Position numbers and translations under genes: made by a program
IMG/VR virus record: IMGVR_UViG_3300034161_000008
Coordinates: 64,001-128,000 of that record
Length of the DNA stretch: 64,000 bases
Reading direction: 5' to 3' (one strand)
From: a virus
Lineage: Duplodnaviria; Caudoviricetes
Shown here: one piece after another, positions 1 to 64,000 of the stretch
Position numbering within the stretch: the first letter of the stretch is position 1
Layout of the letters: each line of letters opens with the position of its first letter
Notes under the pieces: generated by a model
Seen by the model: the letters and a program-made list of their open reading frames with translations, nothing else
What the model was told of the DNA's origin: nothing
Databases searched by the model: none

Positions 1-1
1 G

Positions 2-439
2 TGCTTGAATCCAGGTCTTGAGCAGCAGGATGCATACCAGCCAGCGGTTGTTGACCAGCGACGACGTAGCAACGTCATCGGTGACCATGCGCTCGTAGAC
101 CGGCTTGGGGATCAGTGACGGAACCTGATAACCAGAAGCCACACCCATCACAGTTGCCAAAGCCTCGTGGAACTCACGACCATGTCCCAGATACGCCTGG
201 AAGTTGAACGTCAGCGTCAGTACGAAGTCGCGAATGTCTTCCTTACCAAACACCTCACCGATGATGTCGGAAAGGCCCTGCTGGGTGAGCATCATCCATG
301 GGTGTTTGCGCAGTACGACGTCGTACACAAACGACATCACAATAGTCTTGCTTTCACCAAACGTGTTGGCAAGGGTGTGGTTGAATGCTTGCGTGAAGCA
401 CTCACCCACTTCACGAATGTCTTCAGCAGCAAGTTCCAT
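2..439 (-). CDS. Hypothetical phage protein, 3'-truncated by window edge
   Basis: Read by hand: ATG at 439, 2 nt after the stop of the RNAP subunit gene. Open frame MELAAEDIREVGECFTQAF... runs off the window start. Not in the ORF track. Confidence 0.7.
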   Translation of the reverse strand, partial: MELAAEDIREVGECFTQAFNHTLANTFGESKTIVMSFVYDVVLRKHPWMMLTQQGLSDIIGEVFGKEDIRDFVLTLTFNFQAYLGHGREFHEALATVMGVASGYQVPSLIPKPVYERMVTDDVATSSLVNNRWLVCILLLKTWIQA

Positions 440-441
440 GC

Positions 442-1119
442 TTATTCCTGGACGAGTGTGTTATCGAGGTGCATGCACTTCAGATAAATCGAAAGTGTCT
501 GCGTGGATTTAACGACCGTACCCAAATGCTCAATGGCTTTCTGGGACGTACCACCGGACTCAGAGATCTGGCGGTTCTGTGCGTCGAATGCTTTGGTGTC
601 ACCACCACGGAATTTGATCATTTCCGTGATGTTTGCATCCAGACCCAGCGCTGCCAGAATCTGCAACTCAGGATAAGACAACTTCGAACCCTGAGACTTG
701 CCGGTTGGCTGGCCAGAGAAATCGTCCACCGATTTGTTGTCCTCGGGGATAGAGATCTTCTTGGTCAGCAGCTGAGCCTGACGGCGCAGCGGGAGTTGCA
801 TCACCAGGTACTTGATCGGCGTCAAATACGGTGCATCCAAATGCGGTGACTTCAGCCACAGGCGCTGGAAGAAATTGTGTCCCAGCTCTTCGGCGATCCC
901 CAGATTACGCTTGGTGGATAGTTTCTCTGCCTGAAGGTTAGGAGCGATGATCACCAGACGGGTTTTGCCGTCTTCGATATCCGCCATGAAAGTATCGAAC
1001 TTGGCGTCCGACATCCCAGCGAACATCTCTTCGTACATCTTGACGTTGTTGCTGCCCGGCAAGATCTTCCCGATGTACTTGAGAATAAATGCTTCGGCAG
1101 CTTTGCGGTTAGTAGCCAT
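442..1119 (-). CDS. Virion RNA polymerase beta-subunit C-terminal fragment (phiKZ gp149-like)
   Basis: Motifs RRQAQLLTKKIS, SKLSYPELQILAALG and EMIKFRGGD resemble the RpoB C-terminus (GEME..AL..Y...L.E.LT.KSDD). Size 225 aa and proximity to uvsX match phiKZ gene order. Confidence 0.85.
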   Translation of the reverse strand: MATNRKAAEAFILKYIGKILPGSNNVKMYEEMFAGMSDAKFDTFMADIEDGKTRLVIIAPNLQAEKLSTKRNLGIAEELGHNFFQRLWLKSPHLDAPYLTPIKYLVMQLPLRRQAQLLTKKISIPEDNKSVDDFSGQPTGKSQGSKLSYPELQILAALGLDANITEMIKFRGGDTKAFDAQNRQISESGGTSQKAIEHLGTVVKSTQTLSIYLKCMHLDNTLVQE

Positions 1120-1140
1120 GGTCAGCTCGCTGTGAGGTGG

Positions 1141-1704
1141 CTAGTCAGTCTCTGGATTCCAGATCTTACTTGCCCAAGTCCTGTTGAAGCGTTGTTCCTG
1201 AAGCTCCTTGACTTTTGCTGGAGTAGATTCCTCCGAATCAAAAACAAACACAGTGTTCTTGATGCCGTTAAGCGTACAAGTGTTCACCATGTTCTTTGTA
1301 CCGGGAGACAACAGATCCCAGAATATAATCGCCTCGTTACAGACTTTCGCCATGTGTGCGTTGCGGATATACCCTGCGCTCTTACCGTGCAGATCCCAAT
1401 CAGCGGGCATCTCACGACATAGGATTTGGTTTTCTTTACACCAGCGGATGATCATGTCATCTGCACCGCGGGAAGCTTTACCAGAGATAAAGCAGCCGTC
1501 TTCCAACATCAACTTGCGATCAATAGCCGATTCAAGCGAATCACAAAAGTCCTCGTAGTTGTTGAAACCACGAGAACCCGCCACTAAGATCCGAGTACCG
1601 AAGTGTGCCACAAACTCATCATCCGACAAGTCCTGCACAGCTTGGTACTCGGTCTCGAAGTCGCTTAGTGAATCGCTTCCGGCAGGTGGTTCTCCACGAT
1701 GCAT
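1141..1704 (-). CDS. SLOG-superfamily (YspA/DUF2493-like) nucleotide-binding protein
   Basis: ILVAGSRGF...ISGKASRGADDMIIRW...ADWDLHGKSAGYIRNAHMA...AIIFWDLLSPGTKNM is the typical DUF2493/SLOG signature. Confidence 0.85.
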   Translation of the reverse strand: MHRGEPPAGSDSLSDFETEYQAVQDLSDDEFVAHFGTRILVAGSRGFNNYEDFCDSLESAIDRKLMLEDGCFISGKASRGADDMIIRWCKENQILCREMPADWDLHGKSAGYIRNAHMAKVCNEAIIFWDLLSPGTKNMVNTCTLNGIKNTVFVFDSEESTPAKVKELQEQRFNRTWASKIWNPETD

Positions 1705-2003
1705 GGTGCGACCCCTGTGCGGAACAAACGCAACCAGTCTTCGAGACTACCCTGCTCAACCAGGCAGTAGCGAATGTCCATGGTTTCTTGAGCCAGAGCC
1801 CCGATCGTTTCACGCCAGTAGCGATTGATCAGGAAACGCTGGATCTTTTCGTCATGGACGTGGAGGGCGTCAGGATGGACGCGGGACTCCCAGTCAGCCG
1901 GACGCTTGTGGCCGCTCTCGCTCAGGATCGCAGTGATCTTGGAAACGAGGTTTGGGTTTTCAACTGGCAACAGGCTGCCAATGTCTTCGTACTGTTCAGT
2001 CAT
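1665..2003 (-). CDS. Hypothetical protein (112 aa)
   Basis: Fits the tightly packed minus-strand operon; overlaps both neighbours. Confidence 0.7.
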   Translation of the reverse strand: MTEQYEDIGSLLPVENPNLVSKITAILSESGHKRPADWESRVHPDALHVHDEKIQRFLINRYWRETIGALAQETMDIRYCLVEQGSLEDWLRLFRTGVAPCIVENHLPEAIH

Positions 2004-2590
2004 TTTGGTGTGCCCGCCTTAGGCAGATCGCGGTAGTGGATGAGGAGCGCACGCAGTTCGTCGACGAACTCGTGAGTGTAAGGGACGTAAGCGTTGGGAC
2101 CGGCCTTCAGCATTGCCAGTTGGTCGAAGCTGCCCTTTGCTTCGAGGAACGCATCCACACGACTGAGGTCCTGACCCATCAGCTCGCGCATCTTGGCCAT
2201 GAAGTCGTTGTAGTGGAGCGAGCGAGGACGCTGCTTGATCAGATCAACCAACGCCATCTCTTCGTAGCTGCTGGCCTTGAGCTCTTCAGCAGACGGCGCT
2301 ACGTAGATGATCTTGAGGATTGCCCGGTACTCTTCGATGAAGAAGGAGGACATTGGCTTGGTTTCGCCATTGCCCATCTCGATCTGGAAGAACTCAGGAA
2401 CTTCAGTCACGCCGTCGAGAGCGTGAACCGAGCCGTCGGGATGGAACTCGAACTTAGCTTGGCGTTCGCGCTCTTCGGTGACCAGACGCATCAGGTGCGG
2501 ATGCATTTCTGCCTCGCACGATTTGCTCATATCCAGTTCGAGAAGTTCTTCGGCCGAGAGGTTATCAAAATCAGGTTTTGCTGTAGTCAT
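2000..2590 (-). CDS. Hypothetical protein (196 aa)
   Basis: Start coupled to the uvsX stop (TAATG overlap); codon usage like its neighbours. Confidence 0.75.
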   Translation of the reverse strand: MTTAKPDFDNLSAEELLELDMSKSCEAEMHPHLMRLVTEERERQAKFEFHPDGSVHALDGVTEVPEFFQIEMGNGETKPMSSFFIEEYRAILKIIYVAPSAEELKASSYEEMALVDLIKQRPRSLHYNDFMAKMRELMGQDLSRVDAFLEAKGSFDQLAMLKAGPNAYVPYTHEFVDELRALLIHYRDLPKAGTPK

Positions 2591-4068
2591 TACGCAGCCT
2601 TCGCAAGTGTGCCGACATCGGCTTTTGTGGTGCCGTGATAACCGACCACGCGGGTCTTCTTATCTTCGGCCAACCAGTAAGGGTGGTACAGACCAGCACG
2701 CATGCGCAGCAAGTCCATGGTTGACAGGAACGGGATTGGATGCTCCTCGTCATTGATGGTCCACCAGCCACGGGTATCAAGCAACTGATTCCAGTCGTAG
2801 CCTTTGGCCTTCAGATCGTCGTACAGCTCTTGAGGAGTGCACATGATCCCTTCGTCCAAGTGGTGCCACATGTAATCCATCTGGCACATCTCGGACGTGA
2901 TGTTCAACGCACGACGCAAACGAGCATCGTTGTCGATCTTGCCGCGCACAGTGGTACGCTGCAACGAGCAGTCCGGGTACAGGGCAATGTCGTACGAACT
3001 GCCACCTGGCTTCACCATGCCGTAACGAGCGTTGTTACGAATGTGGTGGAACTCAGTCAGCGATGGCAACACACCTTCGGTCTGCGAGACGATCAACTGC
3101 AAGGTCATGCCGGTAGGGCCAGACTTCGCGCGCAGGTTACGGATGTGAACGATGTTCAAGTCCGTATCGAGTTTCAGGTTGTCGTCAGAGTTACGTGGGT
3201 ACTCTGGACCTTTGGTGCCGTCGTTGATCAGAGGCGCTGCGTTGAACGCGTGCCAGCAGTTGTGGGTCACGAACGTGAACTTGTCCGTAGTCCCTTTGAT
3301 CTTGTCGCCGTTCTTCAGATGCTTGAGCTTCTGAATAGGAACTTGTTGCCCACCACCAGCCTGCTGCATCGTCGACTCTTTGCCGATGTGTGCAGTCATC
3401 AGGGTGTAGTTGTAACCACCGCCAGCCAGTCGTGGAGCTTCCATCAACAGACGCAGCTTGGCCAAGCCTTGTCGCATGTGGATGGTGTTGCCTTTGGAGT
3501 CGCCCAGTTCAACGTCCTGCATTGCAGTCACGTCGTCGGTTTCGAACTCAGTGAAGCTGTCCACTTCCGTGAACGTAGGTTGCAAGATCATCAACGGACC
3601 TTGACGACCACGGTTCCAGAACGGAGTGGATACCGAAAGCTTCGACGAGTTCTTGAGTTTGGCTTCCAGCCACTCTTTGAGCGCGTCCCACCATTTGTTG
3701 CCGGACAGAACAGTTTTGTCCGTGATGACCCAACGAGCGTTGGTGAGGATGTCTTCGCCGCCGAATTCTTCGATGCGGTTGATCATCTCCAACAAGTGCC
3801 ACTCTTGAATGTTCACCTCAGTATCGTACGTGTTGCCGATACTGCCACGCATGCGCGACATCGCAGTCAGAAACTGAAAGTGCATAAGCGTGGATTTAAA
3901 ATTGTTGCCGATACCAACGATACCAGTCAGCGCACCCAAGCCACCATTCAGGATGTACTGACCCAAACGACCTTCCAGGAATGTACCTGTAGGAACGTCC
4001 AGCAGTGCACCAATGTTGATCAAAGCTTTTACAACAGGAGCTGCTTCAAACGCGGGTCTGAGTTCCAT
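2590..4068 (-). CDS. uvsX: UvsX/RecA-like recombinase (phiKZ gp152-like)
   Basis: Walker A-like GIVGIGNNFKST, Walker B-like TEVDSFTEF, LMTAHIGK and IRNLRAKSGP. Start re-called at MELRPAF (4068) because the longer ORF overlaps the divergent gene. Confidence 0.85.
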   Translation of the reverse strand: MELRPAFEAAPVVKALINIGALLDVPTGTFLEGRLGQYILNGGLGALTGIVGIGNNFKSTLMHFQFLTAMSRMRGSIGNTYDTEVNIQEWHLLEMINRIEEFGGEDILTNARWVITDKTVLSGNKWWDALKEWLEAKLKNSSKLSVSTPFWNRGRQGPLMILQPTFTEVDSFTEFETDDVTAMQDVELGDSKGNTIHMRQGLAKLRLLMEAPRLAGGGYNYTLMTAHIGKESTMQQAGGGQQVPIQKLKHLKNGDKIKGTTDKFTFVTHNCWHAFNAAPLINDGTKGPEYPRNSDDNLKLDTDLNIVHIRNLRAKSGPTGMTLQLIVSQTEGVLPSLTEFHHIRNNARYGMVKPGGSSYDIALYPDCSLQRTTVRGKIDNDARLRRALNITSEMCQMDYMWHHLDEGIMCTPQELYDDLKAKGYDWNQLLDTRGWWTINDEEHPIPFLSTMDLLRMRAGLYHPYWLAEDKKTRVVGYHGTTKADVGTLAKAA

Positions 4069-4167
4069 TAATAAATTCTCACGGGGGGTTGTTGCTTTCA
4101 AATGATTGCGGGGATGAGTATTTTTATGACGTTTGCATTCACTAGCCATTCTACCGGACCGCCCACC

Positions 4168-4986
4168 ATGCCGACTAATAGTCTCCGTAACACGAAAAAC
4201 ATGATTGCACTGGAGGCATTCTCCACCAGTGATTTGTCGGGGCTGCTCAAGCGGGCGTTCCCACAGATGGTTGATGACCTCAAAAGCTTCATCGGTATCG
4301 CCAACCCACTCTCCGCTGCCATCCAGCTGACTCCAGAAGCACGTGCCTTTATTGGCAACGTTGTGAACAAGCACAGCTACATGGACACCGCTCCAATGGC
4401 AGCTTGGGTTCCTGAAGGCATGACGGCTACCTACGCCGACTACCTGCCGGTGCTACAAGCATCTGTTGAACACGCCGCGGGTGTTGTGGACGAAACACTG
4501 ATCCCGTACTGCACGCTGTTGTCGAAACTGATCTCCAACAAAGACGATCAACTCTCGACGCAAGCCTACGACTACTCCGGCCTGGAAAAGGTTCGTGACG
4601 GTCTGCAAGCTGCCAACGACAAGTGCTTCAAGCGTGGTTCGTCTACTGCTCAGGCTTCTTTGGGTGATGTGGTCAAGCGCAACTCCGAGTGGGAACACAT
4701 CCTCTCCACCAGCAACAAGCTGCTGGACAAGATGAACAAGGTTGACCGCAAGGCGCTGAACAAGAAGGTGGACGAATCTGCTCACCTGCTGGACACCATC
4801 ATCAAGAAACTCAAGAACGAAGAGTTCACCACGATCTCTCCACAGGTTGTTGAGAACTTGGCCAACGGTGCGTATCAGGTCGGCAAAGAGCTGGAGTTCT
4901 TCTCCATCACTTACTACCGTGTACTGAGCTTCGTTGAGGCTGTCAACAAGACCATCACCAATACCACTCAAGTATTGGCAAAGTGA
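4168..4986 (+). CDS. Virion (head) structural protein, phiKZ gp153-like
   Basis: Divergent from uvsX as in phiKZ. IALEAF near the N-terminus matches the S/A/G-X-E prohead protease motif. Start uncertain (4126, 4168 or 4201). Confidence 0.65.
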   Translation: MPTNSLRNTKNMIALEAFSTSDLSGLLKRAFPQMVDDLKSFIGIANPLSAAIQLTPEARAFIGNVVNKHSYMDTAPMAAWVPEGMTATYADYLPVLQASVEHAAGVVDETLIPYCTLLSKLISNKDDQLSTQAYDYSGLEKVRDGLQAANDKCFKRGSSTAQASLGDVVKRNSEWEHILSTSNKLLDKMNKVDRKALNKKVDESAHLLDTIIKKLKNEEFTTISPQVVENLANGAYQVGKELEFFSITYYRVLSFVEAVNKTITNTTQVLAK

Positions 4987-5044
4987 CATAACGCCCCTTT
5001 CCCCATTAGGCCTCGTGAGCTTGACTGGGGAAAGGGGCTTATGG
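4987..5044. terminator. CATA-hairpin-TATG element between convergent genes
   Basis: cata..GCCCCTTTCCCCA / TGGGGAAAGGGGC ttatgg; no U-tract. Confidence 0.75.
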
Positions 5045-5047
5045 CAC

Positions 5048-5467
5048 TCAGGTTTCGAGGACTTTCATCCTCGCACCGAACAGCTTCACCAGATCCTCGC
5101 GTATAGCAGGTTCTGGTGCGTAACGCAACCAGCCGGGCATTGCCTTAATCACGTCGGTACAGATGTGCCGAAGGGTCATTGGGGTCAGCTCGCGCTGGTG
5201 TAGTTCGTCCAAGCAAAGCTCTTTCGAACTCTTACCATTCCAGATCGCGCGGTTGAGCTGGATGCCGATGTTCAGAGAGTCTTCACGCTTGACCAATGAC
5301 ATCGCTTTGTTAAGCTTTGCCAAAGTCTCAGCATCAACACCTTCCGAACCTTCTTTGATCTGAGCGAAGAAGCTCGTCAGAAACAGCATCCGCTTCGTGC
5401 GATTCGGTAGAAGTAAGGAAAGTAGTGCAGTGCCGAAACCACCGGCCCACTTCCGAATTGCGTTCAT
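5048..5467 (-). CDS. Hypothetical protein
   Basis: Start MNAIRKW follows an AGGTG element just after the RNase H stop. Confidence 0.65.
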   Translation of the reverse strand: MNAIRKWAGGFGTALLSLLLPNRTKRMLFLTSFFAQIKEGSEGVDAETLAKLNKAMSLVKREDSLNIGIQLNRAIWNGKSSKELCLDELHQRELTPMTLRHICTDVIKAMPGWLRYAPEPAIREDLVKLFGARMKVLET

Positions 5468-5501
5468 GTGCATCACCTGGTTGTTTGTGGAAAATGGAAC
5501 T

Positions 5502-7097
5502 CTACGAAACGATTCGCAAGTTAGAGTAAACCCCTGCCCAAATCCCTTTGTCCTCTCCAGCCTCCACCACAGTTGCGTAGCGGAAAGATGTAGGCGACTC
5601 AAGCCAAGAAACAATCTTGACCTGTGGCTTCAAGCCTTCCAAACGTTTCAAAGCATTCCTGTCGAGTAAGTCGATCCCCAACGTTAGAGTCACTTTAGCG
5701 GACTTCGTGTCCTGGCCAACACCGTAAAGCGCCTCTGTTGGCAGAGACGCAAAGCCAACGTTGTACTCAGACTTCAGGGTTTGGATTGCTTCTATTTCCT
5801 CTCCCCCGCCTTTGATCTTCTTCGTTTTAAGGGTCGTCTCATAGAGAATAGACGTCAAATCTGTCGAAACGATCGACGGGTCACCCGCCAGATACAAATC
5901 GAGGATATCGGCCAGTTGAGACAACGACTCGACAGCACGCACAGCCAGGCGAGGTGGGTTCAGTTCCCGTGCCAGTGGTTCCAGCGGGTCCATGCCAAAC
6001 AGATCCAAACGGAACAGCTTCGGATAGTTCAGAACGTTCTCGCCCCACTCAGTCAGCTCTTTGTGAGTCTGAGCTTTGAACACCTGATCCAGACGCAACA
6101 TTACAATCGTGTCACGCTCGTTGGCATTCTTGATCTGGAAGTTGCGCACCAGCTCAATTGCAGGATCTGGAGTAGCCAGCTTGACCACCGAGAACGCACC
6201 GTCGGACATGCGCTTGCCCAACAGGTCGTCTTCCTTACCATGGTCGCCCATGTAATAGAAGCCAGGCTCGTTGTACGCGGCAAGCGTATTGAAGTAGCAA
6301 CGACGATTCGCCAACATGGCGTTCTTTTCGGTGTCGTACTTCCAGTAGCCGTCAGCAGTGGTGACTTTGATCTGCTGTTCCTGAATGCCTTTCTTGGACA
6401 GGATCACGCCGTAAGAAGCGTAGTTGTCCGCGATGGTGTTGCCCAGGTTGTCGTTATGCCCACGCACCCAATCGAAACGAATCTTGATGCCACGACCATT
6501 AAGAGTATCGCGAGCAGCCAGAAGTTCCTTCCAGTATTCCACGTTGGCCACTGGTTGTTGGTCAGCCTTGATCCAGCCTGCCTTTTCCCAACGATCAACT
6601 TGACCGGTAGTAAGGTTCTTCTGAACGTACTCGGAGTCCGTCAGAATCTGGACGCTAGTAACGTCATATTCCAGTGCGTGCAACAGAGCCCGCGTCGTCG
6701 ACGTGAGTTCTGCGATGTTGTTCGTGACTTCCCCTGGAAAGCTACCCCAGCCATCGATGTAATGGATTGGAGTAATTTGCAACAGAGGCTCGCCATTCGA
6801 AACGAAGGTGTTCGCAACCACTTTGGTTACGTAACCTTCCGCCGTCAGGATATGGTCTTGGTTACCAGTGCCTTTCTTTGGAGCTGCCGAGGAGAACATG
6901 TAACCATGCAGACCCCACCCACCGCTACCGCGAGATGGTTTACAACCACCGTCGGTGTACAGCACCAGACCCTGAACGATCGGCGGACCTTTAAGGATCT
7001 CATCAATCTCCTTGGTACTGAACTGCGGCAGAAGAGGAATATGTGGATGTCGGGGTTGTACAACAATCTCACTCCCCGGTACGATAAGCTTTGCCAT
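5502..7097 (-). CDS. rnhA: Ribonuclease HI with long C-terminal extension (phiKZ gp155-like)
   Basis: Catalytic motifs LYTDGGC, TNNIAELTS, ILTDSEYV and WVRGHNDNLGNTIADNYA. Confidence 0.92.
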   Translation of the reverse strand: MAKLIVPGSEIVVQPRHPHIPLLPQFSTKEIDEILKGPPIVQGLVLYTDGGCKPSRGSGGWGLHGYMFSSAAPKKGTGNQDHILTAEGYVTKVVANTFVSNGEPLLQITPIHYIDGWGSFPGEVTNNIAELTSTTRALLHALEYDVTSVQILTDSEYVQKNLTTGQVDRWEKAGWIKADQQPVANVEYWKELLAARDTLNGRGIKIRFDWVRGHNDNLGNTIADNYASYGVILSKKGIQEQQIKVTTADGYWKYDTEKNAMLANRRCYFNTLAAYNEPGFYYMGDHGKEDDLLGKRMSDGAFSVVKLATPDPAIELVRNFQIKNANERDTIVMLRLDQVFKAQTHKELTEWGENVLNYPKLFRLDLFGMDPLEPLARELNPPRLAVRAVESLSQLADILDLYLAGDPSIVSTDLTSILYETTLKTKKIKGGGEEIEAIQTLKSEYNVGFASLPTEALYGVGQDTKSAKVTLTLGIDLLDRNALKRLEGLKPQVKIVSWLESPTSFRYATVVEAGEDKGIWAGVYSNLRIVS

Positions 7098-7149
7098 TTT
7101 AAGACCCTTTGGATCGCGTATTCAAAAGATCTGTCGGTCCAATAAAGAC

Positions 7150-7620
7150 TTACTTTTCTTTCTCAGCGTTGCAGTTTTTGATGTAGTCGTCGTAGCTCTG
7201 ACGCATCTGACGACGGATGCTGATCGTGTACTGTCGCACTTCACCGAGGTGCTTCATCACAATCATGTCGATCTTGCGATCTTCTTCATCACTCACACCG
7301 CGCGGGGGTAGTGTGGGTAATTCAGGCATCGGTTGGAATATGGGCATGTTGTAAATCGGACAGCCCTTCTTACTTGTCGCTGGTGTCGGGCTTGGAATCG
7401 GGGGCGTGGGTAGCACCGATTGGGCAGGCGACATAAATGGTACGGCGGAGGCCTCGGATTGTTTCCAACCGTTGGGACCCCGCTCGTACACGACAACGAT
7501 GCGAGAAGCACCGGATTGATCATTGACTGAAGGGATGTCGAGACGCAAACCCCCGGAATCATTAGTAGCGCAGGCGGGCAGCAAAAGCAGCACCGCCATG
7601 CTCAAGTGTCTCAACTTCAT
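7150..7620 (-). CDS. Predicted lipoprotein, o-spanin-like
   Basis: Basic N-terminus, hydrophobic stretch and lipobox-like LLPA-C17; Pro-rich segments and extra Cys residues; start overlaps the upstream membrane gene by 4 nt. Confidence 0.55.
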   Translation of the reverse strand: MKLRHLSMAVLLLLPACATNDSGGLRLDIPSVNDQSGASRIVVVYERGPNGWKQSEASAVPFMSPAQSVLPTPPIPSPTPATSKKGCPIYNMPIFQPMPELPTLPPRGVSDEEDRKIDMIVMKHLGEVRQYTISIRRQMRQSYDDYIKNCNAEKEK

Positions 7621-8135
7621 TGGTTCTCATCCTTACGCATTTTCTCAAGCAGGTCGCGTACGGAGTCGTAACGAGTACCTTTAGGGCCTGATGGGTTAGA
7701 GACAGCACCGCTAGCAGAACCTGGAGTACACCGAGCCAGCGCTACCGCCAGTTCGTTGTTGGTTTCCAGCAGCAGTTTGTTACGCCCGATCAAATCCGTA
7801 AGCCGGGACTCCTTCGATGTAATCGTTGCTTGCTGCTCGTCAATGGTTTTGTCATCGTCGAGAGCATTTTGCTTGAGCTGATCGTTCAAGGCTTTAAGCC
7901 CCAAGAACTCTTTGGAATCGTCTTCCAATTTCTTGTGATCAACTTTAAGCTGGATGAACTGGGTGGAGATGTCGAACAGGCGTGGAGTCAGCCAAATGTT
8001 CATGCCGATCGATCCGATGATCGCAAACAACAGAAACAGTCTTAACTTGTTTGTTCTCAGCGCCTGTGTCAGCGTTTTGTCACCTAGGAACATTTCCTTA
8101 AGGAAAGGCCATAGGAACCTTAGGATCGCAGACAT
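7617..8135 (-). CDS. Membrane-anchored coiled-coil protein, i-spanin-like
   Basis: Single N-proximal TM segment (LFLLFAIIGSIGMNIWL) followed by a heptad-rich helix and a C-proximal Cys. Confidence 0.55.
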   Translation of the reverse strand: MSAILRFLWPFLKEMFLGDKTLTQALRTNKLRLFLLFAIIGSIGMNIWLTPRLFDISTQFIQLKVDHKKLEDDSKEFLGLKALNDQLKQNALDDDKTIDEQQATITSKESRLTDLIGRNKLLLETNNELAVALARCTPGSASGAVSNPSGPKGTRYDSVRDLLEKMRKDENQ

Positions 8136-8198
8136 GATTTTATACCGCCTTCATTGTATGGGCTGATTCATAAACATAACTTTGCTGAGAGTTCAGGC

Positions 8199-9503
8199 AT
8201 GTATACCCTCAATGGCTTTGTCAACGTCACGCCGCTTGCAATCAACGTGAAAGGCGTTGTTTCGCCAATCGGTGAAATCTCTACACGCTCCCTGACCTAC
8301 TCTCGCGAAGTTGGCCAGTATGCGTTGCCAGCGTACAAAGATGTCACACTGGTAACATTCCTCAGCAGTGAAGGCGACGACTTGGTCGTAGTGCCAGACG
8401 CTGTGCGGGATCAAGTTCTGAAAATCTCACAATGGTTGTGGGATCGCGCAGTTGCTGGGGCAAGTTCTAACGATCGTGATGAGATCCTATCAGATCTTTT
8501 GACTAAGTTCCAGACTGAAGCCAACACTTTTGATTGCGGTGAAGTAATCAAATCTGCTGACGCACGTTACGCTCTGCCGGAGTGGCTGAACTGGAAGAAC
8601 GTTGCCCAAGATGCTGGCGACAACTTCATCAAGGTTTACTTCGCAGACCAGTCGTTCCAGAACCAGTACGACAAGACGTTCGTTAAACCGGTGTTCACGT
8701 TCCTGCCGGTCGACAACTTCTTCCTGGCTCCTGCTGTTGTTATTGCCGCTATTAAAGCGCGTACTAACGCCATGCGTGCGGACATGCTGGAAACGGCAAA
8801 AGAAGGCTTCCCGGAAACCATCCAGTGGGGTGACTCGTTTGACTACGTGTCTCCTCTGGACAACAGCAAAACTCCGGCTGACTTCGAGGCGCTGATCTAC
8901 GGTGCTGCCGGTAACAACATCGACACGATCAAAGACGCCATCACGACTGAGATTCTCAAAGAGTCTACGCACACTCGTGACGAATGGGTCAAGATCCTGC
9001 CCGATCTGTTCAAGCGCACCGAAGTGATCCTGACGCCGATCTGGGACAAACTGGCCATCCCTGACAGCAACCAAGTCTCGGGTATCTACTCCCCAGTAAC
9101 GCTGCTGTCTCGGGCGATGTCTGTGGTCAAGCAAACCGCTATCGGCTACGCAGCCTATCACGTTGAGCAATATGCTGAACTGACTGGCCACCCGTACAAG
9201 TCGCTGGCAATGACCGCCATCGGTGGTCCTGAGAACCGTGACGACAAGTTCCGTCTGTCCCAGTTCTTCCCCGACTACATCAACGTTGGTGCAACTACCA
9301 ACGACTTCTCGCGCATGGGCAAATATACGACCGACTGGTTGTATATGCTGGCCGAGATGATGCTGATCGCTGAAAGCATGACTGCTTATAGCGACATTCC
9401 TCGGGGCATGACGCGCCTGACTCGTGAAGGGATCATGTACGTAGTCAAAAGCTACGACAAGACTCAGTACCTGGTTGCGGCTAAGAACAACTTCGTTAGC
9501 TGA
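8199..9503 (+). CDS. Virion structural protein (phiKZ gp157-like)
   Basis: Start re-called at MYTLNGFV...SPIGEISTRSLTYSRE; position after the RNase H block matches phiKZ order. Confidence 0.65.
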   Translation: MYTLNGFVNVTPLAINVKGVVSPIGEISTRSLTYSREVGQYALPAYKDVTLVTFLSSEGDDLVVVPDAVRDQVLKISQWLWDRAVAGASSNDRDEILSDLLTKFQTEANTFDCGEVIKSADARYALPEWLNWKNVAQDAGDNFIKVYFADQSFQNQYDKTFVKPVFTFLPVDNFFLAPAVVIAAIKARTNAMRADMLETAKEGFPETIQWGDSFDYVSPLDNSKTPADFEALIYGAAGNNIDTIKDAITTEILKESTHTRDEWVKILPDLFKRTEVILTPIWDKLAIPDSNQVSGIYSPVTLLSRAMSVVKQTAIGYAAYHVEQYAELTGHPYKSLAMTAIGGPENRDDKFRLSQFFPDYINVGATTNDFSRMGKYTTDWLYMLAEMMLIAESMTAYSDIPRGMTRLTREGIMYVVKSYDKTQYLVAAKNNFVS

Positions 9504-9511
9504 GGCACAAG

Positions 9512-10126
9512 ATGGCGAACAATATTCCACCACCGGGACTCCGAGGGATTTACACGCTCCTGGAACCCTTCAAGGCAAAGCTGCTGGATAAGGTGGCCTA
9601 CACCTGCGTATCGACTCGGGGCATCAACGAGCTGATCAATAGCGGCATCGACGTGTTCTCGGTGTACTACCAGCCGAACAACATCCCTCAGGAGAAGTAC
9701 AACGAAGACATCGTCAATGGAATGATGATCGTTACGTTCCAAGCGGGTGCTGGTGTTTGGTTGGATGTTCCTTCTACCTACATCGACGGCCTGCCTGATC
9801 TGAACGGGATTCCGTACAGCCCTCTGGTTGTGGCATTGCGCTTAGGCGCAGTCGCCGACAGCTCTGACCTTTCTTACTTGCAGTCGCGTTTGGAAGGGGT
9901 GGTTAAAGAGGAGCTCGGAATCGTCGTGACTTCTGAGCTGGTGTTGGTCGGTCAGCAGACTTTGGTGTCTGATGCGGATCACAAGCTGGTTGAGGCGTCT
10001 CGCGATGTCAACAAGGCAGCAGCTGATACCGACTACTCCAAGTACCTGGCCGAGAAAACTCGAGCAGATGCACTGGCGTTGAAGGTTACTCAGCTGGAAG
10101 ACTACATCAAGTCTAAAGGCCTGTAA
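9512..10126 (+). CDS. Conserved jumbo-phage protein, probably virion-associated
   Basis: Co-transcribed with the upstream structural gene; C-terminal coiled coil. Confidence 0.65.
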   Translation: MANNIPPPGLRGIYTLLEPFKAKLLDKVAYTCVSTRGINELINSGIDVFSVYYQPNNIPQEKYNEDIVNGMMIVTFQAGAGVWLDVPSTYIDGLPDLNGIPYSPLVVALRLGAVADSSDLSYLQSRLEGVVKEELGIVVTSELVLVGQQTLVSDADHKLVEASRDVNKAAADTDYSKYLAEKTRADALALKVTQLEDYIKSKGL

Positions 10127-10127
10127 G

Positions 10128-10163
10128 GGCATAGAGCCGGGGCTGGTCCCCGGCCTTATGCTG
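10128..10163. terminator. CATA-hairpin-TATG element between convergent genes
   Basis: ggcataga GCCGGGG ctggt CCCCGGC cttatgc. Confidence 0.75.
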
Positions 10164-10165
10164 TC

Positions 10166-11023
10166 TCACACGTTCGGAGCAGAAATCGGCGCAACCGAAG
10201 TCACTTTGCCTGCTGTGAAATTACCAGTCACTTCGCCATTACCGTTCACCAAGAAGTCACCAGTCACAGCCATGTTACCGGTCTGTGTGTAGTTACCCTT
10301 CAAGGTGAAGTTGCCGTCGAGGTTGAAGTCGCCTTTCCAGTTCGTGGTTGGGCAAGTCCAAGTCGTCGTACCGCCAGCAATGCCCGTGACGTCCTGACCT
10401 TCCATCCGAATGGTCGTGCCCTTGTAGTTCTTGGACTCGATCAACCCAGTGGCAGATTCAATGGTGACGTAGTTGCCCAGAGAGTCAGTCACGAGGAACT
10501 TGGACTCTTTGGTGTTCAGCTGCATGTCCCACTCGTTGGGCTCGTTGTTCGCCGCCGAGGTGTGCAGAGCAACCAAACCATCGTGAGTCGAGATCTCCAG
10601 ATAGTACGTGTTGGTAGCATCGGGATTGGCGGCTTCGTCACTGCTACCGGAGAATGCGTAGATCACAGTCTCCAGTTTCATCAGGTGGTCATCCAGTCCC
10701 AGCTCGGACCAGTAGTATTGCGGGTCGTTAGCGAACTGCAAGATTCGCACTTTCGTACCACGACGAACATCTGGTGGCATGACTCGGTTAGAGCCCTGTG
10801 GGAGCCATGTAGCTGGAACCGTACCGGTACTGGTCAGAGTTGCATCAAACGCCCTACCGTCGACGCCAAGGCCTGCAACGGCCTGTGTATCTGCGTTGTC
10901 GGTCAACTCACCGTCCAAGAACGGAGAAATCTCGCTGAGCACCACTTCCACGACTTTACTGGAGCGGGCTTTGTTGACAGCCACCACACCGATCGATACA
11001 TCTTCCAATGCACTGACTTTCAT
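10166..11023 (-). CDS. Baseplate central spike-like protein (gp5/GpV-type OB-fold plus beta-helix)
   Basis: N-terminal PATWLP.GSNRVMPPDVRRGTKVRIL...YYW and C-terminal G-x-x-x-x-x-G beta repeats (GDFNLDGNFTLKGNYTQTGNMAVTG). Confidence 0.7.
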   Translation of the reverse strand: MKVSALEDVSIGVVAVNKARSSKVVEVVLSEISPFLDGELTDNADTQAVAGLGVDGRAFDATLTSTGTVPATWLPQGSNRVMPPDVRRGTKVRILQFANDPQYYWSELGLDDHLMKLETVIYAFSGSSDEAANPDATNTYYLEISTHDGLVALHTSAANNEPNEWDMQLNTKESKFLVTDSLGNYVTIESATGLIESKNYKGTTIRMEGQDVTGIAGGTTTWTCPTTNWKGDFNLDGNFTLKGNYTQTGNMAVTGDFLVNGNGEVTGNFTAGKVTSVAPISAPNV

Positions 11024-11091
11024 TATAAACCCCACAAAGTTAAAAATACCTGACCTAGCTATCTTTTGCAGACTGGCTAAGGGCTAATCAA

Positions 11092-13578
11092 ATGCGTATC
11101 ACTCTTTTAGAGCTGGTAGACTTTAAATGTTTGTTCAAAAGTAACATCCAACATTTCAAGTTCAAACCTTCAGAGGTCTATCAACTTATTCTCGGTACAA
11201 ACGGTAGTGGTAAGTCCTCAGTAATGAGTGAACTCACCCCATGGCCATCTGATCCAAATGACTTCACCAAAGAAGGCTACAAGGCTATAGAACTAGTCGC
11301 ACGAGGGTCTAAATACAGACTCACGTCAGAATTCAGAAAGAAGGTTACTCACACGTTCGAGAAGGATGGTGAGGAGCTGAATCCAGGAGGTACAACCTCC
11401 GTCCAGAAACAACTCTGTACACAACATTTCGCAGTTACTCAGGAAACACAGGACCTGTTGATGGACCGTGAGCGGTTCACCAAGATGAAGCCTGCTGAGA
11501 AACGCCAGTGGTTCACTCGACTGTCGGACACCAACTACGATTTCGCTATCGATGTCTACAACAAACTCTCCAAAGAGGGTCGAGACGTAGAAGGGGATCT
11601 GCGTCGTACCAAGTCCCGGCTGGTGACAGAGATTGAAAAGGTCATCACCAAGGAAGAGGAAGAGCGTCTAGAGATCGAAGTCAATGCACTGGACGACGAA
11701 ATCAAACGCCTGCTGAGCGAACACAATCCTCGCTTCGACAAACCCCACACCTTCGCTGAGAAACGTGCCAAGCACTTGGAGAAGATCGCTCAGTTCGCAC
11801 TGAAGATCCTCAAGACTCAGATCGTGGCTCCAGAAGGCTCCACAGCCAACTGCATCCAAGACATTGACGATATTGTCTACGACCTGAACACCAAGCTTTC
11901 AATGCATGAAGGCGAGCTCAACATCCACGTCAAAACTCACGACAAGCTTGAGAAAGCTGTCAGTGCTTTGCGTCAGGCTGGTGCTGAGGGCATTACCGCT
12001 CTACGCAACAAACTCGAACCTTTGCGGGTAGAGCGTGACAGCTGGTATAAGAAACAACGCCTGCAACTGGTGATACCCAACCCGGAAGAAGCTCAACGCG
12101 CTCTGGAGACGGTATGGGACTCTCTGGAGGCATGCTTCGATGCACTGCCACCGAATGAGGATCGTCGCTACTCTCAGGGTCGTTTGGTGCAGCTTCGGGA
12201 AAGTCGTGAAGCACGAACCAAGGACATTGATCAGGGTCGCCTGAACATTGCCAAACTGGTTGCCCGTCGCGAACACATGGAGGCTCACAAAGCTCAAGCT
12301 GGTTTGACGTGCCCTAAGTGTCACCACAGTTGGGTGTCTGGTTTCAGTGACGAGCATTACGCCAAGTGTATCGCTAACATCGAGACGCTGAGCGAAGCCA
12401 ACAAGTTACTGGAACAAGAAGTCAGCGAGATCGACGAACAGATCGATGGTGTCGTTAACTACGCCAACACCTACCGTGAGTTCACTCGCATCTCCCAGAA
12501 CTGGCCTGCACTGATGCCACTGTGGGATTACTTGGCGGAAGAGAAGCTGGTTATCAACTTCCCATCCAAAGCCAAGGGCGTGTTGTCGATCTTCCAAGCT
12601 GATCTGGTCCATGCACAAAGCGCAGTGCGTTGTGAGCGTGAACTTGAAGAGATCCAGCGAATCATCTCCGCAGCTTCTGAGTCTGAAGATGAGAACTTAG
12701 AAGACGCGCTAGATGAACTGGCAACGGTTGAAGCATTGGTCCACGAGATCACTGACCGTATCCAGACCATTCGCAAACAGATCTCTCTGTACGCTGGCTA
12801 CAAATACCAACTGGCAGAAGTGGGCGAAGCGAACGTTACGATCATTCGCATGATGGAAGAGTCTCAGACCCACACTGAGCAAGAGATAGAAGCGAGCTAC
12901 CACCAACTGCTGAGTTCGATGATTTCGAACGCCACGCACACGATGGTGAAGAAGCGCGACAGTCTGCAAAACGTTCGTCAGCAACGGGCAGTCGTCCGTG
13001 CTTTGGAACAACAGATTGAAGACGCTACCGCTGACGATCAAGCGTACAAAGCGCTGATCAAAGAACTCTCGCCAAAGGAAGGTCTGATCGCAGAAGGCTT
13101 GCTCGGATTCATTCGCAATTTTACTGGACAGATGAATCATCTGATTCACAAAATCTGGACGTACCCTTTGCAAGTTCGTCCGTGCGGTGGTGAAGTCGAA
13201 GGCAGTGCTGACCTCGATTACAAGTTCCCAATGATGGTGTCCTCTAAAACGAATATCGTCCCTGACGTTAATCGTGGTTCCAGTGGGCAGCAAGAGATTG
13301 TGAACTTGGCGTTCAAGGTTGTGTCCATGCGCTATATGGGCATGGCTGACTTCCCTCTGTTCCTCGATGAGTTTGGGGCTTCGTTTGACGAGGCTCACCG
13401 TAACAGCGCAATGGCTGTGGTCAAGACGCTGATGGAGCAGCAAAGCTTCTCTCAACTGTTTATGGTTTCTCACTACGAGGGCAACCACGGCGCACTCACT
13501 AATGCCGAAGTCATGGTGCTCTGCCCACAGAACATCACCGTACCCGCCAAATACAACCAACATGTTGAATTGAACTAG
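11092..13578 (+). CDS. sbcC: SbcC/Rad50-like SMC ATPase (phiKZ gp165-like)
   Basis: Walker A GTNGSGKSS, central coiled coil with zinc hook CPKC, signature RGSSGQQE, Walker B/D-loop PLFLDEFGASFD and H-loop FMVSH. Confidence 0.93.
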   Translation: MRITLLELVDFKCLFKSNIQHFKFKPSEVYQLILGTNGSGKSSVMSELTPWPSDPNDFTKEGYKAIELVARGSKYRLTSEFRKKVTHTFEKDGEELNPGGTTSVQKQLCTQHFAVTQETQDLLMDRERFTKMKPAEKRQWFTRLSDTNYDFAIDVYNKLSKEGRDVEGDLRRTKSRLVTEIEKVITKEEEERLEIEVNALDDEIKRLLSEHNPRFDKPHTFAEKRAKHLEKIAQFALKILKTQIVAPEGSTANCIQDIDDIVYDLNTKLSMHEGELNIHVKTHDKLEKAVSALRQAGAEGITALRNKLEPLRVERDSWYKKQRLQLVIPNPEEAQRALETVWDSLEACFDALPPNEDRRYSQGRLVQLRESREARTKDIDQGRLNIAKLVARREHMEAHKAQAGLTCPKCHHSWVSGFSDEHYAKCIANIETLSEANKLLEQEVSEIDEQIDGVVNYANTYREFTRISQNWPALMPLWDYLAEEKLVINFPSKAKGVLSIFQADLVHAQSAVRCERELEEIQRIISAASESEDENLEDALDELATVEALVHEITDRIQTIRKQISLYAGYKYQLAEVGEANVTIIRMMEESQTHTEQEIEASYHQLLSSMISNATHTMVKKRDSLQNVRQQRAVVRALEQQIEDATADDQAYKALIKELSPKEGLIAEGLLGFIRNFTGQMNHLIHKIWTYPLQVRPCGGEVEGSADLDYKFPMMVSSKTNIVPDVNRGSSGQQEIVNLAFKVVSMRYMGMADFPLFLDEFGASFDEAHRNSAMAVVKTLMEQQSFSQLFMVSHYEGNHGALTNAEVMVLCPQNITVPAKYNQHVELN

Positions 13579-13586
13579 GAGTTGAC

Positions 13587-14339
13587 ATGAGTCACGTTGA
13601 AGACACTATCACTAAGCTGGAATCGCTGCGCCGCATCGCCGGTGCTTTGCATAACGACATCGAAGGCCTGCTGGAAGACCTGAAAGTCTCCTCGGCACCT
13701 GCGCTGATCGACACGCCGCTGGTACACACCCACGCCCCTGCTGTAGATCTTCCGTACGTTCAAGACCCGGTCAACCCAACTGGCCAAGTCCGCGATGCTT
13801 TCCATTCGGCGAAACCACCAGTCGACGATCCGAAACGCACCCTGCAACCAGTTCGCCGCGAAGCCGTCATCCATCAAGCCGGTCGTCAACCACAACCGCT
13901 GGGCGATGCAGTTGAAGAACTGCTCAGCGCCGTTGAAGCCAATGCTGCCAGCCAGCGCGGTCCAAAGTCTCCGGGTGAAGTGCTAACTCAGTACATGTCG
14001 CCTGCAATCCTGACCGGCGGCCGTGGTTTCGTACAGCCCGGTGCCAGTGGTCTGAAACGTTATCGCGAAACGCTGCTGAACAACGATGACCTCAAACCCG
14101 ACGAACTGGTAACCTACCCTGACGGTTTCTACTCCGCCGACCCACAAGGTCAAGACGAGTTCTTCATCAAGACCCCGAACTTCATGGTTCTGGTCCACGG
14201 CCTGCGTAGCACTCCTGGTCTGCTAGTGTTCCTGCGCAGCAGCATGGGTGAAGCGGTTGATCAGGGTTCTCTGTCCCTGGGCGAGCGTCTGCAACTGTCG
14301 CAAGAGCTGGACGTCGTTCTGTCATCCCTGCCGGAATAA
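13587..14339 (+). CDS. Hypothetical protein with Pro-rich linker
   Basis: RBS AGGAG before the ATG; N-terminal helix, Pro-rich middle and globular C-terminus. Confidence 0.75.
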   Translation: MSHVEDTITKLESLRRIAGALHNDIEGLLEDLKVSSAPALIDTPLVHTHAPAVDLPYVQDPVNPTGQVRDAFHSAKPPVDDPKRTLQPVRREAVIHQAGRQPQPLGDAVEELLSAVEANAASQRGPKSPGEVLTQYMSPAILTGGRGFVQPGASGLKRYRETLLNNDDLKPDELVTYPDGFYSADPQGQDEFFIKTPNFMVLVHGLRSTPGLLVFLRSSMGEAVDQGSLSLGERLQLSQELDVVLSSLPE

Positions 14340-14380
14340 GGCATAGAGCCCCAGCCCTAAAAAGGCTGGGGCTTATGACG
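14340..14380. terminator. CATA-hairpin-TATG element between convergent genes
   Basis: ggcataga GCCCCAGCC ctaaaaa GGCTGGGGC ttatgac. Confidence 0.75.
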
Positions 14381-15613
14381 TCAAACGTCTTTGCAGATCT
14401 TCATGAAGAAGGCTGGCGAGATTTCGTCTGGCCGGTACGGGTAGCGGCTGTTGTCGATGTTGCGCTGAGCCATTGCGTCTACAGTTTGGAAGTTGTAGTT
14501 CGGGATCAGCGATTCCTGAATGTGAACAGACCACTGGGTGTCTTCGTAGACGTACCAGTATTCAGAGATCTTACCGAAGCCCACCCGCAACGGCCAAATA
14601 GGAGGCACGTGTGAAACGTACATCCCCGGCAACTGAGCGTTCTCAAGCTTGGACAGCTCAACGTACAGATCGTTGGTATCCACCACCACAAAGAAGCTCT
14701 GTGGTAGGGTGGCGTATGCCTCGATGAAAGCATCGGACTTCAGATCAGCAACCGAGAGTTCAAACTTGTTGCGCTCATTCTTCTCGTATGGCAGCGAGGA
14801 GAAGTCCAGAAACGGTTCCGACTCGTAGAAGCGCTTAGCCATCGGATAGTTCTGGAAGTCGATGCAATACTGGTGATCGCCCACTCGGTAGTAGGTGTTG
14901 TCCAGTACGTGCAGATAACCACCCAACACCAACAGCATCGTGCGATCACCAATGTCTTTGCCGATGTCGATGTACGTCTGTTGCGAGTACAGTCCGTCCG
15001 GCGACTGTTTATAGAGCATTTCCTTGGTGATAGGAATCAGCTCCAGTTCACCGACTTCACGGAAACTGTGGACGCCCACTTGAGCTTCCAAAGACTTCTG
15101 GCGAGAGACATCACCTTTCATTACACGAATGCCTTTGTAAGCTTTGTCCGTGACGTGAAAGAAGCCGTTGACCGAAACCAGACAGTTCTTAACGAACAGA
15201 TCAACATCCAGTCCGGACTTGGTCAGATACAACGAAGTCTTGGCACCCGGTGGCAGTTCCGTGTCCGGCGCGAACAGGTCGTGGATCGGCGCTACGGTGT
15301 AACCTGCGTGGAATGCATCGGCGTAACGAACGAACGTCGTGTCGATCTTTGGGATCGTGTCAGACGTCGGTAAAGTGAGGTTGCCGTTGGTGACCAGCCA
15401 GTCGGAAAACGTTACATCCAGAGTGCCCACTTTATCCCGAATGTCGGCAAAATCCAAAGACACTGGAGCGTCCAGAAAACTGTTGGTTAGAACAGCGAAG
15501 ACTTTGGAATAAAGAGAGTAAATTTGGATGAAGGTAAGTGCCGAAAGATCAAGGTCTTGCCACCGGGTCTCCCCGTCGATTGGTTTGGCGATTGCGGAGA
15601 CAAGCTGGTACAT
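14381..15613 (-). CDS. Virion structural protein (size and position like phiKZ gp130)
   Basis: 410 aa, divergent from the tail-fibre genes; NCLVSVNGFFH-type beta motifs typical of phiKZ-like baseplate proteins. Confidence 0.6.
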   Translation of the reverse strand: MYQLVSAIAKPIDGETRWQDLDLSALTFIQIYSLYSKVFAVLTNSFLDAPVSLDFADIRDKVGTLDVTFSDWLVTNGNLTLPTSDTIPKIDTTFVRYADAFHAGYTVAPIHDLFAPDTELPPGAKTSLYLTKSGLDVDLFVKNCLVSVNGFFHVTDKAYKGIRVMKGDVSRQKSLEAQVGVHSFREVGELELIPITKEMLYKQSPDGLYSQQTYIDIGKDIGDRTMLLVLGGYLHVLDNTYYRVGDHQYCIDFQNYPMAKRFYESEPFLDFSSLPYEKNERNKFELSVADLKSDAFIEAYATLPQSFFVVVDTNDLYVELSKLENAQLPGMYVSHVPPIWPLRVGFGKISEYWYVYEDTQWSVHIQESLIPNYNFQTVDAMAQRNIDNSRYPYRPDEISPAFFMKICKDV

Positions 15614-15688
15614 GGGCCTTCCCTATATGCTATGGTCGGTAGGAATTTATCGCGGAGTCTATACCATTACAGCCTAGGAGCCATCACA

Positions 15689-17860
15689 ATGGCAGTCACT
15701 GATCTCGTAACTCCGTACCCGTTTGATCCCACGGGTGCGCTGTTGTCAAACCTCGTAACGAGTGAGCAACAGATCGTAACACCCCCCAATTTCCGGGATT
15801 TTTACTTCCTGATTCCTAAAGCAGCTCCGTACTTCGGTGACAGCCTTGTAATCACGCTCAAAGACCTGGAGAACCAATCACGCACACTTAAGGAAGGGGT
15901 GGATTACTACCCGACTCACCGATTCATTTCGGCTTCCCGCGCGACAGCCAAACCGATCTACGGATCGATTACTCTTTTGGACAAAGAGCTGTCTGGCGTA
16001 GTTACGCTCAAGTACCAAACGATTGGTGGTATTTGGACTATCGACGAGCAAACTGCCGCCGAAGTTCTGGCCAACACTCTGCTCAACCCACGGATCACTT
16101 CGTGGGAAGTTGTTGTCGACCAACCGATTGCATTCCCTCCTATCGATCATGAGTGGGATCTGGTCGATATGGTGGGTGCAACTGAGATGGTTGAAGCAAT
16201 CGACCGTATCACTGCTGCACTGAACGAATCCGGCGGCAATGCCATCACGCAACACATTGCTGACCTCCAAAACCCGCATAAGACCACAGCCACGCAAGTA
16301 GGCCTCGGTAACGTGCAGAACTACGCGATCGCTACCGACCCAGAAGCGACGGCTGGACTGCGCAACGACGTTTACATGACTGCCCTGCGAGTGAAATCTG
16401 CAATCTCGTTCCAGGCTGGTGCTTTGCTCAAGAACCACACTGATGACCACGCGAACCCTCACGTCGTCACCAAGCAACAAGTGGGCTTGGGCGTTGTAGA
16501 CAACTTCGCCACAGCGACCAACACGGAAACTGTAGCAGGTGCTTTGTCGAACCGCTTTACCACTCCGGCTGGCGTTAAGGCTGCGATTGATAACTTCTCC
16601 ACTACGACCTTTGCGTCGCACGTCAACAACAAGCTGAACCCACACGAAGTGGATAAGCTGCAAGTTGGCTTGGCTTTGGTTGAGAACTTTGCACCTGCCG
16701 GTATCAACGATGCCCAAGCCGGTACTCGTAACGACATGTACATGACGCCGCTCCGTGTGCGTCAGGCTATCCAGGCTTTGGCCGGTGGCGACATCGACGT
16801 TCACATTACCGACATGAACAACCCTCACCAGACCACCAAGGCTCAGGTTGGGTTGGGTAGCGTGCAGAACTTTGGTGTGGCGGATTCGCCTACTACCATT
16901 GCCGGTACTTCGGTTAGCCTTTATACCACCCCGAAAGGCGTGGTTGACGCGATCAAGTCTCTGGTGGCCAACGACTACTTCGAGCACAGCATCAACACTG
17001 CAAACCCTCACCAAGTGACGGCTGAGCAAGTAGGTGCGTACACGAAGGCAGCAATCAACACGCTGCTGTCTGGTTATTTGCCCGTTAACGGCAAAGCAGT
17101 AGACAGTCACCTGTTCGATGGCTTGACTACCGATCAGGTTGCTCAGTACGTGTTGCTGGGTAAAGCTGCCAACTCGACGCTCTTCGACGGTCGTGACGTT
17201 GATACCTACAAGGCTTACGTCTTGCAAGGCAAGTCTGCGGACTCGACGTTGTTTGCTGGTCAAACGCTTCAGCAAGTAATTGCTGCTGCCGCTGCCGGTA
17301 GTGACTTCGAACCGTACACCGCTGCTCAGCGCATGCACAGTCTTGCTGCTCTGGTGGGTGCTGAAGCATTCAACTGGACTCCAATTGGCCAAGTTAACTT
17401 CTCGGACAACGTGGACGCAGTAGCTGGCAACCCAGACACCCAGTGGTTTATTGCTGGCGCCGACGACATCGCAGATTTGGCTTCCACCCTTTATTACGTA
17501 CGTTGTTCTGTACGTAACGCAGGTACTGGGGCAGCGCGTCTTTCGGTACAAGTTCTGAACATGGCTGGCGTATCGACTGGCGCTCAATTTGGCTGGACGT
17601 ACGACGCTACTGCCAAAACAGCAACTGTTTATCTGAAGACGGCTAAACGTCGTAACCAGATGACCGTGACTGAGCTGAACAAGGGTGTCGGTGCTGTAAT
17701 TGGTGCTGACAACGTTCTGGTCGTAGAACCTACCGGGATTACTTACGTCGTTGAAGACGGTCTGGCAACCACCAGTCAAATGGCTGCAATGGAAGCTCAG
17801 ATGGCCGATGCGGTCAAAGCGATCTCGCAAGCGTTCACGGGCATGGTGCCAGATGCCTAA
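15689..17860 (+). CDS. Tail fibre protein 1 with NPH repeats (phiKZ gp145/146-like)
   Basis: RBS AGGAG then MAVTDLVTPYPFDPTG; 4 full and 1 partial ~60-aa H..D..NPH..T..QVGLG.V.N repeats; three ~23-aa GKA.DS.LFDG repeats. Confidence 0.8.
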   Translation: MAVTDLVTPYPFDPTGALLSNLVTSEQQIVTPPNFRDFYFLIPKAAPYFGDSLVITLKDLENQSRTLKEGVDYYPTHRFISASRATAKPIYGSITLLDKELSGVVTLKYQTIGGIWTIDEQTAAEVLANTLLNPRITSWEVVVDQPIAFPPIDHEWDLVDMVGATEMVEAIDRITAALNESGGNAITQHIADLQNPHKTTATQVGLGNVQNYAIATDPEATAGLRNDVYMTALRVKSAISFQAGALLKNHTDDHANPHVVTKQQVGLGVVDNFATATNTETVAGALSNRFTTPAGVKAAIDNFSTTTFASHVNNKLNPHEVDKLQVGLALVENFAPAGINDAQAGTRNDMYMTPLRVRQAIQALAGGDIDVHITDMNNPHQTTKAQVGLGSVQNFGVADSPTTIAGTSVSLYTTPKGVVDAIKSLVANDYFEHSINTANPHQVTAEQVGAYTKAAINTLLSGYLPVNGKAVDSHLFDGLTTDQVAQYVLLGKAANSTLFDGRDVDTYKAYVLQGKSADSTLFAGQTLQQVIAAAAAGSDFEPYTAAQRMHSLAALVGAEAFNWTPIGQVNFSDNVDAVAGNPDTQWFIAGADDIADLASTLYYVRCSVRNAGTGAARLSVQVLNMAGVSTGAQFGWTYDATAKTATVYLKTAKRRNQMTVTELNKGVGAVIGADNVLVVEPTGITYVVEDGLATTSQMAAMEAQMADAVKAISQAFTGMVPDA

Positions 17861-17895
17861 CGGCGAGTAAACCAATTCAAAGAAGGGCATCAAGA

Positions 17896-19338
17896 ATGAC
17901 ACCGCTCATCCTTAAGTATCCCCTCGACCTCACGGGCGTCAATCCGAACAACCTGGTCTTGGGTGAGCAACACGATCTCACGCGCCGCAAAGTGCGTGCT
18001 GTCGCAACGAACTATGGGCCCTTTTATACACAGGGGCTAAAGGTTTATGACGCAGCCACCGGGAAGCTTTTGATTCCGGGTACACCTGAGGAAGGTGGTC
18101 AGTACGTTGCGGCTGAACTTTACGAGGAAGCCACTCGTCGTTCGGCAAAAGAAGTCTGTGCAATCATCGTGATTACTGACCAGACGGTTGGTGATTCTAT
18201 CAAACTCGACTACCAAGTCGTGGGTGGTGAGTTCAGTAGCTCCGTGTCTGTCATTGCACAGATGATCGAAGCGCTGAGTCTGGATGATCGACCAATCAAG
18301 TGGGGCGACATTCTGGGTAAACCAGATGCCTTCCCACCTGCTAAGCACTTGCACGACATCGGCGACATCTACGGCTTCGAGTATCTGGTCGATGCTCTGG
18401 AACGTGTGCGTAACGCAATCCTCATGGGTGACGTTGCTTCGCACGATGAGATCTACCGTTACATCGACCACTACGTCGATGACCTGACTGCACAAATCAA
18501 TGCGCAGGCTGGTGCACTGAACGACCACAAGAACGACCACGGTAACCCGCACGTCGTGACAAAAGCCCAAGTTGGTTTGGGTTCGGTCGACAACTTTGCT
18601 ACGGCGACTCAGACTCAGGCCGAACAGGGTACGTTGAACAACCTGTTCATGACTCCGCTGCGTACGTATCAGGCGATTCAGTTTGTGGCCGGTAAGGCAC
18701 TGACTGCTCACTTGGAAGACTTCAACAACCCACACCAAACCACCAAAGCGCAGGTAGGTCTGAGTAACGTTGATAACTTCGCGACAGCTTCTGAAGCAGA
18801 AGCCCGCCAAGGTACTTCCTCGACGCGTTTCATGACTCCGCTGAACGTGGCTCAAGCTATTGCCACTCAAGCGTCCGGTCCACTGAACGCTCACTTGGCA
18901 GATCACAACAACCCTCACGTTGTAACCAAGGCTCAAGTTGGCCTCGGTTCGGTTGATAACTTCGCCACCGCCACTGCTCAACAAGCGGCTGCCGGTACGT
19001 CGACTTCCAACTTCGTGACGCCTGCCGGTGTGAAGGCTTTCGCTGACGCGCAAATCTGGCCGACGCTGAACGCACACATCAACAACCAGTCCAACCCGCA
19101 CAACACGACTGCTGCTCAAGTCGGGGCATACACCCAACAGCAAACCAACGACCTGCTGGCTCAACGCCTGCCAATCGGTGGTACTGCGGTGAACTCCAAC
19201 GCGCTGGGTGGCTACGACATCAACACCGTACTGGCTCTGGCTTATAACCAGATCGGGACCATGGGCAAGCGCAACCTCTACGTATCTCCGGCCGATCCGT
19301 CCGGCGGTGCCAACGGCGACGTTTGGTTCAAGTATTAA
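17896..19338 (+). CDS. Tail fibre protein 2 with NPH repeats
   Basis: Paralogous N-terminus (KYPLDLTGVNPNN); 3 full and 1 partial NPH repeats; fibre-tip C-terminus PSGGANGDVWFKY. Confidence 0.8.
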   Translation: MTPLILKYPLDLTGVNPNNLVLGEQHDLTRRKVRAVATNYGPFYTQGLKVYDAATGKLLIPGTPEEGGQYVAAELYEEATRRSAKEVCAIIVITDQTVGDSIKLDYQVVGGEFSSSVSVIAQMIEALSLDDRPIKWGDILGKPDAFPPAKHLHDIGDIYGFEYLVDALERVRNAILMGDVASHDEIYRYIDHYVDDLTAQINAQAGALNDHKNDHGNPHVVTKAQVGLGSVDNFATATQTQAEQGTLNNLFMTPLRTYQAIQFVAGKALTAHLEDFNNPHQTTKAQVGLSNVDNFATASEAEARQGTSSTRFMTPLNVAQAIATQASGPLNAHLADHNNPHVVTKAQVGLGSVDNFATATAQQAAAGTSTSNFVTPAGVKAFADAQIWPTLNAHINNQSNPHNTTAAQVGAYTQQQTNDLLAQRLPIGGTAVNSNALGGYDINTVLALAYNQIGTMGKRNLYVSPADPSGGANGDVWFKY

Positions 19339-19351
19339 TAGGAGGTGAGTA

Positions 19352-20161
19352 ATGTCAATCTCCTATAACACCGGTGGTGGCTACCTCAAGATCAAGCAAC
19401 CGTGGATCAACATCAACGGTGGCTGGTATCCTGCCAAGAAAGTCTCGTACAATCTTGGTGGGACTTGGAAAGAAGTGTGGCCAATGCAGCGTGTTTACAC
19501 TTGGGTTGGGACAGGGTACGGACTGAACATCCAAGCCCTGTTTGGCTATCCAACTGAACCTGCCCAGTTCATCTTCATCAACAACGGCGTGATCGGTGGT
19601 TCTGGCAAAGACTTTGCTTTGATCACCGGTACATTCCCAGCCGGTTCCACGCTGACGATCATCAACAACGGCTATATCCAGGGTATGGGTGGTGAAGGTG
19701 CGAGCTACTTGGGTCGCAACATTTACAACAACGCAGGTGTAGGCGGCAACGCTCTGTACCTGCAATACCCAACCGACCTCCAGAACAACGGCTACATCTG
19801 GGGTGGCGGTGGTGGCGGTGGTGCTGGTTCTGAAGTGGGTGGTTCCAACGACAACTCGGCTCCGGGTGGCGGTGGTGCTGGTGTTCCTGGTGGTGTAACT
19901 AACCTCTCGCCTTGGCGTCCGGGTTACTACTACGCAGCTACCCCCGGTACACAAACGGCGGGTGGTGTTAACCCATCGTGGGGTGGTAACGGCGTGGGTG
20001 GTGGTCCTGGCCTGGCTGGCGGGAACTGGTTCGTCGCCATTGGTTCGAGTGCGATTTACATGTCCGCTGGTGCAGGGCCAGGTAAGTCGATTATCAATAC
20101 CGGTTATCTGACGTCCATCACTGGCAACAACAGTAACCAAGTCAGAGGTCCAATGACATGA
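19352..20161 (+). CDS. Glycine-rich tail-fibre adhesin, T-even gp38-like
   Basis: Trp-rich N-terminus followed by ordered Gly motifs GMGGEG, GGNAL, NNGYIWGGGGGGG, PGGGGAG, GGGPGLAGG and AGPG; RBS AGGAGG. Confidence 0.75.
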   Translation: MSISYNTGGGYLKIKQPWININGGWYPAKKVSYNLGGTWKEVWPMQRVYTWVGTGYGLNIQALFGYPTEPAQFIFINNGVIGGSGKDFALITGTFPAGSTLTIINNGYIQGMGGEGASYLGRNIYNNAGVGGNALYLQYPTDLQNNGYIWGGGGGGGAGSEVGGSNDNSAPGGGGAGVPGGVTNLSPWRPGYYYAATPGTQTAGGVNPSWGGNGVGGGPGLAGGNWFVAIGSSAIYMSAGAGPGKSIINTGYLTSITGNNSNQVRGPMT

Positions 20162-20853
20162 CAGAAAACCAAACTGCTGGGTTGTTCCTTGTGGGCAACC
20201 TGGTACTCGGTGACAAAACCATCCAGCAGGCTTTCTGCCGGATCATCGAGGCTACTCTGTGCAGTGCGCAGTCTCCCCAAACGGCACGATTGCTCACTTA
20301 CAAGGTGGGCGTTTGGGATCATGAACCTGCTCCAGCTGAAAAGCCTCAGGTCTACGCCTGCGGTGCTTCTAAACAAAGCACATTCAGCTTGCGTGTGGGT
20401 TTGGACTTGGTCCTCGATTTGGAGACCGTGCAGTCCAACGCGATCAAGCATTTCCTGACATTGGTGGTGATGGGTAAGCCTATCCGAACCACTGAGGATT
20501 CGATGGTGCAACTCTACAGCGCTAACCAAGCGCCGTGGACTCACGCTACCGAAGACTTGGGCATGACGTTCTCTCTGAGCGACGTCCAGCATCATGTCAA
20601 CTACCGGGCAGTAGACGGTGAGGCTTTGGGCTTGCTGTACAGCCAGACGTCTTACAAGGCCGTTGTGCTGAACAACAGAGTAGTCAAGGACATCAACTGG
20701 GGCCGTATCGATTGGGCTGCGATTCCTCGCATCACTTTCGCCAGTGAGTTCACTGATCCAACCACCATGGTGTCGGAAGCAGCTGCAAACTTCCAGACCC
20801 CTGGAGTCCAGTCTGCTTTCCTCGCCAGTATTCGAAAGCAACAGGCAGGTTAA
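20158..20853 (+). CDS. Hypothetical protein in tail/lysis operon
   Basis: ATGA overlap with the adhesin gene. Confidence 0.75.
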   Translation: MTENQTAGLFLVGNLVLGDKTIQQAFCRIIEATLCSAQSPQTARLLTYKVGVWDHEPAPAEKPQVYACGASKQSTFSLRVGLDLVLDLETVQSNAIKHFLTLVVMGKPIRTTEDSMVQLYSANQAPWTHATEDLGMTFSLSDVQHHVNYRAVDGEALGLLYSQTSYKAVVLNNRVVKDINWGRIDWAAIPRITFASEFTDPTTMVSEAAANFQTPGVQSAFLASIRKQQAG

Positions 20854-20856
20854 CAA

Positions 20857-21399
20857 ATGGATTTCACTCCTTCGCTCCTTCGTAAGCAAGACATCCCCGA
20901 GGCAGGTTATTCTCTCTATGCGTGGCCTTGTGTGCGCGCTTCTGAGTACCTTGGGGAAGATTGCTGGCAAACCATCAAGGCTTTGAAGTTCGGCGTCCCT
21001 GAGGGCGTTGGCAACGAAGACTATAAAGACGTTACCATCACGGTTCCAGCTGGGTACATTGTGCTGCGTCAAAAGCTGCCATGGACTCTGCGATGGCTGG
21101 CTCCGATTTGGGGGCGGCATCAAACTGCCTCGATTCTCTATCAGTTCATGAGTGAGCAGTCGACGGCAATGGTTGGTGGCAAGCTGCATCGTTGGACTCG
21201 GCGTGAAGTCCATTACTCTGTACTGGGTACGATCGGCAACGACATTCGTATCCCGGTTTGGAAACGACTGGTAATGACTGCGCACTTTGCGTGGTTGGCA
21301 CGCAAGCGTTACTACGACGCTGCGCCCACGGAAACCCGTCTGTTCTTTGAAATCGAAATGGAACAGAACCGAGCCCAAAAAAAGGCGGTGAGTAAATGA
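20857..21399 (+). CDS. DUF1353-like protein
   Basis: ITVPAGY...P..L.W..PIWG.H.TAS.LY pattern resembles DUF1353 (ITVP.GF.TD.AS.P...P.G....AA..HD.LY). Confidence 0.6.
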   Translation: MDFTPSLLRKQDIPEAGYSLYAWPCVRASEYLGEDCWQTIKALKFGVPEGVGNEDYKDVTITVPAGYIVLRQKLPWTLRWLAPIWGRHQTASILYQFMSEQSTAMVGGKLHRWTRREVHYSVLGTIGNDIRIPVWKRLVMTAHFAWLARKRYYDAAPTETRLFFEIEMEQNRAQKKAVSK

Positions 21400-22007
21400 T
21401 CGAGTTAACCGATACACGCGACCAGATGATCACCCGCATCGCTGGCGTGGAAGCGGGCTACGTGAACAACCCGAACGACAAAGGCGGTGAAACCAATCAC
21501 GGTATCACCAAAGCGGTCGCTCTGGAAAACTCTGCTGACTTGCAAAAGCTGTTCCAGTGGGACGGCACCATGAAGAATCTGTCCTCGGCGGCAGCTTTGT
21601 GGATCTACAAGCAGAAATACTGGGACAAGATGATGCTGGATGCGATCTATCAAATCTCGCCTTCGTGCGCAGACAAGATGCTCGACATCGGTATCAACTC
21701 CGGTACTGCTGCGTCCGTTACGATCTTGCAGAAGTTCCTTTCTGCTTTGAACGTGCAGGCGACCCTGTACCCTGATCTGGCGCTGGATGGCGGGATGGGC
21801 ACCAAGACTATTGGTGCACTGAACACGTTGATTGCCAAGCGCGGTCAGAAAGAAGTGGTTCAACGCCTGGCCATGACTTTGATGTCGTACCAAGTGGTGA
21901 ATGCGATCGAGATCTCCAACGGCCGTGCCGCAAACGAAACGTTCACCTGGGGTTGGTTGAACCGTCAGTGGGATGGTGTGATTCGTTACATCGGTCTGAC
22001 CAAGTAA
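21396..22007 (+). CDS. Endolysin: GH108 N-acetylmuramidase with peptidoglycan-binding domain
   Basis: EAGYVNNPNDKGGETNHGIT, IYKQKYW, DIGINSG, LDGGMGTKTIGAL and FTWGWLNR. Confidence 0.92.
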   Translation: MIELTDTRDQMITRIAGVEAGYVNNPNDKGGETNHGITKAVALENSADLQKLFQWDGTMKNLSSAAALWIYKQKYWDKMMLDAIYQISPSCADKMLDIGINSGTAASVTILQKFLSALNVQATLYPDLALDGGMGTKTIGALNTLIAKRGQKEVVQRLAMTLMSYQVVNAIEISNGRAANETFTWGWLNRQWDGVIRYIGLTK

Positions 22008-22012
22008 TCGCA

Positions 22013-22040
22013 GCCCGTCCACTTCGGTGGGCGGGTTTCA
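22013..22040 (+). terminator. Stem-loop with UUCG loop after endolysin (weak intrinsic terminator)
   Basis: GCCCGTCCAC ttcg GTGGGCGGGT ttc. Confidence 0.55.
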
Positions 22041-22055
22041 CACTGGAGACTCATC

Positions 22056-22634
22056 GTGGAAAACGATTACAACAAACCCTCAGAAGTGCTGGTATACGAC
22101 CTGATCGTTTATGCCAACGGAACGGCAGTCCCACATTCGGATCTAGTGTTCGGTTTGCCAGAAGCGTTCGCTCCTTATGCCTCAGATCCACTTCGGCGAG
22201 ATACGCGCGTTACTGTTTCAGCTTTGTTGTATCCATTTGCCCGCCAAAGAGGCAAAGTGGTACTGACGTATCGCCGTTTAGCACTGGAACAATTTATACC
22301 AGAGTTTGAAGACGTACCGATTGAAGTTCTACGTCTGCCATTCACTGCGCACCAAGTCCTACCACAGATCAACGCACGCTACGGCTTGAGTCTGTCTGTG
22401 CTGGACATTGAAGACACTTTGTTTAGCGAAGCATCGACAACCTACGGCATCAAGGCTCGAGCAGAGTCGTTGGCGTGGCAAGGCGTGCTTGAGATCGAGA
22501 CGACTTACATCGAGACTCGATTGGACGAACTGATCCGCGTGACTTCCCTTGATGGTTTCCATTACGTGAACTACCAAGGCGATCTTAGCGATCTGATCGT
22601 CGAGACACAACTCAGTGGTTTTGATGCGGCATAA
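22056..22634 (+). CDS. Tail-associated paralog-family protein
   Basis: RDTRVTV...GKVVLTYRRLAL...QINARYGLSL..LDI...AESLAWQG domain plus two L..LI..T.L.GF motifs; domain shared with 26136-29603 and 59623-60027. Confidence 0.7.
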   Translation: MENDYNKPSEVLVYDLIVYANGTAVPHSDLVFGLPEAFAPYASDPLRRDTRVTVSALLYPFARQRGKVVLTYRRLALEQFIPEFEDVPIEVLRLPFTAHQVLPQINARYGLSLSVLDIEDTLFSEASTTYGIKARAESLAWQGVLEIETTYIETRLDELIRVTSLDGFHYVNYQGDLSDLIVETQLSGFDAA

Positions 22635-22698
22635 GGCACCTCCCTGAAGCATCCTAGCCTTTAGAGGGCTCAGGTGCTTCAGGGAGGCTCTATGCTGC
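22626..22698. terminator. Long CATA-hairpin-TATG element between convergent genes
   Basis: gcggcataa..CCTCCCTGAAGCATCCT / AGGTGCTTCAGGGAGG ctctatgctg. Confidence 0.75.
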
Positions 22699-22759
22699 TG
22701 CGTAAGGCGTTTGCTACACAAACCGATACCATTTAAAGGCTACCTGTCTGTCACGGCTC

Positions 22760-23401
22760 TCAGATGCCTGTGGAGACTTTCTGATTCTTGGTCAGGAACT
22801 CTTGAGAGTAGAGTGCAGTTACGCGCGCTTCTTCTTCAGGAGTACGTTGGCCATTGCCGTTGGTGATGATGTCGCGGAACTCAATCGGGAGAGGCGGAAC
22901 CGCGTCTTGACGATTCTTCACTTCCAGATCGATCTTGCACCAGTCGTAGTAACCACCTTCAGGTTTGTGGAACATGTCCACTTCCCATACAAGGTCACTG
23001 CCATCCACCGGGAAGAAGTAACGATCCTTGATCATGCCTTTGTCGCTCAAATACTTGAACGACTCAAACATGGCCACCGTGGTTGGGACGGGCACTTCGA
23101 TCTTGTCACCAGCGCCATTGAGCTGGACTTTGGAGGTGAGTACGTACTCGGCTTCCGAAGCACCGTCTTTGACAGTCTTTCGAATGCGGATCGAGCCCTT
23201 CGCAGCGTTCTCAGCAGTTTTACCTACCTTGATTTCCCACTGCTCTTGATACTCTTTGTGGGATGCTTTAAGCAACTCATCCATGTCCGCCAAGCGTGCG
23301 TAGAACGTATGCTCGACTTCCTTGAAGGCTTTGCCATCAGCAACCTCCTCCAGAGCAAAGGAGCCATGAATAGCCCCCAACAATAATCTGCCCATCTGCA
23401 A
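22760..23401 (-). CDS. CYTH-domain (triphosphate tunnel metalloenzyme) protein
   Basis: KEVEHTFY, IRIRK, YVLTSK, KIEVPV, KDRY, WEVDMF and KIDLEV match the CYTH motif series. Confidence 0.8.
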   Translation of the reverse strand: MQMGRLLLGAIHGSFALEEVADGKAFKEVEHTFYARLADMDELLKASHKEYQEQWEIKVGKTAENAAKGSIRIRKTVKDGASEAEYVLTSKVQLNGAGDKIEVPVPTTVAMFESFKYLSDKGMIKDRYFFPVDGSDLVWEVDMFHKPEGGYYDWCKIDLEVKNRQDAVPPLPIEFRDIITNGNGQRTPEEEARVTALYSQEFLTKNQKVSTGI

Positions 23402-23404
23402 CCT

Positions 23405-23899
23405 CTAGGAACTTGGAGCCATCCATAACTGGAAGACTGGAATAATTGACTGTGCGAGGCTCACCATCCCGCTGAAGAACGGGATATCTGGGATTGCACC
23501 AGACTTGATGCCGATCACACAAACGGTCGTAACGAGGACCACTACACAGAATATGGCTGCGTAAGTGCCCATCTTTACCAACCATCGAAAGAGCTTTCGG
23601 TCTTCCAGTTGATCCAGTTGCTGGACCGAGAGATGAGGTACTCCGCATGCGTCGCTGAGTCCTGGCGTCTGCTTGTTGAGCAGTGGAGCCAGTGCTTCGG
23701 CTTGCAGGTTGGGTGGCAGCGTCAACAACGCGGCTTTAAGCTCCTTCCCTGGAGACTTTGGCGTGAGGACAGTGAGCTGGGGAAAGAACTTCACCCAGCC
23801 ATTGATAGTTTCCCCGATTTCCCAGACACCCGGAAACGAATCCAGTGGCGCTTCCGAATCGTCAGGGATAAAACTAAGTGCGTCGTTTACGAGCTCCAT
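23405..23899 (-). CDS. Membrane protein with C-terminal TM segments, holin candidate
   Basis: Hydrophobic stretch YAAIFCVVVLVTTVCVIGI plus a second amphipathic helix; directly downstream of the spanin pair. Confidence 0.5.
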   Translation of the reverse strand: MELVNDALSFIPDDSEAPLDSFPGVWEIGETINGWVKFFPQLTVLTPKSPGKELKAALLTLPPNLQAEALAPLLNKQTPGLSDACGVPHLSVQQLDQLEDRKLFRWLVKMGTYAAIFCVVVLVTTVCVIGIKSGAIPDIPFFSGMVSLAQSIIPVFQLWMAPSS

Positions 23900-23906
23900 A
23901 AAGCAC

Positions 23907-24203
23907 CTATTTTATCGTCTGGAGTTGTTTGAGCTTCCATGCTCTTAACTCTGCCCATCGGGCATTGCAGATATTAGCAAGCGCGATCTGGCGCTTGATA
24001 TTGTTGGTCAGCAGTTCTTCCCGGTCTGATTCGTTCAGCATCAGGTAGGCTGCGGTGAGGGGTGGTGGTTCAGCGAGACAATCCAGAAGCATTGCGTCGC
24101 TGGGCGCAACCAGTTTGATCTTTGTTGCTGGCGCCTGCACAATAGGTGTCCCACAACCCGTTAATGCGAGCAACGCTGATAGCATCAGCACGCTGCTTAA
24201 CAT
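23907..24203 (-). CDS. o-spanin (Rz1-like outer-membrane lipoprotein)
   Basis: Lipobox LTG-C, Pro-rich LVAPSDAMLLDCLAEPPP and C-terminal CNARW..LRAW; start embedded in the 3' end of the i-spanin in another frame. Confidence 0.85.
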   Translation of the reverse strand: MLSSVLMLSALLALTGCGTPIVQAPATKIKLVAPSDAMLLDCLAEPPPLTAAYLMLNESDREELLTNNIKRQIALANICNARWAELRAWKLKQLQTIK

Positions 24204-24540
24204 TTTCAGGAGTCGCTGGCTTATCGGCATATTCGCGCTTGATGTCTGCCACTTGCTGCTGTACTTCATTGTCCACGACCTTTTGATCAACGTCGAGCTT
24301 AGTGACAGCCTGGATCGTCTTCACAGAAGACTCCTCGGTCACAGCGTCGGTTTTCTCAGTAAGGGCTTCGGTCGCACCGGCATCTTTCAGGGTCTGCCCC
24401 TGAACTGCATTGGTCGCTACGAGCGCTGTGTTTTCTTTCGAAAGGTGCTTGATCGCGAACCAACCCAGCGCCATCACCACTAACAACGCGATGATGATCT
24501 TGGTGCTAAGCGAAAGCTTTGAAAGCAATGCCTCAATCAT
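24070..24540 (-). CDS. i-spanin (Rz-like)
   Basis: Start MIEALLSK overlaps the ruvC stop; N-terminal TM segment, coiled coil and C-terminal Cys pair (YC...GC). Confidence 0.8.
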   Translation of the reverse strand: MIEALLSKLSLSTKIIIALLVVMALGWFAIKHLSKENTALVATNAVQGQTLKDAGATEALTEKTDAVTEESSVKTIQAVTKLDVDQKVVDNEVQQQVADIKREYADKPATPENVKQRADAISVARINGLWDTYCAGASNKDQTGCAQRRNASGLSR

Positions 24541-25178
24541 TTCTTGCCCTTCTTCTTTTTCGGCTTCGGAGGAGCAGGCAGACGCAAAGGAATGCCAACC
24601 ACCATTTGCCGAATTAAGTAAAAGCGCCAAAGCGCGATTGCTATTGCGTCAATGGAGTGTTCATCCAACCACTCCAAAGGTATTTGCCCACAGTAGTTGA
24701 GCTCGTGAGCAATAGAGAGAATGGCTTCACGCACACTCTCTTTACCGCCCTGTACTTCAGCTCCAACAGCAACCTTGACCGAGGGAGGGTCGATCAAGAT
24801 CAGCTGCTTCCAACCGTCGTGGCGCATCACTGCGTATCGAATGGCTGAAACTATTTCCGTCAACGCACCGAAAGCTTGAGGCCTGCGGCGCGAGAAGAAT
24901 GGGGATTCAGCCACAATGTCCAGTGGCCAAACGTAATTGAAGATGTCCTCCAATTCCTGCTGGAGGAAGAAGATTCGGGATGCGCGATCCCCGTGGACCT
25001 CAGACAACCAGATGTTGTGCTTGTTGAGTCGGCTGCCCGTCAAGGTCTTAGCCTCGACGGCAATCAGCTGAAATGTAACAAGGTCGAACTTCAGGATAGC
25101 CACACCAAGAGTTTCAGTCCCTGGGTCGATACCAACAATGGTTGCGTGATTTGCTGAATCGTGGGGGATCGCTAACAT
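24537..25178 (-). CDS. ruvC: Holliday junction resolvase RuvC-like
   Basis: IVGIDPGT, VAESPFF, PPSVKVAVG...GKESV and HSIDAIAIA. Confidence 0.88.
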   Translation of the reverse strand: MLAIPHDSANHATIVGIDPGTETLGVAILKFDLVTFQLIAVEAKTLTGSRLNKHNIWLSEVHGDRASRIFFLQQELEDIFNYVWPLDIVAESPFFSRRRPQAFGALTEIVSAIRYAVMRHDGWKQLILIDPPSVKVAVGAEVQGGKESVREAILSIAHELNYCGQIPLEWLDEHSIDAIAIALWRFYLIRQMVVGIPLRLPAPPKPKKKKGKK

Positions 25179-25189
25179 CTTTAACTCAC

Positions 25190-26065
25190 TTAGGCGCTGG
25201 TGCCAGTAGTGGCCGTGTTGGTAACCGGATCTACGGCGAACAGAGGTTCGGTAGCGCCGACGTCCAGCAACAGGTCAACGCCGTTGTTGTTGTACTTCAT
25301 CGGGAAGAAGCAGGAGTAGTGCGAGCAAACTTGCACACCCACAGCTTCGTTGAAGTTGGTCGTAGCACCATTCACGGTGATCGGCACAACTTTGTCCACA
25401 GCCGAACACAGCTCGATCTCAGACACGATCGCGAGGTCATCGGTATCGTAGATCACGTTCGAGACGTTCAGGAACTCAGCAGCGTCCCACGCAGAGAAGC
25501 TCAGCGGAGTACGAGCAGTCGTCGAAACGTAATCGCCCGACACCACGTTCACACCAGTCGAAGCCAACGCCGACGGCACTGGGTTCAGGTTGGAGGAGTC
25601 CGGCACGAAAGGCTGAGGAGTATCGACGCCGTCTTTAACGACGTGGTATTCCATCTGCGAAACGACGCTGGTCAGATCCAGACGCTTGAGGTAGTAAGCC
25701 ACCCACGTCTTGCCCTGGTGAGTTTCTTCACGACGCAGACCATACTTCTTGCGCTCTTCGAGCGTCAGGTCATTTGTAGGCTCGCGCAGGACGAAGGGAA
25801 GGACGTTAAAGCCCGCAGCATCGGTGGCTTTGTGCTGGATGCCCTTCGGGTATTGCACACCGCCGGGGCCAGTGCCCATGGTGTGGCCGCCATTACCGAT
25901 AGAGTAATAGCGTAGGACAGGTGTCGCAGAGTCCGGCGGGAGGATGCCTGACTGGATATTGAATTTTTCATTGAGGGTCGTATTCGGCAGGATTTTGTGT
26001 TTGAGACCAAGCAGCATGTTGGTTTGCAAGTAGCTGCCGTAGGCCGTGCGAGTGATAATTTCCAC
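25190..26065 (-). CDS. Virion structural protein (phiKZ gp139-like)
   Basis: GTG start after GGAG; RTAYGSYLQT...NTTLNEKF...YYSIGNGGH...PFVLRE motifs; adjacent to ruvC as in phiKZ. Confidence 0.65.
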   Translation of the reverse strand: MEIITRTAYGSYLQTNMLLGLKHKILPNTTLNEKFNIQSGILPPDSATPVLRYYSIGNGGHTMGTGPGGVQYPKGIQHKATDAAGFNVLPFVLREPTNDLTLEERKKYGLRREETHQGKTWVAYYLKRLDLTSVVSQMEYHVVKDGVDTPQPFVPDSSNLNPVPSALASTGVNVVSGDYVSTTARTPLSFSAWDAAEFLNVSNVIYDTDDLAIVSEIELCSAVDKVVPITVNGATTNFNEAVGVQVCSHYSCFFPMKYNNNGVDLLLDVGATEPLFAVDPVTNTATTGTSA

Positions 26066-26135
26066 TAGGGAAGCTCCAGAACTGGTGTGGGTAAGGCTAC
26101 AAATAGTCACAGTATTTGCAGCCGTTGTTTAATTT

Positions 26136-26696
26136 TTACTCAGGTGCTGAGCCAGTGGCGACCGATGACAGATCAGCATCTTGGCTGTTAGGCACAGACG
26201 CAGCCAGATCCACAGTGCCCGGAGCTACAAACGAGAACAGCCAATCACCATGGAAACGCAACGAGGTGTCGGCCGTGGTCACCGTACAGTCACCGTACCC
26301 GCCTGCCATGACGTGCGAGGCATCATCACCAAAGTCATTCACTTCAATCAAGAAGCCATACTTGAGCAGCATTGCATCGATCACGTCGGTCAGCTTCACA
26401 GGAACCGACGGGATCTCAAGCACGAAACGGAAAGTGTCGATACCCAGGTTCTTGGTGCTCAGCGTGCGGTACTTGAAGATCGTGCGGCCGTAGTAACCCT
26501 TTCCAGGAATTGCTTCGGCAGTCACGCTCGCCCATGGGTCTTCAACAACCCCGCCGCTTCCCAAACCAGCCTCGACGTTTTTAACGATCCGCACCAAAGT
26601 GAGGTCCACGTCAATGTCGTACTGGTATTTGATCATTGCTTGAAGAGTGGCTGCGCCGGTCGTATTAAAGACGTCCAGACGTGGTTGGATACTCAT
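26136..26696 (-). CDS. Tail-associated paralog-family protein
   Basis: YYGRTIFKYRTL...KYGFLI...DF...DTSLRFHG shared domain. Confidence 0.7.
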   Translation of the reverse strand: MSIQPRLDVFNTTGAATLQAMIKYQYDIDVDLTLVRIVKNVEAGLGSGGVVEDPWASVTAEAIPGKGYYGRTIFKYRTLSTKNLGIDTFRFVLEIPSVPVKLTDVIDAMLLKYGFLIEVNDFGDDASHVMAGGYGDCTVTTADTSLRFHGDWLFSFVAPGTVDLAASVPNSQDADLSSVATGSAPE

Positions 26697-27787
26697 TCGT
26701 AATCTCCAGTGAAAGGGTTGTACAGCAATCCGAAAAGACGCCGCTTCTGTACAATACTAGGCAGCGGTATTTCTCCACTACCTTCGTACGTCAGGCCGTT
26801 CAAGTTCGTGACCAAGATCACACTCGACAGCAGAATCTCTTCACCTTCCACCAAACGGTAGAACAGACGAATCAAACCAATCGCACGCTTGGAATACGCA
26901 GGGTCAAGCCGCAGGATCAGGGTGTGAGTCAGCTTAGGGTTTACGGGACGCACGTCTTTAGTACGCAACACCCCGTTGTAAAGAACCTTAGCCCCAAACA
27001 CGTTCTGGAAACGCGGAGTCCGCGATGACGTCCAGCCTTCAGCCTCACCAGCCTGATGTGGAATCAGGTATCGATTGCCGAAGTCCCACGACTCAAACTC
27101 TTCTTCAAAGAGCTGGCCCGTTTGCAAGGTCTGCAAATAGGCGTGGTCACGAGTACCGTTCACCGAGAAATATTGCAACTCACCAGGAGAAGCAACGTCG
27201 GTGTCAGGGTCGATAACCAGATCTCGATACCCAGGCAGGAAACGACCGGGGTTGATCATTCGGATCAGAGGTTGCAACGTGTCCGGCGCGCAGTAGACAG
27301 GAAACTTACCCGGCTTGTAGCGGAAGGACTCATCGGCGATCTTCAACTCCAGAGGAAAACTCAACGTCGAGGAAATCAAATCCCCGTAGTTGTAGTCAAC
27401 ATCCGTGAAGCCCAAGTCCAACCCGTAGGTTTCCTTGAGCTCGGCCAGTACATCGGCTACGTCAAAATCAACCCCACTGGTGGCCAAGAAATACGGAGGC
27501 TTGGGATGGTCTCCGTCTGCCACATTGAAATACGTCTCGTACGACTGGCGTGCTGCGTAGTGCGAGTGCGTCTGTCCAAAGTAGGGACTGGAACTCTGTG
27601 CAGTGACCTGAATCCCGACGGCACTAATGCCACCCGGAAGATCTACTGCCGAAGCCGCTCGTGTGCTAACAAAAAAATCAGCAGGTGTGATCAACACATC
27701 GAACGTGTTACGAAAGCTGCTTGCCAGCAACTCTGCTTCGGGTTCAGTCAGCCACTTCGGTAAACCAAATACCTCGGGCTTGGTCAT
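26693..27787 (-). CDS. Tail-associated paralog-family protein (two-domain)
   Basis: Shared N-domain plus C-domain QNVFGAKVLYNG...NPKLTHTLILRLDPAY...G.I..FY, and L..LI..TNLNGL.Y tails. Confidence 0.75.
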   Translation of the reverse strand: MTKPEVFGLPKWLTEPEAELLASSFRNTFDVLITPADFFVSTRAASAVDLPGGISAVGIQVTAQSSSPYFGQTHSHYAARQSYETYFNVADGDHPKPPYFLATSGVDFDVADVLAELKETYGLDLGFTDVDYNYGDLISSTLSFPLELKIADESFRYKPGKFPVYCAPDTLQPLIRMINPGRFLPGYRDLVIDPDTDVASPGELQYFSVNGTRDHAYLQTLQTGQLFEEEFESWDFGNRYLIPHQAGEAEGWTSSRTPRFQNVFGAKVLYNGVLRTKDVRPVNPKLTHTLILRLDPAYSKRAIGLIRLFYRLVEGEEILLSSVILVTNLNGLTYEGSGEIPLPSIVQKRRLFGLLYNPFTGDYE

Positions 27788-28722
27788 TACGAATTCCCTG
27801 TGTCTCTGGACAGGTTGTAGAAGATGATTCCTTTACCGTAGTAGTTCAAGCAATGCTCTTCACTGAGCTCTACGATCAACACCCGGTCCAGTCGTGTGTT
27901 GTACGGTTTAGGGTAATCGTCAGTCAGCACACCGTTGTACAGCACTTTCGCACCGAACAAGTTGTAGTTGGCAGGTTCGGTCTGTTGAACCCACGCTACG
28001 TCCACACCATCGCTCAACCCGTAGACGCGCGACATCCACACCACAGGAGCGTCACCCAGATCCGTGTCAAAGACTTGATCCGCTACCAAAGCTTTGAGCT
28101 CGGTGGCTACAATCACGCCGTTGGCATCGGGCAGTCGCAACGCCAGATTCGCCCTGGGGTCTGAGAAACGAAAGTAATCTTCTGGGGGTTGGATGACACT
28201 TGGCGGCAGCATCCGGGCGATGTTGGTTCGGTTCGTCGGTGTGATGACCACCGTGAGCTTGGAATTGTCCAGCTCCAAATATAGACGTCGGCTATAAGGA
28301 GAACCAGACAGAGCAGTACGGCCGTTGCTGTTAACTGCCAGCGCATAGTCGTCTACCTCTTTAAAGTCCTCAGCATCCCAATGAACTTCTGTTTGGGCAT
28401 TGAGAGCTTCGCGTACACGTCTTACGGTGTAGGGTGCATCAAGGTTGATGTGCCATTCGAAGCGAGAGAAGTAGTTGTCAGCAATGAAGCGATTGTAGAT
28501 GACGCTGGTTGCACCACCATAAATGGGAGGAGAGCCATCGGCACCCACAGTTCGTGCCTTGATCGCAAAAGAGACTTCGCGGTCATTGTACGAAAGCGTG
28601 TTGATACGTTCGATCGTGACTTGCGTCAATACCAGATCGACGTCTTGCCCGGACTTAATCAGGTCGTGAATCACCTGATCGCCTGAGCGTTTTAGAATAC
28701 CTGGGATGCCAGTGGCCATCAT
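27787..28722 (-). CDS. Tail-associated paralog-family protein (two-domain)
   Basis: YGGATSVIYNRF N-domain plus YNLFGAKVLYNG...YNTRLDRVLIVEL...YGKGIIFYN C-domain. Confidence 0.75.
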   Translation of the reverse strand: MMATGIPGILKRSGDQVIHDLIKSGQDVDLVLTQVTIERINTLSYNDREVSFAIKARTVGADGSPPIYGGATSVIYNRFIADNYFSRFEWHINLDAPYTVRRVREALNAQTEVHWDAEDFKEVDDYALAVNSNGRTALSGSPYSRRLYLELDNSKLTVVITPTNRTNIARMLPPSVIQPPEDYFRFSDPRANLALRLPDANGVIVATELKALVADQVFDTDLGDAPVVWMSRVYGLSDGVDVAWVQQTEPANYNLFGAKVLYNGVLTDDYPKPYNTRLDRVLIVELSEEHCLNYYGKGIIFYNLSRDTGNS

Positions 28723-29603
28723 TCTTTACCTGGGCTGAACTCTGGATTGAAATAAACCGTCACAATCCCCACAGGAGCGGTGCAGTAGAATGGATCTAAC
28801 AGCAGTCGCACGCAATGGGTCAGAGTTTGGTTGTAGTTAGCAGGCAGATGATCGGGTTTGAGCCCAACATAAATCACCTTGGCACCGCGTAGATTGTTGT
28901 TGGAGACAGCGTCTTGATCAACCCAACGGTCCAGTAAGTTCAACTGCACCAGAACGTCTTGGAAGGCCTTAACCAACGGAGCCTTGGCAACGTCCCCGTC
29001 GAGCACAGTGTCGACTGACAGGGCGTTCCAGAGGGCTGTGTGTAGGTTACCGTTAAGCTCGCCACCGTATTCCAACACCCAATGCTCAGGATCGAGCTCT
29101 TCCCCCAGATCTGCCAGACGGACAGGCGGTGGAAGGATCTTCTCAAGCTTGATCAGCTTGAGTAAGTTGATTGGGACTTCACCGTACCAGCGAAAGGACG
29201 AATCACGAGCCTTCAGCATGTACGGGTTAGCGTTGTCCTCAGTGATCAACTCCAGCACCACATCGGTCTCGTCAATCTTCAACCCTGTGCGGCGTTGGAG
29301 TTCAACCAGCAACAACATGGTGTTGGACGGCAGCGGGAGAGGAATCTCCAGATCAAAGGTGAAGAACAACCCAAGATCCAAACGCTTCCAGCGAACGTTG
29401 ACCGTGTTCTTGTACGGGAGGTTGTCGTTAGGACCTGAGGTAGGGCGAACCCCCAGAGTCCCTTCGACAGCATCCAACTCTGCTTGGCGTAACCGCAGCA
29501 AGGCATCTTCGTCACTGAGGATCGTGTCGTTAGCCTGGTTGAAGATATCCACCACAGAGGCTTTGGGCTCAAGGCCCAAAGTCTTTATGTTGTCCTGCGC
29601 CAT
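28719..29603 (-). CDS. Tail-associated paralog-family protein (two-domain)
   Basis: YKNTVNVRWKRLDL...RRTGLKIDETDV...SSFRWYG plus NNLRGAKVIYVG...YNQTLTHCVRLLLDPFY. Confidence 0.75.
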   Translation of the reverse strand: MAQDNIKTLGLEPKASVVDIFNQANDTILSDEDALLRLRQAELDAVEGTLGVRPTSGPNDNLPYKNTVNVRWKRLDLGLFFTFDLEIPLPLPSNTMLLLVELQRRTGLKIDETDVVLELITEDNANPYMLKARDSSFRWYGEVPINLLKLIKLEKILPPPVRLADLGEELDPEHWVLEYGGELNGNLHTALWNALSVDTVLDGDVAKAPLVKAFQDVLVQLNLLDRWVDQDAVSNNNLRGAKVIYVGLKPDHLPANYNQTLTHCVRLLLDPFYCTAPVGIVTVYFNPEFSPGKE

Positions 29604-29605
29604 CG

Positions 29606-31846
29606 TCAGTCTCCAGTGGAGTTGTAGACGTCCTTCAGAGTGGCCAGTTCATCCGTCGTCAGATAACTGAAGTCGAACATGTCTGGGTTCTTGGTGACGC
29701 TTTCCAGAGACTCAGCATCGGTCTCCGGGATTTTGATATACACAGGCGCAGAGTTCATCCGAGCGTGCCACGTTACTGGCGCTGCTTGACCTACGGCTGG
29801 CAGGTGAGGCTTAACAATGATGTCCAGCTTTGCCGTGTGGCTGCTGTGACTATGGTAAGCAAACTGAGGACCTTCGATCCCCAAGTCCCACGGAATAATC
29901 GCCTTGGATCGCTCCTTGGTTTTATAGTGGTTCACCACAGCGTTACCCCACTTCGCAATACCTGCCGAGTGTTGGAACGTGTCGCCGATACGAATCATTG
30001 GCCAGTCGAACATTTTGATCGACGAAGAGTTGATCGACGTCAGGAACTGCACCGAGTAGCTGGACAGCTGGGTCATCAGTCGCACGAGCGCAGCTTGCAA
30101 GTCTTTAACGGACTTGGTCGTGGAGAGGTTAATCCCCGTAGCGTTCTTGAGAATGTCGACGTACAGCAAACCCAACTCGTTCTGAGTGAAGTCAGTGATC
30201 TTGATGTTGCGAGCAGCCAGCCAGTTGACGTACAGTTCGCCATCACCTTTAAACACACAACCCACGTCAGCGTAGATGCGAGACACCATGCCGTGCGTGA
30301 AGCCACGAGCAACGTGGTGTTCTTGCAGCGAGATCAAACCACGCTGAATCTGTGCCGAGTCGTAGATGTCTTGGCAGATGTTGAAGAACGCCTCAGTCGA
30401 GATGATAGAGTCGCCCGGCAGGATCTGCGGCTGTTGGCTCAGAGCTTTGTCGATGTAGTCGTCACCGACCAGACGCGCAGTCACGATCGACTTCAGCGTA
30501 GCCTTAGATGGCAGCGGCACGTTCTGAACGCGCAGAGCAGCCACAGGCTCGACGTACTTCAAAGGCAACCCGATGCTACCAAACAAACAGTAGATCATCG
30601 TAGCCCACGCCTCCTGAGCTGTCATGGGCATGCGTTCGGCAGTACGAGGGTTGGTGATCCCGATCACGACATTATAAATGCCATGGGTCGAAAGATGCAG
30701 CCACTCGTTCAGCAGAATGTCTTCCAGCGCCCAAGGAGTAGCTCCCGTGCGATCGACCATGTCCGACTCTAACGCCTTGGTCAGGAGTACGTTGGACAGG
30801 GAGTTCTCCATCAGCGTTTTGACCACAGGTGCGGTCTCGGCTTGATACTTGGAGTTGTCCCGTGCGACAGGGTCTTCCTTGAGCAACAGCGTACTCAAAG
30901 AGATCGTATCGTTAGGATCGATGTTGTAACCCAAGTTCACAGGAGCGCGTTTGAACGCAAGCGTCGGGTAATCTTCTTCCGGCTGACCGGTTAAATTATG
31001 ACGCATCGTAAACTCGGCCAGCGGGATAGTCCGCTTGGTCAGGATATTGTCCACCAGCCAATGGAAGGTTTCGGCGTGCCCTGGGTTGTGGTTGATGTAC
31101 TCAATGTTGCGGTACAGCCACAGAGCTTGCGCCGTGTCCAGAGTATCGATGAACGTGTCCAGATAACCGTGAGACGCCAGATACTGCTTAACGTGGTAGC
31201 TGTGCACCTCGTTAGTTTTGCAAGCTGCCAGACGAAAGTTCGTGATCGCAGGCAGCAAGCCCAGATACATGATCCCGTGTTCGAAGACTGGATAAAGGTC
31301 ATCGCTCAGCTTGAACGCATCGTTGGTGTAACGGCCTTTATAGCCGTAGAGCCAGTTCTGCAAACGAAGCATCAGTGTGTATTCATTCGACTCCACCAAC
31401 GAAGGCTTATACCCACCCAGGATCGTACGGTCAGGAGCTTTGATTGCAAACGCCTTGTCGATCGGGTTCAGGATGCCTAGGATCAGATCTTCCTGGTTAG
31501 GGTATTGAGACAGCAGTTCGTTGTAGTAGCGAGTCCCGTAGGCGTATTCACGACGGGTGCGGGTGTGGAGCTGAAGATTTTCCTTGGTAAAAGTTATTTT
31601 TTCCGAGGTATCCATTGAGACGACATACATCATCTCGCGTGTAAAGTGGTACTCGCCAGCCAAGGTCATGTAGTACAACCAAGTCTCCGGCTCAAGCTCA
31701 GACACTTTGTCTGCACCAAACCAATCCGCCACGTACTGGTTTAGGCCAGCCACTGAGTCGGTCGATTTCACAACAACAGTTTCTGCGAGCTCTGTACAGG
31801 TTGCCTCGTACAGTTCGAAGTAGTTATTACTCATGGTCTTGTCCAT
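29606..31846 (-). CDS. Large virion/baseplate protein (phiKZ gp128-like)
   Basis: About 740 aa, head-to-head with the portal gene; WLYYMTLAGEYH and WLYRNIEYI..NPG...TF.WLV motifs. Confidence 0.7.
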   Translation of the reverse strand: MDKTMSNNYFELYEATCTELAETVVVKSTDSVAGLNQYVADWFGADKVSELEPETWLYYMTLAGEYHFTREMMYVVSMDTSEKITFTKENLQLHTRTRREYAYGTRYYNELLSQYPNQEDLILGILNPIDKAFAIKAPDRTILGGYKPSLVESNEYTLMLRLQNWLYGYKGRYTNDAFKLSDDLYPVFEHGIMYLGLLPAITNFRLAACKTNEVHSYHVKQYLASHGYLDTFIDTLDTAQALWLYRNIEYINHNPGHAETFHWLVDNILTKRTIPLAEFTMRHNLTGQPEEDYPTLAFKRAPVNLGYNIDPNDTISLSTLLLKEDPVARDNSKYQAETAPVVKTLMENSLSNVLLTKALESDMVDRTGATPWALEDILLNEWLHLSTHGIYNVVIGITNPRTAERMPMTAQEAWATMIYCLFGSIGLPLKYVEPVAALRVQNVPLPSKATLKSIVTARLVGDDYIDKALSQQPQILPGDSIISTEAFFNICQDIYDSAQIQRGLISLQEHHVARGFTHGMVSRIYADVGCVFKGDGELYVNWLAARNIKITDFTQNELGLLYVDILKNATGINLSTTKSVKDLQAALVRLMTQLSSYSVQFLTSINSSSIKMFDWPMIRIGDTFQHSAGIAKWGNAVVNHYKTKERSKAIIPWDLGIEGPQFAYHSHSSHTAKLDIIVKPHLPAVGQAAPVTWHARMNSAPVYIKIPETDAESLESVTKNPDMFDFSYLTTDELATLKDVYNSTGD

Positions 31847-31868
31847 TAAACAGAGGTAGGTTTCAGAG

Positions 31869-34604
31869 ATGCCACCAAAAACTTTCAGTGCGGTAATCGA
31901 GCTGGCGAACAGCGGTCAGCGGTTCCCGGTGATGAAACTTGCCAAGGATGATCCCAGCCTCGCGGCAATGATCAGCAAGCTTGTCGCTGCTCCAGAAGCC
32001 CCCAAGTACGGTAACGATGGTAACCGCACTCCGGATATTCCTAATGCTGCTGCTTTCCAAGCAGCATCTAACCAAATCGGGTCCAACGTCACCGACGCCC
32101 GTACCACCATGCAGCTGCTGCCAGACATGGAGTTGTCTGCACAGATTCTGATTTCTTCGGTGTTGTCGCCTAAGGACATGACGACTACCGAGTTCACCAT
32201 CGTACCGCCGGAAGGCTTGGTAGATGCTGAAACTCAGGCGGCTTTGGTGGCTCGTCTACGCACACATTTTGAGCAAGACTATAAAATAAAGCCGCTTCTT
32301 CCAAAGATCCTGCGGGATATGCTCTTCGAAACAGGCAGTTACCCTGTAGCTGTTATTCCGGAGAACAGTCTGGACGAGGCGATCAACGCCGACTCACGGA
32401 TTACGATGGAGTCGCTGGCTGAATTCTTCGACCCTGAAGGCACTCCTTTGCCATTGGGTTTGTTGGGTCCTGCCGCTGTTGTGGCTACACCTCCTCGCAA
32501 GCGTCCTGGGTTGTCGATGGAAGGCATCCAGAGCTACAAGCCTAACGTTGCCATTGAGCAGATGGTGACCTTCCCTGGTGCGTTCCCAACGCCTGTGGAC
32601 GACACGTTCCTCTCGGTGTCCGATAACCCATCGGTACTGAAGATTCCTGCGTTGAACCAGCGTGTGCGTGAAGCGCGTGTGTTGGATGCGTTGGGTTCGC
32701 GTGCAATGGAATCGTTCAGCCATAAGCTCAACGACCGCCAGTTGACTGGCTTGGTCTACAAGCAGCGCGAGTATGGCTATCGTCCGATTGCCTCCCTGAA
32801 GACTCAGGAACAGCTCAAGCGCCGTACCGTGGGCGAACCCCTGATTACTCGATTCCCTTCGGAGTCGGTGATCCCGGTTCACGTGCCTTCGTCGCCTGAA
32901 GTGCATATCGGCTACTTCATCATGGTTGATGCTGACGGTTATCCTGTTTCGGTGGGGTCCTCCAAAGACTACTACCAGCAGATGTCTCAACGTCTGTCAG
33001 GTGCCGGTGGCGGTGGCTTTGCATCCTCCATGCTTGCGAAAGTACAGAACGGGATGGATGGCTTCAACTTGGGCCGCTCTGATCACCAAGAGCATTCCAA
33101 GAAGACGTTTGCCTCGATGGTTGAAGCTGACCTACTGGGTCGCCTGCGTAACGGCGTGTACGGCAATGGCGTAGCGCTGGCCAAAAACGACGACATGTAC
33201 ATGATCATGCTCGCTCGTATGTTGGCTAAGCAACACACGCAGATGCTGTTCCTGCCTGTGGAGTTGATGACGTACTTCGCATTCCGCTACAACGAAAACG
33301 GTATCGGTGAGTCGCTGATGGACGGGATGAAAATCCTGAACTCCCTGCGCGCAATGCTGATGTTCGCTGACGTAATGGCGGCTGTGCGTAACTCGATCGG
33401 CCGTACCGACGTGAAGCTGAAACTCGATGAGGATGATCCTGATCCGAAGAAAGCCATCGAGATCATGCAGCACGAAATCATCAACAGCCGTAAACAGGCG
33501 TTCCCTCTGGGTGCGAACAGTCCTACCGATCTGGTGGACTACCTGACCAAAGCTGGTTATGAGTTCTCGTACGAAGGTCATCCTGGCCTGCCGGATATCT
33601 CGGTAGAGTTCTCGGAGAAGAACACCAACTACACCAAGTCCGACCCAGACCTCACTGAGTATCTGCGTAAGGCTGCTATCGGTGCGGTAGGTCTCTCGCC
33701 AGAGAACGTGGACGCAGGCTTCCAAGCTGAGTTCGCAACCTCCATCGTGTCCAACAACCTGTTGCTCACCAAACGTGTTATGCAGATTCAGGAAGGCTTC
33801 ACGCCTCAACTGGCTGACCACATGCGTAAAGTGGCAATGAACTCGGAAAACCTCTGCACTGATTTGATGAAAATCATTTCTGATAACTTCGCGAAACTGA
33901 AAATCGAAGAGATCAAGAATGATCAAACCACTGATGAGCAGCGCCTCAACGACAAACAGTACGTGTGCAATAAAGTGCTGCGTGACTTCCTGCTGAACTT
34001 CGAAGTGACTCTGCCGTCGCCTAACTCGGTGACGCTGGACAACCAAGTCGAAGCGTTGAAGGTTTACTCCGAAGCATTGGACGCTGGTCTGGAGCACGTG
34101 ATCTCTGATTCGTTCTTCACGCAAGACGTTGGTGGCGAAGCTGCCAGTCTCGTAGGTCCGGCTAAAGCTATTGTGAAGGCGCAGCTGATGCGTACTTACA
34201 TGGCCGACAACGGCATCCTGCCAGAGCTGTTGGAAATCACCACACTGGGCGACGACAACAAACCGATGATTGACTTTGCTGGTCAATACACGGCTCACGT
34301 CGAAGCACTGACCAAAGCATTGGGTGCGTTGGCTGTTGGTCTGCATCCTCTGAAAGCTGCTACGGACGAAATCATCCAAGGTACGGGTGACCAACTCCAA
34401 GGCGGTGGTGACAACAACGAGAACACAGATGAGAACGCTGGCGGTGAGGAAGAGGGCGGTCCATTCGGCGACGACGAGAAAGATCTCTTCGCTGAAGAAC
34501 CCGAAACTCCAGAGACTCCTGAAACTGGCGTAGATAATCCACCAGCCGAAGAGAAACCAGCTGAAACTCCTCCTGAAGAAGAGGAAGAAGAGCCTGCTGA
34601 GTAA
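31869..34604 (+). CDS. Portal protein (phiKZ gp129-like)
   Basis: 911 aa; LLPDMELSAQILISSVLSPKDM, TGSYPVAVIPE and FAFRYNENGIGESL; acidic disordered C-terminal tail. Confidence 0.8.
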   Translation: MPPKTFSAVIELANSGQRFPVMKLAKDDPSLAAMISKLVAAPEAPKYGNDGNRTPDIPNAAAFQAASNQIGSNVTDARTTMQLLPDMELSAQILISSVLSPKDMTTTEFTIVPPEGLVDAETQAALVARLRTHFEQDYKIKPLLPKILRDMLFETGSYPVAVIPENSLDEAINADSRITMESLAEFFDPEGTPLPLGLLGPAAVVATPPRKRPGLSMEGIQSYKPNVAIEQMVTFPGAFPTPVDDTFLSVSDNPSVLKIPALNQRVREARVLDALGSRAMESFSHKLNDRQLTGLVYKQREYGYRPIASLKTQEQLKRRTVGEPLITRFPSESVIPVHVPSSPEVHIGYFIMVDADGYPVSVGSSKDYYQQMSQRLSGAGGGGFASSMLAKVQNGMDGFNLGRSDHQEHSKKTFASMVEADLLGRLRNGVYGNGVALAKNDDMYMIMLARMLAKQHTQMLFLPVELMTYFAFRYNENGIGESLMDGMKILNSLRAMLMFADVMAAVRNSIGRTDVKLKLDEDDPDPKKAIEIMQHEIINSRKQAFPLGANSPTDLVDYLTKAGYEFSYEGHPGLPDISVEFSEKNTNYTKSDPDLTEYLRKAAIGAVGLSPENVDAGFQAEFATSIVSNNLLLTKRVMQIQEGFTPQLADHMRKVAMNSENLCTDLMKIISDNFAKLKIEEIKNDQTTDEQRLNDKQYVCNKVLRDFLLNFEVTLPSPNSVTLDNQVEALKVYSEALDAGLEHVISDSFFTQDVGGEAASLVGPAKAIVKAQLMRTYMADNGILPELLEITTLGDDNKPMIDFAGQYTAHVEALTKALGALAVGLHPLKAATDEIIQGTGDQLQGGGDNNENTDENAGGEEEGGPFGDDEKDLFAEEPETPETPETGVDNPPAEEKPAETPPEEEEEEPAE

Positions 34605-34614
34605 CTCCTGAAGC

Positions 34615-34678
34615 AAAAAAAAAAGAGGTTGGTATGGACATAGCCCCCTACCCCGAAGGGTAGGGGGTTTATGCCGTC
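34615..34678. terminator. CATA-hairpin-TATG element with upstream A10 tract
   Basis: A10...gacatag CCCCCTACCC cgaa GGGTAGGGGG tttatgccgt. Confidence 0.78.
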
Positions 34679-35070
34679 TACTGAACTACTTCGCTCTCAA
34701 CCTTGAAGCCGTGGAAACGAGCTTCTACTTTCTCCACGTTTTGCTGGCTGATTGATACATCACCCTGCACGACATCGATCCCGACTACGAAAGCTCGGAA
34801 CATGTGTGGGCGGGTTTTGTAGATTGCATTCAGCATGTCCGAAGCATCAGCACAGGCGTCGTCCATGATGTCGTAATCGCTTTTGTGAGCGTACTGATCG
34901 TAGTCGTGGTAGCAAGGGTTGTTACGGTAGCTGTACATCGGCACCGTTTCCAAAGCCTCGCCAGTCAACGCACCACGAACAATAGATGCGATTGCACCAT
35001 TGATTTCTGGATCAGCACCAACTACCAACACCACCACATCTGAATCGCGAGGGTTCGGGTTCTCACTCAT
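34678..35070 (-). CDS. Paralog-array protein 7
   Basis: VVLVVGAD...AIASIVRGAL and MLNAIYKTRPHMF...GIDVVQGDVSI. Confidence 0.75.
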   Translation of the reverse strand: MSENPNPRDSDVVVLVVGADPEINGAIASIVRGALTGEALETVPMYSYRNNPCYHDYDQYAHKSDYDIMDDACADASDMLNAIYKTRPHMFRAFVVGIDVVQGDVSISQQNVEKVEARFHGFKVESEVVQ

Positions 35071-35079
35071 TGCAGTCCC

Positions 35080-35613
35080 TTACGGATAGATGGTGGTCAG
35101 GATTTGATCGACAACCTTTTCTTTGCCGATCGCTACGTGCGCAGTATGTCGAACTTCTTTAGTGATAGAAACATCACCTTTGACGATCTCAACACCGATA
35201 CGCATCTGGCCACGAGTGATGGCCGGATACGCAAAGCACATGCCTTCCCAGACGCTCTCGACTTCATCGAGGATCTTCTGGTTTTGGTCGTCGCGAGACT
35301 CATCGTGAAATTGCTCTCGGATGTCGACGTAGTCAACAAAGTTAGCAGCTTCTTGCAGATTACCCAACGGCACCGTAGGCACCGCCAAATACTGCTCGAC
35401 GAACGTGCGCAGGCAGTTAGCCAGCGCCGCAGTTACACGGTCGTCATTACCCACAACCAACAACGCCACTTCAGGAATACTTTCAGTGATGTCGTGCTTG
35501 GTGAGGATAGCTGGCACGTAAGCTTTTGGTTTCAGCCCAGCAGCAGCGATCTCCAGCTCTTCTTGCAACGTACCCATTGGCTTAGCCTTAGATACTTGAC
35601 GAGAGTTGCTCAT
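35080..35613 (-). CDS. Paralog-array protein 6
   Basis: ALLVVGND...AALANCL and YPAI...GVEIVKGDVSI; true start may be downstream. Confidence 0.75.
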   Translation of the reverse strand: MSNSRQVSKAKPMGTLQEELEIAAAGLKPKAYVPAILTKHDITESIPEVALLVVGNDDRVTAALANCLRTFVEQYLAVPTVPLGNLQEAANFVDYVDIREQFHDESRDDQNQKILDEVESVWEGMCFAYPAITRGQMRIGVEIVKGDVSITKEVRHTAHVAIGKEKVVDQILTTIYP

Positions 35614-36043
35614 TCGCTACGACCTCCGCCTTAGGAATGTACAGCGGGTTGATGACGTCCACAGTAACCATAATGCCACGAGGGGTGTGAGATGCACCCA
35701 CTGGCAGTTTCGCTGTGAATTTGTGGAACTCAGGCTCCAGATACATGTCGGCGTTGCCAGTGAAGACCGTATCTTGATCAACGATAAACAAAGGCAGACC
35801 CAGATTGCGACCGATGGCGTGACCGTAACCGATGGTCAAGTTGTCAGGCACGGTCAGGCCCTGCTCAACCAAAGCTTCGATTGCCAGTGCATTCAGACTT
35901 ACTTCTGCCTGTTCGCCCACGTACGGTACGTACACGTACATGGTGTACGTTTGCGAGTTGTGGATCTTTATTGCCCGTACAGAGGCCACCGCGAGGTCGT
36001 CGGGTAGCGACGGTACTTCCAGCTGTTGATTCGTAGTAAGCAT
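35588..36043 (-). CDS. Hypothetical protein within paralog array (possibly a divergent member)
   Basis: TAATG coupling to the upstream gene; weak beta-alpha...GL similarity to the family. Confidence 0.7.
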   Translation of the reverse strand: MLTTNQQLEVPSLPDDLAVASVRAIKIHNSQTYTMYVYVPYVGEQAEVSLNALAIEALVEQGLTVPDNLTIGYGHAIGRNLGLPLFIVDQDTVFTGNADMYLEPEFHKFTAKLPVGASHTPRGIMVTVDVINPLYIPKAEVVANEQLSSSI

Positions 36044-36555
36044 TAGTCTTCTACCTCTTCGAGTTCTTCTTGCAGCAGCATGGGTGCCTGGTCGTTATCA
36101 TCGGAGTCCAAGATGACGGCCATGCGCGCGTTGTGGTCGAAGCTGTCGGTGGACAGGTCTGGCATGCCAGCAGCCACGTAAGCTTTCATTGCCTCGACTT
36201 GCTCAGGCGACGGAGGTTCGCGATCGAACGACACGTTCTGAGTGGTCGGGGTCATTACGAACAGACTGTTCCAATTGTCCGTTCCGTCAGTGTCTTCGAT
36301 GATCATGCCGTGTGCATCAGGCACTGCAATAACGTGGATGTTCTCACTGAAAAGATGTGGGCGAGTGTCCTGAATCACATCCAGCAGACTCAGGGAGGAT
36401 GGAGCTTCGCCAACAGTTTCACGAACTACGGCACCAAAACCTTGCTGATGCAAAGTGTCGGCAATCAGCACGGTCAGAATGTTTCGGTCTTCCAGACGTC
36501 CGCCTGTGACCAACACGTTCAAGTCCATGTCGATTTCTTTATCGTCCAAATTCAT
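36043..36555 (-). CDS. Paralog-array protein 4
   Basis: LNVLVTGG...LIADTLHQQGF and SLLDVIQDTRPHLF. Confidence 0.78.
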   Translation of the reverse strand: MNLDDKEIDMDLNVLVTGGRLEDRNILTVLIADTLHQQGFGAVVRETVGEAPSSLSLLDVIQDTRPHLFSENIHVIAVPDAHGMIIEDTDGTDNWNSLFVMTPTTQNVSFDREPPSPEQVEAMKAYVAAGMPDLSTDSFDHNARMAVILDSDDNDQAPMLLQEELEEVED

Positions 36556-36581
36556 TGCACATACTCGTTGGGTGGGTACAG

Positions 36582-36622
36582 AGCATAAAGCCCCCTAGGC
36601 AGTTTTTACCACCTAGGGGTTT
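36582..36622 (-). terminator. Hairpin followed by TATG (minus strand) inside paralog array
   Basis: agcataaagc CCCCTAGG ... CCTAGGGG ttt. Confidence 0.65.
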
Positions 36623-36624
36623 GT

Positions 36625-37203
36625 TCAGAAGCTCTTGATGTGGACGTCGTTGTCGAGAGTCATCTCACGAACTTGAACGTTCATACCACCAGCCTTGAGT
36701 GCAGCGTTTGCCATTTCAAGCGCAGCCAGAGGACCGTTCTCTTGGAACAGTTCTTTGAGACTTGCATGATAGACCTTAACGCCTTCAGCTACAGCAGCAT
36801 CAATAGCGACAGCTTTCTGATGATCCAGTTGTTCTGCATTACGCAGAATGCCAGTCATCTCCGCTGCCAGTGAATCCCCAGCCGGAGTACCGATTTGCGG
36901 CCATGCCGACAAAGCAGAAGCAATTGCCGTATCGGAGATGCCGCGCAGGAACTCACGCGCAGTTTCGGAAGGCTTGTACTGATAACCTTCGTACGCTGCG
37001 ATATCCACACCAGCCTTGAAGTGCGCAGGCACCATTCGCTCAACTGCTTCCAGCATCGAGATGGTGTCGCCGACCTGCCGTGTGAAGTGTACGTTTTCGA
37101 ACCCGTGGGTACGTAACGCATCTTCAATCACTTTTCCAACAGCGGTACGAGAGATGTCGTCGCCATTGGAAATCAACACACTAACTGGGAGCGGATTTTC
37201 CAT
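36625..37203 (-). CDS. Paralog-array protein 3
   Basis: VSVLISNG...RTAVGKVIEDALRTHGF and SMLEAVERMVPAHF. Confidence 0.78.
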   Translation of the reverse strand: MENPLPVSVLISNGDDISRTAVGKVIEDALRTHGFENVHFTRQVGDTISMLEAVERMVPAHFKAGVDIAAYEGYQYKPSETAREFLRGISDTAIASALSAWPQIGTPAGDSLAAEMTGILRNAEQLDHQKAVAIDAAVAEGVKVYHASLKELFQENGPLAALEMANAALKAGGMNVQVREMTLDNDVHIKSF

Positions 37204-37205
37204 AG

Positions 37206-37712
37206 TTAAGCCTCAACAGGGCCGTAGGTGGCGCCGTCAGTTGTAGTGAAAGAAACAACGCGCTGCTGCTGACCAGCTTTGCGCAGAATATCGTTGGCTG
37301 CATCGAGAACAACGGCATCGCCGCCCTCTGCATACAGTTTACCGAAGAGTTCGTTTTCGAGGCGGATCTGCTTGAGGCGAGATTCTTGAATCTCTGCATC
37401 GGAACGTGGCGGAGCCTTCGGACCCGCATCAGCTTCGTACATGGTTTCCATCAGATTGGAGACCGCGTTGCTGGCACCTTCGTAGTCTTCCGACGTGGTC
37501 AGGCTGTACTGTTCGATAACTACCGGAGTGTCGAACATCTCCGGAGCATTGAGCAGCTCACTCACCGCATCCATCATCGACATTGGCGTAGCGTTGCACG
37601 TTACGTCGGTGAACTTACGGCGCCCCAGATCTTCTTGCAGCGCACCAGCAACAGCGGTACGCAGATAGGGATTGCCACCGGTGATCAGAACGTTTACTTG
37701 ATTGGTAGACAT
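37206..37712 (-). CDS. Paralog-array protein 2
   Basis: VNVLITGG...RTAVAGALQEDL..RKF and SMMDAV...APEMF. Confidence 0.78.
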   Translation of the reverse strand: MSTNQVNVLITGGNPYLRTAVAGALQEDLGRRKFTDVTCNATPMSMMDAVSELLNAPEMFDTPVVIEQYSLTTSEDYEGASNAVSNLMETMYEADAGPKAPPRSDAEIQESRLKQIRLENELFGKLYAEGGDAVVLDAANDILRKAGQQQRVVSFTTTDGATYGPVEA

Positions 37713-37714
37713 GT

Positions 37715-38371
37715 TCAGTCCTTCACTTCTTCGAAAAGGGTGCCATCGCCAGCCAAGCCGTGATCGGCACTAACGGGCAAAGAAAAAGAGCCAGCGTCAG
37801 GAGCAGCAGGATCAACCACCACAGGCTTGATAGCTTGCTTGAAACGCGCCACGAGCGATGCGAACGTAAGGAGGCTCTGCATGGATTGCAAAATCTCTTC
37901 GCTGAAGTTACCGGATTCCACCAGTACATTCAGTTCGTCCACAGTGTAGTGGCGATCGCCCAACAGGATTGCGATCTTGTGTGCAGGTTTGCTGGTCAGT
38001 GCACGAGCCAGGTTCTTCTCGGCCACCGTAGGTTCCACGTACGGGGCGATGTCCATTGGCTGCGCGTACGAAGATTGATCTGGACGGAAGTTGTCGATAG
38101 CGTCGGTGGTATCGGTCTGCATGGTTGCGTGGGCAGCCAACTGCAAACGAATAGCGTCGATGTCACGACCGGAGACCTCAGCCAGATCACCAGAGTTCAC
38201 GTGAGACTTGAGCGCATCGGCGCAATTGATCTGTGGGCTAAACAAACCGCCCTTCATGATCTCCAAACCACCGAAGACCATTTGACCCACAGCACGTCGT
38301 TGTTCAAACGTGCCACCTACCACAACAACATTCAGAGCAGACAACGCCCCATCCTTCTTTTGCCCAGCCAT
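37715..38371 (-). CDS. Paralog-array protein 1
   Basis: LNVVVVGG...RRAVGQMVFGGL; RBS GGAGG. Confidence 0.75.
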   Translation of the reverse strand: MAGQKKDGALSALNVVVVGGTFEQRRAVGQMVFGGLEIMKGGLFSPQINCADALKSHVNSGDLAEVSGRDIDAIRLQLAAHATMQTDTTDAIDNFRPDQSSYAQPMDIAPYVEPTVAEKNLARALTSKPAHKIAILLGDRHYTVDELNVLVESGNFSEEILQSMQSLLTFASLVARFKQAIKPVVVDPAAPDAGSFSLPVSADHGLAGDGTLFEEVKD

Positions 38372-38381
38372 AAAGCCTCCA

Positions 38382-38413
38382 CGTCATAGAACCTGCCGAG
38401 TCGCCCCGGCAGG
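38382..38413 (-). terminator. Hairpin followed by TATG (minus strand) upstream of paralog array
   Basis: cgtcatagaa CCTGCCG agtcgccc CGGCAGG. Confidence 0.6.
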
Positions 38414-38422
38414 CTCAGTGTT

Positions 38423-40426
38423 TTAGTTGACTACCGACATCAGGTAGAAGTCTTTACCGACGTGACCACGAGTCACTTCGATAACCTTCAGATCGTTGGT
38501 CAGGATCAGGTGACGTGCGAACTCAGCTTCCACATTGTCAGCACGATCGAAGATCCCGTGGACCAGAGCGTAGATCTCTGGAACCATCGAATCCAACACC
38601 GCTACAGCCAGGCCGTCTTGAAGTTCCACTTCCAGATCGTGGCTCATGCAGTCCAGCACAGTAAAGCTGGTTTCCTGAGTCAGATAGGTCAGGCAGATGC
38701 CTTCGATACCTGCCAGCAGTTGCTCGTCCATCATCTTGCGCTGGTCTTCCGGAATGGTGGCCAGTGCAGTACGGATGGTGCTTTCTTGGTTGGCTTGGAA
38801 CGCCTGGAAGATCACAGAGCCTTTCTTCTCGACGTAAGTGAACAGCTGACCGATGTCGTCGCTGAAACGCTCGATGTCGATACCCAGGCTGAGGTTCTTG
38901 CGCAATACGCGGTTGATGGTCTCAGTCATGGTTTGGTCGATCAGATACCACAGGCTGTCCGGGATATCGCCCTTGAGTGCCTTGAGCTTCTCAGCCAGAC
39001 CGACGTAAGTCTCTACGCCACCCAGACGGACAAGCTGCGCGGTGTGATCTTCCTTGGCGGAAGTGATCTGCAACACGCTGCCGTAGCTTTCGAATGCCAG
39101 GAGGTCTTTGCCTTCTTTCATGCACGCTGCTTGGTGAGCCAGACGTACATTCAGAATAGCCGCTTCCATCGACGTGCTGAGTTTCCACTCAGTGTCAATC
39201 CAGACCGGTACGACTTCGTCGACGCCTTCAACAGGAGGAACGTCAGAGATCATGTCAGCGTGGTTCAATGCTTTCACATCAGCCCACACGTCATCCATGT
39301 CCTTGGCGCCCATTTTCTGCACTTTGGCTGCCGGGCCAAACACGCCGCCCATGTTGTGCTGTTTCCAGTCCATCATAGCTTGCGTCAACTCCTTAACAAC
39401 GATGCCTACGGTGCCATCAGCGAAGATCTGATGGAACAGCAGGTGGGTGGATGGATTGTAAGCAGGCAGGTACGGTTGCACTGCATTCGGACGCCAGATT
39501 TCTTCGGAGTCCACGGCAGGGATCAGGAAGCTACCGTCTTGCAGCACGGTGAGCAATTCGTGGTCGGCGTACTGCGCTGGTACATTGTTGGTTTTCACTG
39601 GTGCCACTTCCTTGGCCACGGGAGCCTTAGCGTGAGTTGCGTGAGCCTGACGGATCGCTGCTGGCTGCTGGAGAGGCTGTCCTGCTTCGAACGTGACCTC
39701 TTCCATGCCTTGGCCTACCTTGTTAGCGTAACGGTCTACACGACCGCCTGGGCCACGTACAGCTGGACCTTGCGCTGGTGCACCACCGTACAACGACGCT
39801 TGCTGACCCTGACCGGTCAGAGAAACGCCGTTTGGAGCCTGGCGCACGAAGTTATTCGGTGCGTGTGGCTGCTGTTGCTGGAAGTTCTGGTTCTGCACAA
39901 ACCCTGCTGGCTGTTGTGCCTGCTGAGCCTGAGCCGATTTCATCTGCGTGATTTCTGCACCGGTCTGACGGAACGCTTGCACCAGTTGGTTGACCGCATC
40001 CGAAGATTGCGCTGGTACGTAAGCTTGCAGGCCGGGGTAGGTGTACACGTTTGCCGCGGCAATCATTTCGATTACACGAGGTACGCAGATGGCTGCCGCA
40101 CTGCCCGGATCAGAATGCTGACGCTTCATGATCTGGAGTTGGATGTAGTCACACGCCGCAGCAACAGTATCCGCGAACTCTTGGTTCATGAAGTTGTTCT
40201 GCGAGTTCAGGTTGAACATGAAGCAACGCATCGAGTTGTTCTGCGCCGTCTGCTGAATCTCTACAGCACAGCAGCCTGCGATATACGCCACGAACGTCTG
40301 CATATACGGAGGTACTTGTAGCTGTGGCACGAACGGCGGATTCTGAGGGTTGATGTTCAGAAACGGCGTGATCAACGAATCAGCTGGAACAGGTAACTGC
40401 GCTTGCATCTGGCCTTGAGGAAACAT
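38423..40426 (-). CDS. Conserved jumbo-phage protein downstream of nvRNAP subunit, with Gln/Pro-rich region
   Basis: 667 aa, strong codon bias, Q/P/A low-complexity middle segment. Confidence 0.8.
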   Translation of the reverse strand: MFPQGQMQAQLPVPADSLITPFLNINPQNPPFVPQLQVPPYMQTFVAYIAGCCAVEIQQTAQNNSMRCFMFNLNSQNNFMNQEFADTVAAACDYIQLQIMKRQHSDPGSAAAICVPRVIEMIAAANVYTYPGLQAYVPAQSSDAVNQLVQAFRQTGAEITQMKSAQAQQAQQPAGFVQNQNFQQQQPHAPNNFVRQAPNGVSLTGQGQQASLYGGAPAQGPAVRGPGGRVDRYANKVGQGMEEVTFEAGQPLQQPAAIRQAHATHAKAPVAKEVAPVKTNNVPAQYADHELLTVLQDGSFLIPAVDSEEIWRPNAVQPYLPAYNPSTHLLFHQIFADGTVGIVVKELTQAMMDWKQHNMGGVFGPAAKVQKMGAKDMDDVWADVKALNHADMISDVPPVEGVDEVVPVWIDTEWKLSTSMEAAILNVRLAHQAACMKEGKDLLAFESYGSVLQITSAKEDHTAQLVRLGGVETYVGLAEKLKALKGDIPDSLWYLIDQTMTETINRVLRKNLSLGIDIERFSDDIGQLFTYVEKKGSVIFQAFQANQESTIRTALATIPEDQRKMMDEQLLAGIEGICLTYLTQETSFTVLDCMSHDLEVELQDGLAVAVLDSMVPEIYALVHGIFDRADNVEAEFARHLILTNDLKVIEVTRGHVGKDFYLMSVVN

Positions 40427-40461
40427 GTTTCATCCTTCTTGATTTTTTAGCGATCAACTCG

Positions 40462-42105
40462 TCAGTTGCCGCGGGTTATGTCGTGTTGCACTTGATCGAG
40501 CATTGGTGCTAGTTCTGGGTCTCTCAGTAAGACACCCTGCGAGTCGATCTTGCTGACCAAATTCAGTCGGCTTCGACCAGACGGCTCACTCTTCGGTAAG
40601 AACGAATAGCCACAGTGCTCAGCTACACTTACGTGCAGGCGCTTCGATGGATCTCCCAATACCACTTTCGCTTTCCGGCTACCCTGTCGACTGGAGTTGG
40701 ATTGCGGCACCAGATTACAAGTTACCTTGAACGCCAGATTGTCTCCTGAGCTACTGATGTTCGAGACTTCCCCGTGACCTTTGGTGATCGAATAGATCAA
40801 CCCGGTACGTAGTGTTGAGTTCATTGTTGCGATGACTTCTTTCAAAGTCATTTCTTTCTTGATGCCCATCTTCGCTGCTGCGTCTTTATCGGACGCTGCC
40901 TTCAAACGGAACATCATCTTCACCGCTGCCGATGAGATTTCATACATCACGTAGTACAACACTTTCAGCTGCTTGTCGTACACGCTGTTGATCTTATTCG
41001 CAGAGCCCAGAATCCAGTCACTGAAGTTCTCAATGATAATCCCGAACAACGCGTACAGATCTTTCACCGGACAGCCAATCTGCTTGAGCTCTTCGTCCAC
41101 CAGCGTATCGATGTACTCGTCCAAGGACACCAAGTGTTTGTCCATCTCTTTGATCAGCCAACCTTCAGGCAAAGCGCCTGACCAGATGACGTGACCCATC
41201 AGGATCTTCCACAGCGTACGGGACTTAAAGAACTCAGGCTTGCAGCGTGCGGCGAAGTGATCGATTACATAGAACGCACCGCCAACCAACGCAGACACCA
41301 TCGGCGACCAGTCTTCCTTACGGATCGCGATCTTGACGTTTGTCGTAGCTTGGTGACCACGCCCAAGGCCCTTGAGAGGCATCTTGCGCGACTCACACAC
41401 CACCCAGTGCTCCTGAGGGTGAGTACGTTCATTGATCTCGACATCAGTACCCACCACGGGGGTACACTTCCCAAACATCTGGAAGGTTTCGTAGAACCCA
41501 TACTTGCAGAACAAGTAGTGAGTCAGTGCACACTTCATGTTGACAGTGGGCTTGATCTTTTTCATCTTCGCGTTCTTGTGGTAGATGGTGGAGTTAGCCA
41601 CCTTCTCAGTACGCGTCACTCCGTTCATGAAGAAGCTGTGACCCACCACTTCAAAAGTAAGTCGGTCACGCAGCAAACGAACGAAGATACTGCTAACGCC
41701 GATCGAGATCACGCGATCAGAGATCACTGGGGAGATGTTGAAGCGCGAACCCCCCAGCGTAATGTTACCGCCGACTGAAACAAACGGCAGAGCAAGGTAG
41801 CGAATGATTTTCTCGCCCTTGTATTCAAACAGCAACTTGATGTAGTAAATGTCACTGCGAGCAACGTCGTATTGGCGCTTGATGCGCTTACGTGTAATCT
41901 CGTTGTATTCTTCCTGCGGACTGCAAGGCATCCAACCCAGATACTTAAAGCCCTCTGGATACCCTTTGGCGGTGGACACGAAGACATTATCGACGTAAGA
42001 CTCTACGTGCTTCATGTGCTCGGTAGCCAGACCGTTAGCCAGCAACGGATTCAGCTGCGGAGTGTCTTCTCGAATCAGCCGCTTTAACTCAACGTCCATA
42101 CCCAT
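40462..42105 (-). CDS. Non-virion RNA polymerase beta-subunit N-terminal part (phiKZ gp123-like)
   Basis: PQLNPLLANGLA...CSPQEEY...SDIYY...YLALPFV..GG.ITLGGS.F.ISPVISDRVIS; size and position near the major capsid gene. Confidence 0.8.
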   Translation of the reverse strand: MGMDVELKRLIREDTPQLNPLLANGLATEHMKHVESYVDNVFVSTAKGYPEGFKYLGWMPCSPQEEYNEITRKRIKRQYDVARSDIYYIKLLFEYKGEKIIRYLALPFVSVGGNITLGGSRFNISPVISDRVISIGVSSIFVRLLRDRLTFEVVGHSFFMNGVTRTEKVANSTIYHKNAKMKKIKPTVNMKCALTHYLFCKYGFYETFQMFGKCTPVVGTDVEINERTHPQEHWVVCESRKMPLKGLGRGHQATTNVKIAIRKEDWSPMVSALVGGAFYVIDHFAARCKPEFFKSRTLWKILMGHVIWSGALPEGWLIKEMDKHLVSLDEYIDTLVDEELKQIGCPVKDLYALFGIIIENFSDWILGSANKINSVYDKQLKVLYYVMYEISSAAVKMMFRLKAASDKDAAAKMGIKKEMTLKEVIATMNSTLRTGLIYSITKGHGEVSNISSSGDNLAFKVTCNLVPQSNSSRQGSRKAKVVLGDPSKRLHVSVAEHCGYSFLPKSEPSGRSRLNLVSKIDSQGVLLRDPELAPMLDQVQHDITRGN

Positions 42106-42115
42106 GCGGATAGCC

Positions 42116-43294
42116 CTACAGAAATGCTTTTACCGCCATCACTATCGCACTCAAACCCATCACGGCAGTCGGCAGGGTCTTGATGACCTCGCTACTGTCT
42201 TTGCGGGTGTATGACCTTGACTCGTAATGGTCCTTGACTTCGAGCCGTCTGAGCTCTATGTCATGGAGTTGGCGTTCGCGTATGCGTGCAAACTCTGCTT
42301 GCTGTTGTGTTCGTATTTCTTCATTGGCTTTAGACTCCTGCTCCCGTTCTATTTTCTCAAGATCAAACCGATGTTTCTGAGCAGTCACCTGATGTTTCAA
42401 TTCGGCGAGCAGCTGTTCTTTCTCGGTTTCTTGAAGCTTGAGTTTGTGGCTTGCATCACCTCTAGTAGTCGCCTCCTCGAAGCTACTAAAGATTCCTAGG
42501 TCACCCAAGTCCCCGGATGACCCAACACGCCTGACAGTGTCGTGGACTTCGCCGAACTCATCTATCGAGCCTGAGGTTCGGACATAAATCCCATCCCGAC
42601 GACCATAGGCTGGAGTCGGATTAATTGGAAACACGCTGCCGTTTATGTTCACGAACCGAGTCCCCATACGGCCTGTGTTGTCCACGATCTCAAGGTTGTA
42701 TGTAAAACCCCGTGTGGAGTAATTCCCATGAGTATCTTGAACGTACTGAGTCTTCCCTACATCGCTATACGGATGGTCTGGAGTATCAGCAGCAGGCAGG
42801 ATAGATACGACCTGATCCAGTTCGCTATAGTAAACTGCACCGCCGTATTTTTTCAACGTCTCCATCGTAACTGGATAGTCAACAGTCAGCAAAGTACCCC
42901 CATGACGGGATTTGGATGACTGCACTTCAATTGCTTCTTTCATCGCTTTCAGTTCGACATTAGAGTCATCCCGAATACGGCTTAACAACTTCCCTACATC
43001 GATGCTCACCCAAGGGGCTAATGAAATCTCCACTCGGATTACAAATGTTTCCCCGAACCTTTCGGCTCCTGACGATGGGATAGAAAAGCTAAACCCAGAT
43101 CGCCACCCTATTACAACATCGGTGTACAAGTTGTTAATGTAGGACACTCTATACTCAACGGGACTTCGTCCTTGTCGAGGGCCTGAAAGTGGTCCCCCCA
43201 CGGTCGGTTGACCATGGTACACTTTTGGCGGAGAGTTTCTTCTGAAGGAAGTCATTAGACTATTACTTTCCCATGCACACAACAGATCCAGCAT
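42116..43294 (-). CDS. Conserved hypothetical protein (phiKZ gp122-like) with C-terminal coiled coil
   Basis: Lies between the capsid and nvRNAP genes; ends in YESRSY.RKDSSE.IK..P plus a hydrophobic tail; start uncertain. Confidence 0.7.
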   Translation of the reverse strand: MLDLLCAWESNSLMTSFRRNSPPKVYHGQPTVGGPLSGPRQGRSPVEYRVSYINNLYTDVVIGWRSGFSFSIPSSGAERFGETFVIRVEISLAPWVSIDVGKLLSRIRDDSNVELKAMKEAIEVQSSKSRHGGTLLTVDYPVTMETLKKYGGAVYYSELDQVVSILPAADTPDHPYSDVGKTQYVQDTHGNYSTRGFTYNLEIVDNTGRMGTRFVNINGSVFPINPTPAYGRRDGIYVRTSGSIDEFGEVHDTVRRVGSSGDLGDLGIFSSFEEATTRGDASHKLKLQETEKEQLLAELKHQVTAQKHRFDLEKIEREQESKANEEIRTQQQAEFARIRERQLHDIELRRLEVKDHYESRSYTRKDSSEVIKTLPTAVMGLSAIVMAVKAFL

Positions 43295-43367
43295 CCACTG
43301 GTTCTACAGCAGTACGATAGTCGTTTAGGTCCTTATAGTTGAAATTACACCGTCTGCTGTCACTTAA

Positions 43368-43377
43368 GTAATAAGTA
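43368..43377 (-). promoter_or_regulatory. Putative early (virion RNAP) promoter TACTTATTAC
   Basis: Intergenic, upstream of the gp122-like/nvRNAP operon; resembles phiKZ early consensus TATATTAC. Confidence 0.6.
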
Positions 43378-43395
43378 ATTGAACTGAGTTTCACT

Positions 43396-43440
43396 GCGGC
43401 ATAAACCCCATCTCCAAGGATTGCTCCAAGGAGATGGGGA
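43396..43440 (-). terminator. Hairpin plus TTATGCCGC after major capsid gene
   Basis: gcggcataaa CCCCATCTCC ... GGAGATGGGG. Confidence 0.75.
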
Positions 43441-43477
43441 AGCCCCTTGAGCCTAGCCTAACGGCAAGGTTCTTGGA

Positions 43478-45685
43478 TTACACGCTATGCATGTTGACAG
43501 CGATCTTCTCCGACATTACGTCGGGGATACCACTCACATCGAGCGCCGCCATGATTGGAAGGTGCGTGATGTGGAGGAAAGAAGGCTGAACAGTCAGCTC
43601 CTTGCTGTTCGCACCGTTGCGGTGCAGTGGCAGAACCAGAGTCAGCTCCGGCTTCCAACCCATGTTACCGAAGTGCATTGGGTTAGGGATGCCATCGAAG
43701 CCTTCGCCGAACGCGCCGAAGGACATGATGATCTTGCCGCGCATTTTCTTGTTCAGCGTCGAAACGATGCGCAGGTCCAGACCACCGCCCAGAGTACGCA
43801 GGTCACCCGAGATTTGCAGGTAACGAGCGATCACCGGATCAGTACCCAGGATGACGACAGGTGGTGGCGCAACGCCGCCGGCCAGTGCGTCAGCAGCAGC
43901 TTTGTAACCCGAGTCGCGATACATGCGGAAAGCCATGTCGCGGATCTTGTTAACCAGAACTGCCTGGGTGTCTTGTGCACGTTCGTGCGACTTGATGCTG
44001 TCGATGATTTCGTCGACTTTCAGCTCTTCGAACTCGTAGAACGCGCTGACGAGGTAGGAAGCAACGCCCATGATTTCTGGCGAAGTACCAACGGTGTCTT
44101 TGCTGTCGACGTATTCGCTCAGCACGCTTTGTACGCGCAGCAGCTCGTCCACAGCAGCGTTGCTGGTGCGGATGTGAGTTGCGGTGACCAGAGCAGCCAG
44201 GTCGGAACTGTCATTGGCGTCGCCAATGGTCAGAGGACGTGGAATGGTGATCGGCGAACGCAGCGGGATGGTGTAAACCTGGCTGTAGAAAGTGGTGTCC
44301 AGAAGCTGGCCACGCTCACGACGGTTCAGGTTGGTACGCTGGGCAGCGAGGTCGTAACCTACGGCCGAAGCGTTGTCGAACAGAGCGGCGATGGTTGCAC
44401 CAGGACCGGAGTCCAGGGACAGCACGGTGCCGTCTTTGTCGGTAACACGGGTAACGACGATCGCGCCGGAGAACACGTTGGTCTCAGCCAGTTCCAGGTT
44501 CACAGAACCGGAAACTTTGATGCCCAGACGAACGGAGTATTCACCGGAAACCAGCGAAGCCAGCAGCGCAGAATCGCTGTTGTCAGCTTGTTTGGTTTTG
44601 CTGGAGACCAGCAGGCTATCGGTAGAGAACGCGAGGTTCATCATGCGATAGTTGCCCTGCACCGCGTAGGTGAAGGTCGACAGCGGGCTGCGGTCGGTGC
44701 TGAAGCGCAGCAGTTCGTCGTCAGCGGCAGTGGCGCCCGGCAGTTTGACGTACAGAGCGGTCAGGCTGATCGCGGTATCGATCGAGTCGGTGCTGTCCAG
44801 CAGGCCGGTTTCCAGCAGAGCTTCGGTCTGGGAAATACCCAACAGGCTGAAGGTCGCGCCCATTTTCAGAGCGGAAGTCGAAACTTCTTCAGCGCCGACG
44901 TACACGTTCTTCGGAGTCAGCAACGTGTTGGACACGAAGTGCTTGGCCGATTCGGTGCGGTAGATCGGAACGATGTTGGTCTGATCGTTGCGCAGGATCG
45001 AGCTGTCGATGACGGCTTCGATGATGTTGCGCTTGCCGAAGTCTTTGTAGTCGCCGGAGATCTGGCGACGAACTTCGTCGTACACGGTGATCAGACGGAT
45101 CGAGATGGCGAAGCCAACTTGGTCCGGGGTCACAACGACGGTAGGGAAGAACAGCTCGCCGAACTCGTCTTGACGAGCGGCTTGCATGTTGTACGCAACC
45201 GAGTAGGTCACGGCGTTCTTGTTTTCTTTCTCGTCGTACGCTTCCAGCGCGACTTTCATACGCGCCGAGAATACGTCAGGGGTGCCCAGGTTGGACAGGT
45301 TGACGAAGGTCATGTGCTCGGTGCTGACCTGGTTGGCCATCACGGTCGGAGCGTGCAGGAAAGCTTTGATGTCGCCAGCCATGATACCGGCAGCCATCGC
45401 TGCGTCGATCTGGGACTTCTGGTACTTCACGCCTGGAGCAGCGGAAGCAGCGATGCCTTCCAGAGCAGTGGTCAGGCCAGTAGCGGCGCTTTCGATTTCG
45501 GCTTGCATGCTGGCGTCGATGGATTCCATCGAGATGGCGGCGCGTGCAACACTGCCCTCAACCAGTTTAGAACCACCAGCGTTTACTCGGTCCTGGATGC
45601 CGGTGATCATCTTGTCAAGGATGGTCAGTGGCATGTTTGGCTGAGAGCCTGCTTGGCTTTTTGCCTTATGGGAGAAGATCGACAT
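43478..45685 (-). CDS. Major capsid protein (phiKZ gp120-like)
   Basis: About 735 aa with extreme codon bias; ALEAYDEKENK maturation site; YNMQAARQDEFGELFFPTVVV and NRRERGQLL...Y.IPLRSPI. Confidence 0.9.
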   Translation of the reverse strand: MSIFSHKAKSQAGSQPNMPLTILDKMITGIQDRVNAGGSKLVEGSVARAAISMESIDASMQAEIESAATGLTTALEGIAASAAPGVKYQKSQIDAAMAAGIMAGDIKAFLHAPTVMANQVSTEHMTFVNLSNLGTPDVFSARMKVALEAYDEKENKNAVTYSVAYNMQAARQDEFGELFFPTVVVTPDQVGFAISIRLITVYDEVRRQISGDYKDFGKRNIIEAVIDSSILRNDQTNIVPIYRTESAKHFVSNTLLTPKNVYVGAEEVSTSALKMGATFSLLGISQTEALLETGLLDSTDSIDTAISLTALYVKLPGATAADDELLRFSTDRSPLSTFTYAVQGNYRMMNLAFSTDSLLVSSKTKQADNSDSALLASLVSGEYSVRLGIKVSGSVNLELAETNVFSGAIVVTRVTDKDGTVLSLDSGPGATIAALFDNASAVGYDLAAQRTNLNRRERGQLLDTTFYSQVYTIPLRSPITIPRPLTIGDANDSSDLAALVTATHIRTSNAAVDELLRVQSVLSEYVDSKDTVGTSPEIMGVASYLVSAFYEFEELKVDEIIDSIKSHERAQDTQAVLVNKIRDMAFRMYRDSGYKAAADALAGGVAPPPVVILGTDPVIARYLQISGDLRTLGGGLDLRIVSTLNKKMRGKIIMSFGAFGEGFDGIPNPMHFGNMGWKPELTLVLPLHRNGANSKELTVQPSFLHITHLPIMAALDVSGIPDVMSEKIAVNMHSV

Positions 45686-45737
45686 GATTAATGCTTTCCT
45701 TACAGTTGTAGACAAGGTGTTGGGGGGCTTTTTTACT

Positions 45738-46295
45738 TCACACTATTACGGTTTTATTCGACAATAGCTGAAGGTATTGCTTGAAGAGCTCGGACCGTGC
45801 CACCGCGTGATGCGAATCGTACGCATAAAATACGCGGAGGACGGACTCAATGAGGCTGAGCGAAGTATCGCTGTACTCCTCCCCATCTACAAAATAACCT
45901 GGGTAGATCACGGCAGCGCCGATACTCGGACTCAAGTCATAAGTAATAAATGGTTTTGTGTAACGCTCGTCTCGGCTCTCCATCGAAAACAAGCGGTTCT
46001 TCAGGTCAGACTGAACGCTGCCGTCCATGCTGAGCATGTCGATTCGGGACACCTCCGATTTTTGTTCAGCAGTCGCCGAATCAAACCATGCCGACCGAAG
46101 GGTCAGGCTGGACTGGTCAGGAATACTGGCGCCATAACATAGCGCTTCAAAACACTCCATAGCCAAGCAACCGGCGAGGTCGTTGACGGAGAACAGGCCT
46201 CGGATCTTCTGGAAGTCGAGCACATCCACTAACTGGAGTTTGTGTCGGTTCAGAGTATCCTGTACCCAGTGCGGGATTAACACTACCTTTTTCAT
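45738..46295 (-). CDS. Virion protein upstream of major capsid gene (phiKZ gp119-like)
   Basis: Synteny dnaB - small gene - capsid; 185 aa. Confidence 0.65.
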   Translation of the reverse strand: MKKVVLIPHWVQDTLNRHKLQLVDVLDFQKIRGLFSVNDLAGCLAMECFEALCYGASIPDQSSLTLRSAWFDSATAEQKSEVSRIDMLSMDGSVQSDLKNRLFSMESRDERYTKPFITYDLSPSIGAAVIYPGYFVDGEEYSDTSLSLIESVLRVFYAYDSHHAVARSELFKQYLQLLSNKTVIV

Positions 46296-46381
46296 GGTGT
46301 GCTGAGTTCCTATGGCGGTAAAGAAATAATCGAGACCTCAGATGCTATAGGTCTTAATAGGCGAACGGATCAATCATAAAG

Positions 46382-47914
46382 ATGGATAGTAAACTACTAC
46401 TCGTTAAGGGCATCACGCTCCTCTATCGTGAGAGCCAACTAGAAGGCACTAAAGAAAAGTCTTCTGCCCTGGTACGTGAGATCGTTTCTAAGATCAAGCC
46501 TCCAGAGATCACCATGGACACTGGCGAAGGTCGTGAGATCCTGATGGGTCTGACTCGCACAGCATTAACCATGTGTGACGACCCTCATGACCACACTTAC
46601 GAACTGACGGAGTTGTTGCAACGCGTCAAAGTAAACACCGGCGACGAGACCGAGCTGTACGAGTCGATTGCCACCGGCGTCACTAAGGAGATGGATCAGC
46701 AGGAACTCAAGCGTTACACGCTGAACATCCAGCGTAGTCTCAAGAATTTCCAGAATGAGGAGAAGGTCTCCCAGATCATCAACCAGGCGGCGTACAAGCT
46801 CCGGTTCGACAGGGACAACCTGGATTGGAAAACGTTCGTCCAAGAGACTCACGCGCAGCTTGAGACGTATATAGGAGGGGACTCTGAGGACCATCCTGCC
46901 ATTGTTGACGAGATTGACCTCGACGACCTCGAAGCAGTGGCCAAAGTCTTTAAAGAAGTGAAAGACAATGACTCGGGTCTGGGCTTGCTCAAAACGGGTT
47001 GGCAGGCAATGAACCGAATGCTCGACGGTGGTTTCCGTCGTGGCGAAGAAGTGGTGATCGGCGCACTGCAACACAAGTACAAGACTGGCTTTACGCTGAG
47101 CTTGTTCAAGCAGATCGCTCTCTACAATACTCCGTACATGATCGACCCGACCAAGAAGCCTTTGTTGGTTCGTATCTCTTTCGAGGACAGTGCAGCCCTA
47201 AACACCCAGTTCCTTTACACCTCTTTGTATGAGAACGCGCAGCGCAAGAAAGCGGACATCAGCGGTCTAACAGATATGGAGATGGCGCAGTACGTCAAGA
47301 ACGAACTGACCATCAACGGGTATTCGATCAAGGTTCTCAAGGTCGACCCGACGCAGTATTCTTACAGGGATATTTGCAACAAGCTTCTGGAGTACGAAGC
47401 ACAAGGCTACGAAATTCATCTCTGCATGTTGGATTATCTCGCGATGATCCCAACGACTGGTTGTGTGCAAGGCGCATTAGGACAGGATGTGCGAGATCTG
47501 TTCCGCCGGATGCGGAACTTCTGTGAACCTCGCAAGATCACCTTGATCACGCCTCATCAACTCTCGACTGAGTCGAAGATGAAGGTTCGTGATGGCGCAA
47601 CCAACTTTGTGCAGTTGCTGGTGGGTGGCGGGTACTACGATAAGTGCAAGACGATCGACAACGAGGTTGACCTCGAGATCTTCATTCACATTGAGATCGT
47701 TAATGGCGTAAGCTACTTGACGGTTCAACGTGGGAAACATCGGAAGTCTACGCAGACTCCGATCGAGTACCACTACTTCGTACTACCCTTCAATGACATC
47801 GGCGGTATTCTGGACGACGTTAATGGCCCCGACTCCTCACGCAAGAAAGTGGGTGGCGGACCTATTGGCTCATCGGAGGAAACTCCGTTCTGGGACTTTG
47901 CAGATGCGGCATAA
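46382..47914 (+). CDS. dnaB: DnaB-like replicative helicase (phiKZ gp118-like)
   Basis: GLLKTGWQAMNRMLDGGFRRGE, GALQHKYKTGF (Walker A-like), RISFED, LCMLDYL, TPHQLS and VQRGKHR. Confidence 0.9.
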   Translation: MDSKLLLVKGITLLYRESQLEGTKEKSSALVREIVSKIKPPEITMDTGEGREILMGLTRTALTMCDDPHDHTYELTELLQRVKVNTGDETELYESIATGVTKEMDQQELKRYTLNIQRSLKNFQNEEKVSQIINQAAYKLRFDRDNLDWKTFVQETHAQLETYIGGDSEDHPAIVDEIDLDDLEAVAKVFKEVKDNDSGLGLLKTGWQAMNRMLDGGFRRGEEVVIGALQHKYKTGFTLSLFKQIALYNTPYMIDPTKKPLLVRISFEDSAALNTQFLYTSLYENAQRKKADISGLTDMEMAQYVKNELTINGYSIKVLKVDPTQYSYRDICNKLLEYEAQGYEIHLCMLDYLAMIPTTGCVQGALGQDVRDLFRRMRNFCEPRKITLITPHQLSTESKMKVRDGATNFVQLLVGGGYYDKCKTIDNEVDLEIFIHIEIVNGVSYLTVQRGKHRKSTQTPIEYHYFVLPFNDIGGILDDVNGPDSSRKKVGGGPIGSSEETPFWDFADAA

Positions 47915-48058
47915 AACTGACTCTACCGGTTACCCCGCAACAAAAAAATAAGTAATGAACGAAAAAAAGAGGAACCCGTGAGGGCTCCTCCTCAACACTC
48001 CTCGATAGCCTTAGGGCCATTCGGGGAGTGTTGAGTCTTTTTGCTTTTATGCCGTCGC
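47906..48058. terminator. Back-to-back terminator hairpins flanked by GCGGCATAA and TTATGCCG
   Basis: A7-GAGGAACCC gtga GGGCTCCTC (minus-strand U-tract) and CTCAACACTCC...GGAGTGTTGAG-tcttttt (plus strand). Confidence 0.75.
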
Positions 48059-48697
48059 GCTAGGAAAGCCAGGACGTTCTGCGGAGTTGCCGATGATGCG
48101 GACCCAGTGATGGAAATCCGGGTAGTCGTGAGCTACCAGGTGAAACTCCATGGAGCCGTCATCGTATTCGCCGAAGTAATAACTCAAGCGTAACGAACCT
48201 GCGCACAGTTCTATCTCGCGACAGAATGCAACGAAGGCCGTACCAGTACCAAACTCTTGAAGCTCAGGAGCGGCTCGCTGGTCTTTGCACTGAGTGATTG
48301 CAGTAGCTACACCTTTATCGATACCTTCGCCCAAATACACAACGTGCTTGAGGCAGATTTCCGATACACGACGAGCGTGCTCACGACGGAACAGAACCAC
48401 GAGATCTGGTTTGTCCAGCGTGTAGGTGTAACCAAGGATTGGATGCGGTGCCCAGTACATGTCCACTGCGACTTTATAATCCACACCATCCTTTCGAATT
48501 ACTTCGAGTGATACAGTACCGTCAGGAAACCGCATCAGGGTGTACGAAGGTCGCCCACTCAGCATGGATTTAAGAATCCCACGCAGAGAGAACCTGGTCA
48601 TGTAGCTGAGCACCCGTACCAGTTGCTCGGCCGCTGCGTCAGCTACCGTGTGCTTTCGCACATGGTTCAACAGTCGATTGCGGGTATAGATGCTCAT
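48047..48697 (-). CDS. Hypothetical protein
   Basis: RBS AAGGA; last gene of the minus-strand accessory run. Confidence 0.7.
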   Translation of the reverse strand: MSIYTRNRLLNHVRKHTVADAAAEQLVRVLSYMTRFSLRGILKSMLSGRPSYTLMRFPDGTVSLEVIRKDGVDYKVAVDMYWAPHPILGYTYTLDKPDLVVLFRREHARRVSEICLKHVVYLGEGIDKGVATAITQCKDQRAAPELQEFGTGTAFVAFCREIELCAGSLRLSYYFGEYDDGSMEFHLVAHDYPDFHHWVRIIGNSAERPGFPSATA

Positions 48698-48712
48698 TGT
48701 GATTCCTTTCTT

Positions 48713-51313
48713 TTATTGGCGAGGAAGGCGGAGGGTTGCTTGTACGATCATAGGATCGACGGAGCGGTCAAGTACATGCACGCACAACGCATCGTTCAAC
48801 ACCACCCGGAAAGTGACGGTGCCGTGCGTTACGTCTGACGGGAGCTTGATGTTTGCAGCTGCCAGGTTGATGAACTGAACGGCCTGACTAACAATCCAGT
48901 TAGGCATGCCAGCCGCTGCGAACTGAAGGAAGTCAATCGCAGTCTCGCGATCGGCAAAATCAATTCGAGTGGCAACGTTCAGAGGGAACACGCGCGGTTC
49001 TGGGTTGGGTGCATCAGCCACTTCACGAACATGCAGCTCGTCGGGTTGTGGCATATCCAGGCCGCTATCTACGTGAGCAGGACGATCGGTAAAGCGACTT
49101 GGGCGATCACCACGATTACGCAGAAGTGCATCGAGGTTTTCGGAGTCGCGATCGATATCAGCGAAACGACCGTTAACAAAACCGATCGTTGCAATCTGCA
49201 CCGTACTGCCATTTTGATCGAGAGCGAACACCGCGGCACGATCCAACACATTGTCCATAGCCAGTGCATAACCTGCCGCACCAACGGAACGGCGATGAAT
49301 CACGTCGAGGATATTGTTGGCGTGCTCTGGCGACAGCGAGTATTCATTAATAACGCTGAGCATGTTCTTGCTGTCCATAGGGCGACCAAAGAACTTCTCA
49401 ACTTCAGCTTTGAACACTGGTTGCGGCATGGCGTTACCGCCGTAGCCCCCGTAGCCACCGAAGGCACCCTGACCACCGAAGGCACCCTGACCACCATACA
49501 TCCCACCACCAATCCCCGGTTGTTGCGGCTGACGACCCATAGCCAGACCATACGGACGTACAGGCTCGCTGAGCTTGTTCGACTGAAGGTCTACGCGGAT
49601 TGAAATGATCTTCTCGCCGCGCTGCATGTTCTGTACCAAGAAGAGATCCAGAACGCCCATTTCACCGGAGACCATCAGAACAACAGGCAGGTCTGGGCTG
49701 TTGTTACCCACACGCCCGGCCAGTGCACTTTGGATCTTGACGTACGCATCTGTGCTGGTGCAGCGACCGCCCAAAGCCTTCTTGAACTCATCCAGCGACA
49801 TCGGCGTATTGATCAGCGTTTGGAACGTTTGATCCATGCCCGAAGGACGTTGGAAGCGGTTACCCAGATCGCCCAGGCCGAAGACACGTCCTTGCGTAGC
49901 GCGCTCTTCAGTTGTCAGCACAGGTTCTTCAGCAGTCGGAGCAGGCTCTTCGACCAAATCATCGACGATCAGCTTCAGCTTGCCATCGTAGGTAAACGAC
50001 AATGGAACAACGCCTTTGTCTTCGTACTGTGTGTAGTCCGGAGACAGCACGATCACAGACTCGTCTTCGTCGCTGGTTGCGTAGGAGAGTGTGAAACCCT
50101 TGCAGCCAGCATCGAACTGAGTGCTCACCCAGCCTGCTGCGACTTCGTAGCTGTGCTCATCCCGGCAATGTACGGCCAGCATGAACAAAGTCCCAGCTCC
50201 GCTAGCAGGAATAGTTGGATTGCTTGGGGAAAACAGCTCGTCCAGCTGACGGATCGCGCGAGTAGGGATGACCAGGTAGTCCACCAACACATCGTCCTTG
50301 AAGAACAGGTGGAACTGCGAAAGCAAACCACGCTTGACAATGAACAAAGAAACCCAAGGGTTTTTGCTGTTCATGAAAATCATGATTGGGTCAAAGCCTT
50401 CGCGCTCACCCATTGAATCGACAGTAGCCCAGATCTGGCTAGCGATCGATTCAACCAGCGGGACGTTGGCCTTCGCGCAGTTTGTGATGGCGTCCAGAAC
50501 CTGGACAGGTTCGCGACGAACGAACGGATTCATCGACGCAATGACGTCGTCGCTTGGGCGAGTGTAACCCTTTTCAGTTGCGTACAGGGCAGACTCATCG
50601 GTGACGCGCTTATCTTCAGCGTTGAATGCGCGGACGCGTTCAGCAAAGTCGACATCCGCCACAGCAGCATGGGTAGCCGCCAGATCTTCACCAGCGCTGT
50701 CGGCTTTGGTAGGCCAGGTGATCACTGCGTGCTGAGCAACATTGGCAGCGATCTGGTTGCGCTGGTTGAGATCCATCACCAACACCACTTGCAGCTTGCC
50801 GCCGTTGAACTTGATGGTCAGCTTCTTGGTCTCGCGATCTGCGTCAACCGAGTAGTCGTTGGCACCATCAGACTTCTCGCGCGCTTTGGCAATCTCACGC
50901 TCAACTTCGAGCAGACGACCAGCAGCATGCGTGAATTGCCCCAGCCAAGCCTTCAGGTTGTTGAAGTTGTCACGAGCCCGCAGGTCTTCGCCGGTCTCAG
51001 TGCGTTCAGCGAATGGCAGATCTGTTGGGATCACCCAGGTATCGTCTTTGACGTCGAACGAGATTGCAGTTGCACCCTGATTGACGTCAGAGTTGCTACG
51101 GATGTAGAAACGAACAGACGCGCCCACGCCGCCGGTGAAGCGATAGATAAGGTCAGTCGTACCGAACTTATTCTCGAGGTAACGAACGTAGCCTGCAAAG
51201 CGCTCCAGAGGCTCTGAATGCAATACAGCGTGCAGCAGACCAAACAGTTCTGGCTTTTTCATGCCTTTAGCAGAGGTGGCTTTGATGCGGGCTTTCAATT
51301 CGGCGTTCTTCAT
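48713..51313 (-). CDS. Large modular hypothetical protein (866 aa) with Gly-rich linker
   Basis: Long ORF with several alpha-alpha-beta-beta-beta segments separated by low-complexity linkers. Confidence 0.8.
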   Translation of the reverse strand: MKNAELKARIKATSAKGMKKPELFGLLHAVLHSEPLERFAGYVRYLENKFGTTDLIYRFTGGVGASVRFYIRSNSDVNQGATAISFDVKDDTWVIPTDLPFAERTETGEDLRARDNFNNLKAWLGQFTHAAGRLLEVEREIAKAREKSDGANDYSVDADRETKKLTIKFNGGKLQVVLVMDLNQRNQIAANVAQHAVITWPTKADSAGEDLAATHAAVADVDFAERVRAFNAEDKRVTDESALYATEKGYTRPSDDVIASMNPFVRREPVQVLDAITNCAKANVPLVESIASQIWATVDSMGEREGFDPIMIFMNSKNPWVSLFIVKRGLLSQFHLFFKDDVLVDYLVIPTRAIRQLDELFSPSNPTIPASGAGTLFMLAVHCRDEHSYEVAAGWVSTQFDAGCKGFTLSYATSDEDESVIVLSPDYTQYEDKGVVPLSFTYDGKLKLIVDDLVEEPAPTAEEPVLTTEERATQGRVFGLGDLGNRFQRPSGMDQTFQTLINTPMSLDEFKKALGGRCTSTDAYVKIQSALAGRVGNNSPDLPVVLMVSGEMGVLDLFLVQNMQRGEKIISIRVDLQSNKLSEPVRPYGLAMGRQPQQPGIGGGMYGGQGAFGGQGAFGGYGGYGGNAMPQPVFKAEVEKFFGRPMDSKNMLSVINEYSLSPEHANNILDVIHRRSVGAAGYALAMDNVLDRAAVFALDQNGSTVQIATIGFVNGRFADIDRDSENLDALLRNRGDRPSRFTDRPAHVDSGLDMPQPDELHVREVADAPNPEPRVFPLNVATRIDFADRETAIDFLQFAAAGMPNWIVSQAVQFINLAAANIKLPSDVTHGTVTFRVVLNDALCVHVLDRSVDPMIVQATLRLPRQ
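49441..49495. repeat. In-frame tandem repeats (18 bp x2 plus 9-bp units) encoding GGQGAFGGQGAFGGYGGYGG
   Basis: ccaccgaaggcaccctga occurs at 49455 and 49473; cgtagcc units precede it. Confidence 0.85.
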
Positions 51314-51657
51314 TGCGTAATTTCCTTTAATGGCTGAGGCTGTAGGACCTGCCCGAAAGCGGTCAATAGCTTATTGTCGGTCACCATGCCCGTAAACTTC
51401 ACGACGCTGGTAAACTCTGGGTTATAAATTGCGAACTCGACTTTGTCACCTACGGAGAAATAGGTAACAGTACATCGAACTTTACTCAGATCCTGCTGGA
51501 GTTGGAAAGCAGCAGTCTGTAGGTATTGCACCAACCACGCGTAGTAGTTGTGGTGAAAGAAGCAGGTACGCCAGAACTGTATTAGCTCGTCTGAGCTGAG
51601 TTCTCCCAGTTCTTGAATCTCTTTAACGAACCTGTCTTTCTTTTCGTAGAAGTTCAT
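51310..51657 (-). CDS. Hypothetical protein
   Basis: ATGA overlap with the downstream gene. Confidence 0.7.
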   Translation of the reverse strand: MNFYEKKDRFVKEIQELGELSSDELIQFWRTCFFHHNYYAWLVQYLQTAAFQLQQDLSKVRCTVTYFSVGDKVEFAIYNPEFTSVVKFTGMVTDNKLLTAFGQVLQPQPLKEITQ

Positions 51658-51667
51658 CGTAACCCCA

Positions 51668-52177
51668 TTAACGTACAGTGAGGGTCTGATTAAACCATGT
51701 TACAATCAGACCGTGACGGATGAATGCCTTAACGACACATACCTTCTTACGGTCATTCGAATACAGCAAGAACTCGACGCCATCAGGGAACGGATCAGAC
51801 ATCCTCCCACCTCGATCATGCTTGACGTCTGCGATCCCAGTCATGCCACGGGTTTCCAACCCATGCTCTGGTTTGATCTGGAACAACTTGCTTTCCACAG
51901 TAACGCCCAACGACGACGTACTGAGGAGCCTGCACGCTTCGTCAAAGTACGCAGCCAGACGGGAATAGATAGCCTTGTCTGAATACTCCTTAACGAATGC
52001 GGTGAAGTCAAGAAACGGCAGGGAGTTATCCAACGCCCGTATCAGAGTCTTGATCTTCTTTGTTGCACGAAGCCCATCCAACTCGTTAAGTCGTTTGGGT
52101 TGTTGCTCGTCGAGGATTGCCTCCGGTGGAGACTCTTCAACTTCTGTATCTAAGTCTTCTTTCTTTTTACGGGCCAT
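51668..52177 (-). CDS. Hypothetical protein
   Basis: RBS AGGAG before the ATG. Confidence 0.75.
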   Translation of the reverse strand: MARKKKEDLDTEVEESPPEAILDEQQPKRLNELDGLRATKKIKTLIRALDNSLPFLDFTAFVKEYSDKAIYSRLAAYFDEACRLLSTSSLGVTVESKLFQIKPEHGLETRGMTGIADVKHDRGGRMSDPFPDGVEFLLYSNDRKKVCVVKAFIRHGLIVTWFNQTLTVR

Positions 52178-52190
52178 TGGAATCTCCTAG

Positions 52191-52222
52191 GGCATAAGCG
52201 GGGACCCGAAGGTCCCCTAGGA
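52191..52222 (-). terminator. UUCG-loop hairpin followed by TATG (minus strand)
   Basis: ggcataagc GGGGACC cgaa GGTCCCC. Confidence 0.7.
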
Positions 52223-52223
52223 A

Positions 52224-53018
52224 TTACGCTGCAACAACAGCTTTGGTGAACTTCTTCACGTCGATGTTCAGGAACGGGAATTCTTTCGCCAGTTTCAGCG
52301 CGGCAGTGTGTGCCAGCTCGGTGAACACCAGGTGCTTGCCGATTGGGAATTCTTCGTGGTGGATCATGAAGCGGAACTTCTCGTCACCCAGGAAGAACTC
52401 ACCCTTGACACGGTAATCTTCTTCTTTGCGGCCTTCACGAGAGCTGTGGTATCCGCCGAATGCGCGAGGGCGCTGGAAGCCATCTTCGTCGTCTTGCGCA
52501 CGAGTGGTGCCGTTCAGGCGCAGGCCGTGGCCAAGCTTAACCGACAGTTTCCAGGAGCCGTCGGTCATGTGTCGGATTTCGGCGGTGTCCGAGTGGTGGT
52601 AGCTGTGGCGATGTTCTTCATCACCGAACAGGCGATTGACCAGCTCACGGGAGGCGAACTCCAGCGGATGCGGGCGGTGGTGATGCATGTGCATGTCGCC
52701 GAATGCTTCGGGTTCTGGCATATCGAGCTTCAGGTTGCCGTAGAGCTTGACAACGTCTTCCAGACGCAGCATCTCGACCAACTTGACTTGAACCAGTTCC
52801 TGCAACTGCATCTGGTCGTAGCTACCACGCGACGAACCGTTGCCTTCGAGGACCAGGTGCAGGGTGTGTTGCAGACCGGTGTCGAGCTGGGTCACTTCGA
52901 AACTGAGGGAAGGGAGGTCGCTCACGCTAATCGTGCCTTCACCCAACTCGCCGAAGTTTACCAGCTTGGCAGTACCGATAGCAAACTCGATAGCGGCCAA
53001 TACTTTCACTTTAGACAT
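52224..53018 (-). CDS. Highly codon-biased hypothetical protein with His-rich linker
   Basis: Has its own upstream promoter motif and downstream hairpin; contains DMHMHHHRPHP. Confidence 0.8.
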   Translation of the reverse strand: MSKVKVLAAIEFAIGTAKLVNFGELGEGTISVSDLPSLSFEVTQLDTGLQHTLHLVLEGNGSSRGSYDQMQLQELVQVKLVEMLRLEDVVKLYGNLKLDMPEPEAFGDMHMHHHRPHPLEFASRELVNRLFGDEEHRHSYHHSDTAEIRHMTDGSWKLSVKLGHGLRLNGTTRAQDDEDGFQRPRAFGGYHSSREGRKEEDYRVKGEFFLGDEKFRFMIHHEEFPIGKHLVFTELAHTAALKLAKEFPFLNIDVKKFTKAVVAA

Positions 53019-53073
53019 TGCTTTAAGCTCTTTCTAATGGAAGGAACAAGTCACACAGTGGCAACTCGGTTGG

Positions 53074-53083
53074 GTAATATGTA
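53074..53083 (-). promoter_or_regulatory. Putative early promoter TACATATTAC
   Basis: Intergenic, about 55 nt upstream of the 52224-53018 gene and just downstream of a terminator. Confidence 0.6.
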
Positions 53084-53104
53084 CCCATAAATTTCTTGAA
53101 CAGA

Positions 53105-53131
53105 TAAAAAAATAGGGGACCGAAGTCCCCC
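53105..53131 (-). terminator. Canonical intrinsic terminator
   Basis: Minus strand: GGGGAC ttcg GTCCCC ta TTTTTTT. Confidence 0.8.
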
Positions 53132-53134
53132 ACC

Positions 53135-53356
53135 TTAGTTATTGCGAAACTGCTGGCGCCGCTGCTTGGGAGTCAAGTAGCCTGCGTTAGCAATCTTGGA
53201 TTTGAACACTGGTGATTTGTAGCCATCTTCACACGCTGTAGATTCCATCTCTTCGTCGTACAAAGCTTGCTCTTTCTCAGACCGTGGTGTTGCTTGCGCC
53301 AACACCCCCACCGAGGTCAACAGGAGGAGTAGCGACAACTTGTTTGTAGCCCGCAT
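53135..53356 (-). CDS. Small protein with predicted signal peptide
   Basis: MRATNKLSLLLLLTSVGVLA-QA; RBS GGAG. Confidence 0.6.
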   Translation of the reverse strand: MRATNKLSLLLLLTSVGVLAQATPRSEKEQALYDEEMESTACEDGYKSPVFKSKIANAGYLTPKQRRQQFRNN

Positions 53357-53849
53357 ATTGGATCTCCATGTATTCCTTGATGAGCTTGGCGCGGTAGTTG
53401 TGAATCTGCTGAGGAACATTAAACTCCTCAGTCACCACCGTAGCAATAGCTTCATCAACCTTTTTACTGAAGGCTTTGAGAGCCCCCATGTCGCGCGCAA
53501 CCCGCTCAACCAGGCCAATGCGTACGCCGTCGGCTGTTTCGTAAAGAGGACCCATCTCAAGGCCCAGAGAACGGTAACCGTTGACGAACTTATCGTCTGG
53601 AGAGATGGATGCGTAGTCGTCGTCATAAACAACGAACCAGTTACCCACTACAGGGTTAAAGCGAAGCATCCACTCAGCAGTAACTTCAACGGTGGTGGTT
53701 GGAACTTCACGATCACCGAGAGTAGACGGTGCTTCGAGAATCAGCCGCACGCCTTCTTCGTGCTTCACCATCTCAAGGATCTTCGCACCACGCACCACTT
53801 TGTGGGATTGGTACTGAGGCAGAGAGGCTAGCTTTTCTTTGTCTTGCAT
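53277..53849 (-). CDS. Phage protein with LPQYQSHKVV...FVVYDDDYASISP..F..GY domain
   Basis: RBS AGGAG; recognisable widespread phage motif Y.V.Y.DGY.S.SP...F..GY. Confidence 0.75.
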   Translation of the reverse strand: MQDKEKLASLPQYQSHKVVRGAKILEMVKHEEGVRLILEAPSTLGDREVPTTTVEVTAEWMLRFNPVVGNWFVVYDDDYASISPDDKFVNGYRSLGLEMGPLYETADGVRIGLVERVARDMGALKAFSKKVDEAIATVVTEEFNVPQQIHNYRAKLIKEYMEIQYAGYKQVVATPPVDLGGGVGASNTTV

Positions 53850-53913
53850 GGTCAAACTCCTAAAGGACGTCACTGTGACAGATCATTTGCCTAAATGAGT
53901 GTCTACAATGGCG

Positions 53914-54129
53914 TTACTTTTCTGGAAACATCTTCGACAACAGCCACTTGAGGCTTCGCGTAACCCAACCATCCGGTGGAGCTTTGCGCTTGCGATTGAC
54001 TACTGAGTTGTAGCCCTGCATGTAGGTGGCTTTTTGCCAGCGATACTTCCAATAAGGGGGGTATCCTTTACGAGCGTGATAGGCACCCAGTGCAATGGAG
54101 GACTCGTGGCGCTGCCTATTCTTCCCCAT
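53914..54129 (-). CDS. Small basic protein, weakly RMF-like
   Basis: MGKNRQRHESSIALGAYHARKGYPPY...ATYMQGYNS. Confidence 0.55.
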   Translation of the reverse strand: MGKNRQRHESSIALGAYHARKGYPPYWKYRWQKATYMQGYNSVVNRKRKAPPDGWVTRSLKWLLSKMFPEK

Positions 54130-54517
54130 TGAGGAAGTCCAACGGCTTTTCCAAATCAACCAGCAATGCCAGATCCGCCAAAGAAGAACGATGCTCGACG
54201 ATCACGGTCTTGCTACGCAACCAACGCACTACTTCAGGGCGCTGAGACTGCTCACACTCCTTGAGCAAACTCAAACCGATCAACTCACCCAGCTTGGCAG
54301 TGATCAGGCTGTCAGTAGCCTCGTGGAGCATTGCGAACAGGAACGTTACGTCCGGCAGATAGAAAGCACGGGCGTACGGCTTTTTGGTGATTGGGTGATC
54401 GTAGTCACAACGGACCACGAGAGATTGCATTGTGTCGCGTCGATCGCCAGAGAAGTTATCGGCGATAGACTGCGGACTGCATTCTGGTGAGGCTGGGTTG
54501 AATTCAACGATTACCAC
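54116..54517 (-). CDS. Hypothetical protein
   Basis: GTG start after AGGAG. Confidence 0.7.
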   Translation of the reverse strand: MVIVEFNPASPECSPQSIADNFSGDRRDTMQSLVVRCDYDHPITKKPYARAFYLPDVTFLFAMLHEATDSLITAKLGELIGLSLLKECEQSQRPEVVRWLRSKTVIVEHRSSLADLALLVDLEKPLDFLNGEE

Positions 54518-54526
54518 GGGAGCTCC

Positions 54527-54757
54527 TTATTGGCGGACACAGTTAAGTCGGTAGCGAAAGATCACAGTTACCATCTTCGGCGTGTCGATTCGAATGGTTG
54601 CCGTGAGCATGTCTTCGTTTTCAGTCAGCTCGATACCGCCTGTTACTAATGAACGGGCAGCTTCTTGACAGGTATCTTTAGTGACGAACGGACCATACTG
54701 AGAACTAGTCACTGCTCCGCTCGAAGACACAACCATTGCTGCTAACAGATACGACAT
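54527..54757 (-). CDS. Small hypothetical protein
   Basis: Hydrophobic N-terminus and F.TKDTC..AA...C motif; RBS GGAG. Confidence 0.65.
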   Translation of the reverse strand: MSYLLAAMVVSSSGAVTSSQYGPFVTKDTCQEAARSLVTGGIELTENEDMLTATIRIDTPKMVTVIFRYRLNCVRQ

Positions 54758-54790
54758 CTCTCTACTCCATACAGCGGATCGATAATTAAC

Positions 54791-54825
54791 GACATAAAGC
54801 CCGGCACGAAGCCGGGCCTTATGCT
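54791..54825. terminator. CATA-hairpin-TATG element
   Basis: gacataaa GCCCGGC acgaa GCCGGGC cttatgc. Confidence 0.72.
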
Positions 54826-55060
54826 AGTATTGCGTCGGTTCAGGACCCAGCTCGCGACGACGCTCACGATGCTCTTCGTCTTCACGCTTGCGATCTTCAG
54901 GACTGAGCAGCATGCGACGCCGGTCCATACGACCAGCCTGAAAAGCTGTGTCGTAGTCTTTCTTCACGCGCCGGTCAGTACAGCTATTTGCCCGCCCTTC
55001 GAAACCATCCTTTGCGCCCCGCGCCCATGCCGCTTGCTTGCGCTGTGCTGTTTTGCTCAT
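54824..55060 (-). CDS. Small basic protein, ribosome-modulation-factor-like
   Basis: AAWARGAKDGFEGRANSC...YDTAFQAGRMDR compared with RMF AHQRGYQAGIAGRSKEMC...WLGGWREAMADR. Confidence 0.5.
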   Translation of the reverse strand: MSKTAQRKQAAWARGAKDGFEGRANSCTDRRVKKDYDTAFQAGRMDRRRMLLSPEDRKREDEEHRERRRELGPEPTQY

Positions 55061-55184
55061 TGAAGTCGCCCCTTCGAATTTTGTAACGAATGACCTTCTT
55101 GCCAACCCACCAGGCCCCTCGAACGACGAAATACAGAATCGCCAGATCGATCACCCAGAAGGCTACCTTAATAAGCATGACCAT
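54984..55184 (-). CDS. Small single-TM membrane protein
   Basis: Hydrophobic N-half and basic C-half; starts 2 nt after the dcd stop. Confidence 0.6.
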   Translation of the reverse strand: MVMLIKVAFWVIDLAILYFVVRGAWWVGKKVIRYKIRRGDFNEQNSTAQASGMGAGRKGWFRRAGK

Positions 55185-55186
55185 TT

Positions 55187-55927
55187 TCAGATCCTTGGGT
55201 CAGTTACACCCGTTTGGCCTTGATACTTGCCATTGCGGTCCTTGTAGGAGATCTCGCAATCCTCGTCCGATTCAAAGAACAAGAACTGTGCGACACCTTC
55301 GTTGGCATACACAACGGCAGGCAGGCTGGTAGTGTTGGAGAATTCCAGCGTCACGTGACCTTCCCACTCAGGTTCGAGCGGAGTAACGTTCACAATGATA
55401 CCGCAGCGAGCGTAGGTCGACTTGCCCAGGCAAACAACCAGTACGTTACGCGGAATACGCATGTACTCAACAGTACGCGCCAGCGCAAAGCCATTCGGCG
55501 GAATAACCAACTCAGGACCTTTCTTGATCACGTAGTTGGTGTCGTCGAAGTTCTTTGGATCAACACGCCCGCCATTGACGTTTGTGAAGATCTTGAATTC
55601 GTCAGCCACACGAACGTCGTAGCCGTAGCTGGAGTTGCCGTAAGAGATGACAGACTCGTGCGTTGGTGCGATGCCGTCCCAGACTTCGACATCCGGACCT
55701 TTCTTATTGCGCACTTGACGTGGCATGAAAGGATCGATCATCGGCTTCCAGTTAACGAGGTCTTCTGCCGTCACTGCGCGAAGAGTGCTCGGGCGGTGCG
55801 ACTTCTGGAACTCGATTTCGTCCTTGTCGTACAGCGCATGCAGGAATGAAACCATCCCACCTTGATCAACGACGTGGGTAGGCTGAACGGATTTACGCGC
55901 AATCCAGCGATCCGGTTTGATTGACAT
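55187..55927 (-). CDS. dcd: dCTP deaminase
   Basis: [59 protein letters not shown] and [11 protein letters not shown]...YQGQ.GV. Confidence 0.95.
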
Positions 55928-55941
55928 ACTTACTCCGAGGT

Positions 55942-55977
55942 GATAGAGGGAGAGCCGGAGCTCTCCCTCATGGCCGT
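55942..55977. terminator. Variant element (GATA-hairpin-CATGGCCG) between TAXI gene and dcd
   Basis: gata GAGGGAGAGC cgga GCTCTCCCTC atggccgt. Confidence 0.6.
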
Positions 55978-56871
55978 TTACTGGCGGACAGACAGAACGC
56001 TGGTCTGGATAACTTTGGCCACAGTGCGTGCCGCTGCACGTGCGTCCTTCGGTTCCATACCATTGATCCAGTCGTTGTTCACGACCACTTGTGCGTGCAT
56101 GCAGAGGGTTTTGATGTCGAACACGGAGTTGTCGGTTTTGATACCGGTGTCGCCCTTGCTGCTAACTTTGCACTCGCTGTACAGAGTGTTTTCGTTTTTG
56201 TCTTTGAGTTTGGTGAAGGAAGTTTCACCGATCTCGCCGATCAGCAGGTCGTCGCGCCATTCAGGAGCAGTCACGTCATCGCTGATGAAACCAGGACGAC
56301 CAACGTACATCAGACCGCCGATCTCGACACGCACGCCGGACTTCATTGCGAAGCCTTGCTTGGCAGCTTTGGCAGCGTCGTACCAGCTATTGAACGGAAC
56401 CAGTTTCACAGCAGCGTATTTGTCGGACTGTTTGCCGAAGTTCTTGAGGGTGATCTCAGGACCGGAACCAGCAACGTACGCAACGCCTTTGCTCAGGTTT
56501 TCAGCATCAGCCATGGCAGCAAACGTTTTCACGCTACCGGCCACTTTGCCGTGAATCCAGAACACCGCTTCAACGTGGGCATCGCTCACGTCGATATCGC
56601 GAGGCATGGCCGACGACGTTACGGCGTCAGCTTGCATGATGCCCATGACGCAGTCGCCGTCTTTCATCAGCTGTGCGGTTTCCAGGCTACCGCCGGTTTC
56701 CACCAGGTCGAGCTTGGCATTGATCTTGCGGGAGATGTCGCCACCGATGGTGTTGGCCAAGGAGGCGTAAGCACCGCCCGGCGCGCCGCCACAGAAGGTC
56801 AGGTCAGCAGGTGCAGCGTGAGCGAATGCAGTCATCAGCATTGCGGCCAGGAAAGGAATCAGTTTCTTCAC
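55978..56871 (-). CDS. TAXI-family TRAP solute-binding-like periplasmic protein
   Basis: Signal peptide ending AHA-A; [11 protein letters not shown]...ETGGSLE...[12 protein letters not shown] and G..GSG..IT motifs. Confidence 0.8.
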
Positions 56872-57152
56872 TTGGTATCACTCCGGGTTGGTCGTTCGTT
56901 GTTATCGATGATGGTTACTTTGACGCGACTCGCGATTGCTGAGAATCCACTCAGGTCACGGTCGCGAAACATATCGCTGTCGCCGTCTTGGCACTGGACA
57001 GCTACATCCAGAAAGCCAGCCTTCTCCAAGGCACGGCGACAAACTTCGGCAGCACAGCTTTTGCCGATGTGTGCACGAGTACCCTTGATTTCGATAACGA
57101 GTTCAGGGGGTATCGTGCGAGATGAAACCGATCTAACTGTTTGGTTGTTCAT
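56868..57152 (-). CDS. Small protein with P-loop-like N-terminal motif
   Basis: VIEIKGTRAHIGKSCAAEVCRRALEKAGF; start re-called at MNNQTV to limit overlap. Confidence 0.65.
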   Translation of the reverse strand: MNNQTVRSVSSRTIPPELVIEIKGTRAHIGKSCAAEVCRRALEKAGFLDVAVQCQDGDSDMFRDRDLSGFSAIASRVKVTIIDNNERPTRSDTK

Positions 57153-57870
57153 CGCCAATCGTTCCTTGAGCAATGATTGCCTTACGGTAAATGTTATCTG
57201 CCGCGACGGCCAGAGTGTCCGCCAATGCACGACGGGTACGAACTTCACGAGGATCGGCTTCAACGTCAGCCTGCATCCACGTTTCGCCGCTGTACGTCAC
57301 GCTACAAACCACAGCACCATTCTCGTTGTCTTCCGACGGAGGCTGGAATGTGTATTTGATTTCGGAAGCCCCTTCGAAGACTTCTTTCGGCGTAGTGCGA
57401 TGCGGCAGCGGTTGACCCTTGGTCACTACAACAGCCTGCGCCGATTGCAGGAACATGATGATCTTGGTAGCGCCACGTTCGCGCAGCCGATCAGCCACAA
57501 TACCCACAGCCTGCGTACGGCTGGTAGTGGCGTAATCCGGACGGCCGATGTCGAACAGAGCGCCCTGACCTTCCAGCTCTTTGCAGATGTCCGCAACAGA
57601 GTTCTGGTTGAGGTGCTGCAACGTAGCTTGGCGCTGATCATGCCATGCAGTTTCGTCAGGCGAATACCAGACGTAACCCACGCCAACGACTTCCTTGAAC
57701 TCAGGGTCTTCTGCCTTGAGCTTGAGGATCGCGTCGTGTTCCCAGACTGCTGCGACAATGGCATCGGTGAAGTTGCCATCACGAATGTCGATACCGGCAG
57801 TGATTGCCGACATTGCAGCCATGGCTTCATTGCCACGCTGTGCCAGCACTTTCGGGTTGAGATCAGTCAT
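57133..57870 (-). CDS. Hypothetical protein
   Basis: ATGA coupling with the upstream gene. Confidence 0.75.
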   Translation of the reverse strand: MTDLNPKVLAQRGNEAMAAMSAITAGIDIRDGNFTDAIVAAVWEHDAILKLKAEDPEFKEVVGVGYVWYSPDETAWHDQRQATLQHLNQNSVADICKELEGQGALFDIGRPDYATTSRTQAVGIVADRLRERGATKIIMFLQSAQAVVVTKGQPLPHRTTPKEVFEGASEIKYTFQPPSEDNENGAVVCSVTYSGETWMQADVEADPREVRTRRALADTLAVAADNIYRKAIIAQGTIGDEQPNS

Positions 57871-58424
57871 TGCTTGCTCTCCGGCAAGTCAGCGCGTTTC
57901 GGCGGCTGAATGTCCTTCATGAAGCGAGCCTGTGCCAGCTCGCCCATCAGTTGTTGCATGACGCCCATGGCCAGACCGTCGGCAAACTTGTAGACGTACG
58001 GATGCAGGTCGTCAGGTTTGCCTTCACCCTGAGGCTTCTCAGTGAAGCCATGCATCATCGCCAGCTCTTTCACTTGCTCTTTAGGCAGAGTGATGCGAGG
58101 AGCGAACAGGCGTGGAACGGTAGTCGGATCAACCAGAACGTCACCAGCAGTGCCGTCGTTGGTGAAGTAGCCGAACAGACCTACGCACATCGCCTGTACG
58201 AACGCATCAGGGTCGATGTCGGTGTCGGTGCCACACTTGGTAGCGCAGCGAACTGCGTACTGTGCAGCTTGACGTACGGCCTTCTCGAAGATCGGGCGCA
58301 GTGGTGCAATCACACCCATACGCATCGGCATTGGAGGCTCACCCAAGCCATCGCCAGCCGAGTCAAACACCCAGTGATCTTTAGGCAGCGGAAAGCTACC
58401 GGTCTTTAAGTTTGGAGTTTCCAT
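57867..58424 (-). CDS. Hypothetical phage protein (two small domains)
   Basis: PLPKDHWVF...AAQYAVRCAT..G...D.DPDA and GF..KPQ.EG..DDLHPYVYKFA motifs; start re-called at METPNL. Confidence 0.7.
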   Translation of the reverse strand: METPNLKTGSFPLPKDHWVFDSAGDGLGEPPMPMRMGVIAPLRPIFEKAVRQAAQYAVRCATKCGTDTDIDPDAFVQAMCVGLFGYFTNDGTAGDVLVDPTTVPRLFAPRITLPKEQVKELAMMHGFTEKPQGEGKPDDLHPYVYKFADGLAMGVMQQLMGELAQARFMKDIQPPKRADLPESKQ

Positions 58425-58806
58425 GTACGCGTTTCCCACTGATGAATACTGGAACGCCGAATTCAAAGTCTCCCCGCAGATTATGCTGGATGTGTACTTC
58501 GCGTTCGGCGGCTTCATTACGTCTGATCAAACCATGAGTTGCTGACGTAATTATTGTCGGAAAGTTTTTGTAGGCTAGCTGGAATCCCGTGCCTGCTGAC
58601 AAGGCTGCACGCTCGATCAAGTATTTGTGCCGGTGTGTGATCTCATCCCAATGCTTATCTAAAAGCTCACAAATCTCATCGTAGTAGGTATCGACCAGCA
58701 ACGACTCGTCCAGCTCGTAATAAGCGTACGATGCAGAAAGATACCAAGGCACCAGCATGTTGATGTTTTCAGCTATGGAGTTTCTTGCTGCAACCGTACA
58801 GTACAT
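58396..58806 (-). CDS. Stand-alone NAD-dependent DNA ligase subdomain Ia-like protein
   Basis: ASYAYYELDESLLVDTYYDEICELL resembles LigA Ia (H...YY..D.P.I.D..YD.L...L). Confidence 0.6.
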   Translation of the reverse strand: MYCTVAARNSIAENINMLVPWYLSASYAYYELDESLLVDTYYDEICELLDKHWDEITHRHKYLIERAALSAGTGFQLAYKNFPTIITSATHGLIRRNEAAEREVHIQHNLRGDFEFGVPVFISGKRVHGNSKLKDR

Positions 58807-58808
58807 CG

Positions 58809-59162
58809 TTAACGCCTTTTGGTACGACCTAGATAACCGCCACGCTGCATGTGGGGGATCTTCTGTTCGTAGTGCTTCTTGGGCAACATCGAATCCCCGT
58901 CGTGGTCACCCTTGCCGAACAGCAACGATTCCGGCATGTTCTTGAAACTTTCGGCCATCATCCGAGCTTCATCCAAAGCATCTTCAGTAAGGTCATCTGG
59001 CGTCTGGAACATCAGTACGCGATCTTTCAAGCGAGGATCGAGTTCATGATCGTCTGTATAAAGGAAGCGAACACTGAAGTCACTCCCCTTCATGGCGTCG
59101 AGAGCAGCTTGCATCTCGGGCGTACAGTCTTTTGGGCGGCAAGCGACGAGGACATCTGTCAT
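58809..59162 (-). CDS. Hypothetical protein
   Basis: ATGA overlap; C-terminal basic tail. Confidence 0.7.
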   Translation of the reverse strand: MTDVLVACRPKDCTPEMQAALDAMKGSDFSVRFLYTDDHELDPRLKDRVLMFQTPDDLTEDALDEARMMAESFKNMPESLLFGKGDHDGDSMLPKKHYEQKIPHMQRGGYLGRTKRR

Positions 59163-59575
59163 TGTTCTGTTTCCTTTACGGGCTCCGCTGGAGTTGGGAT
59201 GTCTACGAAGAGGTTGCCTTCTGGACCGACGCTGAGCGGGATACGCGGCGTGATGGCTTTAACGGGCTGCACTTCAACGTAGAAGATGCCTTCGCCGTCC
59301 GGCAATGGGTGAACTGGCAGTTCCAACATCGAAACGTTCAGGTCACCAGCATTGATCTTCTTGAGCAGGTCGCCCGTTGGGTACACCAGCTTGATGTCGC
59401 GAGCGATCTCTTGCAGGTCGTGACGAGCCGACTTGCTGCAAGGACCTTGACGACCCTTGATAACAAAGATCAACATCGAGCTGTCACGCTGCTGTGCTTT
59501 GAGCAGGCGGTGGCAGGCCACAACAAAGTCACTGGTGCTGCGTTCAAACTGAATGCGATAGATACCGACTAGCAT
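59159..59575 (-). CDS. Hypothetical protein
   Basis: RBS AGGAG; first gene downstream of a putative early promoter. Confidence 0.7.
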   Translation of the reverse strand: MLVGIYRIQFERSTSDFVVACHRLLKAQQRDSSMLIFVIKGRQGPCSKSARHDLQEIARDIKLVYPTGDLLKKINAGDLNVSMLELPVHPLPDGEGIFYVEVQPVKAITPRIPLSVGPEGNLFVDIPTPAEPVKETEQ

Positions 59576-59604
59576 TGAAAACTCCTTGTGTGATATTCAA
59601 GTTG

Positions 59605-59614
59605 GTAATAAGTA
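59605..59614 (-). promoter_or_regulatory. Putative early promoter TACTTATTAC
   Basis: Intergenic, 30 nt upstream of the 59575 start; shares downstream CCAAC with the 53074 copy. Confidence 0.6.
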
Positions 59615-59622
59615 ACTCAAAC

Positions 59623-60027
59623 CTACTTGGTTGGGTTTACCAAGCGAACTTGAATCATGCCGCGCCACGTAGGCGAATCAGCCTTGGCTACGACATTCAC
59701 TACTCGAACCTGTTCTGGCTGAAGATTGGGCAGGTACAGCTTTACGAAGTCGTCTTTGTTCAAACGCACGGGATCGATAACGATTTCAAGCATTCGGTAG
59801 AACAATTCCAGACTGGGACGCCCGCGGACTTCAATAGTCAGATAACCGTCGATGATGCGACTACCGAACAGATCTGGCAGAGCTATTCGTTTCCAGTAAA
59901 CGGGGTAGGGTTCACCACCTTCTACCGTAACGAGTGCTTCTGCATCAAAACCCAGACGCATTTGTTCGATGTTCTGAACGTTGCGAACCTTGCCCATGGT
60001 GCTGTTTGGGACCTTGATAATCGACAT
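59623..60027 (-). CDS. Orphan member of the tail-associated paralog family
   Basis: YPVYWKRIALPDLF...EIVIDPVRLNKDDF...AKADSPTWRG mirrors 22056 and 28719. Confidence 0.65.
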   Translation of the reverse strand: MSIIKVPNSTMGKVRNVQNIEQMRLGFDAEALVTVEGGEPYPVYWKRIALPDLFGSRIIDGYLTIEVRGRPSLELFYRMLEIVIDPVRLNKDDFVKLYLPNLQPEQVRVVNVVAKADSPTWRGMIQVRLVNPTK

Positions 60028-60043
60028 AACAAATTCCTGAGAC

Positions 60044-60082
60044 AAAAAAAAAAGAGGGTCCGAAGACCCTCTCTATGCCGTT
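60044..60082 (-). terminator. Intrinsic terminator with T10, preceded by ACGGCATAG
   Basis: Plus strand: A10 GAGGGTC cgaa GACCCTC tctatgccgt. Confidence 0.82.
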
Positions 60083-60089
60083 GTGGCAA

Positions 60090-61691
60090 TTACTCCATGC
60101 GGTCGATCACGTAGTCGGCACGGCCGAGTTCAGTGGTCACGCGCAGAGTGAGGGAGATGTTACCCAGCGCAAGACCTGCCGCCGAACCTTCTTCCAGACC
60201 TTGCATCAGGTTGTCGTTGGAGTAAGTCTCTACCACACGACGCGCTTCACGCAGATCGCCACGCAGCAGCTCAGGGAACAGGCACGAAGCCGGTTTGAGC
60301 ATGTCTTTGCAGCCCTTGAGGATAACCGCCACACCGGAGTAAACCGCCGAACGCTCACCACCAGTCCAGACCGCAGGGAGGCCAGAGATAGCAGTCACCT
60401 CGGTCCAGGTGTTGGCTTGCAGGTTCAAACCGTGAGCAGGAGTACCGCCGTTCACGTGGTTGTACCAGGACAGTGGGTTGCGATCAGCTTCGGTGTCGTA
60501 CCAGAACAGCGGCTTGGCATCTTCTGCCAGCGCAGTTACGAAGTTCACGAACGGCAGACGGCCCGACGGAACGTACGCTTCGATCGACAAAGCCTGAGGC
60601 AGAACTTTCTGGGCAAACTTCTCGTAGGTGATCGCAACTGCCGGAGCAACGTGCGAGCGCATCGCCGGAGTAGCTGCGGCTTCTTTGGTCTTGATGCTGC
60701 CAAACAACGGTTTCTCTTCGACCGGAACTTCCACAGCAGTCGGTTTCCACAACGCACGAATTTCTTCGAGGCGTGCAGCACGACGACCCAGGTCTTTTTC
60801 CGACAGGCCCAGCTCAGCGAAGATCTTCTGCGCTACGGCGACGTTACCCGCAGTAGGTGCAGCGACAACGCGCTGGTAGGTTTCAGGAGCAGTCAGCTTG
60901 TTGAAGCGACCAACGACCGAATCGGTGTGCATGCCAGCCTTGATGTCTTCCATCAGGTTGCCGACGACGGTGTTGGCGATCTTGACCCAGGCTTCGGATT
61001 CAACGTTCGCCACTTCGAGGAACAGGGCGTTACGCTTGGCGCGGGAGGTGAGTTTGGCTTGACGCTGCGCCACACCCAGCAGCCACATGATCATCGGCTT
61101 GTAGCCTTCGGAACGGTTCAGACGATCGGTGGAGAACAGGTTCGCAGCTTCACGAATCACATCCACGCCGAATGCCAGTGCCTTTTCCAGCAGCTCGAAA
61201 CCTTCACGAGACTTGCCAGCGAAGGAACCGACAGCGTCAATTGGAACCAGCGAGGTGCACGCCAACGAAGGGGTGACTTCGAAGTGAGTCCAGCCGTTGG
61301 TTTCGCCACGACCCCAGGTGTTGTTTTCGGTGAAGAAGCGACCCTTCACGCCAGCCTTGCCCACTTCTTCTTCGAGAGCCTTGATGGACGCGCGGTATTC
61401 TTCAGGAGCGCCGGTGTGGTCCCACAGTGCAGGAATGGTGGTGCCGTCAGGTTGCACGAATACGGCATGGCCGTAGTTGCGGATAAAGTCACGGCAGCAG
61501 TTGCAGTTGTGGTGCTGTTGTTCAGCTTCCGGGAAAGCGGTCACGTAGATGCTGGACAGGCCATTCGACTTGGTGGCGAACAAGTGAGGACCGAAAGCAC
61601 CCATGCGGGTTGCGAATGTTGCGCGAACTTGGTCAGCCAGCTCTTCGTAGAAAGAACCGGATTTCGATACAGACTCAATACCTTCTTGCAT
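60090..61691 (-). CDS. Conserved hypothetical protein with HHNCNCC motif
   Basis: 533 aa, strong codon bias; EQQHHNCNCCRDFIRNYG and CLFPELLR.DL...RRVVE.YS. Confidence 0.8.
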   Translation of the reverse strand: MQEGIESVSKSGSFYEELADQVRATFATRMGAFGPHLFATKSNGLSSIYVTAFPEAEQQHHNCNCCRDFIRNYGHAVFVQPDGTTIPALWDHTGAPEEYRASIKALEEEVGKAGVKGRFFTENNTWGRGETNGWTHFEVTPSLACTSLVPIDAVGSFAGKSREGFELLEKALAFGVDVIREAANLFSTDRLNRSEGYKPMIMWLLGVAQRQAKLTSRAKRNALFLEVANVESEAWVKIANTVVGNLMEDIKAGMHTDSVVGRFNKLTAPETYQRVVAAPTAGNVAVAQKIFAELGLSEKDLGRRAARLEEIRALWKPTAVEVPVEEKPLFGSIKTKEAAATPAMRSHVAPAVAITYEKFAQKVLPQALSIEAYVPSGRLPFVNFVTALAEDAKPLFWYDTEADRNPLSWYNHVNGGTPAHGLNLQANTWTEVTAISGLPAVWTGGERSAVYSGVAVILKGCKDMLKPASCLFPELLRGDLREARRVVETYSNDNLMQGLEEGSAAGLALGNISLTLRVTTELGRADYVIDRME

Positions 61692-61748
61692 TGGGTAAAT
61701 CCTTCTTAATGGCTAGTTAGTAGCTCTTCAGTTAATACGCTGGAGCTA

Positions 61749-62423
61749 TTATTTTTTACGGATTGTTACGTTCATTCGAGTACGGCGGTAAGTGTTGAAG
61801 ACCACCGAATACCGTAACGCTGTTTTATCCTGCAACATTGAGATCGGGGAAATCCCGTTCATTGTAATCAGGATATCTTGCAACACGAGGATCAGAAACG
61901 GGTCAACCTTGATCCACAATGGCGGAGCGACATCAATGACAGGCACCTTGCCTATCTTTGGAATCTCTCCCTTTGGTACGTCACCGTGACCAATGAAGTC
62001 GTACTGCACCTTGTGGCCGGTATCGTACGTCACTGTAAGGATTGCCCCCGGCTCGTCCTCATCGCGCACGGCGAAGTACGAGATCTCAGATGAGAGTGTC
62101 TTTGCTCGTGCGTTCGCTGGTTGCTTGGTCAGGATTTCCAGAAACGTACTGTAAAGAGGGTGGTTCCCAATAGCCTTCTTTACATCCTCAAAGATCTGCG
62201 GATGTTGAACAACAACAGGTCCACCCATGAAACTACTGAGCTGATCCTGAAGAAGTTGCTTGGCACTCTCAGGCATCTCCCCAAAGGCACCTGGAGCTTT
62301 GGAACTGATAGAAGCGCCGGACGGCAATACCGTACGATCTTTATCAGGGTTGTACGTGTACTCCTTACCCTTTCGCCAGTTACGCTTTGGGTCAGGACGC
62401 TTGAACTCGAGCACGACGCCCAT
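61749..62423 (-). CDS. Hypothetical protein
   Basis: RBS AAGGAG; AT-richer than its neighbours. Confidence 0.7.
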   Translation of the reverse strand: MGVVLEFKRPDPKRNWRKGKEYTYNPDKDRTVLPSGASISSKAPGAFGEMPESAKQLLQDQLSSFMGGPVVVQHPQIFEDVKKAIGNHPLYSTFLEILTKQPANARAKTLSSEISYFAVRDEDEPGAILTVTYDTGHKVQYDFIGHGDVPKGEIPKIGKVPVIDVAPPLWIKVDPFLILVLQDILITMNGISPISMLQDKTALRYSVVFNTYRRTRMNVTIRKK

Positions 62424-62868
62424 CTTCAATCTCCTTAGTCAGTAGTCTGAGGTCATACAGACGAATGGTTCCACCAGTCGCCGTATCTCGATTAATTGCA
62501 ATCTTTACTGATTCCTCAGCCGAGGCACCAAAATCCATAGCGCCGAAGGCAAACTGCGCACCACTACCAATGGCGTACGGATGCTCCAGCATCAGCGGGG
62601 TCTTCCAGAACCCAGTGTCTGGATCTACCGCCACAAACCAAAGCAGGCCATCACAAAGCACAATCGCCGAGGCATTTACGTCACCTTTGCCTTTGCTTTT
62701 GAACCACATGTCCTCAAGCAACGGATAGTCACTAACGGAGCCAGCAAACCAGAAATGGACTTCGTCTTGCAGCTTGTGCTTGTCGAAGTCCAGATAGGTG
62801 ATGATGTCTGCCGAGGTAATCTGGGAATCAGCCGCAATGATCCCGTCTTTGTAGGCAATGAGAGTCAT
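62392..62868 (-). CDS. HslV/proteasome-beta-like Ntn peptidase
   Basis: N-terminal M-T-LIAY.DG.IAADSQIT and AIGSGAQFAFGAM...SAEESVKIA..RD..TGG. Confidence 0.82.
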   Translation of the reverse strand: MTLIAYKDGIIAADSQITSADIITYLDFDKHKLQDEVHFWFAGSVSDYPLLEDMWFKSKGKGDVNASAIVLCDGLLWFVAVDPDTGFWKTPLMLEHPYAIGSGAQFAFGAMDFGASAEESVKIAINRDTATGGTIRLYDLRLLTKEIEDGRRARVQAS

Positions 62869-62871
62869 CTC

Positions 62872-63303
62872 TTATTCCTTAGGAAATTGTACTTCACGAT
62901 AGCGACGATCATCCAAGTCCGGGATGAACTCACCTTTACCTAGACAAATAGACGGGTGTCCAGTAATGCTGGAGATCCAGCAAATATCAGGAACCCAACG
63001 CTTACTGGCCAGATCAACAAACGAAAGGTTTGCACCCTTCTTGACCAGACGCGTAATGTATTCGTCCTTACAGAACAACGCCGGATAGACGAGGGTGAAT
63101 TCCATCTCCTCATTTTCCAGCGTTTGGATTACGTCACGGTTGATGTACCCGAACACGGTGAAGCCAGCGTCCTGCTGCTTCTGGATCTCGTGTACGTCAA
63201 TTGGGTAGTCGCGCGATTCGATAGCCTTACCACCGGCGTCATTGATTCGCTTAACCAGAGTCGTTACGCCCACGCCCCAGAACCCAAGTACCAACTGTGT
63301 CAT
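62872..63303 (-). CDS. Degenerate P-loop kinase-like protein
   Basis: LVLGFWGVGVTT (Walker A with K to V) and FTLVYP...KDEYITRL..KG motif of small phage P-loop proteins. Confidence 0.6.
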   Translation of the reverse strand: MTQLVLGFWGVGVTTLVKRINDAGGKAIESRDYPIDVHEIQKQQDAGFTVFGYINRDVIQTLENEEMEFTLVYPALFCKDEYITRLVKKGANLSFVDLASKRWVPDICWISSITGHPSICLGKGEFIPDLDDRRYREVQFPKE

Positions 63304-63752
63304 GCTTTGCTCCCTGTTACGGCTTTCATTGTTTCGCGACGTTGTTTTGCGGTGAGGTCTGACAACAACTTAGGGTCGACCTTCATCTTGAGTACAGTAG
63401 CTCCGGTTGGGGATTTACCCGTACCTGCTTCTGTAGCGCCCAACTGCGTGGTCCAGAACTGAACCTCTGCGGCTACGGCGTTGTGGAATCGCAACAACCA
63501 CGCATCACTGATCGGACGGGTGTTGTGATTGCGGCGTTGGATGATGACGATGAAGAAATCATCCGAGTGGATCAGGTCGTCATTGCAACGAAACAGACGA
63601 CCTTTGAACAGATCGTTTACGTGGAACGGATATTCTTGAACCATCCCGTTAGCAGGACGGCCTTCGAACTCAGCGATGGAGTTGAGGTAGGTTTGCAGGT
63701 TTGCAACACTAGGCTCCTCCAGTTCATCGTACACAGCGAATGTTACAGCCAT
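63300..63752 (-). CDS. Hypothetical protein
   Basis: Start re-called at MAVTFAV to avoid overlap; ATGA coupling downstream. Confidence 0.7.
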   Translation of the reverse strand: MAVTFAVYDELEEPSVANLQTYLNSIAEFEGRPANGMVQEYPFHVNDLFKGRLFRCNDDLIHSDDFFIVIIQRRNHNTRPISDAWLLRFHNAVAAEVQFWTTQLGATEAGTGKSPTGATVLKMKVDPKLLSDLTAKQRRETMKAVTGSKA

Positions 63753-63762
63753 CTTTGAACCC

Positions 63763-63993
63763 TCAGTGAATGACAGGCCAGACCAACGAGAACCACTTTT
63801 CGTCAGCCGGGGTCTTGAGTATGGAACCGTCATCAAGTTGGAATGTGATACCAATCGAGCGGTAAAGATCGATCAGCGCATTGGGTGCAGCAACGCCCCA
63901 CTGCTCCCCGTATTTCAATTCGTTGTGCAGCCCTTTTGTAACGGTGACAAAGTGAGGGATCAAAGACTGTAGAAAGTCATGTCCTTTATCCAT
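63763..63993 (-). CDS. Small hypothetical protein
   Basis: Fills the gap at the window end; purine-rich RBS-like sequence upstream. Confidence 0.55.
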   Translation of the reverse strand: MDKGHDFLQSLIPHFVTVTKGLHNELKYGEQWGVAAPNALIDLYRSIGITFQLDDGSILKTPADEKWFSLVWPVIH

Positions 63994-64000
63994 CTCTTCC

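Follow-up and report, generated by a model that had tools for sequence, protein, structure and literature searches.

Recurrent hairpins with a TATG tail in an uncultivated phiKZ-like jumbo phage as probable terminators of the phiKZ type

The window analyzed here is a 64-kb stretch (64,000 nucleotides) of the 218-kb genome (218,436 bp) of an uncultivated phiKZ-like jumbo phage. It contains the major capsid gene (43478-45685(-), PF25620 PhiKZ_MCP). It also encodes a protein homologous to gp123, which in phiKZ forms the beta-like part of the non-virion RNA polymerase (nvRNAP), and by this protein the phage is recognized as a carrier of the phiKZ-type split multisubunit RNA polymerases. Hairpins with recurring flanks lie at the ends of many of its genes (Table 1), and the gene strands at 34-45 kb were confirmed by independent gene calls on relatives. 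A sequence-only reading had listed about 13 sites at which CATA and/or TATG flank a hairpin. Eleven of the 13 are GC-rich hairpins with the box 1-2 nt past the stem, whereas the site at 55942 is a variant and the one at 47906 is not a member. Both flanks, with CATA(A/G) ahead of the hairpin and YTATG behind it, are present at 4987, 10128, 14340, 22626, 34639 and 54791; at 36582, 38382, 43396 and 52191 a tail was found on the minus (sense) strand only. The element at 60051-60082 (listed at 60044) has a different kind of tail on each strand, and we read it as a terminator that works in both directions. At 47906-47914 the stretch GCGGCATAA contains the stop codon of 46382-47914(+) and no strong hairpin adjoins it; the real terminators of the gap after this gene are a tandem pair of hairpins at 47969-47990 and 47991-48035, each with a U-rich tail.

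Table 1. Predicted terminators of the recurrent type, their variants and the polymerase gene in the window
Feature	Position (strand)	Hairpin	Tails	Context
Two-sided terminator	4984..5047	4993-5038, 13-bp stem, dG about -25 kcal/mol	+ TTATGGCAC; - GTTATGTCAC	between convergent 4102-4986(+) and 5048-5389(-)
Two-sided terminator	10127..10165	10136-10154, fold z -3.1 / -5.4	+ CTTATGCTGT; - TCTATGCCCT	between convergent 9512-10126(+) and 10166-11023(-)
Two-sided terminator	14340..14382	14347-14373		between convergent 13587-14339(+) and 14381-15613(-)
Two-sided terminator	22626..22700	22636-22690, long	- CTTATGCCGCATC, overlapping stop codon of + gene; + CTCTATGCTG	after 22056-22634(+) and 22760-23395(-)
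Two-sided terminator	34634..34678	34644-34667, UUCG/CGAA loop	+ TTTATGCCGTC	after 31869-34604(+) (911-aa virion protein) and 34678-35070(-)
One-sided terminator	36580..36619 (-)	36592-36619	sense GCTTTATGCTC	between co-directional 36625-37203 and 36043-36555
One-sided terminator	38381..38416 (-)	38389-38416	sense TATGACG	after 38423-40426(-); next start codon 14 nt on
phiKZ gp123 homologue, nvRNAP beta-like subunit	40462..42105 (-)			phrog_2943 'polymerase', 1.3e-146; 30% identity to gp123
One-sided terminator	43395..43439 (-)	43406-43439	TTTATGCCGCAG	38 nt past major capsid gene
One-sided terminator	52189..52217 (-)	52200-52217, UUCG loop	GCTTATGCCC	after 52224-53018(-); next start codon 16 nt on
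Two-sided element	54789..54827	54799-54817	sense TTTATGTCG; antisense CTTATGCTA	within co-directional minus-strand array
Variant hairpin	55939..55975 (-)	55946-55969	sense TATCACC (TATC, not TATG); opposite strand CATGGCCG	after 55978-56871(-)
Hairpin with two kinds of tail	60051..60082	60053-60072	sense (-) canonical U10; antisense (+) CTATGCCG	after 60090-61691(-)

Genome-wide, 38 hairpins bear 51 strand-specific copies of the tail. The TATG described earlier is conserved, but the conserved box is longer than the tetramer and runs YT-TATG-C-Y-G-Y after the stem in the copies of the whole genome (copy consensus GGGC-TT-TATG-C-Y-G-T-(C/A)-A, n=51). By position the tail reads T/C, T/C, T, A, T, G, C (36/51), Y (50/51), G (32/51) and T (27/51), with the pyrimidine of 50 copies lying two bases past TATG. 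Stem and TATG are separated by 1-2 nt in 36 of the 51 copies (full range -1 to 4 nt), and the stems measure 7-16 bp with a dG of -11 to -27 kcal/mol. In the clear cases the fold z-score lies between -2.7 and -5.4; for the short stem at 52191 it is -1.5. A UUCG loop is frequent among these hairpins. Stems and loops are mostly unrelated between copies and the constant part is the tail only. As close relatives (contigs about 97% identical) are identical at these sites, within-species covariation is not countable.

Over the whole genome (218,436 bp), intergenic DNA is enriched 10.8-fold in the hexamers GCATAA/TTATGC and 9.4-fold in GGCATA/TATGCC, which is exceeded by A6 and AGGGGG only. Among hairpins predicted with RNAfold at dG <= -12, TATG was found at the 3' junction of 46 of 170 (27%) intergenic versus 30 of 1907 coding hairpins (Fisher OR 23, p 4e-33). 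Random intergenic 17-nt windows contain TATG in 5.1% of cases (binomial p 5e-21 in comparison with the hairpin junctions), so that the enrichment beside hairpins which the sequence-only reading called for is indeed present. Outside gene interiors 27 of 34 TATGC[CT]G occurrences have a hairpin, and flank conservation was absent around the 85 intergenic TATGs without hairpin. Most sites had also been described as lacking a U-tract, which is true by the strict rule: a canonical U-tract was taken as at least 5 U within 8 nt past the stem, and the element tails, which hold 2-4 U, fall short of it while still being AU-rich beside the stem. A consensus scan for U-tract terminators in positions 1-20000 of the window returned 21 sites versus 19.4 expected and recovered none of the three listed element sites in this range. 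Ordinary U-tract terminators are also present in the genome (about 14-16).

A gene on the same strand precedes 42 of the 51 copies, usually with its stop codon 5-16 nt away. Convergent gaps harbor 27 copies, and 14 of the 18 such gaps called contain at least one; two of the other four depend on weak short gene calls. Moreover, 15 sense-strand copies are located in co-directional arrays. The 18 divergent gaps contain none of the 51 copies, no copy has a context that would suit a promoter only, and 36 have no same-strand gene downstream. Nine copies run antisense to the genes on either side, and at least three of these are the far side of a hairpin with a U-tract sense tail. The antisense copies count against a terminator reading, as one would have to assume that they stop antisense transcripts or do something else.

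Similar hairpins may have been noted in relatives according to the earlier reading, which was unaware that this type of element had been described in 2024 for phiKZ and 201phi2-1 from RNA 3'-end maps. ONT-cappable-seq of phiKZ yielded 61 mapped terminators with a common motif of a hairpin and YTTATKYYGT (Putzeys et al. 2024, Microlife, PMC10914365). In phiKZ as in the present phage a GC-rich stem-loop directly precedes the tail, and YTTATGCYGY of our element fits YTTATKYYGT base for base. The phiKZ motif was mapped as RNA 3' ends and is bidirectional between convergent genes and in some cases antisense (PMC10914365); the 3' end of a phiKZ sRNA (270485) lies 7 nt past the stem. However, in the 38% GC genome of phiKZ the stem itself is conserved (CCYCCCC...GGGRRGG), whereas the present phage (53% GC) has diverse stems. 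The tail here is more uniform than in phiKZ: TAT is followed by G, which is how the set was defined, then by C/T and then by G. Motif A of 201phi2-1 (n=59) resembles the phiKZ motif (Microb Biotechnol 2024, PMC11512511) and consists, as in our element, of a hairpin and TTTATGYYG, and motif B extends the stem like CATAA in our two-sided copies. Eight 201phi2-1 terminators with differing sequence motifs lowered downstream reporter expression in uninfected P. chlororaphis (PMC11512511). In hairpin-(T/A)nTATG-Y-[Y]-G of 201phi2-1, the second Y coincides with the TTS in all eight cases with printed coordinates and lies 8 nt past the stem (NC_010821; PMC11512511). RNA 3' ends of the present phage are predicted from this register, for example at 10162(+) and 10128(-) for the element at 10127..10165. 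The stretches of 201phi2-1 examined have, within about 20-30 nt of the element, an AT-rich box resembling an early promoter, which is not the case after most copies here.

We regard the element as a terminator and not as a promoter because of where it lies and because of the 3'-end maps published for phiKZ and 201phi2-1. The option of a non-canonical terminator in the earlier reading was therefore close to right. The opposite-strand tail reads (C)GGCATA(A/G) before the hairpin, and therefore the flanks resemble an extended palindrome. Two-sided copies are near-perfect palindromes and in a few cases neither neighbouring gene is on the strand of the copy, as outward antisense promoters at convergent sites, with cruciform extrusion exposing a single-stranded TATG, would have it. 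Such promoters are extremely improbable, as 25 of the 51 copies are one-sided and retain the same tail, and the same sequences are mapped RNA 3' ends in 201phi2-1. Besides, phiKZ nvRNAP was wrongly assumed to need a single-stranded template; it starts on double-stranded PCR fragments, and the single-strand property is that of AR9. The proposal thus found no support, and the two-sided form represents two convergent terminators sharing a hairpin.

It had further been proposed that CAUA/UAUG extends the stem so that a nuclease or an RNA-binding protein can act there, or that the element is a stop signal specific for the phage RNAP. The latter part is close to right, whereas stem extension does not hold in general, given that the tail of one-sided copies stays unpaired. 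Pairing of CAUAA with UUAUG does give a longer stem in two-sided copies, and 3' hairpins are generally protective of mRNA, which would suit a processing or stability element whose 3' ends result from trimming. Nevertheless, such an element is very improbable given that the 3' ends of the printed 201phi2-1 cases keep a constant distance from the stem, which is the classic termination distance, and that the cloned terminators were active against the downstream reporter in an uninfected host.

TATG tails were counted in several phages, with observed and expected numbers of 13 and 0.6 in the window, 9 and 0.6 in FLC9, 17 and 1.6 in RP12, 4 and 1.1 in RSF1, 11 and 0.6 in Xoo-sp14, 22 and 2.1 in phiKZ and 5 and 0.2 in 201phi2-1. 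No TATG tail was found in the sampled parts of SPN3US (0/52) and AR9 (0/20); these two other RNAP-encoding jumbo phages use plain U-rich tails, which counts against the terminator reading. After the gp129-like virion gene a terminator of this type (34634..34678 in the window) is also present in FLC9, RP12, RSF1, Xoo-sp14 and phiKZ, and in 6/6 phages the hairpins at this syntenic site are of unrelated sequence with the same flanks. This replacement of the stem with retention of the tail in distant phages argues against dispersed mobile palindromic repeats (REP/MITE-like) that spread in intergenic DNA. Some stems are alike, such as GCCCGGC, which occurs three times, and CCCCCTACCC compared with CCCCCTGCCC. 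However, most are not, the position at gene ends is strand-specific, and presence/absence polymorphism of whole elements with target-site duplications was not found among close relatives at the four sites compared. We assign next to no probability to mobile repeats.

The analysis established the pattern, its enrichment and the gene placement, showed the motif to be identical with the published one, and determined the register in which the published 201phi2-1 3' ends fall. It is highly probable that the elements are intrinsic (hairpin-dependent) terminators of a type found in the sampled phiKZ-like jumbo phages except SPN3US, often acting bidirectionally, and we infer that RNAs of the present phage end at their tails. 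In the proposed mechanism, the RNA would form a GC-rich hairpin with a 7-16 bp stem and often a UUCG loop. The next 7-8 nt, (Y)UUAUGCY, would provide a short AU-rich stretch which replaces the long U-tract and ends with a pyrimidine before G, and the RNA is predicted to be released at the pyrimidine that is second after UAUG. At convergent genes one hairpin would serve both strands. With the canonical Rho-independent terminator the element shares the GC-rich hairpin, a (here predicted) release 7-9 nt past the stem, an AU-rich RNA:DNA hybrid at the stem and bidirectional use at convergent genes. In contrast, its 2-4 U are interrupted by A and followed by GCY, its sequence is conserved at and past the predicted release point, and it is missed by a standard U-tract scan. 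The conservation of A, G and CYG across genomes of 38-59% GC is unexplained by the canonical model, a point against the terminator reading. The AU-rich hybrid with the Y/G step may behave like an elemental pause, for which the consensus of bacterial RNA polymerase is reportedly G(-10) Y(-1) G(+1), a finding ascribed to Larson et al. and Vvedenskaya et al., both in 2014. If the RNA ends at the second base past TATG, Y is at -1 in 50/51 and G at +1 in 32/51 copies, and a G from the 3' arm of the stem is at -10/-11 in 30-33/51. For phage polymerases this is an analogy only, and the pause consensus comes without a hairpin.

The tetramer TATG is also the sole consensus of phiKZ late promoters, with G as +1, and phiKZ gp123 binds the non-template TATG there (PMC4666361, PMC12809450). 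The pocket is partly conserved in the homologue encoded in the window: of the TATG-stacking residues F151, H331, S144, S334 and Q466 are unchanged, and Y406F, H185Y and K158R represent conservative substitutions. It had been suggested that the element terminates and that nvRNAP restarts at the TATG of the tail at co-directional sites. The tails of the 15 co-directional copies do point into the next gene, mostly 14-40 nt before the start codon, and Yakunina et al. described that a downstream sequence of unknown nature is needed for promoter activity, while in our element CYG follows TATG. However, the element sits after genes and not before them, unlike a late promoter, whose TATG would be expected ahead of a middle or late gene and directed into it, with no hairpin required. 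The 27 convergent copies face the 3' end of a gene and nine are antisense, in addition to the lack of copies in divergent gaps and promoter-only contexts. Moreover, phiKZ promoter TATGs are not preceded by a hairpin, as seen for the well-studied promoter P119L and for the TATG start of the sRNA (about 270596), and their flanks, including the stretch past the tetramer, are not conserved. The CYG context is also missing from gene-upstream TATGs without hairpin in the present genome, and the terminated RNA of 201phi2-1 includes the G. A dual signal is therefore quite unlikely; termination explains the sense-strand tails at co-directional sites equally well, and there is no need for the embedded TATG to serve as a start of late transcription as well. 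The element resembles the phiKZ late promoter in sequence only.

It is unlikely that the TATG of the tail is more than AU-rich filler and that one tetramer marks both starts and stops. If so, TATG beside a hairpin may hold the elongating enzyme at a weak UUAU hybrid and replace the long U-tract, or immediate re-initiation may occur at co-directional sites. This would amount to a polymerase-specific terminator code, consistent with the absence from SPN3US and AR9.

The CATA...TATG hairpins are very probably phiKZ-type terminators with the TTATGCCG tail, which are real and ordinary for this phage family, and the stop signal is of a known kind already mapped by RNA sequencing in phiKZ and 201phi2-1. 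Burkholderia, Ralstonia and Xanthomonas phages and a metagenomic phage have the signal of these two Pseudomonas phages in nearly the same letters. The phages sharing it span 38-59% GC, while it is missing from the sampled stretches of SPN3US and AR9. The element settles the gene orientation at convergent pairs and allows a register-precise prediction of the RNA 3' end. For the present phage and related uncultivated jumbo phages this gives a simple annotation rule, namely a hairpin followed by YTTATGCYG with the RNA predicted to end on the Y before G.

The recurrent intergenic element, a hairpin followed on its 3' side by a TATG-containing tail, belongs to a known type of terminator, met here in a new genome. 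The sequence-only reading had listed 13 hairpins flanked by CATA or TATG, and these stretches match its description except at 47906 and 55942. At 47906, GCGGCATAA includes the stop of the gene 46382-47914 and has no strong hairpin next to it. The tandem pair in the convergent gap beyond this gene (see table) is a canonical-type bidirectional terminator, which coexists in the genome with the TATG-tail type. A hairpin is present at 55942, but as a variant whose sense strand reads TATC and whose opposite strand reads CATGGCCG. The observation is thus real and, except for one mis-called site, was well described.

Enrichment of CATA and TATG in intergenic DNA was confirmed (GCATAA/TTATGC 10.8-fold, GGCATA/TATGCC 9.4-fold, just behind A6 and AGGGGG). 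When the whole genome was folded in 70-nt windows and single hairpins with dG <= -12 were retained, TATG stood at the 3' junction of 46/170 intergenic versus 30/1907 coding hairpins (odds ratio 23, p 4e-33). Against a background of random intergenic 17-nt windows, 5.1% of which contain TATG, the excess was likewise clear (binomial p 5e-21). A stricter catalogue, limited to stems with at most one mismatch and dG <= -11 that end within a few bases of (T)nTATG and do not lie deep in a gene, comprises 51 strand-specific copies on 38 hairpins in the whole genome. After the G-rich stem end these copies read C/T, T, TATG, C (36/51), C or T (50/51), G (32/51), T (27/51), C/A and A. The conserved box thus extends beyond the TATG tetramer of the proposed flank motif. 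No flanking conservation was seen around the 85 intergenic TATGs that have no hairpin, and a hairpin is present at 27 of the 34 TATGC[CT]G words outside gene interiors. No Rfam family reached the gathering threshold within the window.

In phiKZ, 133 termination regions were mapped by ONT-cappable-seq, in 61 of which a TTAT region comes after a stem-loop, with the consensus BCCYCCCCHWWDGGGRRGGBYTTATKYYGT (Putzeys et al., Microlife 2024, PMC10914365). The tail of the window phage fits the YTTATKYYGT of this terminator base for base. Similarly, a motif of phage 201phi2-1 (n=59) was reported to 'strongly resemble' the phiKZ terminator motif, and a second motif lengthens the stem (Microb Biotechnol 2024, PMC11512511). 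We read the eight termination site coordinates printed in that study in NC_010821, and each of them coincides with the second pyrimidine in hairpin-(T/A)nTATG-Y-[Y]-G, at 8 nt past the stem. For a phiKZ small RNA (270595-270485, minus strand) the 3' end lies 7 nt past the stem, and the 5' start adjoins a TATG without hairpin.

The distribution of the copies fits terminators, not promoters. Genes were called with a self-trained dicodon model; between 34 and 45 kb, pipeline calls on relatives gave the same strands. A same-strand gene precedes 42/51 copies, which typically lie 5-16 nt after its stop codon. Convergent gaps, with no same-strand gene downstream, hold 27/51 copies; 15/51 lie on the sense strand of co-directional arrays and 9/51 are antisense to both neighbours, while a promoter-only context was found for none of the 51. 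Among the called gaps, 14/18 convergent versus 0/18 divergent ones carry a copy. The earlier proposals that the tails act as promoters, either restarting transcription or, at convergent sites, firing antisense from extruded cruciforms, find no support in this placement. Two of the nine antisense copies form the other half of a palindromic copy. In at least three (window 60074; genome 135482 and 168691), the sense strand of the hairpin has an ordinary U-tract and the copy lies on its far side. Another two of the nine are inside gene ends and may be due to chance. The two hairpins listed in the table inside minus-strand gene ends, with tails outside the CYG context, are either chance occurrences or antisense stops. 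A leaderless start at the ATG of the 60074 tail (ORF 60075-61709, +) was also considered and rejected, as this frame has no PHROG hit and the gene 60090-61691(-) scores far better. In phiKZ, six bidirectional termination regions lie between convergent genes, and 9% of the terminators mapped in total over the six phages studied there are antisense (PMC10914365).

Thirteen hairpins carry the tail on both strands, and 11 of these lie between convergent genes. The CATA-side flank appears as CGGCATAA before the hairpin because it is the reverse complement of the TTATGCCG of the other strand. In such a convergent gap, the stop codon of the first gene and a short spacer precede CATA(A/G), the hairpin and YTATGCYG, and the facing gene's stop codon comes immediately after. 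The remaining 25 copies are one-sided and their tail is unpaired. Therefore, extension of the stem by CAUA/UAUG, as had been suggested, is not the function of the tetramers.

The tail shares its core with the late promoter of phiKZ, for which the consensus is TATG with G as +1, a sequence that is necessary but not sufficient. A 2026 structure places the non-template TATG in a pocket beneath the beta-lobe, where it is held by gp123, the beta-like subunit of the non-virion RNA polymerase. The gp123 homologue of the window phage shares F151, H331, S144, S334 and Q466 with phiKZ, shows the conservative changes Y406F, H185Y and K158R, and does not keep Y399, N398 and S402. With the pocket partly kept, TATG is plausibly the late-promoter core in this phage too. 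At co-directional sites the tail TATG could then double as a late start, so that transcription would end and restart at one element. However, no feature of the element needs such a role, the convergent and antisense copies contradict it as a general one, and the reference phiKZ promoter P119L has no hairpin. We also considered a pause at the tail TATG driven by the same pocket, which is described as 'incomplete in the transcribing complex' in the structure paper, and kept it only as a low-probability case.

Several mapped terminators of 201phi2-1 have GAGATTTATAT(C/T)A(T/C)T, an AT-rich box resembling an early promoter, within about 20-30 nt downstream. Terminator-then-promoter units therefore exist there by way of a separate promoter box, not of the tail TATG. 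In the window phage, GTAATAAGTAA (reverse complement TTACTTATTAC) recurs ahead of minus-strand genes; two of its copies sit in divergent gaps and one directly after the capsid-gene terminator. The word may represent an AT-rich early-promoter box of the kind present in phiKZ and 201phi2-1. Genome-wide, TAAGTAA occurs 13 times and AATAAGTAA 6 times; with 13 copies, TAAGTAA was too rare to define transcription classes as an early-promoter word.

Positions of features in the window unless marked as genome
Feature	Coordinates	Strand	Context
Tandem back-to-back hairpins	47969-48035		between convergent 46382-47914(+) and 48047-48697(-); U7 tail on minus, U-rich tail on plus
Hairpin with TATG	29558-29591	+	inside minus-strand gene end, antisense; tail without CYG context
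Hairpin with TATG	45639-45672	+	within 5' end of minus-strand capsid gene, antisense; tail without CYG context
gp123 homologue	40462-42105	-	
Predicted RNA 3' ends	10162, 34675	+	
Predicted RNA 3' ends	10128, 36582, 43398, 52191	-	
GTAATAAGTAA	43358-43381, 59603-59615; genome 17359-17371, 25536-25548		
A10/T10 run	34614-34623		adjoining the 34639 terminator

The window, bases 64001-128000 of a single contig of 218,436 bp with 52.7% GC, is DNA of an uncultivated phiKZ-like jumbo phage. Its large genes match PHROG families of phiKZ-like phages (virion structural protein phrog_3004 at 3e-219, phrog_3222 and the 'polymerase' phrog_2943), and a 735-aa gene was labelled PhiKZ_MCP by independent gene calls on near-identical metagenomic contigs. 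The closest protein relatives are Burkholderia phage FLC9 (50%), Ralstonia phages FLC4-3B, RP12, RP31, RSF1 and RSL2, and Xanthomonas phage Xoo-sp14. The phage collection contains no close record, and a 5-kb stretch compared with it by megablast gave no match. At least 14 studies yielded relatives of about 90-99% identity, sampled from wastewater, biofilm, activated sludge and peat or wetland, and two contigs of almost full length (215 and 219 kb) are in public assemblies. Logan contigs from sequencing runs of wastewater and peat samples share at most 0.48 of sampled words with the window, and the wastewater runs labelled 'RNA-Seq' are probably DNA. A search of IMG/VR for more distant relatives returned one locus at 42% identity, and a metagenome scan for them found none. 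In one close relative (219-kb ENA contig), a gene for a GIY-YIG endonuclease of 189 aa (19003-19572) separates the DUF7941 and DUF7208 genes; this endonuclease gene is absent from another relative and, judged by gene layout, from the window (~26065-26136). This looks like a presence/absence polymorphism of a homing endonuclease.

It had been suggested that similar hairpins may have been noted in relatives, and we found them in six phages. In samples of 40-50 kb, perfect hairpins with a TATG tail numbered 13 in the window (0.6 expected), 9 in FLC9 (0.6), 17 in RP12 (1.6), 4 in RSF1 (1.1), 11 in Xoo-sp14 (0.6), 22 in phiKZ (2.1) and 5 in 201phi2-1 (0.2). The sampled stretches of SPN3US (60001-100000) and AR9 (100001-140000), jumbo phages that also encode RNA polymerases, contain hairpin terminators with plain U-rich tails, and TATG tails were found at 0/52 and 0/20, respectively (0.8 expected in each). 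Therefore, the TTATGYYG tail is clade-limited and is not shared by all phages that have split multisubunit polymerases. What is kept in the sampled phiKZ-like phages except SPN3US is the A, G and CYG of the tail, not more U. After the gp129-like virion gene (window 34639), CATAA-hairpin-TTATG(C/A)CG also occurs in FLC9, RP12, RSF1, Xoo-sp14 and phiKZ with hairpin sequences unrelated between phages; the stem turns over and the flanks stay constant. Among close relatives, four terminators compared across six contigs with a 98%-identical neighbour gene were nearly identical and showed no paired changes. The A10/T10 run beside the 34639 terminator varies from 9 to 12 in length among near-identical metagenomic relatives, in which hairpin and tail are almost unchanged.

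By analogy with the mapped ends, RNA of the window phage would end on the Y before G, 7-8 nt past the stem (predicted ends in the table). The stretch from stem to end would then be (Y)UUAUGC, AU-rich beside the stem, where hairpin invasion must melt the hybrid. Counted from this predicted end, Y stands at -1 in 50/51 copies, G at +1 in 32/51 and G at -10/-11, in the 3' arm of the stem, in 30-33/51. Bacterial RNA polymerase has an elemental pause consensus, which the tail register appears to resemble. Eight cloned 201phi2-1 terminators blocked transcription in uninfected P. chlororaphis (PMC11512511), and this reporter shows that a host enzyme can read them. Beyond the known terminator, the value of our analysis lies in a register-precise prediction of 3' ends and in the clade limits of the tail.

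What the first reader, a model, noticed from the sequence alone, without database searches (positions are those of the whole stretch)
19352..20161. T-even gp38-like polyglycine adhesin at the end of a jumbo-phage tail-fibre operon
The order of motifs (YTWVG..YGLN; FPAGSTLTIINNGYIQGMGG; GGNAL; NNGYIWGGGGGGG; GGGGAG; ATPGT..AGG; GGGPGLAGG; AGPG...GP) parallels the beta-helix plus polyglycine-II sandwich of T2/S16-type gp38 adhesins, whose inter-glycine loops determine receptor choice. Here it has a different Trp-rich N-terminal cap (WININGGW...GGTWKEVWP) and follows a fibre ending in GDVWFKY. This suggests a receptor-binding module shared between T-even-type phages and this jumbo phage, and the likely host-range determinant.
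Basis: partly seen in the sequence, partly recalled or inferred. Interest (0 to 1): 0.68.

Follow-up and report, generated by a model that had tools for sequence, protein, structure and literature searches.

The report
gp38-type adhesin capping a jumbo-phage fibre
This gene of an uncultured phiKZ-like jumbo phage encodes a distant relative of the T2/S16 gp38 tail-fibre tip adhesin. Its docking domain differs from gp38's and is predicted to clip the single protein onto the three-chain end of the fibre encoded just upstream. The protein is therefore the likely receptor binder of this phage.

Summary
It has a strong ribosome-binding site and dN/dS of 0.14 against a 96% relative.

Pairwise sequence searches miss gp38. 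A family profile aligns to S16 gp38 (hhalign 95.9%, E 5e-9). A confident AlphaFold model (pLDDT 92.7) superposes on S16 gp38 (6F45_D) at Z 21.8, rmsd 2.4 A over 198 residues; the next fold scores Z 5.3. Conserved glycine motifs alternate with variable, indel-rich segments, as in gp38.

The N-terminal 44 residues differ from gp38. Instead of a three-helix bundle they form three roughly 14-residue beta repeats (G-x-W). A 3:1 complex prediction places these repeats on the three GDVWFKY ends of the upstream fibre (score 0.77, best control 0.01).

The same pairing of fibre tip and triple repeat occurs in cultured phages of three other families. Six cultured phiKZ-like relatives lack the adhesin.

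The fold family is very large (4,148 cluster representatives), so this is a new variant of a known kind. Virion location and receptor are untested.

The parts
15689..17860 (+). Fibre 1 (723 aa from ATG 15689; the mechanical ORF starts at TTG 15524). It has a baseplate-docking N-domain, NPH..TKAQVGLG..NF repeats and its own globular C-terminal domain, with no GDxWF tip.
   Evidence: PHROG phrog_2163/13857 matches begin at residue 57-65 of the TTG ORF. Orthologues of 723 aa occur in L005 and L022.
17896..19338 (+). Fibre 2 (480 aa), the presumed trimeric carrier of the adhesin. It has no Peptidase_S74 chaperone domain.
   Evidence: PHROG tail/virion structural families at E 4.5e-151. No S74 in Pfam. 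The gene lies directly upstream of the adhesin in all related contigs.
19282..19335 (+). Fibre-2 docking tip, residues 463-480 (..SPADPSGGANGDVWFKY). S464, G471, G474, D475 and W477 are invariant in 19 fibre tips.
   Evidence: Alignment A3. All three fibre copies contact the adhesin through residues 463 and 467-480 in the predicted complex.
19340..19345 (+). Shine-Dalgarno AGGAGG, six bases before the adhesin start codon.
   Evidence: Sequence read directly.
19352..19483 (+). Adhesin N-terminal docking domain, residues 1-44. It consists of three roughly 14-residue beta pseudo-repeats (ISYNTGGGY / ININGGWY / VSYNLGGTW..EVWP).
   Evidence: Self-similarity peaks at offset 14-15 in 25 family members. 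Interface residues 1-43 are contacted by the W477 of each of the three fibre copies at residues 4, 17-20/25 and 32. The model is all-beta here. Matches of about 41 aa to many phage proteins appear in BFVD.
19484..19678 (+). Adhesin beta-helix domain, first rungs (residues 45-109, including FPAGSTLTIINNGYI).
   Evidence: AF2 strands at pLDDT 94-98. This is the most conserved part of the family (entropy 1.07 bits). It aligns to the S16 gp38 beta-helix.
19679..20083 (+). Glycine-rich (PGII sandwich) region, residues 110-244, interrupted by one beta-helix rung (136-150). Conserved glycine motifs alternate with variable loops at 117-128, 158-170, 178-202, 206-213 and 225-239.
   Evidence: 38% Gly in residues 151-232. 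There is no DSSP secondary structure at pLDDT >=95. GRM entropy is 0.90 against 1.79 bits between GRMs, and the indels fall in the loops. The region superposes on the 6F45_D PGII domain.
20084..20161 (+). Adhesin C-terminal strands that close the beta-helix (residues 245-269), plus the stop codon.
   Evidence: Model strands 253-257. hhalign aligns residues up to 259 with S16 gp38 residue 243.
20158..20853 (+). Translationally coupled 231-aa ORF of unknown function. Its position is conserved in relatives. It is possibly an assembly factor.
   Evidence: ATGA overlap. Orthologues in L005 and L022, and weak ones in L003/L004. No family or fold was obtained.
20857..21399 (+). DUF1353 protein, weakly similar to a tail assembly chaperone PHROG.
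   Evidence: PF07087 at 23.3 bits against a cut-off of 22.5. phrog_1158 at E 5.7e-5.

Best explanation
The gene encodes a monomeric tail-fibre tip adhesin that is a remote homologue of the T2/S16-type gp38. Its core is a short right-handed beta-helix. Two long glycine-rich excursions from this helix pack into a polyglycine-II sandwich, and the variable loops between the glycine motifs form the receptor-binding face. Its N-terminal 44 residues are not the three-helix, three-tryptophan bundle of S16 gp38. They form three tandem beta repeats of about 14 residues each, and each repeat pairs with the GDVWFKY C-terminus of one chain of the trimeric fibre 2 encoded 13 bases upstream. A single adhesin thus caps a three-fold symmetric fibre at 1:3. 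Shown here: the gene, the homology, the predicted fold, the GRM/loop conservation pattern, the conserved gene pairing and the purifying selection. Predicted in silico only: the docking interface. Inferred: presence in the virion, receptor binding and a role in host range.
For: Fold: the AF2 model has pLDDT 92.7. Foldseek against the PDB finds only PP01 gp38 (E 2.5e-9) and S16 gp38 (E 1.2e-6) as significant. VIA-align gives 6F45_D at Z 21.8, rmsd 2.4 A, 198 aligned residues (model 30-269 against chain 29-249); the next fold is Z 5.3.

Homology: hhalign of A1 against S16 gp38 gives 95.9%, E 5e-9. 24 of 37 family members hit Pfam GP38 (PF05268) at E<=0.01, best 6.8e-13, and no other family is hit. 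phrog_2056 'tail fiber; host specificity' scores 3.7e-7.

Architecture: GRM columns have 0.90 bits of entropy against 1.79 bits for inter-GRM columns (p 6e-7), and the indels lie in the loops.

Context: the gene follows a fibre ending GD[VI]WF by 12-13 nt in six related jumbo contigs.

Docking: the prediction of three fibre tips plus one adhesin scored 0.77, with the best of 3 controls at 0.01. That mark was reached by 58 of 80 solved complexes and 2 of 110 mismatched pairs. The runs agree in >=96% of contacts and the partner's pLDDT is >=93. The interface is fibre residues 463 and 467-480 of all three copies against adhesin residues 1-43.

Independent comparative support: in cultured RL38J1 (Pootjesviridae), RHEph22 (Schitoviridae) and JSF10 (Demerecviridae), a fibre ending GDVWF / GDIYF / GDVFF is followed at once by a protein that starts with three G-x-W repeats.

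Selection: dN/dS is 0.136.
Against: P0001 itself scores only 10 bits (E 0.75) on PF05268, against a cut-off of 25. phmmer and BLASTP against gp38 find nothing. Homology therefore rests on profiles and on a predicted structure. The complex score is the model's own confidence. It was obtained with my own alignments and with 3+1 chains, unlike the calibration set. A gp37-gp38 complex is solved, so some memory effect cannot be excluded, although the attachment domain here is different. There are no virion proteomics, binding data or known host. Six cultured phiKZ-like relatives lack the gene, so no experimental system exists within the same clade.
Confidence: 0.75

Rival explanations
1. The protein is an assembly chaperone for the fibre, the role gp38 plays in T4 itself. 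It is not kept in the virion and does not touch the receptor.
For: The name gp38 covers both roles in T-even phages (PMC6851490). Fibre 2 lacks an intramolecular S74 chaperone and so may need help to fold.
Against: T4 gp38 is unrelated in sequence to the T2/S16 adhesin type (PMC6851490). This protein matches the adhesin type only. The pattern of variable loops between conserved glycine motifs is that of a receptor-binding surface. Other candidate helpers lie downstream (the 231-aa ORF and DUF1353).
Confidence: 0.07
2. The protein is a gp38-type adhesin but sits elsewhere on the particle, on fibre 1 or the baseplate, and not on the tip of fibre 2.
For: Only fibre 2 was tested in the complex prediction. 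Both fibres share N-terminal domains and repeats.
Against: Fibre 1 ends in its own globular domain without the GDxWF motif. The GDxWF tip and the triple-repeat N-terminus occur as adjacent genes in 10 of 10 loci examined across four phage families. The controls in the complex prediction scored 0.01.
Confidence: 0.08
3. The protein is a passive structural cap that closes the fibre end, and receptor binding is done by another protein such as fibre 1.
For: No binding data exist. Related cultured phages without the adhesin end fibre 2 in a similar G-x-W-x-x-V-W-P unit, which shows that a cap-like element can suffice.
Against: A 225-residue beta-helix plus PGII domain with fast-evolving, indel-rich loops is excessive for a cap. 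All characterised members of the fold bind receptors (PMC12032242; PMC12892980).
Confidence: 0.07

Closest known systems
Salmonella phage S16 gp38 and E. coli phage PP01/T2 gp38 adhesins (PDB 6F45 chain D, 9V85; Pfam PF05268)
   Same: Both have the beta-helix plus three-layer polyglycine-II sandwich (Z 21.8, rmsd 2.4 A over 198 residues). Both have glycine-rich motifs alternating with variable segments. Both genes lie directly after the distal fibre gene. Both are single chains predicted to cap a trimer.
   Different: Identity is about 21% and there is no pairwise BLAST or phmmer hit. The N-terminal attachment domain is three beta repeats, not three helices with apical Trp (PMC6851490; model). 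The partner fibre has no Peptidase_S74 domain and ends in GDVWFKY, whereas S16 gp37 carries S74 at residues 638-698. The host phage is a phiKZ-like jumbo phage, not a member of Straboviridae.
Rhizobium phage RL38J1 gp078 (Pootjesviridae) and RHEph22 gp087 (Schitoviridae), both annotated as hypothetical proteins
   Same: Both have the same triple G-x-W N-terminal domain and beta-helix start (hhalign 98.8%, E 1e-16 for gp078). Both genes lie directly after a fibre ending GDVWF or GDIYF.
   Different: They are longer (341-349 aa) and their Gly-rich C-terminal parts differ. They do not reach PF05268 at E<=0.01. They belong to other phage families and morphotypes.
Myocyanophage Pam3 gp24 simplified tail fibre (PMC9608196)
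   Same: It has a glycine-rich lattice with a variable distal tip that is proposed to bind the receptor.
   Different: In Pam3 the glycine-rich domain grows from a TNF-like domain. It is part of the trimeric fibre chain itself and forms a four-layer lattice of 12 GRMs. It did not appear among the significant matches of the model.
Glycine-rich tail adhesins of haloarchaeal Hafunaviridae (PMC8651126)
   Same: They are gp38-like glycine-rich adhesins found outside Straboviridae. They track host range and sit in a hypervariable fibre locus.
   Different: They belong to archaeal viruses. No sequence or structure comparison was made here.

Membership tests
T2/S16-type gp38 adhesin (Pfam PF05268 GP38) | Sequence match to the PF05268 model above its gathering score (25 bits) | tested here: not met
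   P0001 scores 10 bits, E 0.75. However, 24 of 37 relatives match at E<=0.01. P0037 (E 3e-12 to P0001) scores 38.9 bits. hhalign to S16 gp38 gives 95.9%, E 5e-9. It is therefore a remote homologue outside the curated model's reach.
T2/S16-type gp38 adhesin (Pfam PF05268 GP38) | Central beta-helix with two excursions forming a polyglycine-II sandwich | tested here: met
   This was tested on a predicted model (pLDDT 92.7). 6F45_D gives Z 21.8, rmsd 2.4 A, 198 of 248 residues, and 9V85_A gives Z 22.1; the next fold is Z 5.3.
T2/S16-type gp38 adhesin (Pfam PF05268 GP38) | Conserved glycine-rich motifs alternating with hypervariable segments | tested here: met
   Entropy is 0.90 bits in GRM columns against 1.79 bits between them (closest 18 sequences; p 6e-7). 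Indels of 5-19 residues fall only between GRMs. The GRM borders were set by eye on the reference sequence.
T2/S16-type gp38 adhesin (Pfam PF05268 GP38) | Gene immediately downstream of the distal tail-fibre gene | tested here: met
   There is a 13-nt gap after fibre 2. The arrangement is the same in L001-L005 and L022. S16 has gp37 then gp38.
T2/S16-type gp38 adhesin (Pfam PF05268 GP38) | N-terminal three-helix attachment domain with three apical tryptophans | tested here: not met
   Residues 1-56 of the model are all beta strands. They form three 14-residue repeats. The S16 domain is described as helices alpha1-alpha3 (PMC6851490).
T2/S16-type gp38 adhesin (Pfam PF05268 GP38) | One monomer caps the end of a trimeric fibre | tested here: inconclusive
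   The test was in silico only. The score was 0.77 with the best control at 0.01; the mark was reached by 58 of 80 solved complexes and 2 of 110 mismatched pairs; all three fibre copies touch residues 1-43. This supports binding but does not show it.
T2/S16-type gp38 adhesin (Pfam PF05268 GP38) | Partner fibre carries a C-terminal Peptidase_S74 intramolecular chaperone (as in S16 gp37) | tested here: not met
   Fibre 2 has no S74 hit. S16 gp37 has PF13884 at residues 638-698.
T2/S16-type gp38 adhesin (Pfam PF05268 GP38) | Present in virions and binds a host outer-membrane receptor | not testable with these tools
   The phage is uncultured and its host is unknown.
T4-type gp38 (fibre assembly chaperone) | Sequence or fold similarity to T4 gp38 | not tested
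   No T4 gp38 comparison was run. The protein matches the adhesin type. According to PMC6851490, T4 gp38 is very different in sequence from S16 gp38.

The most novel reading that the evidence does not exclude
The N-terminal triple G-x-W repeat is a general, mobile trimer-to-monomer adaptor. It consists of three tandem copies, in one chain, of the unit (G-x-W-x-x-V-W-P) that closes the trimeric fibre in adhesin-less relatives such as RSL2 and pPa_SNUABM_DT01. By imitating a three-chain layer it docks any monomeric binding domain onto fibres ending in GD[VI][WYF]F. The matching of tip motif to adaptor would then be a cross-family docking code, seen here in jumbo, Pootjes-, Schito- and Demerec-type phages. 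Such a code would predict which tip protein belongs to which fibre.
Probability: 0.35. Interest if true: 0.65.

Novelty: new variant of a known kind. Interest (0 to 1): 0.5.

Why it matters
Receptor-binding proteins of phiKZ-like jumbo phages are poorly defined. This result names a concrete candidate for one uncultured clade and identifies the fibre that carries it. It also shows that the gp38 beta-helix/PGII binding module reaches far beyond T-even phages and travels with interchangeable docking domains. The pairing of the GDxWF fibre tip with the triple-repeat adaptor is seen in four phage families. If confirmed, it would give annotators a simple rule for linking orphan 'hypothetical' tip proteins to their fibres. 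It would also give structural biologists a second solution to the problem of attaching a monomer to a trimer.

Tried and rejected
Direct sequence searches did not reach gp38:
- phmmer of P0001 against the PDB gave only a chance hit at E 0.42.
- BLASTP against S16 gp38 gave nothing.
- hmmsearch of profile A1 against PDB sequences gave 9V85 only at E 1.2.
- PF05268 on the window's own genome gave no hit.

tblastn against cultured phages covered only the N-terminal half, because the Gly-rich part is filtered out.

No gp38-like gene was found with the A1 profile in pPa_SNUABM_DT01, PhiEaH1, RSL2, FLC9, Xoo-sp14 or LucasX, nor with PF05268 in four of these. The A1 six-frame search also missed S16 gp38, so its negatives exclude close relatives only. 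The PF05268 positive control worked (1.9e-74).

The downstream 231-aa ORF stayed unexplained. It has no Pfam or PHROG hit, the Atlas model has pLDDT 0.30, only two close homologues were found, and AF2 on six sequences gave pLDDT 45. No conclusion is drawn about it.

The promoter and terminator scan found nothing above shuffled expectation. Megablast of window 30-50 kb against cultured phages gave no match.

In read laying, gaps in contig cover and the short repeat-derived joints inside fibre 2 were not interpreted.

The rival 'antisense ORF 19355-20140 is the gene' was rejected (see the observation check).

Literature searches found no description of the GDxWF tip / triple-repeat pairing. The library is partial, so this does not prove novelty.

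Full report
**Observation**

The window is bases 64001-128000 of a complete 218,436-bp virus record with direct terminal repeats. The upstream ORF 17896-19338 (480 aa) ends in GDVWFKY. AGGAGG lies six bases before the ATG. The stop overlaps the next gene's ATG as ATGA.

Against a 96%-identical relative on a 219-kb contig, the gene has dN/dS of 0.136. Its dN (0.031) is two to three times that of the two fibres (0.010-0.014). The gene is therefore real and under purifying selection. It is not the last gene of the operon. A coupled 231-aa ORF, a DUF1353 protein and a GH108 endolysin follow it.

**What phage this is**

The block SbcC, small protein, 410-aa virion protein (minus strand), fibre 1, fibre 2 is syntenic with phiKZ-like jumbo phages, including pPa_SNUABM_DT01, RSL2 (Chimalliviridae), FLC9 and Xoo-sp14. 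The best protein identity for the conserved 410-aa protein is only 42%. There is no near nucleotide match among cultured phages. Near-identical DNA occurs in peat, wastewater, biofilm and wetland metagenomes. A 72.9-kb wastewater contig spans fibre 2, the adhesin and the next gene collinearly.

**Homology and fold**

Pairwise methods fail:
- Pfam GP38 scores 10 bits.
- phmmer against the PDB finds nothing.
- BLASTP against S16 gp38 finds nothing.

Family-level evidence is clear:
- 57 word-indexed homologues all carry a precomputed PF05268 tag.
- 24 of 37 aligned members hit PF05268 at E<=0.01, and no other family is hit.
- One member (P0037) scores 38.9 bits, above the 25-bit cut-off.
- hhalign of the family profile against S16 gp38 (taken from NC_020416) gives 95.9% probability, E 5e-9, over query 100-259 against target 105-243.

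AlphaFold2 with this alignment gives pLDDT 92.7. Foldseek against the PDB returns only PP01 gp38 (E 2.5e-9) and S16 gp38 (E 1.2e-6) as significant. VIA-align gives Z 22.1 and Z 21.8 for these, the latter at rmsd 2.4 A over 198 residues (model 30-269 against chain 29-249). The next fold scores Z 5.3.

Residues 171-233 have pLDDT >=95 but no DSSP secondary structure and are 38% glycine. This is as expected for PGII helices.

**GRM/loop architecture**

Across the family, the glycine motifs (110-116, 129-135, 150-157, 171-177, 203-205, 214-224, 240-244) are conserved, at 0.90 bits of entropy. The segments between them vary, at 1.79 bits (p 6e-7). These segments also hold all the larger indels, of 5-19 residues. 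This is the GRM/HVS design described for gp38 (PMC12032242; PMC6851490).

**The attachment domain is different**

S16 gp38 docks through three helices whose apical tryptophans enter three equivalent pockets of the gp37 trimer (PMC6851490). Here residues 1-56 are modelled as beta strands. In 25 family members the first 46 residues show a self-similarity peak at an offset of 14-15 residues. The mean BLOSUM score there is -0.05 to -0.25, against -0.98 for every other offset and for shuffles. This indicates three repeats of the form x-phi-x-phi-x-x-G-x-W.

I predicted a complex of three copies of the last 86 residues of fibre 2 (19-row alignment A3) with the whole adhesin (A1). The score was 0.77, with the best of 3 controls at 0.01. 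That mark was reached by 58 of 80 solved complexes and 2 of 110 mismatched pairs. The runs agree in >=96% of contacts and the partner's pLDDT is >=93.

The interface is fibre residues 463 and 467-480 of all three chains against adhesin residues 1-43. W477 of chains 1, 2 and 3 touches adhesin residues 4, 17-20/25 and 32, which is one repeat per chain. This supports binding but does not show it. A gp37-gp38 complex is in the PDB, but it has a different attachment domain, so recall from memory is less likely though not excluded.

**Comparative support for the docking pair**

In the fibre-tip alignment, S464, G471, G474, D475 and W477 are invariant. The tip and the triple repeat are adjacent genes in several settings:
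- five related jumbo contigs and a distant 343-kb contig;
- cultured Rhizobium phage RL38J1 (Pootjesviridae: ..GDVWFQTEV, then gp078);
- cultured Rhizobium phage RHEph22 (Schitoviridae: ..GDIYFQYDA, then gp087);
- cultured Vibrio phage JSF10 (Demerecviridae..GDVFFVI, then gp073 and gp074).

RL38J1 gp078 aligns to the family profile over the repeats plus the beta-helix (98.8%, E 1e-16). JSF10 gp073 shares only the repeats (93.8%, E 1.8e-7) and has a different C-terminal domain. BFVD matches of about 41 residues to many phage proteins point the same way.

Family members with another N-terminus (three ISLSD-like repeats) follow an S74-ended fibre in a T7-like contig. S16 gp37 likewise has S74. 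Adaptor type therefore tracks fibre-tip type.

Cultured phiKZ-like relatives without the adhesin end fibre 2 in G-x-W-x-x-V-W-P, which is the same unit that ends the adhesin's third repeat. This suggests, without proving, that the adaptor imitates a three-chain fibre layer.

**Distribution and novelty**

A profile search of 1.84 billion representatives finds 4,148 hits at E<=1e-3 and 2,034 at E<=1e-10. They include stand-alone forms of 250-300 aa and fused or tandem forms. Some are fused to DUF285/LRR or EGF domains.

gp38-like adhesins outside Straboviridae have been noted before, in haloarchaeal viruses (PMC8651126) and in a Klebsiella phage lineage (bioRxiv 10.64898/2026.05.12.724579). The kind is therefore known.

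What appears new is its presence in a phiKZ-like lineage, given that six cultured relatives lack it, and the beta-repeat adaptor with its GDxWF partner. I found no description of the latter, but the library is partial.

**Verdict**

The protein is best read as a gp38-type tip adhesin with a variant docking domain. Homology and fold are secure. Tip attachment is well supported in silico and by comparative evidence. Receptor binding and host-range control are inferred from the family.

Noticed in passing
window 15524-17860: The mechanical ORF of fibre 1 starts at TTG 15524 and overlaps the minus-strand 410-aa gene. Family matches begin at residue 57-65 and orthologues are 723 aa, so the true start is probably ATG 15689.
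   Followed up: partly
window 13587-14339: This 250-aa ORF lies between SbcC and the 410-aa virion protein. It occupies the position of the gene annotated 'putative central spike protein (Mu gp45-like)' in pPa_SNUABM_DT01 and of a gene next to a PAAR-motif gene in L002. It had no Pfam or PHROG hit here.
   Followed up: partly
P0062, P0063, P0112, P0104, P0191, P0142: The gp38-like beta-helix/PGII domain also occurs in tandem copies within proteins of 849-1204 aa. It is also fused to DUF285/BspA-type LRR, EGF/cEGF and thrombospondin-type domains. The binding module is therefore reused well beyond fibre-tip adhesins.
   Followed up: partly
RSL2 NC_028950 63555-64106 (ORF060) and 85284-85973 (ORF082); FLC9 LC667451 near 187016-187141: Small hypothetical proteins of cultured phiKZ-like phages carry the triple G-x-W N-terminal module without a detectable gp38 domain, and they are not next to fibre genes. 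They may be alternative tip or accessory proteins.
   Followed up: no
L025 (Vibrio phage JSF10) 3367-4345: Two consecutive small genes follow the GDVFFVI-ended tail fibre: gp073 (201 aa) and gp074 (120 aa). Both start with the triple repeat. gp074 stops after the first beta-helix rungs and looks like a truncated adhesin.
   Followed up: partly
window 19508-19516: Wastewater variants carry a compensating -1/+1 indel pair 8 bases apart inside the adhesin gene. It recodes residues 52-54 (VGT to TGL, as in P0002) without breaking the frame.
   Followed up: partly
window 21396-22007: The GH108/PG_binding_3 endolysin is the most diverged gene of the block against the 96% relative (aa identity 90.7%, dN/dS 0.31). 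Its neighbours are 98-99% identical.
   Followed up: no
window 20158-20853: This 231-aa ORF is translationally coupled to the adhesin. It evolves fast (16-40% identity to the positional counterparts in related contigs) and has no recognisable family or confident fold.
   Followed up: yes
window 15689-19338: Both fibres contain four to five copies of a unit of about 45 residues, NPH-x-x-T-K-A-Q-V-G-L-G-x-V-x-N-F..A..G....(Y/F)(M/T)TP. This unit causes the short repeat-derived joints and depth spikes seen when metagenome contigs are laid on the region.
   Followed up: no
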